A stretch of 64,000 nucleotides of DNA. It comes from Azolla caroliniana (taxonomy: Eukaryota > Plantae > Polypodiophyta). The notes below the pieces were generated by a model. The model was not told the origin of the DNA, made no database searches, and saw only the letters and a program-made list of their open reading frames with translations. Positions 1 through 64,000 of the stretch are shown piece after piece; the first letter of the stretch is position 1, and each line of letters starts with the position of its first letter. The stretch is from positions 8,432,001 through 8,496,000 of the forward strand of contig JBHGNT010000012.1 in NCBI GenBank assembly GCA_043228905.1. The letters are read 5' to 3'. Made by a program: the position numbers and the translations under genes.

Positions 1-1593
1 TGATTAATGGTGGCAAGGTCGGTGCATACCCTCGAACTAGAAGAGGTAGACGCTTGGATGTGGAGGGTTGGCTCTTCCATCAGCACCCCGGACATCAGTT
101 TCCCGGAAGCTCAGCCAACGATGTCGTGTCAGCCATAGTTATCTGGACTTGTTGCTTGTGAGATTGTTGTTGCAATTTCTGGCACTGACGTTGGACGTGT
201 CCATAATTGTGGCAGTAGAAACACCTCAGGCGCCTTGGCTATCGCGATCGGGACGGTTGCGGCGAGCTTGCAATTGCATGTTTTGGACATCAATGTCCAT
301 GGGGGCCGCACCTTGGTATTGGGCGCGTGAGTCGGTGGCTGATGGATGGGGCCAACGAGGTTGGGTGTTAGATAATGTACAAACTTCGATTCATTGGGCG
401 ATGAGGATGGCGTCGTTGAATGTCTGCGGACCTTGGTCCCGAGCGCGGCGAGTGATGTCGTTGGGCAGACGAGGCCATAAGAAGAAAAGCTTCACATGCT
501 CGGGCATGGTAGGGTCAGCGCGAATGAGGAGTTGATTGAGGCGAACACCAAATTGGCCCACGGGTTCGTGTGCTTGTTGTTGCAATGTTTCGAGTTGTTG
601 TAATGCCGTTTGGGCTGAATTTTGATGGGCGAAGTTTTGTACGAGGAGATCCCGAAGGAACACCCAATTCTCGGTCACGTCGCTTGATTGTTGGACGTAC
701 CAGGTGGCGGCGACGTTTTCGAGCAGGGTACGAACTTCCAAAGCTTTGCACTCGTCGGACCATCGATGGTAACTAGAGATCATCTCAAAATGATCCAACC
801 AAGCTAAGACATCCTCGGAAGGCAATCCGGAGAAGGACTTCAGGCGCACCTTGGAATCTGGACGATCTTGCGCGCGGTCGTTGTGAGTGGAGAGGAAGGA
901 GAGCATAGCTTGATTCGTATGGCTGATTTGAAGCATGGCATTGGAGACGAGTTCCAGGAGCTGCTCCATTTGGAAAGGGGGAGGTCGTGCGTGAGGTTGC
1001 AAGAACTTAGGCTCCATCGGGGTATCGACGTTGGAGGCGGCGGAAGGGAATTGGGATGCCATGAACAATGTAGTAGTGGCTAAAATTTGAGCCCGCTTCT
1101 CCACCAATTATGTGAAATGCATATAAAAGGAAACCAAACCAACCTAGCTAGCTTCATACTTATCATTCAATATATAGAAGATACAAAGAACCCATTTTGG
1201 GACGGCCTAGCTACACGTGTCCCAAAATGGTGTGCTAAAAGGGTGGGCTAAAATGGGTGATGTGCTAAACGGGAGTGGCTAAAAGAGTGGTATGTTCAAA
1301 TGCATGCTCTTGCATGAAAGGGACACCACAATACAAATGTGCTTTAGAGCACTTTTTATACAAGTCCTTCAAAGGACTGACAAAAGTATTGACAAGTACT
1401 TCAATGCTCGTATTGAGCTATGACACTAACTCCTAGAATCATAACTACCTAGTAAACTAGGAGCATAGGCCTCCAACGGTCCACCGGTTCGCACATGGGT
1501 CCGTCTCATAGATCCAGCTCACCTTTCCAGACACCGACCCGGCTCTTGGCTTATTCAGCCGACCCGGATCATGTTGAGCTTGTCCACTCAACA
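1..1593 (-). mobile_element. Ty3/Gypsy LTR retrotransposon 5' part (5' LTR 1111-1593, tRNA-Ala-type PBS, gag), running off the window
   Basis: On the minus strand the LTR reads TGTTGAG...TTTCACA. It is followed by TAAT and TGGTGGAGAA (complement of a tRNA-Ala-like 3' end CUCCACCA), then a capsid-like gag. Confidence 0.8.
391..1107 (-). pseudogene. Gypsy gag (Ty3-capsid/retrotrans_gag-like), interrupted by a stop at 391
   Basis: FSGLPSEDVLAWLDHFE, AATWY and LETLQQQ..E.V..F are typical Gypsy capsid motifs. The PMDID motif continues downstream of the stop. Confidence 0.75.
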
Positions 1594-1599
1594 AAAATG

Positions 1600-2335
1600 T
1601 TACCCCATTTCGGATGCCACTTGGGAACCAATTACACATTTACAAAATGCTCCGGAGGCCAAGCGTTTCATCAACGGTACCCACATAAGCTAGTCGCGGG
1701 TCTTGAGAGACAACCTTCAAGGGAGGATAATGTTTGGCTTGGGAGGCAGCCTTAAAGGGAGGATAATTTCCTTAAGTTCAGTACATGCCACAGTACATTT
1801 CAGACGCCACTTGGGACCCGGTTACACATTTACAAAATGCTCTGGAGGCCATTCAAGTGTTTCATCAACGGTGCCCACATAAGCTAGGAGCGGGTCTTGA
1901 GAGACACCCTTCAAGGGACGATAATGTTTGTCTTGGGAGGCAGCCTTAAAGGGAGGATAATTTCCTTAAGTTCAGTACATGCCACAGTGGAAGGTAAGGG
2001 TTGAACCAATGACCTCCCAATCTCCATAGGGAAACCTTACCAACTGAAGTACATCCATCTGTGTATATTTATATAAAATCAACTTGATGTATTGTAGATT
2101 GAACACTAGAAGTTCCCTAGCTTGCATGCATCCTCATGCATTCTCTAGAATATTCCTAGCTTGCATGCATACCTCCACCTTCTTGTATAAATACTCAGGT
2201 GCACCTTGATTCTAATAAAGGTGAACAACACCAGTTATAGAAGTATAAGATGAGTTCTTGTTCTCTTTTTTCTGTCTATTCTCTCTCTTAGTATTTAGTC
2301 GCGTCTTGGTTCTGGTCTATTCTACACATCTGTGA
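1600..2335 (+). mobile_element. Tcn1-like chromovirus 3' fragment: chromodomain end, PPT and LTR, with a ~190-bp tandem duplication (about 1606-1794 / 1795-1988)
   Basis: Encodes DATWEPITHLQNAPEA..AFHQRYPHK. The PPT-like AAGGGA(G/C)GATAAT occurs 4 times. The LTR has TATAAATA and AAGGTGAACAACACCAGTTAT, shared with the LTR at 27937-28388. Confidence 0.7.
1989..2057 (-). promoter_or_regulatory. tRNA-like A/B-box cassette in LTR U3
   Basis: TACTTCAGTTGGTAAG ... GGTTCAACCC. Confidence 0.6.
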
Positions 2336-2339
2336 GACC

Positions 2340-2625
2340 AATTATCTTTCATGCCCCTATAAAGTTATCTATATTTTCTAATTATCTTTCCTACCCTTAT
2401 AAAATTTATCTAATTACCTTTCATGCCCCTAGAAAAGCTATCTAGTTTTTGCTAATTATCTTTTGTGCGCCTATCAACTTATCTTGTTTTTCTAATTATC
2501 TTTTGTGCCCCTACCAAATGTATCTAGTTTTTTCCAATTACTTTCGTGTCCCTGTAAAAAACTTATCTAATTTTACTAATTAACTTTTGTGGCCCTATAA
2601 AAACTTCAATAACTTTTCTTAAATT
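2340..2625. repeat. Degenerate ~41-bp tandem repeat, about 7 units
   Basis: Recurring ctaattatctttt..tgcccct..aaa.ttatcta.tttt units. Confidence 0.7.
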
Positions 2626-2953
2626 TTCCTTCTTGCCCTCAAAAACCACAAATATAATATATTTATTTTTAATTACCCTTCATGCTCACCCGCCCCTTAC
2701 AAGCTACCATAAGGAAACAAGGGCACATTGGCATTGCCAAAAATTAAAGATAAATAATAAAATAATAAGTAAATAGGTAAGTAAAATTTAATTAATTAAT
2801 AAGAATAAGAACAATAATAATAATAACTACAAGGGCACACTCCCTAACCTTTGAACAAACCTGAACAAACTTTGTACACATCCAAACAAGTGTGTGCACT
2901 TTGACTGTAAAGAATGAGAGACGTAGGTGGTGTTGTGCATCGGAAGCGAACTC

Positions 2954-2955
<2 letters not shown>

Positions 2956-3007
<52 letters not shown>

Positions 3008-3013
3008 TAAGAT

Positions 3014-3048
<35 letters not shown>
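2956..3048. repeat. Compound (TG)n/(GA)n microsatellite
   Basis: Directly visible in the sequence. Confidence 0.95.
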
Positions 3049-3050
<2 letters not shown>

Positions 3051-6000
3051 AAGAAGTTGTATTCACAAAAAGCAATATTACATCCAACTAAGAACTAAGT
3101 TACAAGTAGTTGGTTTAAATACCAACTAGTCTAGGGCAAGTGCCCTTTCTACTCATTACAAAACTAGGCTAGTATGATGTCCATTGGCTAGTGTGAACAC
3201 TATCTCTATGGGAGGCTTAGTTCGATTCTCGAAATGCCCCTTCGAACAACTTCCGGGTGCCAAAAGGTTGGTTCGGTTTGATCTTCAAAAAACTTTGATT
3301 CAGCTGAATCGACTTCGACTTTCGAGTTGTTTCGGTTGTTCGGCTTTCCAGTTGTTTCGGTTGTTCGATTGCTTCATGCTCCTTGTTTCACTCGATTGTT
3401 ATCGTACTTCGACTCTTCTGGTCGGCTTTAATCGACTGATCGGTTGTTGTTCGACATCAACTATTACTACTCCCCCTCAAGCGCGGTTGGTCGGTGATCA
3501 AGAGACCAAGGTTCGTCGTGAACTGCCACAGCTTGTCGAAACCCAGGGCTTTTCGAACTGCCACAGCTTGTCGGCCACCTCGAGATTCATGTTGATGTGT
3601 TGTAAATCGACATCTCTAGCCTGAACGCGCTCCCAAATGAAGTGATAGTGCACTTAGATATGCTTAGTCCACGCGTGGAACACGGGGTTCCGAGCCAAGT
3701 AGATATTGCTCATGTTGTCGTAGTATAGGATAATCGGATCTTGGATGGGAACGCCCAGATCCTTCAATATGCGCTTTAGCCATACGGCCTCGCATGCGGC
3801 CACTATCGCACCCCTATATTTGGCCTCTATGCTTGATAGTGCGACTGTCGACTGCTTTTTGCTACCTCAGGAGATTGCTCCGTTGCCGAGCGAGAAGACA
3901 AATCTGGAAGTCAATTGTCTATTAGCCTTAAAGTTGGCCCAGTTCGCATCTATGTACCCTTCGAACCGGATGATCATATCCGACTTATATAGAATGCCAA
4001 AATCCATTGTCCCATGGACGTACCTAAGTACCCTCTTAGCGCAATCAAGATGAACATTTTGAGGATTCTGCATGAATTGGCTAAGTAGGCCAACTAAATA
4101 GCTGTGGTCAGTTCATGTGATGGTTAGATAGATTACGCTACCAATCAATTGTCGATACTGAGTTGGCTTGCACTCTTTTGTTCCCGAATCGGCATCAAGT
4201 TTGAGATTTCGATTGAGAGGGGTAGACATAGGTTTACACTCTGTCATTTCGAACTTGTAGAGAGGCTTCCTGAGTCGGAAGACGGCTTTCAAGTGAATGT
4301 TGGATTCGAAGCCGGGTGGTTGTACCATGTACACCTCCTCTTCTAATTCTCCTTGAAGAAAGACATTCTTGACGTCCATCTGATGGAGGTGTCACCCTTT
4401 CGCCGCTACTAGAGCAATGATTGTCTGAACAATCGTCATCTTTGCCACTAGGGCAAAGGTCTCCTCGTAATCGACGCCATGTGTTTGTGCATATCCTTTT
4501 GCTACGAGTCATGCCTTGTGGCGATTTACCGAGTCGGCAGCATTATGTTTGACTTTTTGATAATCCATCTACAACCAATTGCTTTCTTGTGTGGAGAATG
4601 GGGGACGAGATCCCATGTCTCATTTCTGCTTAATGTCGGCATCTCCTCATTAATTGCTTCAATCCATCACGGATCCTTGGCTGCCTTAGAAAAGGTTTCC
4701 AGTTCTCAGACAGTCGCGACCTTCATCATAAAGGTATAGTGGAATCGGTTGACCAGGTTTTTCTCTCGGGTGGAGCAACGGAGCTTCTCGTTTGCAGAGT
4801 CTAAGGCTTTCTTCGCTCCATTCGTCTGGATGATTGGGATGTCCCTGCCTTTGAACTCACTGTCAAGGGACTAAGTTCACTTGTCATCGATTGGATCTTC
4901 GTATTCTGACATCTTGGCCTTCCCTTTGTCAAGTTTCGGACTTCGTCGAGATATGCTTTGGTCACTCAGGGGCTCCTATGGTCCACTAAGCCTTGTCGTA
5001 ATTGGACTTTCTTCGAACATGTGTCCGAGCCGAAATTCATCTTCTATCTCTCGTTCAGCCGATTCTGGGTTGATTGGAGTTGAAATCAGAGTTGTCTCCA
5101 TGTCGTACCAGGATGCCGACTCGTCGAAAATGACATCTCGACTTACTCAAACTTTTCGGGTAGAAGGATGGTAACATTTGTACCCCTTTTGTTCGAGTGA
5201 GTACCCTACGAGGATACATTTCTCCGACTTCGGGTTGATCTTTTGTCGCTTCTCGTCGGGAATATGCATGTACGCGATCGAGCCGAATATCTGGATATGT
5301 GATAGATCTGGCTTCTTTCAAAAGAACTTCTCATGAGGAGTTATGTCATGTACCGCAGAGGTTGTACATCGGTTCATAAGATATACGGTTGTCTTACCCA
5401 CTTCTGCCAGTACGATTTCGGCAGGTTCTTCTCATTCATCATGGCCCTTGCCACCGCTAATATGTGCCGATTCTTTCGTTAGGCTACTTTGTTTTGCTGA
5501 GGTATACGTCGGCATGAGAATTCTCGTCGAATTCCTTCCTTTCGGAGGTACGCCGTAAAATCGTTCGAGAAATACTCCTTGCCTCCATCCGATCGAAGGC
5601 ATCGAACATGCCGACTTGTGGCTTTTTCAACTTTGTTTTTAAACCTTTGGAAGTGTCCGAACACTTCACTCTTCTACCACATCGGATAGATCCAGGCCTG
5701 CCTCAAGAAGTCGTCGGTAAACATGACATAGTATCGTCATCCACCAAATGTGGTTGTCTGTGCCGGTCCCCATACATCTTAATGTACGACATACATGATC
5801 CCTTTGCTCACATTCCCTTCTTTTGGGAAGGGTTGTCGGTGTTGTTTGCTGAATTGGCAGGCTTCACATACACCCGTAATCTCCTTCTTGATAAATGTCA
5901 GAAGTCCGATTACGACTCCTTTCGACTGCATCCTTTTAAGCTTTTGGAGATTAATGTGGCCAATTCGCTTGTGCTATAGTTTCAAGTCAGTTTCGACTTT

Positions 6001-7001
6001 GATGCCATTTGCGAACATGGAGAACTTCACCTCGCTCGACTCGAGGATGAACATTCGGCCTTCTCAACGACCATGAGTTATGATTTGATTGCCTTTTTCA
6101 ATGAAACACCCTTCATTATTGAACCGCACTTGCATGCCTTTTTCTACTATCTGGCCGACTGAGACCAGATTTTTCATGATGGTTGGGACATGCAAGAAGT
6201 TTTTGAGGTAGGTTTGTTTTCCATCGTTCCCAAATGAGATATTTCCGATATGCCGAATCAAGTGAGTTGTGTCATCTCCGGTTTCGACATAGCCGGGCCG
6301 ATCGGGCTTTCGTAATTCTCGGAACCAATCTTCGTGGGATGTCATATGATTGGATGCTCCTAGGTCGACAAACCATACATTATATGAAGGAGAGGTATGT
6401 GTCTCACCTTGTGTCAACATTGAATGCACTTTGTGCCTCATCATAAACATTCCGCCACAATCGTCGTAGTTGGAATTCAAAGCATAGTTAGTGAGTTGTC
6501 GGCTAGTCAAGGCCAATTCTCATTGCTTCTTTCAGCATTCCTCTTCGTAGTGGCCAAGTTTTCCATAGTACCCGCATTCAATTGGGTTATTGCGATGGCT
6601 CGGTTCGGTAGGATGGCTCCCCCTTCTGTCGAACTCTCTAGGATTGCACCTACCATCTTGCCATTGGTAGGAGTTGCGTTCTCGGGTCGGCTGACTCTAT
6701 CATCCTCCACTGAATCGACCTCTATTTCCTCGGTCGAATCCTCTTCTATCGTCCAACTAGGAGTAGAGCATTTGGCCATCAGGTGCATTGCTCCTTTGTT
6801 GGGCATGATTTTCCTCCACCAATAGTATCGACTAAGGGTCGAAAAAGGAAGGTGGATTCTCCCTTGCGAGAATGGCTGATCTAATCGTGTCGAATCAAGG
6901 TGCCAAGCCACCGAGGCATATTTGCACCATTTCCTCATCATCGATGATGACGTTCATCGATTCGAGGGCGGTGAACAGCTCCTTGATCTTCAAGGTATAG
7001 C

Positions 7002-7260
7002 CAGTGTTGGGCAAAGTCCCAGGAACAGTGTCAGCGTTCCGGTTGGGTTGGGACTTTTGCCGGCCAAGGTGGGGGGCAGCCGGAATTGATTCCGGCTAGG
7101 TTTTCCTACCAACCGGAATCTAGCCGGTTCATATTTTTTGAACCGGCTATTTATATAGTTTGTAAAAATAAAAAGGTTAAAAAAAAACATATTCATTTAC
7201 TCTTGAGCCTTTCCCCCCTTTTCCCCCTTTTTCCCCCTTTGCGTGTTTTTTCCCCCCCTC

Positions 7261-7299
<39 letters not shown>

Positions 7300-10200
7300 C
7301 TGTCTCCCTCTCTGTCGACGATTTCTTTCTCCATCTCTGACGACGATTTCTGTCTCCCTCTCTGTCAATTTCCATTTCACTCTGTCGATTTCTGTTTTTT
7401 CTCACAACTCCATCCTTCGGACTTCATCATTACTCGTTCCTCGTTGATCGTCGCTCGCTCAATCGCCGCTCGTCGCTCTCTATTGCAAGGTGAGTGCACA
7501 ACTATAGTTTCTAAAAATTTCCAATTAGGTTCATAAGAACAAGACCAGTTTGAAATGGCAGTTGTAAAATGCAGAATGTATGTTAAATAGTTCAAGTATT
7601 CTAAAATGCATTTTATACATAAAATGCACATTTTTAATAGCTATGTTTGTGAAGGTTTTGTTTCTTTATCACAATAATTAATGACATCCATGAATATTTG
7701 CTCAAATGCCTGATGATTGCAATCCTGAATTATTGTTGCCTTTGCTTCCAACGTTCATTTTCCCGCTGGAGAAATAGTGTTTTTTGTACTAGAGGCAAGT
7801 ACAGTGGATGTCCGTAAACTACGGTAATTATTTCAGAACATGGGCGAGAGAAATTAGAGTACTAGAATTTTCTTCTTCTTCTTCTTCTTCATCATGAAAT
7901 ATGGCATGCCCATCATCATCATGAATCATGGTATGCACATACTCATGATGAAACATGGTCTGTTGAGAAGTGGCATGCCTATCATGAATGATGGTGTGCC
8001 CATTGCCATCATCATCATCACCACCACCATCATGAGATATGATATGCACATCATCATCATCCTGAACCATGGTACATCCATCATTATCATTTTCATGAAC
8101 CATCATGGTATTGCCATCATCCACATGACCACATTCTCTTTGAAACCTCATAATTCTTTCTCGCTAACAATTCTTGCAAAGGAACAAGAAAGACCTTGAA
8201 AGAAAGTTTCAAGTGATTAACTCATCTCCATAGCTGGATCTATAAGTGCTTTACCTCATACATCTTTGCAGCTAGCTGCTCCAATGGATATGGCTGTTAG
8301 GATTTCAGAACGATGATGGAAGCTAGAAGCTGGAGATATATCTAAATCATTTTTTAGGGGCATCAAAAGAGATTGTTGTATGTTTTGAGAGCATCAGAGT
8401 GCCTCTTCTGTCAATCAGGGTATGAAAGTTTGAGGCTTTCAAAAGGACATTGAGACTCTCTCAGAATTAGGCCTGTATTGGGATTGAGACCCTAATTTAA
8501 TGGTGAAACCTTATAAAGTTTTAAGATGGCTTGCTTGCTGCTGTTGGATACACAGAAAACAATCAGAGTCAACAAGAAGAGAGAGGGAAACAAAGGCTCT
8601 GCTTTCCTCTGTTTTTTTGTTTTCAAAAAAAGGCAAAGAAGAGGAGAGAAGTGCATGGGCCCATGATTCGTGGCAAGTGTGTTTAACCATGAGAAAGAAT
8701 ATCATAAACTTTTTGGGCCTTCGCACTCCGTGATTTGGTAAAATGGTCCGAATTTGTCCCGAAATATATAATGGTAATTGCCTCCAATATAGCATGCATA
8801 GCATATGTCAATGAAATGCTCATTTGTTTGTATTCCCCTCCCACATAGATTTCATAACTTGCTACTAGTTGTCGTTTTCTCCCGTCTATTTGTCTCCTAG
8901 TTTGAGCCGAATGCGAACAATTGTGTACTTGTCAATGGTCTTGCTCATTTTTTTCATGTAAGATGTGGAACTACGTATCTAAGAGAGTATGTTGATGTCA
9001 TTAGGAACGAGTTGGAGCAAGTGATTTGATAACATGTCATCCTGATTCCTAACCCATGTTCTCTCAGTTTTATATCGCTTGATTTGCTAAGCTTTAAACC
9101 AATGAGTCCCTAACCAATGTTGTAGTGACGGTTCATAATCAATACATTGCATGGTAATTTCAATTACTTTAAACAAACTTACCATAAACCTTAAGATGAA
9201 GTGGTGCTTTCAATATAGATGTAGCAAGAATTGTTACATATGCTCATGTATTTCATATTGTCTCTATGTAAATAGATTTGTATGAAGATCCAAGAGTAGC
9301 ATACAAGTTTAGGACAAGTCAAGATAGAGTAGCATAATTAGTGTAAACACCACGAGGCCACTTTGTGCATATTTGGATACACATGTATGATGTGTACAAT
9401 GTATTGCTCAAACTTTTGACTTTATGACCCAAACATGAGACGAAGACAATGCATGCATGAGACGAAGACAATGCATGTATGTCTCATTGATAGTGAAATT
9501 ATTTTGAGGTTTTGACATTCAATTTAAGAGTTTCAATTGCGTTTTGCATCGAACACGCTAAGAAAGAGATGAACTAGTAAATAGTGAAGATATGTATTAT
9601 TTATCATTTGCATGTGCGTGTAAGCTAATGTGAGGCTTCCTCTTTCTTCTTTATTTTTTTATAGATTGGAAGATCCATAGTGGAAACTCAATCTTTTATA
9701 GCCTCCGCAATCTTCCATATATTCCAGGTATTTTAATTTTCTTATTCTCTTTGGAAAACATGGATTGTGTATGTATGTTTCCCTTTCTTGTAAATGAAAA
9801 TGATAGATTATGATTGTTCAATATACTCTACCTTATTGTTACAGTATGTCGCACAACAAAAATAGCAAAGGCAAGGGAAAACAAATGAGCCTTCATACAA
9901 TGCCTTGTTTTAGGAAGAACATGTCATCTTCTAATGAAGATGTGTCTCTAGAAGAACCTATAAAAGACCAACAATACTCTCAAGAGTCAATTAATGAGAT
10001 AAATAGAGTTAGTAAGGCGAAACTAAGATTTCAAGAAGATTGGCCTACTAAATTTAAGTGGCTTCAAGAGGATTTAGAAACTGGGCTTCTATGGTGTAGT
10101 TATTGTAGGAATGACCCACATTGTAAGTCCTTATTTGGAAAAACAGGTGCAAAAAATTTTAAGACTTCTGCATTAGAAGAACATGCAAGAAGTGTGGCCC

Positions 10201-12441
10201 ATCGAGATGCCATTTTGTTACAAGAACGAGACAAGAATGGTCTTGAAAAATGTGCATCAAAGAAAAAAGCTAGTGTGGATTTAGCAGTTGAAAAATTGTT
10301 TAAATGTGCATATTTTATAGCTAAAGAGGATTTGGCATTTAGAAAATTGGAAAACCTCTTACGTTTATTAAGAGAGTGTGGTGTGGAAGGCCTTCCACGA
10401 ATGTACAATGATAATAAGGCTTGTGCAAGCTTTATCTTGCACATTAGCAAGGCTCTTGAAGCCGAGATATATGAAAGGTTGAGGACAAGTCCTTGGTTTG
10501 GGCTTATGGTAGATGAAGCTACCGATGTAAGTGTGACCAAGAACTTGATCCTTTACGCTACATTTGTGGAAGGAAGGCAAGTACGAACCTCTTATTTAGG
10601 GGTACTTGAAGTAGAGGATGGTACAGCAAAAACAATAACAGAAAACATTTTAGCGTTGTTAAAAAAGTGGAACTTAGATGTTAGAAAAATGATGGGATTT
10701 GGAAGTGATGGAGCATCTGTTATGGTAGGTATGTCTACAGGTGTTGCTACAAGATTGAAGTCATATAATCCATTTATGACTTCATTACATTGTTGTGCAC
10801 ATCGAACAAACTTGTGTGTGCAAGAGGCTTCAAAGAACGTCGAAGTCAAAGAAACATGCAAGCAGTTAGATGCCCTTGTGAATCGGGTGGCTGCACATTT
10901 CTCGAGGAGCTCAATGCGCCAAGGTGAATTAAGTAAGATGCAAGATGCATTAGAATACACACATTTGCATATTCTTGGGATTGTGAAGACACGATGGCTT
11001 AGTCGGCATGGTGCTATCATGAGGGTATGTGATGTGTATGAACCCTTGATGAAGACTTTGCAATCGCAAAGTGATGCATACAATGTATTCTTGAGTTTAA
11101 GAAACTTTAAAGTAGTGTATATGCTTCACTTCCTTGCAGATGTACTTAAGATCATGTCTACATTAAGTATGGAATTCCAAAAGGAATATGTGGATGTGAC
11201 ATGCATTGGAGGTTTGGCTATGATAGCCATTGGGGAGATAGAAGAACAATTTTTACATCATGTTATGATGGATCTGAATGGTTTTGAGAAGGATAACGAT
11301 AATTATCCAATTATTCCAGAATATGGTAGAGAAAAAGGAATGCTTTCAGTTTTACGAGATGCCACAAAAGGTAATATGTATAAAAGCATCCTCATCGATA
11401 GAAGTGTTGATGGTGAGGACTTAATTGAAGCCATACAATTCCAAACTTTGTTTTCTAAGGCATTGATAGAGACAATAAAAAAGAGGCTTCAAGATCCGGT
11501 GACTCTTTCCGCATTGAAAATGTTATCACCAATGAACATGTCTACCGGATCTACAAGCATTTTAGCACGAAAAACTATGGGTCTTAATGAGTTGAAAACA
11601 CTTGGAAATTTTTATGGCATTCAAAAAATGATAGATGGGAAAGCGTTTTCTCCCATAATTGATAATGATAAATTGTATGATGAATATGCAATTTTCAAAA
11701 GGCAAGCTACCACGGAATGGCTTGGAAGAGATTTCTTAGATGTTTGGGGTATGATAAATTGTAATGATGTGTGGAAAGAAAAGCTACCCGAGCTTCTAAA
11801 GCTTTCATTGATAGGGTTAATTCAGTGTTCTTCTACGGCAGCATGTGAGAGAGGCTTTAGTCGCCTAAATCTAATAAAAAATAAGTTTAGAAATAGGCTA
11901 AAAACCAATGCGGTTGATGCATTGATACGAATATCTATTGAAGGACCTGAATTAGAAGAACATGACTTCAATGCCAGCATTTTGTTGTGGCGAGAAAGCA
12001 AGGCATATCGTCATATTTTTACAGGTACTTCTCATGAGCATGAGGATGACATCGAGGACTTCATAGAAGATATAGATTGAAATTTTGTAAATGTGATCTA
12101 TTTTGTTTTGGAACTTTATATATATTAGCTCTAATTTGATCTAATATGTTGTTAATGCTAGTTTACAAAGTTTCGAAAAGTGAATTTTGTTTACAAAGTT
12201 AGTACATTTTTTGATAAATATATATATTTAGTTTTTGGGCTCCAATTTTTTGTGATTGATTTGATGTGGTATTGCACTAGAATTTTATTTATTTATTTGG
12301 TATGCGTTAAAAAAAATTTCAACATTTCCGGTTGACATTGTCGCTAATAGGAACGTGGCCGGCTGAGATTTTAACATTCCGGTTAGGTTCATAAGAAGCA
12401 GGAAAATTTCCGGTAGGGCCTAGAGACTTTGCCCAACACTG
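7002..12441 (+). mobile_element. Full-length hAT DNA transposon
   Basis: Perfect 17-bp TIRs CAGTGTTGGGCAAAGTC and an 8-bp TSD GGTATAGC (6994-7001, 12442-12449). The Copia gag resumes on the other side. Confidence 0.95.
9846..12080 (+). CDS. hAT transposase (ZNF862-like: N-terminal zinc finger, DDE core, C-terminal dimerisation domain), intact
   Basis: Motifs WCSYC..H..H, MVDEATD, FGSDGAS, HCCAH, TRWLS and CERGFS. The ORF is open from 9810; the ATG at 9846 follows a likely acceptor (ttgttacag). Probable 5'UTR exons end at 7489 and 9727. Confidence 0.93.
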   Translation: MSHNKNSKGKGKQMSLHTMPCFRKNMSSSNEDVSLEEPIKDQQYSQESINEINRVSKAKLRFQEDWPTKFKWLQEDLETGLLWCSYCRNDPHCKSLFGKTGAKNFKTSALEEHARSVAHRDAILLQERDKNGLEKCASKKKASVDLAVEKLFKCAYFIAKEDLAFRKLENLLRLLRECGVEGLPRMYNDNKACASFILHISKALEAEIYERLRTSPWFGLMVDEATDVSVTKNLILYATFVEGRQVRTSYLGVLEVEDGTAKTITENILALLKKWNLDVRKMMGFGSDGASVMVGMSTGVATRLKSYNPFMTSLHCCAHRTNLCVQEASKNVEVKETCKQLDALVNRVAAHFSRSSMRQGELSKMQDALEYTHLHILGIVKTRWLSRHGAIMRVCDVYEPLMKTLQSQSDAYNVFLSLRNFKVVYMLHFLADVLKIMSTLSMEFQKEYVDVTCIGGLAMIAIGEIEEQFLHHVMMDLNGFEKDNDNYPIIPEYGREKGMLSVLRDATKGNMYKSILIDRSVDGEDLIEAIQFQTLFSKALIETIKKRLQDPVTLSALKMLSPMNMSTGSTSILARKTMGLNELKTLGNFYGIQKMIDGKAFSPIIDNDKLYDEYAIFKRQATTEWLGRDFLDVWGMINCNDVWKEKLPELLKLSLIGLIQCSSTAACERGFSRLNLIKNKFRNRLKTNAVDALIRISIEGPELEEHDFNASILLWRESKAYRHIFTGTSHEHEDDIEDFIEDID

Positions 12442-12634
12442 GGTATAGCTGGTGATCCACATATCCCTCTGTAGCATATTATTCAACTACTATAAGAGTT
12501 GGAGCTTTCGTGTAGCCGTATTGGCAACAAAAATCTTCTTGAGATTGCCCCAAGCTTCTTTCGTCGTTTTTATCTATCGAATATAGCCGAGCACGTGATC
12601 ATGTACGCATGATACAAGGCAATACAACACACGG

Positions 12635-15330
12635 TGTCGTAGAAATCCACGCGTACGTGTTAGATAGGACAGGACCACGGGGGTCTTGGACTAGGGAGTC
12701 GGATGGTGGAGGTCTTGCTCTCAATTAGCCTCGGCCCTTTGGCTTTCCATTCACGTCAGTTTCCGGCCGACGAAGATTCTGGGTTCAATAAGATGATTAA
12801 CCACGAACAAGGACTCAACTCAAATAGGTGAAAACAAAGAGGAATATACACAAATATATATATATATATGTTACAAATGGTTTACGACGAATTGGCTTAC
12901 GTGCCCCAAATCCGGTGGCTATTACAAAACAATCGGCTAAATACAACGAGTTAAAAAATGGGATCCGGCAAAGGCAAGTCAAGTGGGCCACCAGAACCGC
13001 GGCGTCCACCATTGTTCACATCCCAAAGAAGGTAGAGTGTTCCCGTGTCACTTCACGCTCCCTTCTCGAACCGGCCACCACACAAAACACCTCTCCATCA
13101 TGGACAGGAAGCCGAACCACCAAGTGCCGTCATCGGAATGCCAAAGAGTCGTCACTGTAGAAACCTGAAACCAAAACCAAACTCTCACACGAAGAAGAAG
13201 AAACCCTAAATTTTCAACGAACTCTTACAAGATGAAGAACCAAAACGGAACACTAAACCTACACTCAAAATGGGGAACACTTTAACAAGATACCCCTCCT
13301 TCCTTTTATAGTCCAAGGAGGGAAGGATGTTACAATGTGGGACAAATATTCCCCTTTTTATTTAATATACATTTTCGAATGTACATGTACACACGGTGCA
13401 CATTGTCAACTTTGCCCATTCCACCCAGTTTTCTCACCATAGCCGGAAATCTTCACGACATCCACCCCCACCAAACCTGCACATCCACCGGAATGTGCCA
13501 AGATAAGGAAGGGAAGATGGGATATTCCGGCGAAGATGATCAACCGGGACTATCGCAGAACTGCCACCAGACCCTGGCGCCGGTCGTTGTCGGCTCCGAA
13601 CTGTCAACTCTAGGGTCAAACCTATCCTTGGCTGGGATCTTGTCCTTGTCGTTGTCCCTCATACGAGCTTGCCTCGACCCCACCGCTTCCTCGGCTCGGC
13701 ACGGCACCGCCACGTGTTGAACTTCATCATTAATCTTTCACATGCTTGTCTCTTGGCCCCTACGCGGCCAGATCACACGTTCCTCACTTCGTCTCTATGT
13801 GTACCCTCTCGGTCGGGTACACCGCCTCTCCGTCTCGGTGTCCTTCGTAGCCCCCGACGTTGCTACTTGGCCTATGGATCACCCTTGCCTTCCTTGGCCC
13901 GCTTGGCCTCTATTGTCCTCCGTGATGCCTCGATTGCCCGTTCGGTCCCTTCATCCGCTACCGCCTTCGTCCCTTCGCCACCACCTTCCTTCTCCTCGGT
14001 CTTACATTGCCACATCGGCCGAACTGCCGAGGTCTCTAGAACATGTGTGGAGGATCCCCCTCAGACCTTCTCTTTGGGGCCATGGACCCGCACAATCCTT
14101 CGTCTACATCCGTCCATTTCTTCTCCTCTGACCCCTCGATCGAGTCAGTCCAACTCTTGCCCGGCTCGACCACCCGAATCTCGATATGTTTGGCCCACAT
14201 TTGTCCCCAATCTCGCCTCGGTTCTCCATCGTTTGTCCGTAGCCACCCCCTTGGCTACCTCTCCTCCACATGCCTCGGCTTCGACCTCCGCTTCCTCTCC
14301 ACCACTTTCCATCTCTTAGGTCTTCCATTGGTTCTCAAACGCAACCGCCTAAGTCTCGGGAATTAGTGTGGAGGATTACGTGCACTTCCGTTGACCACTT
14401 GTGCCGTACCATCCTTCATCACTTGTATCGGTCGTGACCACCGCGTCCTCGCAACCACTTTCCATCTCTTAGGTCTTCCGTTGGTTCTCGGACACAACAA
14501 CCTAAGTCTCGGGAATGATTGTGGAGGACCCATACTTCGGTTTACCGCCTTTACTGTTTTCTCCCTGTCACTGAACTTCGCATCGGCTTCGATCTTCACT
14601 TCCTTGCCGCCACTTTCCGTCTCCTCAGTCTTACGTTGCCACACTGGCCGAACTATCGAGGTCTCTATAACGAGTGTGGAGGAAGTCTCATCTTTACTGA
14701 CCATACAAACCACAATACTTACATATATGCATACATACACACACACACATACACACACATTAGATATATGTATACTTACACATATATTGGATATATACAT
14801 GCATATTATGTACATATTACAAAAAGGAACCTAATCCTAATCGATCCTACTAGGGATCGGACCTAGAATCTCTAGTTTTCCATTGGTTGTACTTCCATTG
14901 AGGGTCATGGTACCCATCGTCGACTTGGTCTTGGTTTCTTCCCTCTCAATTCCATCCCATGGATGTTTCCTTAGCTAAATAGACCTCGCACTCTTTATCC
15001 GCTCCGGTCACGTAATCATCTACCACGTTTGCTCCTTCATTACTAGATGTTTCGTGCCCCGAAACATTTGACGCCTTCGAGGTAGCACCATCAACCCTCG
15101 AGTCATTAGTCGTCGCTTCTCCGCAAGTCGAGAAGGTGACTTGTCTACACCTTCTCCTGTCATGGAACCATCGTACCGAACCCGGGCCTTCAGACGACCT
15201 CATCTTTATTGCGCATCTGTGGAGAAGGCGGCTTCCTCCTCGATCTCTGTATGCCTCCGTCGACTCCTTTCGGCCTCCACTTTCAACATCGAGTTCCCTC
15301 ACCGAGGCTTTTATGTTGAGGAGCTAACAA
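12635..15330 (-). mobile_element. Non-chromovirus Gypsy (Tat/Athila-like) 3' part: 3' LTR 12635-13460, PPT, 3' region and integrase remnant
   Basis: Minus strand reads PPT GGTTTGGTGGGGGTGGA, then TGTCGTGAAGATTT...TCTACGACA, with a TATA (CTATAAAAGG) on the same strand. The flank is ACGG. The lineage assignment is inference. Confidence 0.7.
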
Positions 15331-17672
15331 TCACTCCTTATTCATATTTATACCAACCTGACATCCTAAGTAACGAACTAAAACTCCTTCTTGAATCCAA
15401 CGAAAAAACTCAGATGGTCTCCATGATGGCAATGGCCACTTAGAAACCCAAAAACCCACTGATTTACACCAATTAATTTTTGCACCAAAGGCAACACAAA
15501 ATGTTTCCAATGAAGCTTGTGCTTTATACAAATTACCTTCTTCAGCGCGCAAGTATAGTGTTGTATCATCTGCAAACTCCACATCTAGAATCATCTTTTT
15601 AGAGATCGGTGTGACCAACCCTTGAATCCCAACACCTACTGAATTTAAAAATGTTGAAAATACCTCCGTAACAATAAGAAATAAAAAATTAGCTAACGGA
15701 CACCCTTGGCGAACAGATCATGACATTTGAAACCTTTGTCCTCTACCTCCTGCTACTAAGATAGAACTATAATCTAATCTATACAAAGCTAACACTACAA
15801 TAATCCAAGCTTCTGGAAACCCTAATCTTCTCATTGCCTCTTCTAAAAAGTCCCAATTCATTCTATCATAGGCCTTTTCAAAATCTAACAATAAAATTAC
15901 TAAGTCCTCTTTGTTTGCCATAGCTGAAGCCGACAACTCCCAAAACAAAAAAAATTACCAAATATACTCCTATCTTGCATGAAACCTGTCTGAGAAGTAT
16001 GAATAATATCAAGCAATAAAGGTTGCAAACGCAGTGCCAATACCTTAGCATAAATTTTGTAAACTGTATTGAGTAATGTGATCGGTCACCATGCCCTAAT
16101 GTCCTCCAAGGCTCCATCCCCTTTAGGGATAAGATAAATCAGCCCCTCCTTCCATTCCTCTAGCATAGCTCCTAAATCAAAAATTATCTGAAAAGCACTA
16201 GTTAAATCATCAGCTATAATGTCCCAATACTGTAAGAAAACATCTCTTATTAGTCCATCCTCTCCCGGGAAAACCTCGGAACCCAAAGATTTTAATGCTT
16301 GCAGAACCTCAGAAGAAGAAAAAGGGCATAAAAGAGTTTGAACCATTCGATTTGTAACACATGGTTTTGTTGTACCGAAAACTATACCCCTCATTGCCAA
16401 TACATTTTGACTCACCTCATCAGCAAACAACAATTGTTCATAATATCGCAATGCCAACTCTCGCATTTCATCTAGATTTGTTACAAGATTACCATCATCC
16501 CTCTTTAATGCACCCATCTGAAACTTCCGCAGTCTTGGAGTAACTACATCAAAAAATAATTTGGACATTTTGTCCCCTTTTTGAGACCATTTTGCTACAA
16601 ATGCAGAGTATTTAAAATCAGCCATTTTAGATTGCATAAAAAAAAACTCGTCTCTTAACTTCCATAAGTTGTTTTCAAGATAAATTGAACTGATATCTCT
16701 TTCTTGCAAATATTGAATAGAGGCCAACCCTCTTCTTGCATTTGCCAACCGAGAGATAAGAAAAAATTATTATCATTAGCCTTGCCTAGAAGCAGTTTCT
16801 TAAGCCGAAATAATGCCACAAAAACCTTAGTTAACTTGTCAGGAGCAAAGACAGTAGACCAAAGGAAAGCAACACTCTGCAATAGACTCATCCTTCAGAA
16901 TCCACTTTGGAATCTTAGCATGATCATGAAATACAGCCACTCGCAATTTCAAAGTTAGCTTTACTGGTGCATGATCTGAAAAGTTTGTACCCGGCACTAT
17001 CCCTAGAGATCCACCTAACTCCCAAAAAAATTGATCCGCGTAAAACCTGTCAATCCTAGAGAGATTGGCATCCACTACCCGCTTGTTTGATCGAGAAAAT
17101 TGCAAAGACTCTACCATTCTTGCAAAAGACTGCATAAACCATAAATCCTGCAAGTTAAATTTAAAGAATAATTTTCAGCACCTGAAATTCTAATTGTGCT
17201 CCCACCCATACGTAAAGTCCCCAACAATGCACCAATGATCCATTACAGGGAGATCATTCCACAGTTGGCACCAAAATTGTGCCCTTCCCCTTGCTGAATT
17301 AGGCACATAAACATTCAAGAAGCCAACTTTTTTCTCTAATATCTTTAAGACTATAAATTGGGCACGACCACCCTGTAAAAAACCTTTGTCTACAATCAAA
17401 GAGGTCCATTTTTTATAACATGCAATAGCAAGCCCCCCTTGCGCTCTAGATGGCCCATAAGTCGAAATCTAATCATAAAACTACCTTCCCTTCAAGAATT
17501 TACGAATTTTAGCCACCCTATTCTGTGATAAATGATGCTCTTGTATCAATAAAATATCAAATTTACCCACATACTGGGATGATAGTTCCTGATTAAACAA
17601 GCCTTTCACTTTATGAAATTTATCACCTCCTAACCCTTGTACATTCCAAGAGAGTAAAGTCAACGAATCCAT
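15331..17672 (-). pseudogene. LINE ORF2 (AP endonuclease plus RT), fragmented
   Basis: Consecutive minus-strand ORF fragments carry EN and RT motifs in the expected order. Confidence 0.85.
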
Positions 17673-18216
17673 ATCACAAGGAGGGAGGTAACAACCTTTT
17701 ATCCTTCAAGATATCACTTCATTCCTTCTAAGCTGAAGAAACTGCTCTAGTAATTCTTTTTTCCATATTAGAATTTCTATTATCCTTGTATACTCTATTT
17801 TTGCTATTCCCGACAGCCTCAACTACACTATTAGATGCTGAAAATTTATACGGAATCGGAACATTTTCTGCATGCAACACCATCTTCTTCGAGTGATCCT
17901 CTACATTCTTTCTCACAATCTTGGCATAAGAAAATGCCACAATATCCTTAGATATAGAAATTTGCTAAATTTCTGGCTTAAAAGGACATATTTGCATGTT
18001 TGCTTGATTCTCTAAATATTGCACCAACTTTTGAACCTTTGAAGAATTACTCATAGGCGCTACATCGTCACAAAGACCAACCCCCCGAACCATACTAACT
18101 TGTTGGGTATCAACAATAGGTAACAGCTCGTAATGTGCTTCCACAGCCTACGAAACAGTATTCAAAAGTGGAAAATGTTGCAAAGGAATATCATAAATTC
18201 TATTAGGCAATTCAAT

Positions 18217-19029
18217 TTATTTTTTCCCCCGAAACGCCTGATTTCTATACACGATCTGCCATTGCAAAGATTTTTGAACAAGACCTTCACCAAAAGAGGT
18301 AGTATCTTGTTCCAATGGACAAGCTTTGGCGATATGACCTATTTCCCTACACCTGTAACATTGATTCGGTAAACCATAATATACAACTTTCTGAAGTTTT
18401 TGAAAGGCATTTCCATCTAGTTTCGGCAATCGAATCCATTGTGGCAATTTTTCCCCTTTCCTACATAGTAATTTCACTGACGGAGCTCCTCCTTCCAAAA
18501 CCTCATTCTTAGTATGTGACTGAAATGCCAAGACCTTACCAATAGATGCACTTAGTTTAGGCAATATCTTCCTCCATTCTTTCTCCAAATTTGGGAAAAC
18601 CATCATACAAGTGAACATAGCGGTTGAATCCTCTTGTAAAGCAAGTGTATTAAATCCGTGACACCACGGATAAAACACCGCCAGGGCACCCTTAAGATCC
18701 GCCGAGCCCAATGACAAGAGATGAGAAACCGATTTGCCGTTCTCAAATTCCAATTGATAGCAACCACGTCCTAATATTTGAATGTCAATAATTTTATCCA
18801 AAACTGATTGGATGGCAACCTGTAACAAATGTCGAAGATCCCCTTTGCTTGGCCGGCTTCCCAAAATATGTACCACTATTGAGACGGCCTGAAGACGAAT
18901 CAACTCTTGCATAACAATCACTTCATCCTCTAGTGCTAGGCTAATGTCTAAAGACCCTTCGACAGAGATTGGGTTGACAGCTGATGCACTGGATCGCTCT
19001 CGGGGCGTTGATGTCGATGGTCCCTCCAT
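18217..19029 (-). pseudogene. LINE ORF1 (DUF4283-like region plus CX2CX4HX4C knuckle), frameshifted downstream
   Basis: YGLPNQCYRCREIGHIAKAC. Confidence 0.8.
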
Positions 19030-19389
19030 GGCTGAGTAGATACTTCCTTAATGTATTCCTTCTCTCTCCTTTTTATATATTGTATCTTCCCTAATTTTTG
19101 TTAAATAAATCTATTATTTAGAATAGAGAAGAGGATTACCAGGATAAATTGATTCTTGTCTACTAATTATTGCTGATTTTGGCAGCCACTCGCTTCTGTA
19201 GGAGAGGAAAATAAGTTGTGCAAGGGCAGCAAGGGCGACAACAGATCTAACATTCATTTGTTCGTCTCCAATCAAAAATTTTAAGATGGTTTCCAATAGA
19301 AAATGCACATTAAGAGTGGAGAACATCTGTTCTGCTTTGATTTTGCTCTGTTTTGCTCTGTTCTATTCTGCTCTATTCTGCCCTACTCT

Positions 19390-19580
19390 GTGCGTAATGT
19401 ACTGTGTGTTAAAAGTTAGAGGTTCGAGTCTAGAATGTGAGATTATCCCCCCTCTTACGTCGCCTTCCCAAACTGGTCCTTGGCTTAAGGGGATATTGTT
19501 GATGAAAATCTTAGACCACCTCCAAAGTATTTTGTAAATCCCAAATAAGAAGTAACCCTTCCAGAAGACGAGGTATTGAA
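19390..19580 (-). mobile_element. Chromovirus remnant: chromodomain, PPT and start of LTR
   Basis: QYLVFWKGY...LQNTLEVV..FHQQYP and PPT AAGAGGGGGGATAAT. Confidence 0.6.
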
Positions 19581-19828
19581 CACCAACGGGCATGGGTGAC
19601 CATGTGCAGTCCTCGCCCAAGACTCGAACAGGAATACCAACGGGCGTGAGCGACCATGTGCAGTCCTCGTCGAGAACTGGAACACAAATACCAATGGGCG
19701 TGAGTGACCAAGTGTGGTCCTCACAGGGAACACAAACACCAACAGGCATGAGAGACCATGTCAATCCTCGTTGAGAGTTGGAACACGATCACCAACGCAC
19801 GTGAGCGACCATGTGTGGTTCTCACCGG

Positions 19829-20968
19829 TGTCGTGAAGATTTTCGGTAACAGTGTGAAAATTGCATGGAATGTACAAAATTAAGTGTGGTTCTTCACACA
19901 CAATATGAAACAATAATAGTGAAGATATTATTTTATATTAGTTTAATATCTTGGTACGAGAAGATGGATGCCTTCAAGAGCTTCTGAATGTACTTTACTA
20001 CTTTTGAAACGTACAACTAAATGTTAAGTTATGTAAATGTGAAGTTTGAGAATAAGAAGAGAAAAACAAAATTGTGAGATATCCCACATAGATAGGACAA
20101 CATCAGGATGCAAGAGTATATAAGTAGAGCCATATCTTTTTATATTTTATCTAAGTGCTAGGAGTACAAAAGGGTTGGGTTGTATAACTTGGACGAATGG
20201 ATGCGGCCAAGTTATTCAAATAGTGTTTTGGACGGAGCCGAAACCGGAATCGGACGGCGACATAACCGAAACCAGAACGGATAGACCGGATCACCGGGTC
20301 GGAAGCGGACCGGATAGATGAATCAATCGGATACGTTGATCGTGACGATTTCAGTGTGAAACGAACAAAATCATCTAAACTAAAAAACCTATTAGAAATT
20401 TGTAATCAAAAAGATGCAAGCAAGGCTTGAACCTTGCACCTCCAACATAGGAGGCAATGAACTTACCATTAAGCCAAGTCATGTCTTTAAAAATGTGTTT
20501 ACTATCATTATACTTTCACATGTAAACTTTCATGTTAGAGCTCGATTGAGTGACATGGTTATCATGCATCACATGTAATACATGAGCGCCAAATGGCAAA
20601 CATGCATCTCATGCATGTCTTGCACCCTCACAAGCATCATATGCATGGGGCCATCTATAAAAGAGTGGATAGAGAGGAAAAACGGGCTATGTATTAATCA
20701 AGAAATTAAGAAGAAGAAAATTTGTTATCCAATTGATGATATATCTTGTTCATCAAATCTAAAGTCAAGGGTTCAATCTTAATCTCTCTCTCCATTTCAA
20801 TCTCTCTCAATCTAAAGTCAAGCGTTCTATCTTATCTCAATCTCTCTCTCTTTTAATCTATCTTAAATACTTTCTTGCTAAATCTAGTGCAAACTTCGAA
20901 TCCTTCCGGTCCAAAACCCCAGCAGTTCCACCTCACGATCCGCACATAGTAATGGATTTTTCACAACA
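19829..20968 (+). mobile_element. Solo LTR of the TGTCGTGAAG lineage, 4-bp TSD CCGG
   Basis: TGTCGTGAAGATTTTCGG...TTTTCACAACA, flanked by CCGG at 19825-19828 and 20969-20972. Both ends resemble the LTR at 12635-13460. Confidence 0.85.
20414..20485 (-). promoter_or_regulatory. tRNA-like A/B-box cassette in solo LTR
   Basis: TGGCTTAATGGTAAG, a CCTCC/GGAGG stem and the T-arm GCAAGG-TTCAAG-CCTTGC. Confidence 0.7.
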
Positions 20969-21554
20969 CCGGGAACTGGAATATGAACAGCAATAGGCAT
21001 GAGCAACCATGGTGGTCCTCGCCGGGATCTGGAACACGAACAATAGTTGGAGTGAGTGACCATGTGCAATCCTCACCGGAAACTAGAACACGAATACCAA
21101 CGGGCATGAGTGACCATGTGCGGTCCTCACAGGGAACACGAACACCAACGGGCATGAGAGACCATGTCAGTCCTCACCTAGAGTTGGAACAGTCATGCAC
21201 ATGCCTCTCTAGTAAAGTCCTTTGAAAGCCCCCACGAATCATGAGCTTCTCGGAGCTCTTCGACCTCTTCATGAAACTACGACCACAACCACCCGGTAAA
21301 TCTTCTAGTCATTGCCTCGTCCTTCTTCCTTCAATCACTCCCAGCATCATGGGCTTTAAAAATTTTGGGACCCCATCCCCATTTCAATGGTCAACTTCTT
21401 CGACCGCGCTCTCAACGACTTTCGAGTCATTTCTCGTCCACCCTTCTTCTGCATACGTCCATCATCACCTTCGACATTGCCTTCATCACAAAGCCTTCTT
21501 CGTCCACCTCCATCCTCCCTTGCCACCCTTCACGTTAGGCTCACCAAATATTTT

Positions 21555-24500
21555 GCAGAAATCCACACGTACGTGTCGGAGAGGACGGGACCACAGGGGG
21601 TCTTGGACTAGGGAGTCGGATGGTGGAGGTCTCGCTCTCAATGAGCCTCCGCCTCAGCCTTTTGGCTTTCCAGTCATGGCGGTTTCCGGCCGACGAAGTT
21701 TCCAGGTTCAATAAGAAGATTAACCACGAACAAGGACTCAACTCAAATAAGTTGTTGAGAGACAAGCTCAACATCGGCCGGATCGGTTGAGCAAGCGAGG
21801 ACCGGATCGGTTGGAAACCGGTACGCAGACCGGTGCGTAGGAACGCCAGATCGGTGCAGAAACCAGGAGGCCATCGGAAAGATATTCCACAAGGAATATA
21901 TTTGGGAGTTAGTGTCGAGGCTCATTTATGAGCAGTCAAGTATTGTCAGTACTTGTGTCAGCCCGATTGTCAAGGCTTGTATAAAGGTGCTCACTGAGCA
22001 CATCCTATGTACAGATTGAGTATTATTTTGAATTGAGTTCTGTGTGTTCTCTCTCTATCTCTCCCGTGTGTATTGTGCAAACCTAAGCTTTCCATTAAAC
22101 CTGCGTTTTCTGTTGTTCGGTTTCCTATATTGGTATCAGAGCGCAAGGGTTTGAGAACCTCTGCAGTCGACTTTGCTTGAAGGAAAAACCAACGAAGAAG
22201 AACAAGAAAACCGATGGATAGATGAATGGCTAGCTCACTACCGACGGAGAAGCTTGACAGAACCAACTACGCATCTTGGTCCTACAAGATACACCAGTAC
22301 CTGCTTGGGCACGGTTACTGGAGCTATGTCGAAGGAGTGAATGACGCGACACCTGAATCGACACACAAAGACTTCCCGACGTGGGAACAATTGGCGAGTA
22401 GAGTGTTGTACTTTTTCGCATCTTGTGTGGGCGAACAACTATTAAGCTATGTTCAGGATGCAAAAACGCCGAAGAGTGCGTGGGAAAATCTGAAGACGAT
22501 CTTCGCCGCGAGCACCACAGCCAGGAAGCTTCAGCTCCAACAGGAGTTGAGCAACCTACGACAACGCGACTTGTCGGTGGCTGACTATACCTCGAAGGTC
22601 AAGGACATATGCGACTCCTTAGCTTCCATCAATGTGAACATCGAGGAAAGCGAGATGGTCTAGGTCTGTCTCGGGGATTTGGCGTCAAAGTTCGGAGCGT
22701 TCCGAACTATTGTTTGTACCCGAGAGAATACGCCGTCCTTTTTCGACTTACAGTCGATGCTCTTGGTAGAGGAGAACCACCCGGGTGCGTCAACGAGCAT
22801 GCACACCGACAGCAAGATGTTGTACACGGAGGGAGATAGGCCCCGTGGACGTGGAGGGCGAGGCGAGTCGATGCGCAATGGAGGCGGCCGACGAGATCAA
22901 GGAAGGAGGCACCGAAATGATGCCGACAGCAATTTCGGACCCTCCGAAAATAAGGGGAGTCGAGGCGATGAGAACCGGCAAGGGAAACCCACCACAGAAT
23001 GCTAGTACTATGGCAAGAAAGGCCACAGGGAGAGCGAGTTCTGGAAAAAGTGCGCCGAGTCGGAGAGGACCGGTTCCGGATCTAGTTCCGAACATACCAA
23101 CAAAGGAAACCGGTAGCGATCGCACCACGCCGAAGGATTCGGAAAAGCCGGAAAAGGGTCTGCCTTCGTGACGAGACACGAAGCAAACTCAATGAAGCAG
23201 ACCACCCCGAAATCCGACGAGGTGTGGTACGTCGACTCCGGCGCGTCAAATCACATGATGAGCCATAAGGAGTGGTTCTCGTAACTAGAAAAACCGATGC
23301 AACCGGGAGTAGTCACAACCGGAGACGACACTCCGCATCCGATCGCGAATGTCGGAGAAGTTCCCCTGAGCCATGTCGGGCAGAAAGGGAAACTCATGAA
23401 CGTGCTACATGTTCCAACAATCACGAAGAACTTGGTGTCGATCGGACAGATCGTCGACCAAGGGATGGAGGTCCGGTTTACACACCTCGGGTGCTTCATC
23501 GAGGAAGAAGGCCGTGTTATTGCGCAAGGGCGCAGAGATGGGAGGATGTTCATCCTCAACTCTACTGACGGTGACACCGCAATGTTCGCGAAGGGACAAA
23601 AGTCGAGTCGGACATCGACTTATGGCACCAGCGGATAGGCCACGTCAACTACCAACGGCTTCAAGACCTGCAATCGAAACAAGTGGTGTTCAGATTGCCC
23701 AAATTTAGTGGCCGGAAGGCACAAATTTGTGAAGCCTGCCAGCTTGGGAAGCAACACCGACTTCCTTTCCCCAGCGAGCATAACCGGAGCCGGAACAATC
23801 TTGACTTGATACACTCTAATGTGTGGGGGCCGGCACAAAACGTTAGTCTTGGCGGGAGCCGACACTTCGTCTCCTTCATCGACGACTACACGCGGCACAC
23901 ATGGATCTACCTCATTGAGAGGAAGAGCGAAGTCTTCGACTATTTTCGGGACCTCAAAGGGTTCGTGGAAACGGACACGGGAAGAAAGATCAAGTGCCTG
24001 CAGTCGGATGGCGGAAAAGAATACTACAACGGATGGGAATTCGGTGGGAATTCAGTTGTAGATACACGTCAGAGCAAAACGGCGTGGCCGAGAGGAAAAA
24101 TCGGTCAGTTATGGAAGCGGCACGGGCAATGCTCAAAGAGAAGAGCCTGCCCAAGTTCTACTGGGCCGAGTCAGTAAGGAGCGCGGTATACATCCAGAAT
24201 CAGATCGAAGACAAAGTGTCGGCACACGAGCTATATTTCGGAATGAAGCCGAACTTGCGACACTTACGAGTTTGCAGTAGCATTGCGTATGTGCATGTGC
24301 CGAAGGAGAAACGGAGGACGCTGGACGCAAAGGCCGAGAAATGTATCTTGGTCGGTTACTCGGACGAGCAGAAGGGTTATAAGTGTTATAACCCGCGCAC
24401 CAAACAACCGCGCGTGAGCTGCGACATTGTGTTTGATGAGTCCACGTCCTGGTACTTGCCTCCGACTCCGGACCTCGCCTTCAATCCGAGTTTTGATGAT

Positions 24501-27402
24501 GAGGTTAGCGAGGCCGAGATGCCTCCAGATGAGCCTGAAATCGAGACCCGCGAAGAGAGTCCGATTTCGTTTCGGTTAAGTGGACCAAATGGACAACTGA
24601 GTCGGTTTGACCAGTCCGATGAAGAGTCGGCGAGTAGTGGAGACTCGGTCGTGCATTCCCCGCGCAGGAAGCCGAGGAGACGACTTACGCGCAAAGAGAA
24701 AGGGAAGAAGAAGGCGTCAGATTCCAGCATGGATAGGAACGAGTCAGACCGACGCAAGTCCGACTCCGAGGGCAGCGGTGACGGGTCTTCAAGAGCGAAG
24801 TCCGCATCAGCCGAGAAGACCTTGACATCGGCTAATGATTGACTACGATGATCTATCCGCCAGAAGAACCCAGTCGTGCGGTTCGGATACAATGAGTACA
24901 TGGCGCATCATTATGTGTACATGACTCGTCGAGCAGAAGTGCATGAGCCGGAGAGCTACGCAGAAACGGCTAAGGACGTGAATTGGCGCGCCGCGATGGA
25001 GGACGAGATGCACGCATTGGCGGAAAATGTAACCTGGGACCTGGTTGACTCTTCCCTGTTCATCCAGAAAGGTCGACTCAGGCCGGTTAGTATTTTACTA
25101 TACGTTGATGACTTGGTCATCACCAGTGCCGACTTAGGTGAAATCGACTGCGTGAAGCTCTAGCTTGCGGCATCATTCGACATGAAGGATCTGGGGGACC
25201 TTCATTACTTCCTCGGGATCGAAGTGATCCGCACCCCCGAAGGCATACTGATTAACCAACGTCATTACGTGTTGAATATGCTCTTCGAATTCGGGATGGC
25301 AGACTATAAGTCCGTCTCGACTCCTCTGGATAGAACCGTCAAGCTTCGCCCCGAGTCCGGAAAGGTATGCGACCCGACAGGTTCCGATAGATAGTCGGTA
25401 GCCTTATATACTTGACCATCACCCGACCAGATCTCAGCTACCCGGTCGGGGTGATTAGTCAGCTCATGGCGCAACCAATTGAGGAACACCTTCAGTGCGC
25501 ACAACGCGTACTCCGGTACATTAGTGGCACTAAGGACCGGGGGCTACTATATCAGTCTGATACAGCCCCGCAGTTGGTCGGCTACACCGATGCCGACTGG
25601 GCCGGCAACGTCGCCGATCGCCGATCCACGTCCGGTTTCGCGTTCTCTCTCGGGAGTGCCGCAATCGCGTGGAGCAGTAAGAAGCAGTCGACAATTGCAT
25701 TGTCGAGCACCGAAGCCAAGTATAGAGGAGCGGTTGTCGCGAAATGCTAAGTCATATGGTTGAAACAGCTACTTAGGGACCTACAAGAGGACGTGTCCGA
25801 TCCGAGGCCAATCTACTGCGACAACCTCAACAGCATCCAGCTCGCGAAGAACCCTGTTTTCCACGCACGGACCAAGCAGATTGAGCAGCACTACCATTAT
25901 GTCCGTGAGCGTGTCCTTTCTGGTGAAGTCGAACTTCAGTATGTTCCGACGAATCGGCAGCACACCGATATCTTCACCAAGCCTCTTAGTCTGGACAAGT
26001 TACGGCAATTCTCGAGTGCGCTTAGTTTGCGTCACCTCGACGTGCCGAACTTGAGGAGGAGAGACATCCCGGATGACCACGGAAGGGAGCAAGAAAGGAG
26101 CGGAAAAGACCGTGACGCCGAGTCGGATGACGAATTCGACTTCGGATCGGCTGAAGAAGCTGAGGGCGGAACCGCAGAAGAGTTCGAAAGCGGACATAAG
26201 GGGAGCAGCTGGAAGAAAGAGCCAAAGCCAACCAAGCATGGGGGAGATGATGTCGTCAAGGGCGAGAAGACCGAAGACGAGTTGGAGACAGCCAACTTGG
26301 ACGAGAGCGAAAACCGATCGGAGGTAGCCGAGTCGGTTCGGATGTTTGATTCAGATACGCTGAATCAACCAAGGGCCAAACAGAAGAGAAGGCAGCAGAA
26401 GAGGCGCCAACACTGCAACAGCAAGGAAGCTGAGAAAGGCCTTGTGAGCAGACAAGCCGACCGGAAGGGTCGAGGCGCGCGGAATCGAACATGCCGAGGA
26501 GCGCGAGCGAGGGGTGGGGCCAGGAGGAACCGGAGCAGTGATCCCGAAGATCCCGAAGAGCCTCAAGTTGAGCTTGAGGGGGAGTGTTGAGAGACAAGCT
26601 CAACATCAGCCGGATCGGCTGAGCAAGCCGAGGACCGGATCAGTTGGAAACCGGTACACAGACCGGTGCGTAGGAAGGCCAGATTGATGCAGAAACCGGG
26701 AGGCCATCGAAAAGATATTCCGCAAGGAATATATTTGGGAGTTAGTGTCGAGGCTCATTTATGAGCAGTCAAGTATGGTCAGTACTTGTGTTAGCCCGAT
26801 TGTCAAGGCTTGTATAAAGGTGCTCACTGAGCACATCCTATGTACAGATTGAGTATTATTTTGAATTGAGTTTTGTGTGTTCTCTCTCTGTCTCTCCCGT
26901 GTGTACTGTGCAAACCTAAGCTTTCCATTAAACCTGTGTTTTCTGTTGTTCGGTTTCCTATATTGCTTCCGCACGCCATTCTTTTCATAAGTGAAAACAA
27001 AAAGGAATATACACAAATATATATATGTTACAAATGGTTTGCAATGAATCGGCTTATGTGCCACGAATCCGATGGCTATTACAAACCAATCGGCTAAATA
27101 CAACGAGTTAAGAAATGGGATCCGGCGAAGGCGAGTCAAGTGGGTCGTCGGGACCGCGACGTCCACCGTTGGTCACGTCCCAAAGATGGTAGAGTGTTCC
27201 CATGCCACTTCGCCCTCCCTTCTCGAACTAGCCGCCACACGAAACGCTCTCCATCAGGGAGAGGAAGCCGAACCACCAAGTGTCACTGCCGCAATGCCAA
27301 AGAGTTGTCGTTGTAGAAACCCGAAACCAAAACCAAACTCTCGCACGAAGAAGAAGAACCCAAAACCCCCAAGAAGAAACCCTAAATTCCACCACGAACT
27401 CT
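21555..27402 (-). mobile_element. Second copy of the 12635-13460 LTR, split by a Copia insertion
   Basis: 21557-21752 and 26988-27402 align by eye with about 12640-13230. Confidence 0.85.
21753..26987 (+). mobile_element. Defective Ty1/Copia element (LTRs 21753-22130 and 26585-26987)
   Basis: TSD TAAGT, PBS TGGTATCAGAGC (tRNA-iMet) and PPT TTGAGGGGGAG. gag-PR-IN-RT-RH order with stops, and the N-terminal half of RT is deleted. The 5' LTR lacks about 24 bp at the U5 end. Confidence 0.93.
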
Positions 27403-28261
27403 CCCTCGAACTCATCCTTGCAAGGGACCGTTATAAAGCGCAAGTTGATCAACATCATTCCGCTACACCTGCCTTTGCAGTTGGTGATCAAATTTGGCTC
27501 TTACGTCGCCATGTCGATACTACTTGACCTTGCGGAAAGTTGGATTACAAGAAGTTGGGGCCTTTCCGCATCATTGAGTGTGTCAATCCTGTCACTTTCT
27601 AGTTGGAACTTCCTCCACATTTCCGGATTCATAATGTTTTCCATGCCTCTCTTCTCGAACCTTATCATCCATCCACTATTCCTGGAAGACACTCTCCACC
27701 TCCACCTCCAATTGAACTTTCCACATGTGAGGAGTATGAGGTGGACAAGATTATGGACTCTCATTGGTATCGACGACAACTTCAATACTTAGTCTTATGG
27801 AAAGGGTATCCCATTTCAGAGGCAACTTGGGAACCATCCCAACACTTGGAGAATGCACCGGATGTTGTTCATGCATTTCATCCCCAATACAAAAACCAGG
27901 GAGACATCTTTGGAGGCGGCCTTAGCAGGGGGATAATGTCATGGACATGACAACAGTCATGTCATGATTCGAACTCTTGACCTATTGTATTTAATCGATA
28001 TGTTTTAACTAATACATCCAATACATAATCATGTTACCTTACTAGATTATTGCAGATTATCTACTCTACATGTAGGATTTTAGAAGCTTCCAGAAAGCTC
28101 CAGAAGGTAGAACATTCTAGAAGCTTGTGCATGAAAATGAGTCTTTGCATGGGGCTACATTTAGAGCCCATAAACATGTATAAATACAAGGGTTCACCTT
28201 GGCCTTAGTCAAGGTGAACAACACCAGTTATGGAATCATAATTCCGTTCTTGTTCTCTTGA

Positions 28262-28360
<99 letters not shown>

Positions 28361-28725
28361 ATTGAGCCTCGTCTACTTGTCCGTTACAGTTTGTTCACCT
28401 TCCATCTCCAAAGCCTCATCATGTCAAATTCTACCGAGAACATAAATCAATTATTGGCAACCATGCATCAACTTCAACTTGAAAATGAGAATCTTCAAGA
28501 ATCTCTCCAGAAACTCCAAGCTAGGACTCCAATGGAATTGGAGAATGAAGAACCCAAGTGCCCTCCTACATCAAGGAATCTCCAATCTGTAGATATTGGC
28601 CCCTCGTCAATCTTGGCTCCAATTCCTCTTCACCCCACTTCAACTATAGAACCCAATGTTAGTTTACCCGACAAGTTCGATGGCACAAGGGTGCGATTCC
28701 GGGGGTTCATAAATTAGATCACGCT
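27403..28725 (+). mobile_element. Tcn1-like chromovirus fragment: integrase C-terminus/chromodomain, PPT, LTR (27937-28388), self-priming PBS, gag start
   Basis: GPF..FRIHNVFHASLL..YEVDKI..YLVLWKGY..TWEP. PPT GGGGGATAA, LTR TGTC...TTACA, then gag EPNVSLPDKFDG. Confidence 0.85.
27958..28022 (-). promoter_or_regulatory. Degenerate tRNA-like A/B-box cassette in LTR U3
   Basis: TGGATGTATTAGTTAA ... GAGTTCGAATC. Confidence 0.5.
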
Positions 28726-29130
28726 TCCGGTGAAGGCAAGTCAAGTAAACCACCAAGACCACAACTACTACCAATGGTGACGGTGCCTCAATGTCAAAGT
28801 AATTTTTCGGGCCACTTTGTGCTCCCTTCAATGATTTGTGGACAAACAAGTTGAACCCCTTTCTTTGAAGCCACCAATATGTAATGGTCCATAGTGGTGA
28901 CGAAAAAGACCTAAAATACTCTCAAACGAAACCCTAAACTCTCAAATAGGAAAGTAAGAAGAAGAAAAGAAAACCTAAACTTTCATCAAGATATTAAGGG
29001 GAAATATAAACCCTAACTCTCAATGTATGTTGAGGAAAAGAAAAAGGAAACCTTGAACTCCCAAGTGGAGAAGAAGAAGATGAAGAAGAATCTCACAAAC
29101 AAACAAAAACTAACCTCGTCAAGGTTGTCT
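28726..29130 (-). mobile_element. Diverged LTR remnant related to 12635-13460
   Basis: ccggtgaaggcaagtcaagt and aaaccctaaac-rich segments resemble 12965-13270. Confidence 0.45.
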
Positions 29131-32100
29131 AACCCTTGTAACATCTTCATGAGCTTGAGTCAAGTCATGTGTGTTAGTGGTTGAGGAATGTGGTAACATT
29201 GTTTTGTGATATATTGATATTTTCTTCATATTCTTGATGTACTTCTGGTTAAATGTTTAGGTTTATTAATATATTACAACACTAATTGTTTTTTTTTATG
29301 GTTGTTAATAGAGTTTGTTGAGGAATAGGTTGGCACATTCTAGAGAGAGGGGAAAGAGGAGACATATGAGAGGGACACAATATTTTTACAAATCAATGAA
29401 TTAATGTCTTATGGCTACCATTGATCTACTTGAGATCAACTAAGGGGGAACCTCCATTTTACACATTATATATGTATAGAGCATAAATTATGGGCATATT
29501 TATAACATTAACCACACATGTCAATAATCTACAATCTCATAAGAGACTTTACCATGTACAACCTTACAATTCTTACATTCTACAAAATTACAATCATTCA
29601 CTCCTTGGTGGCCATGACAATATCCATCACTAAGATCTAGGTAAAGCCACAAGTTGGAACTTTGAGAATGACCACTATTGTTATCTCATGCACTCCAAGA
29701 ATGACTACAGAAAGCTTGTTCAAGCTAATTTGTGTAAGAAAACTCATGGTTCGGAAGTAAACTAATCACGTAGATCAAATTATCCAATATTAATTCTTCG
29801 GCATTCGTATCTAGAAGTCAAAAATATTTTGACATGGTCTTTTAAAAGTTTTTCTTCATTTAATGGTCTTTTGTATAAAGTCTAACGAAGTTTAATGAAG
29901 AAAATGATTTGTTTCCATTAAACGTATCAATCCTAATCGATATTGCAATAAAATAACGGGTATTGGGTTTATGACAAGAGTGTAGATAACCAACATAAGA
30001 TGATATGCAAGGTCCCTAGGGACGTGGTTAGGTTGTATACCCATTCATATCATGCATTTCTTCTACTTGGAACATAATTGAAATAAGAATCCATTCCATT
30101 AAAAAATGGGTTAAGAAATTCAAATGGAAAGAAGTTGAAGCGACATAACTAGAAATAGAGGAGATGATAAAGAGAAATATTTGAATATGAAATCCAACTG
30201 TTGCTTTATCTTTATAATGATGATGAAGTTGCAAATGAGGACAAGGATGGTGTAATTCATTGGAACAAATCCTCATATGGTATATTGTTAGTAGAAGGTT
30301 CTCTATTAGTCGATGACATTGGAAAGCAACCTCGCACCACCATTTTGCTAGCATCCAATGGCTTTGCCACTTGGCAAACATCCATAGCTCCTCCAAATGT
30401 ATAAATAGACTATCATAGAAGGAGAATAATGTTGATTGAATGAATAATGTTTTTCTTACCAATATGTTGGCAACCATGTGGATACCACATCATCAATCAC
30501 TGACAAATAAAGAATTGTGAAAGAAAAAGAGAAAGCATGAACTATAAGAGGTATCCAAATTTCCTCTTATAAAATGGGACGTTGAGCAATAAAAAGAACT
30601 TTTAGAGGTAGAAAGAAGATATATATATATATATTAGAGAATAATAAAAGCAATAGGGAAAAAGTGTTTTCTTATGAATAGAGTGACACAGTGACACTAA
30701 TGAAAATTGCTACATCAAAATATACGAACTCAACATAAAGAGATAAATCTAAAGAGGGATAATCTCAAGTGAAATGTGTAATAGACTTGGGCTGATTCTT
30801 CTAGGATAGAGATATTCTTCAATACAATATAATAGTTCATCTCTCACAACCTCTAACGCCCTTCATAAGCTTGCAACTTCTTTTTCAACATCTTTCCCAT
30901 AGAAGTGAACCTTCACTAACATATGTCCTTTGTGTATTTTATGAACTTGTAATTGGGTAAATTTCATCAAAGATATATAATTTGTTTGTTTGTTTATGTT
31001 GTTTTTTCATTATCAAAAACATTGTTTCAAGCCAACCATATAATAATATATAAATCTTTATTTGCACTCATAGTGTCTCTATTCTCTCTTTCTCTACCAT
31101 GATCGTTTGTAAGGGCATGACACTACCATGCATGCATAAAGCACGTGCTACAACAATGAAGAGATTTTATTCGAGGTTTTCCTGAGGGTTTTTTTCTTTG
31201 GTAGCTTATAGAGTGGTTGTGCAACTTGAGTGGAGCTTCAAACACAATGATGGTGTTGTGGTGCTTTAGCAAACAATAAATATCACATATATATTAGCCA
31301 ACACATGTGGTGTTGAATCATAGCAATTGCCTACCACGTCATACCATGTTTTTGCAGGGCATAACATATTTCCATGGTTCGATAGTTGTGCAAGGCGCAT
31401 CATCACTTGTATTTACGAGATTAATAGGGCAAGTTTAGTGTGTAAAGTTCAAGGATGACCTTTGTGGCATGAACATAATTGTATGTAATAAACTAACTAT
31501 AACAACGAATATGTAAAGAAATAGGCATACATTATTGTTGGCGTAGTGTATGTATGTTATAAAGGTGTGCGCTTGGGTGGTGAATCTCATCCACTTTTGC
31601 AAAGTGTATGCACTTAAATGTATCAACCTTGGCATGATTAGACCCTGCCTAATGTTATACTTATGACACAACAAATCACCAAACAACCCTTTTGTACTTT
31701 GTCTACACTCATTTCCTTTTCGGTATATCCTTTGCCATATACAACTATCTTCATGTCTATTTATCACCTTCTCTACCATTATTGATTATACATTACTGTG
31801 TTTCTTTCTTAATTCATTCATTACATCAATGAACTAGAACACATGTGAGAAGTTTTTTCTAATTGATGATATATCTTGAAGAGAAGTTTCTTCCAATTCA
31901 AGCATACTCACAAACATCTTTAGCACTAAAAGTATGTATTCATATTTAGCCAATGGAATCACATTGGAAGATTAAAAACAAATATGATTATTTTGTTTTT
32001 AATTTAATTGCTCTTGGATCACATGGATTTTTCTCGTCTTACCATCCTCAATAATGTATTTATCAAGTAGAAGTTGACAAGCAAACTTTCCACAATATAG

Positions 32101-34338
32101 TATATTTCCATGCTCAAGAAAAGCAACATTTGTAATTTGATTTCTTGTGAATGATATCAATTCCATTAAGGAAATTTTGGATTCTTTTGGACGGTTCTAT
32201 AAGGAAGGCAATTATAACTCTATTTTGAGAATCAATATGGTGTAGAACTTGAAACCGCCGAAGAAGTCATAAAATCAAAACAACTTTTAAGTATCTTAAT
32301 CCATTGTAGGGAGTGATTCGATTGAAGAAAGTAATCTTGCCAATGGGCAATTGTGGTTTTGCACGAGGAGGGTAAAGATAAGACATTTACTTTTCTCCTT
32401 ATCCTTATTCTCTTGTTTATGATCTCATGTTTGTTTGTTATGAGTGTTGGATTTCAATGGCCCAAAGGCACCACTAATGTCAACACTATGCAGTTCTATA
32501 ATACACACGAATAATCTCTTGATTATCAATTACACTTGAAAGTTGAGAAATTGGAAAATACATTTAGAAAATAGTGTTGTCCCTTACAAATGTAGCACAA
32601 TTGCATCAATAATGCACCACTTGTAGTAATGATATAGCCCCATTTAAACCAAAATGTCCATGTTTTTGACACATTAATGATATATTGCAGAGTATACAAA
32701 CGTTTGCCTCCTTTGACATGCTCATTTGCCTATGTATCCTATGAGGTTCTAAAAAAGATCAATAAATTCCTAACATTTTCTCTTTGAGACTAGGTTCATG
32801 TGAGGATATTCACAAGGTTATCATTTAAGTGGGTTGACACTTTTGGAAGATTCATGACAAAATTAGAGGCATATGCCATCCAATATCTAGCCCCAAGATG
32901 TAAATCTATGTTCACATGATTTTACATCGACTTTTTAAACTTTATTAACATCATGGTGTTTTGGCATCGTCATACTTAGAACTATTAGGACATATGCATG
33001 TTCAAAAGACTATAAAGTCATAAACCTTACAAGTATTAACAATTGAACTTGTCGCAATACTTAATAGTCATACGAGTCTCTTGAGAATCAAACAGTAGAA
33101 GTTCGTAGCATCTATTTCTTGTGTCCTCAAACTATGTTGTGCACACGCATTATTTTACGATCTCCATGTCAATGCATCATCCTACTAAGGGGTTTTTATG
33201 CTTCTAAGATCCAAGAATCAAAATCACACCTCCTAGATATATGGCGAATGCCACATCAGGAGTCATAAGACAATAACCATTTGTCCATCCACAAATTTAA
33301 CGTCCAAATGATATGGTATGGATGAGAGCACAATTAACAAAGTACATTAGCATACATAATACATTAAGAGATGAGAAGTGGTAGCACTTGCCATAAGCAT
33401 AAATTGATGAACAAATAACGCATCAATAGTTCGAATATGATATATGTTGTAGCCAATGAGTTCTCGTTGGGGGGGTACAAAACACTATTGATCAACGAAT
33501 ATGATAAATATAAAGTAAAAAGGGAAGAGGTTGGTTGACATGGGAACGCGGAGAAAGTGTGTTGTGGTAACCGACAACGGGACAAACAAATTATGTTATT
33601 TACAAATACTATCCACAACTTGAAGGATATTAAGAATCCGACCTAGTATTCCACACTTAACACGAGAATGAGAAGAATGTGAAATCGATGAGAGGCAAGT
33701 AAATATGCATTATTTCTGGGTGCCTTTTTGTGAAGTGAAGTAGAACAAGAAATCAATCAAGAGTATCACATGATTTATGCGAGAATGAGAAGAAAGTGCA
33801 ATGTTGGGGGGGGGGGGGGGGGGCGATAGGCAAGGAAAGGGTAGACAAACAGATATGCACGATACAAAGAGGAGAACTAGAAATCGAATCGAAGATGGGG
33901 GTTAGGTAGGTCAGGACTGAATCGAACATGGGAGCAAGAAATCGGATGGAATGTAAGGAGGTATGTCAAGGAGTCAGGACGGAATTGATGTACATGTTAA
34001 GCCCGAGGGGATGGAGCAAGGAATGATCGAGAGAGAGAGAGAGAGAGAGAGAGAGGTTTGGCCATTGAAACAAGAAATGAAGTGAACCAAGCCAAGGCAA
34101 GGCAACCCACACCCAAACTTTTAGTGGAAGGGTGAGAGGTTAACAATATCTCAATCAGTACTCTAAAAAAAGCTGAGGCCAACCCCCACCTCCCCCCAAA
34201 AAAAGAGGGGTAGAGAGACTAAATAGTTCAAAAATTAATTTAATTTAATGGAGAAGAAGAAGAAGAAGAAGAAGAAGAAGGAGAAGAGAAAACAAAAGAA
34301 ATTGCTTTTTATCTTTTTATTTTATGATTGTTTTTGTA

Positions 34339-34371
<33 letters not shown>

Positions 34372-35254
34372 AAAAGGGGGTAATGGTAAAGCTCCGATCG
34401 GACGGCTGAAGATAGGCGGCGAGTTCCATACACACACACAGACTCTCTCTCTCTCTCTCTGTTTCTCTGAATCCGTATTCTCTCTCTTCCCCAAACAGTA
34501 GGTTTCTCCCTTCCCCCGCCCTTCCTTCCTCTTCCCCCTTTCCAAGATCGCCGCTCTCGCACCAAATCTGTTCCTTCTTTTCTCCTCACAGATCTCTCTC
34601 TCTCTCTCTCTCTCTATTTCGTCCTGTTTCTCCAGCTCGAATCAGACTTTGATTCAGGCCACTTTTCTTCTTCTGGATCTGAAGGATTCTTCTCTTCTCC
34701 CCCCCCCCCCCCCCCCCTCCCCCGGAGCTTCCTCGAAGAGGTTCTCTATTATCTCCGATTCCATTTCCAGGCGAATCCAGAAAATATTCTCTATAAGATT
34801 CCCTCGGTGTAGAAATCCGCAAAGATCCTCTCGTGTTCCTGAAGTGGGCGATTCGTGTCCCGGCAGATTCCACATCTGGGTCCTTGAGATTAGGCCGATT
34901 CACCTCTTGATTTCTGGAAGTGGGCCTTCGAGAGTTAAAAGGAAGATTCCGCATCTGGGTCCTATTAGACACTTGGGTCTCATCGCTAGATTAAAAGAAC
35001 AAAACAATTTTTCGCATTTTGCCTTTCGCGTTTTTGATGCTGATGAGGTTGAATGTGATGTCGATGATCGTTTGAAGCTTCTTCTCCGATGCAAGGAGAT
35101 CGAGATTCCTTCATGTAAGGATGGGACCGACTATTCGCTCATCAGCGTCTGCTCCTTCCTTCTTCTTAAGTCTCGTATTGTTCTTCTCGGTAAGTTTCTT
35201 TCCTCACCCTCTTGTTAGCTTTCATTTGAAGCAACCACTCTTGCGAGACGAGAC

Positions 35255-38200
35255 ATGGCAGGAAAAGGAGGAAGAGGAGAAAGAAGAGATAGAGAAAGAG
35301 AAAGAGAAATCCGAGGATGTGCTATGATCCCTATATCAAAGTTGTCTCAAGATAGCATCGGAAATCCCGAATCCGGTAAACGATCAAATTTTAGCTCTTT
35401 AAGCAGTGTCCTACTTGAGGAGAAAAAGAAAGGGCGGAAGAGAAAAGCTCTTTCTAGTCGATATCCATCTTGTGTGCATGTGAAGAGAAGAAAACTAGGG
35501 CTTAATGTTATCAAGGATAATGCATGTGTTTTGGCTGGTGAGGAATCAAACCATAAGTCATCCGATTTGAAAGATTTTGATGCCATCAAGGACATTGCAT
35601 ATGTTTCGACGAGTGGGGAGTCAAACCACTATGAGTCATCTGAATTGAAAGATCCTGGTGGGGTTAATACGATCAAGGATATTGCATGTGTTTTGCCCAT
35701 TGGTGATTTGAAACATGAATCCTCAGATTTGAAAGAGATTGATGATATCAAGAATATTGTATGTGTGTTGCCTATTGGGGATTTGGGCAAGGAACCATTG
35801 CATTTGAAACAGCTTGTCTCTCTTACACCAACGAAGCCGAGACCTAGAGGGCGTCCGAGAAAAACATATACAAAAGCCACAAGTCCAGCCAATCCAGGGG
35901 TGAACTTGGAGCAAGTTTTGAAAGATAAACCTTCCACTTCATACCATGATCTCTCTCCTAGAGGGCGTCCAAAGAAAACATATACAAAAGCCACAAGTCC
36001 AGTCAATCCAGGAGTTAACTTGGAGGAAGCTTTGAGAGATAAACGTTCCACGTTGTACCATGGTCTCTCTCCGCAAGTTTTATCTTCAGATCTGAGTAAC
36101 TTAAAGGCATATAAAGGAGATGTTTCCAATTCTGAAGGGAAATTGGAATTGGGTTCCAATGCCAATTCTTTTCATCATGCAAATTCTCAAGCTTTGGAAC
36201 TCGAAGAAAGTGCGGACAGCAAAGAAAGACCGAAAGCAATGTCTGGATTAATTAAGACTAATCGAGAGGTTTCAGATGTTATATCAAACAGAAAAACGAG
36301 CATAAAAGTGAAGTCTTGTTCAAAACCATACAAAGCAACATCATTTAATTCAGAAGATAAAAACAAGGATCTTCCTAATGACTTCGACTCTGGACATAAA
36401 GGTGTTAATAGAAGTTTTGACAGGGAAGGAGATCCTAAGAACCCATTGATCCCTCAACATTCTAATGTAGAGAACATTAGGAATGAAGAAACCTATTCAA
36501 GCAATGCAAAATTCATAGCAAGTTCAGGAATCCTTGGAGTTATGGGGAACGATACTCCAAGGCAAGGAACTCCACCTGATGGTCGATCATTAAGGCCAAG
36601 GAAATGGCTTAAAAGAGAACCTGAAAACAAACTCCTTCCAGCTGATTATGTTGGAAAAAGGGTTGTGGTGTATTGGCCTCATGCGAAAGCATGGTTTGCA
36701 GGTATAGTTGTGGAGTATGATGAGCACAGCAAGAAGCATAAGATCAATTATGATGACAGTGATGAAGAATGTATATCATTTCGACGACATAAAGTAATGT
36801 TAGAGGAGCCACTTGAAGCTCAATCAGCAGGAGATGAATATACTGCTGAGAAAGAAGATGTCTCTGTACCAAAAGCAGTATGTCAGGATTTTTGCAAAGA
36901 TACCAAGAAACTGGATACTGGTTTGGAAGATGAAAATGTCATTGAAGATTCTAGAGTTGTATCTTCTTTCTCGGCTAGCCACCAACATAAGGAAATATCT
37001 ATTAAACCTGTGTGTAATGGCTCAGGTATTTGCTCATTTAAGGAGGAAAATGACTGTAGTTCGCCTTCTGGAGAGGAAGGGTACTGTAGGAGTACTGATG
37101 GCAGTGCAACAGAAGGATTTCAGGAACATGAAACAGATAAAAGCGTTATGTGTACGACCATAGCAGACATGGGCCTGCGTGATACCGATAGGGACAAGAA
37201 AATAGAATTCGTATATGTACGAAGACCAAAAACTAGGAAGTTTCAAGTTCCGTTGGCTGATGGGGATAATATTGTAGACATTGACAAAGTTACTGTAGAG
37301 TATAGTAAGCCTGACTTGACTGAAAATTCCTCAATGAGAGATAATAGCAATCTACTTGAAGAATTCCAGCAGCCTGCAATGCTATGCAAAAATGAAGATT
37401 TTCCTATACCACAGCACTTTGACAGACAAGATTGTTCTGATGCAAGGGAAATTCCTTTACTTACAACTGATATCAGTACTCCCTCTGGAGCTGATGGGAA
37501 TTCATACGACCAACTTGATTCGTCAAATGTAAGGAAAGCGTCTTTAGGTTTGACTGATATTAATATTCCTCCAGAACCTGATGTGAATGCATGGGAACAC
37601 AAATCAGGGAAGAGGAACACCCAGTCACTGAAGAAGCTGGTTAGTCAAGGTTTTAAAATCCAGGAGAACAAGTCTACTCAGGGATCATCAATTGACTTAA
37701 AATCATATGATACTCAAGTTCACAAAGTAATGCGGCATGCTAAGGAGAGAATGGAAAAAAGACACTTGTTTCATTGCTTGAATTTTAATGCTAGTGCCCA
37801 TGGGAAGTATGCTCTCAAATTCAGAAAGATGGGTTTTAGAAAACCTGCATATTCAATAACCCCAGTTTCAAAACTGGAGGCTGAAGCTTTGGAAGAGAAA
37901 GTAGATAATGGCTGTAATGACCAATTTGTATATAAATCACAAACGGTGTTTCAGATCACCATTCAACTGCTGCGCCCTGTCCTCAATGCTGATTTATTTA
38001 CATGGCAGTTTTTTAACATATTGGTGGGTGCTGGTTTCTCTGGGAAGGGTTCCTTTGAAGATAGTATCTGTATAAAAGGTTCAGTCCATGACTTTTTGGG
38101 GATTTTGCGGCTACTTATTTCAATTATCAAATCAATGTCCACTACTTCATGGATTAGCAAATTGTCTCATAAACAATGGCAAGCTAGAATTCTCTATCAA

Positions 38201-41200
38201 CTTTGGATTATTCTAACTGGGCGTGCCTCATGGAGCTCTGGTTTGCACAGTATTCTGCTGAAGAAAGCCGAGAGCATATTGGTCAAGCATCTATGGAATG
38301 CTTGTATGAAATCTAAGATGACAGCCAGGCAGATTCTTAATGTACTCATGTGCTATTTTATCAGACCTTACATTATTGCTACTATCTGTGAAAAGGGTGC
38401 ATTGTTTAAAGCTGTTTTCGAGCAATTCATGTTGCTGAAACCCAAAAAGGAAGGCATCCCTTATATACAGAAATCATTAAAGTGTTTCCAGTTGCAGTCA
38501 GGTCCTCAAAATGCAGATTCAGTTTTCTCATCATATTTGATGCATTTTCTAGAACTCAAAGACTGGTTTTCAGAAAAAGGTGTCTTTTTGAAACAAATGA
38601 AGAAATGGGTTGCATCTGCATCCATGTTTGGATATGGCGAACTGATGGCTCCAGTTCCAGCAGTTGGTCGTCCTAATCACCTGGTAAGAAGAACCATCCT
38701 AATTTGTTAAAATTAATGAAATGCTTGCTGGTCAATTATTTTTGCATCTATTTTTGCTTGGGCCATGCCATCTATTTTTGCATTTTGCTGTCTTAAGGTT
38801 ATGTATGCGACAACATTCCCTTCTTCTAATCAGGAAGCAGCATTGCTCGTATGGATCACCAACCCTGCAACACAAGGGTAGTAAATAGAGCGTGTTGCAT
38901 ATTAAAGAACCTAGCTTTGTTTTGCTCATCACCAATGTCCCAATTCAAGGATAGCGAGTAGAGGCTGTTTCTTATTGAAGAACCTTAGATTTTAGATAGT
39001 GGATGCATGCATGAAGGATAAATAGATATAAGGGGATCAATATGATTTCTTTTCTTGCGGATACTCATTATATAATGATTTTTTGCTCAATCTCATATTT
39101 TTATGAAATTTAAATTCAGCCTCAAATTCGGCTGAATTTGGGTTGCTGAAATATAGGTTATGGCTGTGATTTTAGGGTTGGGCTCTATCTTATTGTATTT
39201 TCTCATATTAATTATAATTAAAGGCATACTCAATGGAAGGCAAACTTTGGGCCAACAGGGCCCCAACTTCCTTGTTCAGGAGCAATCTGCCTTCCTATAT
39301 GTGGAATGAAATCTTTGTGAACCCAGAATCTTAACCGGAGTTTTTTCGTTTATATTATCTCTTCAGTGAAATTCCAGCTGAATTGGTGGTTCATTTGTTG
39401 TTTTACTATCCTCTTGAAGTTCCATAGGCAGTTTTGAGAAACTTTATCAATCATTGGCATTTTGTATCTCAGACAACCTTTGGTCCATGAGTAACTGTCC
39501 TCATCTGTGACAATTACTTGTTGGATGCCTTCGAAGAAATCCTCAGTGACAATCTCTGATTCATCTCCCAAGGCTAAAGAGTTCTATATAGTCTGTTTGA
39601 ATTAGATAAACTTGGAAGGGTATTAAGCATTGCTTATGTGTTCGTTTTTCTCTAGCTTGCTATCCCATATTCTCTGGCACCCCACTGCTGGCAGAAAGAT
39701 GTATGATTTTATATGCGTCTTAAAAATGTAGTTTTCTTTTTTGAGTTGCTTTTTAGAAACTTTTTTTTGTTTTGTATGTTTTGCCTTAGACTTATGTTTT
39801 TCTGATGAGGCTTAAGCTCAAACAGTCATCTCGTAATTTATATTATGACATATAGAATCACATGTTATACGTTTCTTATATGGTTCCATGTTAGTTCCAG
39901 GTTTACTATCTGACACAATGCACATCTAATGAAACTACATACTGATATATAAATTTGCTTTGAGGAGCCCTAGAAAAATTGTAACACTATGCGACTAGCA
40001 AATTTGGCGTATGCTGTCAAAACGTGGGAGAGAGTTGAAGGATGTAAGGAGAAAGTAATAAGAGGAAATGCAGTTTTACCTCAGATTTTTAGGGTAAAGA
40101 GGTCCTTAGGGATGGTTAGTTTTTGAGGCATTTGGTAACCATCTAACAAAAATGGGTGTAGTGGCTGCTGTGATTTGTTCATTTAGTAAGTATTGCGTTT
40201 CTTGTTTGAGTGGCTTCATTGTGTATTGTTTCTTCTATATGCCCATGTTTGTGGTTTTTGATAGAGATAGAATACGAGTGGAAGGAAAGCTCTTCCTAAA
40301 TTTCTTTTTGGAAGTGCTATGGATGATGGATATGACCAAGAATAGAAAAGATTTAAGAGGCAATAGATTACACAATCATCTTCTCCTGAAGATGACTCAA
40401 AGGCATCAAAGGGTAGAATTTTAGGGAGGAAGATTGCAAGTAATAGTGTGTTTTTGGAGACTCAAAGATTGTGGAAGATATTAACTCTCTAAAACTGGTG
40501 ATGTGTGGGAACATATTAGTGTCATTGAGATTATTCCTCTTGGAGAGATGCCATAGTCAAGATGACACACATGAGAGAAGCTGTATTTATGAGGATTCCT
40601 TTTTGTGTTTCTTTTGCTAAAACTAACTCTATCTCCAACTGGAGTTGGTTTCAGGGTTATGCAGATCTTTGTGAAACTGTGTAGGGTTTTGTTAGTCATC
40701 AATGGGGCTGAACCTCATGAAGGGGAGAGGGGCTTGGTGATTTAGCACATCTTAATGATTTTCAACTTAGGAATTGAGGGGTTTTGGAACGTCGGTTTAC
40801 AGTTTCCCGTGTGCCTGCGATCAAGGTTAGGAAAGCTTGGCTCGAAAACAATGAAAATAGGCCTTATTTAAATTAGGCCCTGGGACTTGCCATGAATACG
40901 TAACTAGCATAATTAGCATAGGGACATATGCTTACTGTAAATATCCCCTCCATGCTGAAATAGGCATATCTTTGGCATTGTTTGAGCAATAAATATATCA
41001 ACATGATTTGTTCATTGTGGTGATGATGAATCAACATAATTTTGTAATTTTAGCAACTATATTGAAGCTCATGGAGGGGACTTATCATAGGAGGCTTGTT
41101 ATACAAGATATGGTGTTGGTGCTATGCTTTTTTGATGTAGATGCCTCTCTGAGAGTCTTTAGTATGAAACCCTATAATCTTTGGTTCCGGAAGTTTATGA

Positions 41201-44200
41201 ACATTGTGAACATGGGCTGATCTTGGAAGAGGCTATTGTTTGTCTCCCGTTTTGGTAGATCGGACATCAGCCATCTCCTCGTGTGATGCACACATTTGCA
41301 TGTCACATCTCACACTGGTTCTAAGCTCTCCACAAATGTTTTCTTTTTCTCCATCTAACAATGTATGATGCAGTACGATGTTGACTATTACACTCCCAAT
41401 ACCAAAGATGAGACAATACCAAAGATGAGGATTCTGTAGTATGAAACCTTTGCCTTAAGAATACATGACCAGATGCCAGTGATGATGACGTGCTCTAAAT
41501 TTATCTTCTCATAATAATTCACATTAGTCTCTGCTGCACTATTATCACGTGCTCTGCTTGGCTTTTCCCCTGTATGTCAAGCTAAGCCACTATATTTGAA
41601 CTTCCTACAAGAGGGTACTAGTTTATGATCAACCAAAGCTTTGTCCTTTCATTCAGCTAGAATCTTTATTTTTGTCCTCATTTTTGCTCCTTATTCTTGG
41701 TTTTAGTCAATGCACATTTTATTTCTGAAATATACAAATGAGGGCACTATCGCTCTTGCCTATCCCATGTAAGTAAACTGTTAATCCAAGGTAGGTATTC
41801 ATTGTAATGATATATTAAACATGATAGTAGATAAATAATGCGTGTGCCTTAGCGTTACTTATTTCTTTTTATCATTCAGAAGACTAATACTAATACCCCT
41901 GCTAAATGGTAATTCTAAATGATGACATCAACAGGTTTTGCAGGTAACAACTGTTCGTCTTGGCAACAGAATGTATACTTCTGATGGGTTTGAGAGGAAG
42001 GCTTTCCTTATGAAGCATAATGGTGCAAATTTCTATCAAATCTTTGATGGATTGCTGCCAAAATTATGCAGTTTGGAAGGAAATGGGGCACTTCTCCAGA
42101 GGTCAAGCTCTATGAATGGGCATGATAATTTGTATCCAACTCTCCATTTAATGTTGCTGCTTAACAGGAATCTGCATCATAAGAACCGGCCTTTTCCTGA
42201 AGCTGATCTTTATCTTCAGGAGAGGGTCTGCCAATCTGATAAGGTCTATTTATCTGAAACTAGCTCACAAACAATGAAAAGGGAACAAGATGCGAAAAAG
42301 ATAAAGAGAATTGTTGTGCCTGGAGACAACTTTGGACTAAAGCAAGTAAAACTTGAGCCAGATGTGAACATATCGAGACGGAGCTCATCCATCACAACCG
42401 ACTCCAATAGTGCCCAAGCTATAAAGGAAGAAAGCTCCATAGAAATGTATGGGCAACAACTGCCGCTGGACAGCAATGTGCAAGAGCCAGATCTAAAGGG
42501 ACAGCATGATATAAGGCATCCATTTAAAGGGGAGCTTTCAGGCCGAGTGGATCATGATTATTATGTCCATAAGAGGAACAGGGATGCCAAGAAATTTAAG
42601 AAAAACCGACCTCATCGAAATGACCAGGGTCATCAAAATTGTTTGAAAATGACCCGTTATGCCATTGCTGATCTTGTGATTATGAGAGGTGGGATAGCTT
42701 GGAAAGGCTCGGATGCCAAAGTAAAGCTTCAGTTGACAAAACGTAGGGAGTGCTTTGTTGTTGTGAATCAGGGGGACGAAATGTATGTTCAAAAAGTAGA
42801 GCAAGGGAGTAACCTTATTCCTAGTAATCCCTCTCAGCTGATATGGAAAAGTGACGATGATTGGACATTAGAATTTTGTGATAAGGAGCAGTGGGATATT
42901 TTCAGAAGAATGTATAATGGTTCTGTGCAAAGAAGTGCACAAACAGTACCTATAAAATCATTGCCTATTCCTGGTATAAGGTTGATCGAAGATGATGCTC
43001 TTTCGAGGCCCGGTTCTTTTTCTCGTCCACACTATGCAATCATGCAGACAAGCAACGAAATAGAATCAGCGTTAAGAAATAACCGTGTCCTTTATGACCT
43101 TGATAGTGAGGACGAGGCTTGGTTAGATGACTACAATAAGCTACAGAGCAACAGTAAGGCAGATGATAATGGTAACGTGAAGACATTTATCACGGATGAT
43201 GTTCTTGAAAGAGTTATGGATTTGCTTGAAAAAGTGGCATACCGGCAAAAAGAGGATTCTATGGGTGACAATGAGGATTCTATTGAAATTATGGATGCTC
43301 TCCGTCTCTACCAGGATTTAGCCCCAGCTGATGTGGTGGAAGCTATTCACACTTACTGGCTCACAAAGCGTTTAAAGAAGGGAAAAGCTTTGGTTAGACA
43401 CTTTCAGGTATGAAAAAACTTTCCATACTTTCGGGTTTCCTATTTAAAGGTGGGGAAATACCTTACCTGAATACACCTCAAATTTCAAAATTACTAGGAT
43501 AATCCTGCTAGTATAATATCTGATACTGCTAAGGTATTTTGGTAATGTTTGAAAATTTAGGGGTATTCTGAGAAATACTTAACAAGCTCGGGCTTTTTTG
43601 TGTTTTGCTCATTATCTTCTATTAATAGCTGGGTTGATGTGCTTGGCATCCGACTCCTAACTTATGGAAACCAGTAGAGGAATAGTTTTTCCATGCCTTA
43701 TTTGCTATTTTAAAATTTCCTGCAGCCACCACCAAGGGAACAATATGAAAAAGAATTGAAAAACTGGGAGATGATGATGGCAGTGTGCCCTCCTGGTGAA
43801 CAAAAGATGCTGATGGAGCGATTTCCACGACCGCAAATATCGGCCTTTTGCTTAGAATGCAAAGATTCTGTAGATCGGAGCAAGAAAATGCTGAGGCAGC
43901 GATCTCAAAAGAGGCTAAAGCCATCACGCTCTTCTTCTGGTAATGAGCTTGAAGCGTACTATTAAAATCCTTTTGGGACAAGAAAACATGGTCTGCATCA
44001 TTTATGGTTATTTTTTATTCTTTATTTATTTGGTCGAGGGGGCAGGAGTTGAACTCCTGGCCCATGGTTTACTGGGTAAGTGCTGACTAGGACAGCTAGG
44101 ACAACTAGATTGAGTTAATTCATGTAATATTATACTCATTGTGTAGAGGAAAATAAAATATCCTCTGAAATTTTTTAATTGGTCTGACAATGAAAATCTT

Positions 44201-45285
44201 AGTTAGCAGTTGTAGCTGATTATAAAATTCTATGGGGTATACTCTATATTTCAAGAAAAAAATGGATGTTTATGGAAAAATTTGAACTTACATCTCAATC
44301 TAAACATTTAAATAATTTGGGGTTTCCAAAATTTGTTACTAATTTATAGTTTCAAAAGAGAACCAAGAAAGTATCTTCATGCATAATGCATTACATGCGT
44401 TCTTCTCTTCTAATTCATACAAATTTTAGGAGGGCATTCCATCATGCATTATGGTGCACGTTCATTATAAAAAAACTATAATTAATAGTACAGCTTAACG
44501 ATGTCTCAACTACATTTATAATTACGCCAAAGTTTTTCATATAATGCATCCAACTGAATGACATGGTTCTTTCAGAAGATTCGCACCGAGCATCAGGGTT
44601 TCGGCCTAAAGATTATTCAGCTTGGCATTCTTCATATCCGTCACAACCAACCAGACCTTCTCCATTCATACCATGTCGATCACAAAGCCATGTTCATGGA
44701 AAGGAAGTTTCTGAGAATGTGCAAAAAGCTAGAGCAAAAGCTGTGGCAGCACGGAAGGTTGCAACAATGAAGACTGCGAAGTTTAGAAAGCGGTTTTTAG
44801 ATTTCGATGCAACCCTCCAGAAAGCTTGGGCTTTGCTCATTGAATATGAAGCTTCCATGGGTAATGGTGATCTGATGGCTGAGAGTGAGGCAATGAAAGC
44901 AAAGGTTGAGCTTCTTTTTAGTTGGTGCTCACATGCTACAGCTCAAGAAAGCAAGTCCTCGAGTGAGGATGAACCACCATCTGATGTAATAAGACCCTTT
45001 GGAGAGGATTTCCTAGAATTGTTTACAAAGAAGTGTTCGATTATGGAAGAAACTAGTCATATTGAAGTTGCTCCTAAGTCCAAGCAAATGCTCATAACCC
45101 ATGAAGGTAAAGATTTGGAACGAACGTGTGCAAGACATGAAGCTAAAATGCTGGGACAAGCATTGGAAAGGCATGATGTGTTCGAGGAAGTAGAAACGAG
45201 CCCTCTTCTCCCCATTTCTACAAGAGGGTATCCTTATGCTTGGATCGGATCCACTCTTCTACAGAAAGTTGATCAACAAGAGTAG
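35255..45285 (+). CDS. Enhancer of Polycomb-like (EPCR1/2-type) chromatin protein, about 1938 aa; exons 35255-38683, 41944-43407, 43726-43939, 44576-45285
   Basis: All introns are GT-AG and phases join in frame (0,0,1). Two PRGRP AT-hooks, a Tudor-like VGKRVVVYWP..W..G.V..YD....H.I.YDD..EE, an EPL-type YDLDSEDEAWL and HFQPP..E.Y..ELK.WE. Additional small exons in intron 1 cannot be excluded. Confidence 0.85.
44008..44105 (-). mobile_element. Short tRNA-derived SINE-like insert in intron 3
   Basis: Minus strand has a TAGCTG.. A-box-like motif, the T-arm/B-box CAGGAGTTCAACTCCTG, then an A-rich tail. No clear TSD. Confidence 0.5.
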
Positions 45286-46442
45286 AGACTCGATGAAGCA
45301 TGTGTGCTGATGAGGTATAAGATGAAAACTGCTCTTCAAGGTTTTGAAGTGATTCCATGGCTTTCAGATAATCTGGGATCATGGCTTATTTATGCTATGC
45401 CCCACCCTACATCAAAGCAAAGTCTATATTAGATGAAACGGTCACTTTCACAGAATGGAGAAAAAGATGATGTGGGTGTTGTCCCTTAACATTAGAAGAT
45501 TGTGTCATCAACATTACGTATATATATAACAAGAGCAATAACATCTTGTATCATGTGCAAAAATGAACAATGATGATGATGATGAGTCGAAAACAAGTGG
45601 CAAATCATTGGCTTTCGGCTCAAGTTTTGAGGTAGCAGGTCCATATTTTAGCTTGTATGGTTTATAGCAAAATTTTGATTGTGTGCATGTTTTTGCACCC
45701 TTGATGGTTCTTGCTTCCATTCAACTCATGGTGAATCACATCAGCATGAATATATATATAAAGTATGAAGAGTTGGAATGTGAAAAACCATTTTTTGTAT
45801 GTCTGGATATCTCGAAATTGTGGGTTTGCTCAGAGTGACTTTTGTACCAATATTTCAACGTGAAGAATATATGCTGGCAAAAAGGCATTGAAATTCTCTA
45901 TGTAACGGACTTTGCAACTTGTTGGTTCAGGGTCAACCTAATACAAGAATTAAAGCATGGAAATCCTTTTGTATCTTATAATTTGTAACCATAATGTTTC
46001 TTATTTCGTGTTTATGATTTATATGTATCCTTCCCAAATTAGATATTTACTGCTGGAAATAGATAGGCATTGGAATCTTGGCTTATGTTGTACGTATTCT
46101 ATTATGTTCTATGTTTTTTATGTGCAATAGATCTTGAATTGTGCACTAGCTAGGACTTGAACAACACCTTTATTTACACAATCTCTAACCTTGCATTTAG
46201 TTATACTTATTGTTATTATATATATTTTTTCATATATACATATTTGTACTTGTGTGGTTGCCCCTTTTCCACCTTTTCCCTACTTCGACGTTTGGACTTG
46301 CCTCATCATGGCACTGTTCTCATTCATGCCTATGTGATAATCCTTCTAAAAAAGGTCCCTATGGTGGTAGTTTTAACACTCTTAAGACTCGAGCAAATAT
46401 TTGCTTTGGTTATTGGTCTTATTTGCTATTCCTTGCTCTCTC

Positions 46443-47054
46443 TAGCAATGGGTGTGGTTCGGTTTCTTGGCCTTGAAACCAAACCAAACCGTTTATGAAA
46501 AATTTAGAACTAAACCAAACCGGTTTATCATACATTAAAACCAAACCAAACCATTTTTTAGAGATATTGATTATCATACATATTATGAATTTGTGTGAGA
46601 AAATCATCATAAATTTGGTTATTATACCTGTCATAAATTTGGTCATCATACTTGTCATAAATTTGGTCATCATACATATTATAAATTTGGTCATCATACT
46701 TACCATAAATTTGATAATTATACATCACTTACCATAAATTTGATAATTATACATCAAAAGGAGACTCTACTTATAATGCATATAAAATTTAATAAGTTAG
46801 AGCCTAGAGATGAAAATTTAAGAATATTTTTTAACCTATAAACCTATAAACTTTTAAACCTTTAAACCAAACCACATAAACCGAAACCACTAAACCTCTA
46901 AACCATGAAATTCAAAACTGAACCGAACCGAAACCAAACCGGATCATAACATTTGAAACCAAACCAAACGGTTTATTTATCTTTGAACCAATAAACCGTT
47001 AAGCCACGGTTTAATGGTTTGGTTTGGTTTGAGCCGAAACCGAGCCCATTGCTA
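46443..47054. mobile_element. Non-autonomous hAT element (MITE-like)
   Basis: TIR TAGCAATGGG, 8-bp TSD GCTCTCTC (46435-46442, 47055-47062), subterminal AAACC(G/A) repeats and an internal ~24-bp tandem repeat. Confidence 0.88.
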
Positions 47055-48390
47055 GCTCTCTCCCTTCTCTTTGATTTTGCTATCCGTTTTTTCCCTCGCA
47101 TGTCTCTCACATCATAAGCTTATTCACCCTGTTCACCCACCGTTTCATGTTTCTGATGGATCTTCTCATTAAGAAGTGCATACCATATATTAATGTATGA
47201 AAGGGTGAACCATGATGCACTTGTGCTTGCCACATTTCAAAAGGTGTCCCATGAAATGGGAAATGTATATCATAATATATCAAGTTTTATTCACATCTTA
47301 ACATGTTGATTTCTAAATGAGGGCGCCAATTGGGGTATGTGTGTCCTAATTGGCAATTAGATAGACCTAGTCATTGGTGTTTCTCAGCTTCTTCCATTTT
47401 CCCTTGGAGTTTCCCTTGTTCAAGACTGAGAAATTGACATTGTTTGCTACATGAAAGCGATTGTTGATAGGGTTAGCTACTCTAGTTCCATCTAGTCTTT
47501 GACTTCCATATTGATGGGTCTCTTTTCGTCAATAGGCTTTTTTGATTATTGTTGGAAAGTACAATTCCAAGAAGTTAAAAATGAGCTTCCTCACCAATTT
47601 GCACAATGCCCAAAGATATTAAATACTCAGAATATTCAATCTCGACACTCTATCAGTGTTAAGCATGAAATCTAATAGAGATAGAGGGTAGCATTTGAAA
47701 CAATTAGAAAGTAAAGTCTCAAATTTACGCAATGTACATGTGGAATCCATCAAGAATCCATTTGCTCTAGTGTATTATAATGTATTCAAACCGAATTCCA
47801 TCAGCGTGATAGGTGGACCAACATACTTTCACACCTCATTGAGGATGACCTAGGAGAGCCAAGGTATACCCTTGCAAATAAAAGATTGGCTTCTAATATT
47901 TTAAGTTGTGGCTTGTTGCAGTAGTGCTAGATAATGTTTTCCATGGGTAGTGATGGGAACTTTTGATGTAATGCTCAACTCTACCATCAAATAGTGGGGA
48001 AACAAATCAAACTCATGGTATTCGAAGATGAAGGATTCACTAATTATTTGCCCCAACCGCTTACTGACCAAAGGGGCGAGGAGTGTACCTCACTTATTAC
48101 AGACAATAATGGTGAAAGCTTCAAGTGCCACACTATGATTACTAATGGACTTTTAGCTGCGAGACATATGTTCATGTGCCTAAGGAACCAAGAAGATAGT
48201 GTTGGATTTGAAGTTGGGAAATGGAACTCCCTTGGGTATGGACTCATTACCATGTTTTATTTATAAGGAATTATATTTGGCAAAATGAAAAAGTATTTTT
48301 GCTACCAATAAAGTTGACTTCACAATACTAGTTTATTTAAACTACTATTTTGCTTCTTTTCGAGGGTGGTTTCACACTATGTGTTAGAAA

Positions 48391-48536
48391 CATCACGACA
48401 TCCACCCCCACCAAACTTGCACATCCTCTGGTATGTGCCAATGATTGTTAGATTCCTTTTTAAACCTTGAAGTCTAGAGGTTCGATTTCACGATTTGTGG
48501 TCTCTCTTCTCTTAAACATCTTGATTCTCTTCCATG
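48391..48536 (-). mobile_element. Fragment of the TGTCGTG-LTR Gypsy lineage (LTR start plus PPT), the target of the next insertion
   Basis: tcacgacatccacccccaccaaacttgcacatcc matches 13453-13500. Confidence 0.7.
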
Positions 48537-48587
48537 TGTCGTGACTTGAGAATAGGAGAGAGAAAAATAAGATGACAGTAGAAGGTA

Positions 48588-48627
<40 letters not shown>

Positions 48628-48897
48628 ACACTAGAGATGGAAAGAGAGTTTATATTATAAGAGAGCAAGGATTACAAAGAGTAGGCTAAGGGGCTACAAA
48701 CTGGTGTTGAACCGAATGTGTTGTGATGAATGAATAGACACCTATTTATAGGTCCTTATGGAGTATTCTGGAAAGTTCTAGAATATTTTAGATATTTATG
48801 ATATTTAATATAATCATGGAATATCCTAGAATGTTCTAGAATACTCTAAATGTCTTGTAATAACTAATAATACATTTATTATAACTATACATCATAT

Positions 48898-48962
48898 ATG
48901 TTAGTATAATGGTTAAAGGTCTAACATATAGACCAAGACGTCTTGAGCTCGAATCCTTGTAA
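48898..48962 (+). promoter_or_regulatory. tRNA-like A/B-box cassette in LTR U3 (copy at about 63114-63178)
   Basis: TAGTATAATGGTTA, a GGTCTA/TAGACC stem and GAGCTCGAATCC. Confidence 0.6.
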
Positions 48963-48979
48963 GGCCAAAATGTATGTCG

Positions 48980-49660
48980 TCATGACATTATCCCCCCTTT
49001 TCGACGACGAGTTCCACGAGTCGGAAGACAAGATTTTGGACTTGGCTTATGAGGATATTTGTTGTGAAATGCAGCAACCATTTCGGAGGCATTAGCAAGA
49101 TTCTCAAGAGGTTCCCATGTTCGATCATTAGGTGTATAACCTAACCAGTCAACCAAATAATACAGTTTGTTGCGAACGATCTTGGAGTCGAGAATGGCAG
49201 CAACTTCATATTCGGAGCCATCCGAAATTTCGATTGGAGGTGGGGGAGATGTAAGATGGCCTGGAATAGAGCTGGTTGTGTACGGCTCCAAAAGTGAAAC
49301 ATGGAAGACCGGGTGAAGATGCATATGAGGGGGAAGATCAAGGCGAAATGCCACATCATTGATCTTACCAGATATCACATATGGGCCAAAACGTTGATAA
49401 TCCAATTTGCAGCAAGGTCGGGTTGTTTTAATGCGACCTTGTAAAAGCCATACTCGATCCCCCACTTGAAACGTAGTCAATGAATCACGTCGATGACGGC
49501 CGACAACCTTCTTTTGAGTGTTTTGAGCATCACATAAATGGTGCAAAAGGATATCTTGAACTTCTTGGAGTTGGGTGAGCCGATCTTCAGCAGCCGGGTT
49601 TGTCGGGAGTTCGGGATGTTCAAGCATAGTCCAACGAGGATGGTACCCAATGTTTGCAAA
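48980..49660 (-). pseudogene. Integrase C-terminus (GPY motif) plus chromodomain
   Basis: FGPY, HPVFHVSLL, EYEVAAILD..YYLVDWLGY..TWEP. Confidence 0.88.
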
Positions 49661-52586
49661 AAAATGGGGAATATCCAGTAGAAGAATGTTCTGAGTTGTT
49701 GTAAGCAAATTCCGCCAAATGTAATAGATCAATCCAATCATCTTGTTGATAGTTGACAAAACAACGAAGATATTGTTCTACTGTTTGGTTGGTGTGCTCA
49801 CTCTGTCCGTTAGTTTCTGGATGGTAACCGGAAGAGAGTTTGCAAGAAGTATGTAAGAGTTTGAACATGTGCCGCCAAAATTTTGAGATGAACTGGGGAC
49901 CCCGATCACTGATAATATCATCAGGAAGACCATGATGCCGAAACACCCCTCGCATGAGTAACTCGGCTGTCTCTTGGCTCGTAATGGCCTTTGTGCAGGG
50001 AAGAAAATGTGCCATCTTGGTAAAACGATCTACTACTGTGAGAATAGAATCAAAACCCTTGGAAGGTGGTAGATCCGTAATGAAGTCCAATGAAATAGAT
50101 TTCCATGGACTCTCAGGAATAGGCATTGGCTGTAATAAGCCATATGGATGATGTCGAGGTTTTTTGGATCGGCAACATGTATCACAACTACGAACATAAT
50201 ACGTAACAAAATGGCGAAGTCGTGGCCACCAATACCTTTGAGAAATTAACGCCAAAGTCTTGTGGATGCCAAAATGTCCAGCCATTGGTGTATCATGACA
50301 TTGTTGCAAGATTTGGAGTCGAGAAGGACCATCAGGCACATATAAGAGATTTTGTTGAAAAAGTAAACCATCATGCCAATTGAACTGGTTGTAGTCTTGA
50401 CGAGGATTTTGAGATTGTGAACAAGAAGCACGATTTGGGATAATATGGCTCAGAATATCTTGGGCGAATTCATCAGTCTCAATATGCTCCCGAATGGAGT
50501 CTAGAAGACTTGAATCCTCGGGTGTGTCTATAGCATGAAAAGCCATTAGTCGTAGACGGTCAGGACCCAAGAGGATTTGCTTCTGACTTTCAAATGCGGC
50601 CTCTCCTGGTTGAAGTTCCATATATGAACGCCGAGATAAAGCATTTGCTTTGCCTTGTTGCGTCCCAGGGCGATATAGAATTACGAAATCAAAACGAGTT
50701 AAAAATTGCGCCCAACGAGCTTGTCGACGACTCAATACTCGAGCACTTTGGAAGTACGTTAGATTTTTGTGATCATTATAGACAATGATTTGTTGAGACG
50801 AACCCTCCAAAAAATGACGCCATTGTTGAAAAGAATCCACAATGGCAAGAAGCTCTTTGTCGTGAATCTCATAGTTGATTTCTGCAGCTTCGAATTTCCG
50901 TGAATGAAAAGCCACAGGGTGCAGTTGGCCATCATTGCTAATCTGGGATAATACGCTTCCTAGTGCGAAGTCAGATGCATCAGCTTCCAGTATAAAGTGC
51001 TTCAATGGATCAACATGCATCAAAATTGGTGCAGATGTAAATGCTTGCTTTAATCCTTCAAATGCAGAGTTTGCATTTATACTCCACACAAATGGTTGAT
51101 TCTTCTGTGTTAGTTGAGTGAGGGGCAATACGATCTTTGAATAATCTTTGATGAACTTGCGATAAAAGTTTGCGAACCCTAAAAAACATTGTACATCTCG
51201 CACAGACTGTGGTGTTTGCCAATCCAAAATTGTTTGAACCTTTGCTGGATCCATAGAGATGCCATGTGAAGAGACTATGTACCCCAAAAATTCCACTTGA
51301 CGCTGGTCAAAGCTGCACTTCTCCAATTTTGCATAGAGACCATATTCATGCAACCGTTGCAAAGCTTGTCGAACGTGTATATCATGATCCTCTTGAGTTT
51401 TTGAGTAGATCAAGATATCATCTAGGTAAATTATGACGAAAATATCGAGGAAATCTCGAAAAATGTCATTCGCCATATGTTGGAAAACTGTTGGTGCATT
51501 CGTGAGACCAAATGGCATCACTGTATACTCAAAATGGCCATAGCGAGTACGAAAAGCAGTCTTCCATTCATCCCCAGGACGAATTCGAACAAGATTGTAA
51601 GCACCTCGAAGATCTAACTTTGTGAAATACTTAGCTCCATTGAGGCATTCCAGAAGGCTCGAAATCAATGGTAGAGCATATCCGTTTCGAATAGTTACTT
51701 TATTCAATCCTCGATAATCCACGACCACACGAAGCGAACCATCTTTCTTCTTAACGAAAAATATGGGTGCGCCGGCAGGAGATCTTGAATGCTGGATAAA
51801 CCCATTCGCCAAGTTCTCATCAATATATTCCCGAAGAACCTCTAACTCTGTGGGTGAAAGGTTATAAATTGGCCCCCATGGAGGCTTTTTTCGGGGCTGC
51901 AAATCAATCGGGCAATCATATGGTCGATGCTTTGGTAGTCTATTGGCCTTCACCTTATCAAAAACATCGGAGAATTCTATATATTTCGTCGGTAGTTGGA
52001 CCCCTGATTCTTGTGAGCTCGTTGTGGGAGTTGCTAAAACTGCGAACACCAACATGTCTTCCTTTCGTCCTTCCTCACGTAATTGATGTATAAAGATTGT
52101 CGAAATCTTTTGGAATGTCATATCCTTTGTTGGAGTTTTAAGAGGCTTAGAATGTATTGTGACTTCTTCGATGGTTCGTTTTCTCCAATCAATAGTTGGG
52201 TTATGTAGCTCAAACCATGGAAGACCAAGAACTAGGGAGTGCTCTGGACTACTAATGATGTTGAATGAGATGACACTAGCCAAATTGCCTAGGACTACAT
52301 GAATTGGTTCAGACTCTTCAACTATATCACATGATGCTATGGGGCGTCCATCAATGACTCCGACTGACACTGGGCTTGGGAGCTTATGCAACTGAATATT
52401 ATGCATTACAACAAACTCACGATCCATGAAACAAGAGTTGGCTCCAGAGTCTAAGAGGGCAGAAGCTGGGACTCGATGGCACCTAGATGTGTTAAGCTCA
52501 ACTTGTGTAGAGAAAACTCGACTAACTTGACCGGATGAAATGGAACCACAACTAGGGACGGACGTTACATGCCTAGGGTTGTCCAA
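49620..52586 (-). CDS. Gypsy pol (PR-RT-RNase H-integrase), frameshifted near 49650
   Basis: LLDSGA, YLDD, ADASD, GHFG..CDTC, SLDFI, SDRG. Confidence 0.92.
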   Translation of the reverse strand: MDNPRHVTSVPSCGSISSGQVSRVFSTQVELNTSRCHRVPASALLDSGANSCFMDREFVVMHNIQLHKLPSPVSVGVIDGRPIASCDIVEESEPIHVVLGNLASVISFNIISSPEHSLVLGLPWFELHNPTIDWRKRTIEEVTIHSKPLKTPTKDMTFQKISTIFIHQLREEGRKEDMLVFAVLATPTTSSQESGVQLPTKYIEFSDVFDKVKANRLPKHRPYDCPIDLQPRKKPPWGPIYNLSPTELEVLREYIDENLANGFIQHSRSPAGAPIFFVKKKDGSLRVVVDYRGLNKVTIRNGYALPLISSLLECLNGAKYFTKLDLRGAYNLVRIRPGDEWKTAFRTRYGHFEYTVMPFGLTNAPTVFQHMANDIFRDFLDIFVIIYLDDILIYSKTQEDHDIHVRQALQRLHEYGLYAKLEKCSFDQRQVEFLGYIVSSHGISMDPAKVQTILDWQTPQSVRDVQCFLGFANFYRKFIKDYSKIVLPLTQLTQKNQPFVWSINANSAFEGLKQAFTSAPILMHVDPLKHFILEADASDFALGSVLSQISNDGQLHPVAFHSRKFEAAEINYEIHDKELLAIVDSFQQWRHFLEGSSQQIIVYNDHKNLTYFQSARVLSRRQARWAQFLTRFDFVILYRPGTQQGKANALSRRSYMELQPGEAAFESQKQILLGPDRLRLMAFHAIDTPEDSSLLDSIREHIETDEFAQDILSHIIPNRASCSQSQNPRQDYNQFNWHDGLLFQQNLLYVPDGPSRLQILQQCHDTPMAGHFGIHKTLALISQRYWWPRLRHFVTYYVRSCDTCCRSKKPRHHPYGLLQPMPIPESPWKSISLDFITDLPPSKGFDSILTVVDRFTKMAHFLPCTKAITSQETAELLMRGVFRHHGLPDDIISDRGPQFISKFWRHMFKLLHTSCKLSSGYHPETNGQSEHTNQTVEQYLRCFVNYQQDDWIDLLHLAEFAYNNSEHSSTGYSPFFCKHWVPSSLDYA

Positions 52587-52714
52587 CCAAATGGCTCCGA
52601 TTTTGGCCGGACTTACTCGTTTAACACATCATCTAATTGGCTCAAGACATCAAATGTATTTTTATGACAGGGACTACCAGGCCTACTTGGGTTACGAGAA
52701 GGTGGGGCAGAAAT

Positions 52715-53731
52715 TTATATGGGATTGTCATGAGCACTTACTTGGTTAACTTGTCGTCGTGGTTTATGTGGACAATTCACAGCAGTATGCCCTGGACCAC
52801 CACAATAGAGGCATAGACGATTCACTCGCCGTCGTTGCTTTTCAGCATCCGATAATGGTCCTTGACGTCGTGTTGTCTCGATTTCCATTGGAGTAGGGCC
52901 TTCCACCACACTTGACTTTGATACTTGGGGTGGAGTTGCAACCACCGAAGCATATGTTTTTGTTGGTCGAAAACGTAATATTTGTTGGCGCTCAGAACGC
53001 CGCTCAAATAAGCGATTGTCACATCGCACGGCCCGGCTTACTGCTTCAGTAAGAGATTTTGGATCATCATGGAAGGTAAGAAGTAAATCCTTCACATCAT
53101 TCCGCAGAACTTGACGAAATTGGTCCATTAATGCTGCCTCGTCCCATGGAATGTCACATGCTAGAAGGCAAAAATCTGCAGCATAAGCGGAAGCAGGACG
53201 ATCTCCTTGTCGTAATCGCCGAATTTTGTTTATTGCTGTCCTCATACTATCAGTGTCTCCAAAGTTGGCTTGGAACTCATTAATAAACCCTTCAAAATCT
53301 TCTAATAATGGTGAGTGCTTCTCTAGGAGTGGTGCAAACCACGCTAATGCGGTACCCGTTAACAAGGTACCAACTAGACCCACACGAGCAACATCAGTTG
53401 GGTAACGGCTAGGATGCAATTTAATCACAAGCCGTACCTGATTTAAAAATCCACGAAACTGAGACCTTGTACCATCAAACTTGGCCGGCAGACTAATCTT
53501 GGGTTCCTTCGGCGAGGTTTGAACTTCCGCCGCTTGTTGTTGCAATAGAGTAGTCTCCAATTGATGCACCCGTTGAGATAATTCTTCATATTGTTGTACT
53601 TTTTCAGCACTTACTTGTTGTAGGTCTCCCAACAATCTTTGATTTTCATGCTCTAGTGCCACGAATTTGGTTGTTAGCATTTCGAGCTCGGAGAGAACAC
53701 GCATATATTCTTGCTTGCTGACGGACTCCAT
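52715..53731 (-). CDS. Gypsy gag with zinc knuckle; premature TAA where the duplicate arm has TCA
   Basis: PKISLPAKFDG, LRQG, PMEI, CLYCGGPGHTAVNC. Confidence 0.9.
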   Translation of the reverse strand: MESVSKQEYMRVLSELEMLTTKFVALEHENQRLLGDLQQVSAEKVQQYEELSQRVHQLETTLLQQQAAEVQTSPKEPKISLPAKFDGTRSQFRGFLNQVRLVIKLHPSRYPTDVARVGLVGTLLTGTALAWFAPLLEKHSPLLEDFEGFINEFQANFGDTDSMRTAINKIRRLRQGDRPASAYAADFCLLACDIPWDEAALMDQFRQVLRNDVKDLLLTFHDDPKSLTEAVSRAVRCDNRLFERRSERQQILRFRPTKTYASVVATPPQVSKSSVVEGPTPMEIETTRRQGPLSDAEKQRRRVNRLCLYCGGPGHTAVNCPHKPRRQVNQVSAHDNPI

Positions 53732-54681
53732 AGTTGCGATAGAAAATTGCTAAATTTGGTTGAATAAGGTTAAGATAAGAAGAAGAAGTTGGAGAAGAAG
53801 AAAAGAGATAGATTCGGTTCAAACAGTTTTCGACCAACAGAAACATATGCTTCGGTGGTTGCAACTCCACCCCAAGTATCAAAGTCAAGTGTGGTGGAAG
53901 GCCCTACTCCAATGGAAATCGAGACAACACGACGTCAAGGACCATTATCGGATGCTGAAAAGCAACGACGGCGAGTGAATTGTCTATGCCTCTATTGTGG
54001 TGGTCCAAGGCATATTGCTGTGAATTGTCCACATAAACCACGACGACAAGTTAACCAAGTAAGTGCTCATGACAATCCCATCTCAATTTCTGCCCCGCCT
54101 TCTCGTAACCCAAGTAGGCCTAGTAATCCCTGTCATAAAAATACATTTGATGTCTTGAGCCAATTAGATGATGTGTTAAACGAGTAAGTCCGGCCAAAAT
54201 CGGAGCCATTTGGTTGGACAACCCTAGGCATGTAATGTCCGTCCCTAGTTGTGGTTCCATTTCATCCGGTCAAGTTAGTCGAGTTTTCTCTACACAAGTT
54301 GAGCTTAATGTTGGTTTTTTTTTTTTTCGGTCCCTCCGGATGGGATGTCCGGAGATGAATGACGGCAATCCCGGTTACGGCTACGGTTACGGTTGCAGCT
54401 ACGGAGCCGGATGATGAATACCCCGGCTGCGGATCCGGATGCTGAAGATCCCGGCTACGGAGCCGGATGATGAAGACCCCGGCTACGGAGCCGGATGACG
54501 AATGTACCCGGAGAGAGAGATCCGGATGCGGGGACATATTTGTGAATATGTTTACCAAGGGCCCTTGAGGCTATAATTGTAAATAGCCCGAAAGTCATAT
54601 GTGTATAAATATGACTTAGGGCAAACAGATGATGTTGTTGCTCATTTTCTGTTTTCACTTAGAGAGAGTGAAGAGAGCAGC

Positions 54682-54715
<34 letters not shown>

Positions 54716-55015
54716 GAAGAGGTCGTTGCCTCTGTGTAATACCGCCGCCTGTGGCGAGGATAGCGAGCTCAAGGTCGTTGCCTTGCAGCTCGCCATTGTA
54801 TATTTCTCTGTGCATAGTTTTGGTTTGGAGTCTTGCACTCCCGTGGTTTTTCCCGTATAGGGTTTTCCACGTTAATCCCTGTGTTATCGTGTCTTTCTCT
54901 GTGTTTCCTATTTTCTGCTGCATTGATTCGCGACTACTCGGTTGTGGCCGAGTGGTGAAGGTTAATCGGAGCATCGATTCTCAACAAGTGGTATCAGAGC
55001 GAGCTGTTGCAGAAA

Positions 55016-58000
55016 ATGGAAGGCGGCGGCAGCGGGCAGCCGGGGATGATGGTGCTGAATGCGCAGAATTACGCCGACTGGAAGATCAAGATGGAGGATC
55101 TTCTGATTGTTCGGGACCTGTACGAACCGATTGACAGGTCGGAAATACCGAAAGGGGTACTTGAGTCGGAATGGAGGCTTCTGAACCGGAAAGCCGTTGC
55201 AACCATTCGGCAATACGTCGACGTGAGCGTCCTACAACATGTTGCAAACGACACCAACGCATATGAGATGTGGAAGAAGCTGTCGGGCCTCTACGAGAGG
55301 AAGAATGCGTTGAACCGGACCTCCCTGATGAGGAAGATAGTGAATCTCAAGTACCGGGACGGCGAGAGTATGGTGGAACACGTAAGCACGTTCATGGGAT
55401 TCGTGAACCAGCTTGCGGCGATTAAGTTCCCGTTGGAGGATGCAATGCAAGCCATCATCCTGATGTGTACATTGCCGGAAAGCTGGGAGAACTTGGTGGT
55501 GACTCTCAGCACCTCGTGCACCGAAGATAACTTGTCCTTACAAACGGTAAAGACAAGTATTTTGAACGAAGAAGCGCGTCGGAGAGATAAAGAACCGGCC
55601 TCCGACACGAAGGCGCTGCTTACCGAATCGGATCGGGGAAGACAATGGAACTTGAGTCCGCAAAGACGGGAGAAGTCGGGGACCCGGTCGCAGTCAAGAG
55701 GAAGGCCTACATGCTTCCACTGTGGGAAGCTGGGGCACTTCCGAAAGAATTGTCGGCATTACTGAAAAGACAACGGAGCCGACGACACCGATTCGAAGAA
55801 GTCACCGGAGAGAAACGGTGCATACCGGGGAGCCACGGACCGGAGAGGTTCGGATCGGCGAGGGCAGGACCGGAAAGGAACAACAGCACTCGCGGCAAGT
55901 GAGGAAGAAATCATGCTCATCACCGAAGAAGGTGAACTAAACATTGCCGGCGATGAGACGACCTGGGTGGTCGATTCCGGAGCATCGTTCCACCTGACCC
56001 CGGAGAGAAGATACTTCTCATCCTACACAGCCGGTGAGCATGGCTGTGTTCGGATGGGAAATGAAGGTACGTGCCGGATTGCCGGCATCGGAGACGTGTG
56101 GCTGATGACATCAACTGGATGCAAGATGCTGCTGAAGGATGTCCGACACGTTCCGGAGGTTCGATTGAACCTGATTTCGGCCGGGAGGCTAGACGATGAA
56201 GGCTACACGGGTAGCATCCGGAACGGTGTCATGAAGTTCAGCAAAGGGAGCCTGATAGTGGCTCGGGCCCGGAAGATCAACACACTGTACCTGATGAATT
56301 CCCGGCTATGTCCGGAGGAGCTGAACGTGGCAGCTGACACTGCCGGTGAGCTATGGCACAAGAGACTTTGCCACATGAGCGAGAAGGGGATGAAGAGGCT
56401 TGCCGAAGACAACCTGATACCGGTAAAGCATGTACACCTGGGGAAGTGTATCGACTGTCTGGCCGGTAAGCAAAACCGGACCTCCTTCCACTCAAGGCCA
56501 CCGACGAGACGTAGCGCACCATTGGAGTTGGTGCACACTGACGTGTGTCAGGTAGAAACGACGTCACATGGCGGAGCCCAGTACTTTGTAACATTCATAG
56601 ATGACCATAGCCGGAAGCTGTGGACGGCACCGTTGAAGACAAAGGACCAAGTATTGTCCGTCTTCAAAGAACTCCACGCGAGAGTGGAAAGGGAATCCGG
56701 CAGGGAGCTGAAAGCGATACGAGCGGATAACGGAGGGGAATACCGGGGGCAGTTCGCGGAGTACTGTCGCTCGAAGGGAATCCGGCTCGAGTTTACTGTG
56801 CCGAAGACGCCGGAACTGAACGGGCTGGCCGAGAGGATGAACCGGACCATAATGGAGAGGGTCCGGAGTATGCTGGCACATGCGAAATTACCCAAGGGGT
56901 TTTGGGCTGAGGCAATGTCGACGGCGACATACGTGATAAATAGATCACCCTCAGTACCTCTGGACGGAGACACGCCGCAAAAAGTGTGGACCGGGAAGGA
57001 AGTGTCCTACCGGCATCTGAAGGTGTTCGGGTGTCTCGCATACGTGCATGTGGCAAAGGACCGGAGAGGAAAGCTAGATCCAAAGACCCGGCCATGCATA
57101 TTCCTCGGTTACGGTGACGACGAGTTCGGCTACCGAGTATGGGACCCGGTCGACAAGAAGATATTCAGGAGTCGAGACATCATCTTCATGGAGGACAAGA
57201 CACTCGCCGACTGGGAGTCGGAGATGAAGATGAAGAGCTCCAAGTCGACCGGTGAGGATAAACTCTACGAGGAGCAGTCCCGACCGGTAAGGGACCGGTT
57301 AGCACTCGAGGATCCGGCCGAAGACGGTGAAGAAACAGAACCGGCCGAGGAAGATGAACCTGATACCGGAACCGGTCCCGATCCCGAAATGGATTCGGAC
57401 GAAGAGGAAACGGAGGAGCCGGTTACCGAAGCTCCGGAACGGAGATATCCTCTAAGAGAGAGAAGGGCCCCCCGGAGATTTCCGGAACCAGAGCACGTGC
57501 TGCTAACCGACGAGGGGGAGCCGGAGAGTTTTGAAGAAGCAAAGTTTGACACCCAGAGCCGTAGGTGGTTGAGTGCCATGCAGGACGAGATGGATTCCCT
57601 GCATGAGAACCACACATATGAACTTGTGGAGTTGCCGAAAGGAAAGCGGGCACTTCGAAACAAGTGGGTGTACAAGCTGAAACCGGGAGATGCCGGAAAC
57701 CCCCCGAGATACAAAGCCAGGATCGTGGTGAAGGGGTTTCAGCAGAAGAAGGGCGTCGACTTCGACGAGATATTTGCCCCGGTAGTGAAGATGACCTCCA
57801 TCCGGACGGTGCTGAGCATAGCGGCAAGCATGGACCTCGAGGTAGAACAGATGGACGTGAAGACGGCATTCCTTCACGGTGACCTCGATGAAGAGAAATA
57901 CATGCAGCAACCGGAAGGATTCGAGAAGAAAGGGAAGGAGCATCTGGTATGCCGGTTGAAGAAGAGCCTTTACGGACTGAAGCAGGCTCCCCGGCAATGG

Positions 58001-59089
58001 TACCGGAAGTTCGACTCCTTCATGACCGACGAAGGGTACCTTAAAACACAGTCCGACCACTGCGTGTTTGTGAAGAAGTTCGAAGGAGGAGACTTTCTAA
58101 TACTCCTCCTGTACGTGGACGACATGTTGATCGTCGGACGGGACCAGGTCAAGATCCGGATGCTGAAGAAGGCTCTTCACCGAACCTTCTCAATGAAGGA
58201 CCTGGGTCCGGCGAGACAAATACTAGGGATGCACATCATCCGGGACCGGAGCAAGAAGCAGTTGTGGCTGTCACAAGAGAAGTACGTGACAAAGGTGCTT
58301 AAACGGTTCAACATGTCGGAAGCAAGACCGGTCGGATCGACCCTCCCGACAAACTGCAAGCTGTCCAGCAAGCAAAGTCCCAAGACAAAGGCTGAAAAGG
58401 AGGATATGATGAAAGTGCCGTATGCCTCAGCCGTCGGGAGCTTGATGTACGCCATGGTGTGTACGAGACCGGACATCGGATATGCAGTCGGAGTAGTGAG
58501 CCGGTACATGAGCAATCCCGGCAAAGAGCATTGGAACGCGGCCAAGTGGATACTCCGATACCTGAAGGGCACGGCAAACGTGTGCCTCCGATTCGGCTCC
58601 GGAAAGTCCGAACTCGACGGCTTTACCGATTCGGATATGTCGGCTGATGCAGATACCAGCCGGTCCACATCAGGGTATGTGATGACGTATGCAGGGGGAG
58701 CTGTTTCGTGGCAGTCGAGGCTGCAGAAGACGGTTGCGTTGTCAACCACGGAGGCGGAGTACATGGCGGCTGTTGAAGCCGGCAAGGAAATAATATGGAT
58801 GAAGGACTTCATTAGAGAGCTCGGTATCCGGCAGGAGGAGTATCGACTCTACTGCGACAGTCAGAGTGCAATCCACCTCGCAAAGAACGCGGCCTATCAC
58901 TCCCGGACGAAGCACATCCAGCGAAGATACCACTGGATCCGGGAAAGGATAGAAGACAAGGAGTTCGTGCTGGCGAAGATCCATACGGACGAGAACGGGT
59001 CGGATATGCTGACCAAGGTACTTACACCCGACAAGCTGGAAGCATGCCGGAAGAGGATCGGATTGGAGAGACATCCCATGCCGAAGTGA
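55016..59089 (+). CDS. Copia gag-pol, complete except for one in-frame TGA at 55763-55765
   Basis: ORFs 55007-55765 and 55913-59089 share a frame. Motifs CFHC..GH....C, DSGAS, WHKRLCH, RADNGGEY, YVDD, TKHI. Confidence 0.92.
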
Positions 59090-59285
59090 AGGGGGAGTTT
59101 GTTGGTTTTTTTTTTTTTCGGTCCCTCCGGATGGGATGTCCGGAGATGAATGACGGCAATCCCGGTTACGGCTACGGTTACGGTTGCAGCTACGGAGCCG
59201 GATGATGAATACCCCGGCTGCGGATCCGGATGCTGAAGATCCCGGCTACGGAGCCGGATGATGAAGACCCCGGCTACGGAGCCGG

Positions 59286-59950
59286 TGTCGTGAAGGATTT
59301 GCTTCACGATATAAAAATAAACTTGAATATTGTATTAAGTAACATTTGAGAGACTTGAACCCATAACCTCACACACCAAGGACGAAGCATATACCATTAG
59401 GATAAGTTATTTTCTATAGTTATATTTTTATCATACTTATGACATGTTTCTTCATACATTAGAGCTTAGTTGAGCATGATGGCTATCATGCATCACATGT
59501 AAAGCATGTGCGCCAAATGGCGATCATGCATCACATGCATCACATGCATTATATGCATGCCATGCACCCCCATATCATCATATGCATGAGAGAACCTATA
59601 AAGAGAGGCAAGGAATTAAGGGATGAAGAGGGGGGAAAATAGGGTAAGGAATCAAGAGAGAGTAAAAAAAATAATACAATCAATTGAAGAAGACTAGCTC
59701 ATTGGGTGGAGAATCTCTTGTTTCGAAGTTGAGGTCGAGGGTTCAAATCAAGGGTCGGCATTGAAAAGATTCATCTTGCGATCAAGGATTGTAAAGTTGG
59801 TAAAATATTATATTTTTAATATACATCATGTTTATATCATATACTCTTGTTCTTTGAATCATACTTTGTCTCAATCTTCTTTCTAGAATCATACTTTGTC
59901 TCAATCTTCTTCCTTGAATCATACATTGTCTCTATCTTTTATCTATGCTC

Positions 59951-60011
<61 letters not shown>

Positions 60012-60146
60012 TACTTGTAACTCTTCATCTTACTATCCTTAACCATTCTATCATCACCATACAAGCCTTATTAAACTTAAGTTTCTTCAACTCCCCTTAA
60101 CCTTAGTCCCCGCGACTTCGCCGCACGAACCACAACTACCCCGACA
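59286..60146 (+). mobile_element. Solo LTR of the TGTCGTGAAG lineage inside the Copia 3' LTR, 4-bp TSD CCGG
   Basis: TGTCG...CGACA termini, with CCGG at 59282-59285 and 60147-60150. The uninterrupted 5' LTR has a single CCGG at this position. Shares gcgccaaatggc/catgcatc blocks with 19829-20968. Confidence 0.92.
59343..59408 (-). promoter_or_regulatory. tRNA-like A/B-box cassette in solo LTR
   Basis: TATCCTAATGGTA ... GAGGTTATGGGTTCAAGTC. Confidence 0.6.
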
Positions 60147-60338
60147 CCGGATGACGAATGTACCCGGAGAGAGAGATCCGGATGCGGGGACATATTTGTG
60201 AATATGTTTACCAAGGGCCCTTGAGGCTATAATTGTAAATAGCCCGAAAGTCATATGTGTATAAATATGACTTAGGGCAAACAGATGATGTTGTTGCTCA
60301 TTTTCTGTTTTCACTTAGAGAGAGTGAAGAGAGCAGCC

Positions 60339-60369
<31 letters not shown>

Positions 60370-63299
60370 GAAGAGGTCGTTGCCTCTGTGTAATACCGCC
60401 GCCTGTGGCGAGGACAGCGAGCTCAAGGTCGTTGCCTTGCAGCTCGCCATTGTATATTTCTCTGTGCATAGTTTTGGTTTGGAGTCTTGCACTCCCGTGG
60501 TTTTTCCCGTATAGGGTTTTCCACGTTAATCCCTGTGTTATCGTGTCTTTCTCTGTGTTTCCTATTTTCTGCTGCATTGATTCGCGACTACTCGGTTGTG
60601 GCCGAGTGGTGAAGGTTAATCAGAGCATCGATTCTCAACACTTAACACATCGAGGTGCCATCGAGTCCCAGCTTCTGCCCTCTTAGACTCTGGAGGCAAC
60701 TCTTGTTTCATGGATCGTGAGTTTGCTGTAATGCATAATATTCAGTTGCATAAGCTCCCAAGCCCAGTGTCAGTCGGAGTCATTGATGGACGCCCCATAG
60801 CATCATGTGATATAGTTGAAGAGTCTGAACCAATTCATGTAGTCCTAGGCAATTTGGCTAGTGTCATCTCATTCAACATTATTAGTAGTCCAGAGCACTC
60901 GCTAGTTCTTGGTCTTGCATGGTTTGAGCTACATAACCCAACTATTGATTGGAGAAAAAGAACCATCGAAGAAGTCACAATACATTCTAAGCCTCTTAAA
61001 ACTCCAACAAAGGATATGACATTCCAAAAGATTTCGACAATCTCTATACATCAATTACGTGAGGAAGGACGAAAGGAAGACATGTTGGTGTTCGCAGTTT
61101 TAGCAACTCCCACATCGAGCTCACAAGAATCGGGGGTCCAACTACCGAAGAAATATATAGAATTCTCCGATGTTTTTGATAAGGTGAAGGCCAATAGACT
61201 ACCAGAGCATCGACCATATGATTGCCCGATTGATTTGCAGCCCGGAAAAGAGCCTCCATGGGGGCCAATTTATAACCTTTCACCCACAGAGTTAGAGGTT
61301 CTTCGGGAATATATTGATGAGAACTTGGCGAATGGGTTTATCCAGCATTCAAGATCTCCTGCCGGCGCACCCATATTTTTCGTTAAGAAGAAAGATGGTT
61401 CGCTTCGTGTGGTCGTGGATTATCGAGGATTGAATAAAGTAACTATTCGAAACGGATATGCTCTACCATTGATTTCGAGCCTTCTGGAACGCCTCAATGG
61501 AGCTAAGTATTTCACAAAGTTAGATCTTCGAGGTGCTTACAATCTTGTTCGAATTCGTCCTGGGGATGAATGGAAGACTGCTTTTCGTACTCGCTATGGC
61601 CATTTTGAGTATATAGTGATGCCATTTGGTCTCACGAATGCACCAACAGTTTTCCAACATATGGCGAATGACATTTTTCGAGATTTCCTCGATATTTTCG
61701 TCATAATTTACCTAGATGATATCTTGATCTACTCAAAAACTCAAGAGGATCATGATATACACGTTCGACAAGATTTGCAACGGTTGCGTGAATATGGTCT
61801 CTATGCAAAATTGGAGAAGTGCAGCTTTGATCAGCGTCAAGTGGAATTTTTGGGGTACATAGTCTCTTCACATGGCATCTCTATGGATCCAGCAAAGGTT
61901 CAAACAATTTTGGATTGGCAAACACCACAATCTGTGCGAGATGTACAATGTTTTTTAGGGTTCGCAAACTTTTATCGCAAGTTCATCAAAGATTATTCAA
62001 AGATCGTATTGCCCCTCACTCAACTAACACAGAAGAATCAACCATTTGTGTGGAGTATAAATGGAAACTCTGCATTTGAAGGATTAAAGCAAGCATTTAC
62101 ATCCGCACCAATTTTGATGCATGTTGATCCATTGAAGCGCTTTATACTGGAAGCTGATGCATCTGACTTCGCACTAGGAAGCGTATTATCCCAGATTAGC
62201 AATGATGGCCAACTGCACCCTGTGGCTTTTCATTCACGGAAATTCGAAGCTGCAGAAATCAACTATGAGATTCACGACAAAGAGCTTCTTGCCATTGTGG
62301 ATTCTTTTCAACAATGGCGTCAGTTTTTGGAGGGTTCGTCTCAACAAATCATATTCTATAATGATCACAAAAATCTAACGTACTTCCAAAGTGCTCGGGT
62401 CTTGAGTCGTCAACAAGCTCATTGGGTGCAGTTTTTAACTCGTTTTGATTTCGTAATTCTATATCGCCCTGGGACGCAACAAGGCAAAGCAGATGCTTTA
62501 TCTCGACGTTCATATATGGAACTTCAACTAGGAGAGGCCGCATTTGAAAGTCAGAAGCAAATCCTCTTGGGTCCTGATCGTCTACGACTAATGGCTTTTC
62601 ATGCTATAGACACACCCGAGGATTCAAGTCTTTTAGACTCCATTCGGGAGCATATTGAGACTGATGAATTCACCCAAGATATTCTGAGCCATATTATCCC
62701 AGATCGTGCTTCTTGTTCACAATCTCAAAATCCTCGTCAAGACTACAACCAGTTAAATTGGCATGATGGTTTACTTTTTCGACAAAATCTCTTATATGTG
62801 CCTGATGGTCCTTCTCGACTCCAAGTCTTGCAACAATGTCATGATACACCAATGGCTGGACATTTTGGCATCCACAAGACTTTGGCGTTTTCTATTCTCA
62901 AGTCACGACAGTTTGAACCGAATGAGTTGTGATGAATGAATAGACACCTATTTATAGGTCCTTATGGAGTATTCTGGAAAGTTCTAGAATATTTTAGATA
63001 TTTATGATATTTAATATAATCATGGAATATCCTAGAATGTTCTAGAATGTTCTAGAATACTCTAAATGTCTTGTAATAACTAATAATACATTTATTATAA
63101 CTATACATCATATATGTTAGTATAATGGTTAAAGGTCTAACATATAGACCAAGACGTCTTGAGCTCGAATCCTTGTAAGGCCAAAATGTATGTCGTCATT
63201 ACACCATGCAATTGGCAAAGCAAGTCGAGTTCAATCTAACTTTGCTAGAAAATAGGTTGCAATGTTTTCTATTTCCTTAACTGTTGGCTAGTTAGGCCA

Positions 63300-64000
63300 G
63301 AGTATGAAAGGGGAGCCGGTTTTGGGATTTGTAATTAGTTAAATTATGATAATTATAAGAGCGGACGGACGGACTGGGAATCAATATGCCGATCCGGATC
63401 TGAACCGGTTCGTAGCCGGTTGCCGGTTGGCACCGGTTTGTAACCCAGTCGGATACCTATAAAAGGATCTGGAGACGATGTAAGGAACGATAGATAATTA
63501 ATAGAGAGGTGCTGTGTCTTTACATATTGTGTATCTTGTTAATACCATTCTGTGCTTAATGTGATTATGATACGAGTGTATCAAGTTAATCAATCCAGAT
63601 AGTAACTAGGAAGGATCGGTCCTGTATCACGGTCTACACATTCCTTACGGTACCACCCCCTTGGTGAAGTGTTCCAAGGGACACCCTGTGTTAGTGGCTT
63701 GTCCAACCCGGTGACAACACAGTTTTGGCAACCACGATTCCTACAAAAAGTGCAGTGAACAACGGGGGAACGGATGAATATACCAACGAACGACCCAATG
63801 GCCGAGTGAGAAAGAAGACTCGCCGAGAGACTGCGGAAGTGGGAGGCCTACTAGCAGGCGACAGGGGAGATCCGTTCGGATCAGTCTTTTTCCAGAGTGA
63901 TTCGGCGGGTCGCGGAGGAGTCACTCCGATTGCAACAGAATCACCACTCGAATGAAGGAAGTAGTCTGCAGGATGTGGAGTCCATTCTGTAGACACTTGC
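63300..64000. mobile_element. Probable further LTR-element fragment, orientation unresolved
   Basis: A TATA-like CCTATAAAAGG lies on the + strand, but a PPT-like AAGGGGGTGGTAC lies on the - strand at about 63650-63662. Confidence 0.35.

What the first reader, a model, noticed from the sequence alone, without database searches (positions are those of the whole stretch)
1989..63178. Antisense tRNA-like Pol III cassettes embedded in the U3 of many unrelated LTRs
Seen in the sequence: A-box plus B-box pairs at tRNA-like spacing occur at 1989-2057(-), 20414-20485(-), 27958-28022(-), 48898-48962(+)/63114-63178(+) and 59343-59408(-). A B-box GGTTCGAGTC lies at 19421-19430(+) in a truncated LTR. All are upstream of the LTR TATA and antisense to the element. 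They occur in two lineages, chromovirus LTRs and the TGTCGTGAAG LTRs. Primary sequences differ, yet the boxes and some stems (T-arm, anticodon-like arm) persist. Established: Cassandra TRIMs carry a 5S Pol III unit in their LTRs, and TFIIIC-bound tDNAs act as chromatin barriers in fungi and animals. Inference: these LTRs keep a tRNA-derived module either as a barrier shielding the LTR promoter from silencing or as a source of antisense RNA. From a 3' LTR that RNA would read into the PPT/chromodomain region. I know of no description of this arrangement but cannot search the literature.
Basis: partly seen in the sequence, partly recalled or inferred. Interest (0 to 1): 0.85.

Follow-up and report, generated by a model that had tools for sequence, protein, structure and literature searches.

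The report
Backward tRNA promoter in retrotransposon LTRs
Many families of jumping genes in a non-seed plant (likely a moss) carry, back to front near the outer end of their terminal repeats, the two promoter boxes of a tRNA gene, conserved while the tRNA shape is lost, which likely lets them dock the host's polymerase III factor to shield their own promoter from silencing.

Summary
The cassettes are real. Of 15 closely related outside loci, 13 have readable LTR starts. All 13 carry the antisense B box (one decayed), 7-48 nt from the LTR edge; none of 39 more distant LTRs has both boxes. Across elements 36-86% identical in protein, the tRNA box positions and spacing are kept, while the stems show no covariation. 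Among copies of one family, 1 of 24 box positions varies against 13 of 25 spacer positions. It is therefore a selected DNA element, not a tRNA or SINE copy. It sits 114-191 nt outside the TATA, beyond heat-shock or RY motif arrays. Best reading: a TFIIIC docking site shielding the LTR promoter; occupancy and function are untested. Corrections: stems do not persist, the two LTR types share their U3 block, and one LTR also holds a sense cassette. Closest known: Helenus TRIMs, which are non-autonomous; the three LTRs seen were sense. The scan noted similar modules in fungal-type genomes.

The parts
1997..2058 (-). A/B-box cassette in chromovirus LTR family A (LTR about 1961-2326 on +; T8 at 2051, B box 1997-2007; TATA about 133 nt further in)
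   Evidence: (E 0.21)
19421..19431 (+). B box only, 11 nt from the edge of a minus-strand chromovirus-type LTR that starts at 19442; A box not recognisable
   Evidence: (E 5)
19829..20968 (+). solo LTR S1 (TGTCGTGAAG type), 4-bp CCGG target duplication
20423..20483 (-). A/B-box cassette in S1 (T8 at 20476, B box 20423-20433), T5 run 21 nt from B-box start
27965..28025 (-). cassette in chromovirus LTR family C (LTR 27937-28388); B box and positions 44-48 intact, A box degenerate
   Evidence: (E 0.027)
48537..48987 (-). 3' LTR of chromovirus family B, after chromodomain and PPT; heat-shock-element array, TATA and self-primer site
48895..48956 (+). A/B-box cassette in family B LTR (T8 at 48902, B box 48946-48956)
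   Evidence: E 2e-7
48980..53749 (-). gag, protease-RT-RNase H-integrase, SH3 and chromodomain of the family B element, showing that cassette-bearing elements are protein-coding
   Evidence: Pfam
59286..60146 (+). solo LTR S2 (TGTCGTGAAG type) inserted at CCGG in a copia LTR
59351..59411 (-). antisense A/B-box cassette in S2 (T8 at 59404, B box 59351-59361)
   Evidence: (E 0.006)
63111..63172 (+). second copy of the family B cassette, in the partial LTR 62913-63203

Best explanation
The U3 of these Tcn1-like chromovirus LTRs and related solo LTRs holds a tRNA-derived A-box/B-box pair, antisense and outside the LTR's enhancer motifs and TATA, conserved as DNA while the tRNA fold has decayed; it likely binds TFIIIC (and probably TFIIIB/Pol III) and likely acts in cis as a barrier that keeps flanking heterochromatin and read-through off the element's own Pol II promoter. 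Shown: the box positions, the fixed spacing, the orientation, the placement 114-191 nt outside the TATA, the loss of stems, and lower variation in the boxes. Inferred: origin from one tRNA or SINE head captured in U3 and then trimmed; spread by vertical descent and probably by U3 swaps between co-resident families; TFIIIC binding; barrier activity. The antisense orientation would place TFIIIB on the AT-rich side facing the Pol II promoter and send any Pol III away from it, which would let a protein-coding element keep a Pol III unit without blocking its own mRNA. Any RNA made would be a by-product of about 60-130 nt in most families.
For: Between families: T8 15/15, A14 13/13, G53 15/15, T54 14/15, T55 14/15, C56 12/15, A58 15/15, C61 14/15. 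Mean pairwise identity is 0.66 (A box) and 0.69 (B box) against 0.36 (spacer), 0.47 (upstream) and 0.39 (downstream). G18-G53 distance is 35 or 36 nt in all 13 that keep GG, of 15. Host proteins are 36-86% identical. Within the S2 family, across three DNA runs: 1 of 24 box positions varies at >=8% (A15 to G, which the consensus allows) against 13 of 25 spacer positions (Fisher p=0.0003), and 0 of 9 against 9 of 12 C/G sites. No RNA structure and no fixed terminator, which points to a DNA element. In 12 of 12 LTRs examined the TATA lies 114-191 nt inward, with heat-shock dyads or RY motifs between and 70-88% AT just upstream of the unit. An AT-rich upstream region is a plant tDNA feature (PMC13437025, passages). 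Chromodomain integrases are thought to target heterochromatin (PMC7466625, passage). tDNA barriers need the A box, TFIIIC and Pol III and work in either orientation (PMC2040200, passages). TFIIIC sites block Pol II read-through in yeast (PMC4228148, abstract).
Against: No binding, transcription or reporter data. Position 10 is often T rather than the usual G, and several genomic copies carry damaged boxes. The 31 nt between the B box and the S2 LTR edge also vary little (2 of 31), so boxes against all other positions gives only p=0.02. Contig-based variant counts favour well-aligning stretches. The families are related, so the between-family p-values are not independent tests. Close moss-type relatives (L017-L019, L030, L011, L012, L034) lack the cassette, as do two same-terminus LTRs in the window (12635-13460; from 48400), so it is not required for transposition. 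In yeast, Pol III complexes can also repress neighbouring Pol II units (PMC4228148, abstract). Orientation-independent barriers do not explain the fixed orientation; inheritance may.
Confidence: 0.5

Rival explanations
1. The cassette is a working Pol III gene whose short antisense RNA (U3 edge plus PPT) regulates the element, for example by pairing with genomic RNA or feeding small-RNA silencing.
For: Both boxes, tRNA spacing and an AT-rich upstream region are kept. In 6 of 15 3'-LTR contexts the A run of the PPT itself gives the first T4, 9-12 nt past the LTR edge, and 3 more stop inside the LTR.
Against: The transcribed part is the least conserved (0.36) and has no shared fold. The first T4 ranges from 11 to 1037 nt after the B-box start. 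From a 5' or solo LTR the RNA would end in arbitrary host DNA.
Confidence: 0.15
2. The Pol III complex damps the LTR's Pol II promoter, like tRNA genes beside yeast Ty LTRs, giving self-restraint or tighter stress-only induction through the heat-shock or RY motifs.
For: Same geometry and conservation. Loss of TFIIIC de-represses adjacent Pol II transcription in yeast (PMC4228148, abstract). Inducible motif arrays lie between cassette and TATA.
Against: Selection among active lineages more simply favours elements that raise expression; the families are abundant (958-1446 contigs laid on 801 bp of family B in each of three DNA runs).
Confidence: 0.12
3. The motif serves replication or integration rather than chromatin: pairing of U3 with the self-primer or PBS, or tethering of the cDNA end to TFIIIC.
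For: The sense strand of the B box resembles the PBS of self-priming families, and in chromovirus LTRs it lies within 50 nt of the cDNA end.
Against: Family C has a different self-primer and PBS, and family A shares C's self-primer-type sequence, yet both keep the B box. The A box and fixed spacing are unexplained. In S1 the cassette is about 600 nt from the end.
Confidence: 0.1
4. A neutral relic of an old SINE or tRNA insertion in U3, carried along without function.
For: Kojima proposes SINE insertion into LTRs as the origin of such modules (PMC10886601). Some copies are damaged, and relatives do without it.
Against: Exactly the tRNA promoter positions and their spacing survive across elements down to 36% protein identity while the sequence between them is near random. 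Lower variation within a family, including at C/G sites.
Confidence: 0.08

Closest known systems
Helenus (TRIMp3), Kojima 2024, PMC10886601 (parts 1-4 of 6 of the text, searched passages, one supplement passage)
   Same: [quoted passage not shown]
   Different: Helenus are short non-autonomous TRIMs. The three animal LTRs and the Selaginella LTR seen in the supplement passage carry the module in sense, as the presumed element promoter. The paper argues that autonomous partners must use Pol II and are unlikely to share such LTR sequence. Here the carriers encode gag-pol-chromodomain, have a TATA and a self-primer, and the module points outward. The paper mentions other Repbase LTRs with tRNA similarity but does not analyse them.
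Cassandra and Ajax TRIMs (5S-derived; as described in PMC10886601)
   Same: Pol III promoter elements carried in LTRs.
   Different: 5S type 1 promoter in non-autonomous elements; Cassandra's drives the element RNA.
Tcn1 chromoviruses of non-seed plants and fungi (PMC2864245 and PMC6317226, passages; PMC3350952, abstract)
   Same: Chromodomain integrase, about 450-bp LTRs, self-priming in place of a tRNA PBS.
   Different: No Pol III module in the passages read; 'polymerase III' does not occur in the main text of PMC2864245.
tDNA and B-box chromatin barriers of fission yeast (PMC2040200, passages) and TFIIIC roadblocks of budding yeast (PMC4228148, abstract)
   Same: A/B-box DNA that acts through bound Pol III factors on neighbouring chromatin and Pol II transcription.
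   Different: Those are fixed host loci with shown occupancy; this is a mobile, LTR-borne copy with no occupancy data.

Membership tests
Helenus / TRIMp3 | tRNA-derived A and B boxes inside the LTR | tested here: met
Helenus / TRIMp3 | non-autonomous TRIM, short, no coding capacity | tested here: not met
   gag, RT, RNase H, integrase and chromodomain next to the family B LTR; outside loci were found by their chromodomain. Internal part of S1/S2 not available.
Helenus / TRIMp3 | module in sense, able to transcribe the element | tested here: not met
   antisense scores 13-27 against sense scores of 8 or less in the first 200 nt; Helenus-1_SMo LTR is sense. Exception: the extra sense cassette in S2.
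Functional tRNA gene | cloverleaf with covarying stems | tested here: not met
Independent SINE insertion | body and tail, flanking TSD, variable site | tested here: not met
   no tail between B box and LTR edge; longest shared flank word 5-6 nt in 5 of 5 window cassettes tested; same place in all families
Tcn1 chromovirus | integrase with chromodomain | tested here: met
   Pfam Chromo E 3.6e-14; aromatic residues visible (cage assignment recalled)
Tcn1 chromovirus | self-priming: PBS complementary to the 5' end of the RNA | tested here: met
   9-12 nt complement about 30 nt after the TATA in 4 of 5 elements tested; L046 failed
Tcn1 chromovirus | RT-RH-INT placement with named Tcn1 references | not tested
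Phygy (for S1 and S2) | 4-bp NCGN target duplication | tested here: met
   CCGG on both sides of 2 of 2 solo LTRs; preference stated in PMC6317226
Phygy (for S1 and S2) | non-chromovirus polyprotein | not testable with these tools
   solo LTRs only; no whole genome held; motif scans gave only bacterial and phage matches
tDNA chromatin barrier | TFIIIC and Pol III occupancy and block of silencing | not testable with these tools
   needs ChIP and reporter assays

The most novel reading that the evidence does not exclude
Heterochromatin-targeting retrotransposons carry their own portable tDNA-type insulator: a TFIIIC platform at the outer edge of U3 (on both sides of the promoter in S2) that travels with every insertion, moves between gypsy lineages as a U3 module, and seeds the host genome with many TFIIIC boundary sites.
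Probability: 0.35. Interest if true: 0.85.

Novelty: new variant of a known kind. Interest (0 to 1): 0.68.

Why it matters
It bears on how elements that aim at silent chromatin stay expressed, and makes that testable with a 60-bp module and point mutations. It extends Pol III promoter capture from non-autonomous TRIMs to protein-coding LTR elements, in the opposite orientation and apparently for a non-promoter role. If bound, these abundant LTRs would be a major source of TFIIIC sites in this plant genome, and a compact candidate insulator for plant transgenes.

Tried and rejected
No whole genome is held. ARAGORN and Rfam found no tRNA. A covariance model from 18 T5 tRNAs gave only S1, at E=0.8. 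Relaxed ARAGORN on loci gave long-intron calls that I discarded. Viral contigs: 0 loci with the single protein and 2 distant loci with the alignment. A 19-nt U3 motif scan gave 15 bacterial and 5 phage matches, not followed. RNA: no RNA holder listed. The guessed RNA runs X5 and X9 gave 0 and 1 contigs, which is no evidence either way. The variant table for family B showed only 40 of 80 rows, so no box-versus-spacer count was made there. The sense B-box-like word at the chromovirus transcription start was rejected as a B box: it is the self-primer, and it differs in families A and C. The apparent hit in L011/L012 at tRNA spacing lies in a tandem repeat and is within shuffle range. One origin versus several: the best tree puts wC and L058 beside cassette-less L017-L019 and L030 (98/95), but one clade is not rejected (p-AU 0.245; 39 of 83 rows used, 148 columns), so this is unresolved. 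My first guess of a fern host was dropped: the host gene is only 37-40% identical to Adiantum and Ceratopteris homologues. Nine other LTR stretches of the window: eight have no antisense pair above 5.4; one copia LTR scores 17.2 at 3219, within chance and missed by the profile.
Full report
Setting. The window is a nest of gypsy, copia, LINE and hAT elements around a plant enhancer-of-polycomb-like gene. The host gene is 37-40% identical to fern homologues. No assembly was held.

Observation. With a B-box matrix from 23 T5 tRNAs, hand-set A-box weights and 42-46 nt spacing, 5 sites score 22 or more against 0.10 in 100 shuffles. The site at 2007 scores 19.3 and the B-only site at 19421 scores 18.8. 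The family C cassette scores only 12.9 because its A box is damaged. A profile trained only on 10 outside loci returns the six A+B cassettes and the sense cassette as its top 7 window hits. None is a tRNA gene by ARAGORN, Rfam or my own model.

Relatives. A chromodomain alignment fetched 79 metagenome loci (the best 80 of 555 confirmed, from part of the collection) and 2 viral loci. An automatic rule found an LTR start with 120 nt or more in 49 of 81 loci; 32 were dropped. Ten of the 49 belong to a set of 15 loci that I grouped after seeing them. Nine of the ten have both boxes antisense, scoring 15.6-27.1 with 0 of 60 shuffles as high; L037 has the B box, then the contig switches. None of the other 39 has both boxes (best 14.2). 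Among the dropped loci, L008, L056 and L058 also show it by hand or by profile, L008 with a decayed B box; L009 and L013 have no readable LTR. So 13 of 13 readable members carry it, 7-48 nt from the LTR edge, always antisense. The SH3-chromodomain regions of 12 carriers are 36-86% identical. The tree groups most carriers together, but places wC and L058 beside cassette-less elements; a single clade is not rejected (p-AU 0.245).

What is conserved. In 15 aligned cassettes the kept positions are T8, A14, the D-loop GG (13 of 15), T20, positions 44, 46 and 47, and G53, T54, T55, C56, A58 and C61; the three C56 losses are all C to T. G18-G53 spacing is 35 or 36 nt. The spacer is at 0.36 identity. 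RNAalifold finds no consensus pair, and the named anticodon and T stems sit at shuffle level (53.7% paired against 53.7%); hairpins in single copies are not shared. For S2, contigs of three DNA runs from three organism codes vary at 1 of 24 box positions, 0 of 5 at positions 44-48, 13 of 25 spacer positions, 8 of 27 upstream and 2 of 31 downstream. Boxes against spacer gives p=0.0003; boxes against everything else only p=0.02. In family B the window copy's first B-box base differs from about 99% of the depth laid there, so its weak box is a private change. There is no tail or TSD. This is the pattern of a protein-binding DNA element, as expected of a TFIIIC site (established knowledge of type 2 promoters; binding inferred).

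Architecture. In 12 of 12 LTRs examined the order is: LTR edge, B box, A box, AT-rich 40 nt (70-88%), heat-shock dyads and/or RY motifs, then TATA at 114-191 nt from T8 (motif names recalled). The chromovirus RNA starts about 30 nt after the TATA with a 9-12 nt self-primer complementary to the PBS in 4 of 5 tested, so Pol II likely makes the element RNA. The cassette keeps its distance to the TATA even in S1, where it lies 600 nt from the edge. The first T4 on the cassette strand is inside the LTR in 3 of 15 3'-LTR contexts, in the PPT in 6, and 41-991 nt beyond the edge in 6.

Two lineages? S1 and S2 are solo LTRs with 4-bp CCGG duplications, the Phygy preference in PMC6317226, and their termini match two cassette-less LTRs in the window. 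Their U3 shares a 26-31 nt motif with chromovirus LTRs L004, L005 and L068. The simplest reading is one captured module, inherited or swapped as a U3 block (inferred). S2 adds a sense cassette about 100 nt downstream of the TATA, with a weaker homologue in S1, and other S2 copies show tandem repeats of the cassette (joints going back 66-102 nt).

Mechanism. Most likely (0.5), TFIIIC docks here and shields the LTR promoter from the heterochromatin that chromodomain integrases are thought to target (PMC7466625, passage), as tDNA barriers do in fission yeast (PMC2040200, passages), while also blocking read-through (PMC4228148, abstract). Rivals: regulatory antisense RNA (0.15), promoter damping (0.12), a role in replication or integration (0.10), neutral relic (0.08), landing pad (0.05). 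That the boxes are a selected tRNA-derived element is much more certain (about 0.85) than what they do.

Literature. Helenus (PMC10886601) is the closest: tRNA-like boxes in LTRs of non-autonomous TRIMs, sense in the four LTRs seen in one supplement passage. I read only that passage of the supplement; the rest may hold other orientations. Ten full-text searches (listings only, except the papers named) showed no report of antisense Pol III boxes in autonomous plant LTRs. The library lacks most subscription papers, and Repbase entries were not seen. The scan's own unchecked notes report tRNA-type modules in LTRs or tails of fungal-type gypsy elements in other genomes; a sequence look-up found no look-alike of this cassette.

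Verdict. A real, conserved feature; a new variant of a known kind; function untested. Interest 0.68.

Noticed in passing
window 59695-59750 (+); 20725-20776 (+): A sense A/B-box pair downstream of the TATA in solo LTR S2, so its promoter is bracketed by two outward-facing units; weaker homologue, with a partial duplicate, in S1.
   Followed up: partly
window 60641-63203 against 48537-52496: An inverted 2.2-kb pol copy (98% identical) ends in the LTR end plus PBS and switches into the reverse strand of U3 exactly at the self-primer/PBS complement: likely a fold-back product of self-primed reverse transcription or recombination.
   Followed up: partly
window 48760-48850, 28080-28130; L003, L006, L046: Arrays of heat-shock-element dyads in U3 of some families; others have CATGCA (RY) arrays at the same place, suggesting interchangeable inducible enhancers.
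   Followed up: partly
window 19829-20968, 59286-60146, 12635-13460: TGTCGTGAAG-type LTRs insert at CCGG with a 4-bp duplication (ACGG flanks the third); S1 has a second LTR-start-like word at about 20339, so it may be compound.
   Followed up: partly
window 59310-59411, contigs of runs X2 and X4: Other copies carry tandem repeats of the cassette region (joints going back 66, 88 and 102 nt).
   Followed up: no
window 3170-3229 (+): A weak A/B-like pair antisense in a minus-strand copia LTR (score 17.2, within chance; not hit by the profile).
   Followed up: partly
window 1606-1988: A 194-bp tandem duplication of the chromodomain end and PPT just before LTR family A.
   Followed up: no
window 34502-45285 (+): Host enhancer-of-polycomb-like gene with a Tudor domain, in long exons.
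   Followed up: partly
window 9807-12080 (+); about 15300-19050 (-): A 757-aa hAT transposase frame, and a broken LINE with a DUF4283/zinc-knuckle ORF1.
   Followed up: no
L043:2039-2083 and L044:2040-2084: A B-box-like stretch about 8 kb upstream of a cassette-less chromovirus end; possibly a host SINE head.
   Followed up: no
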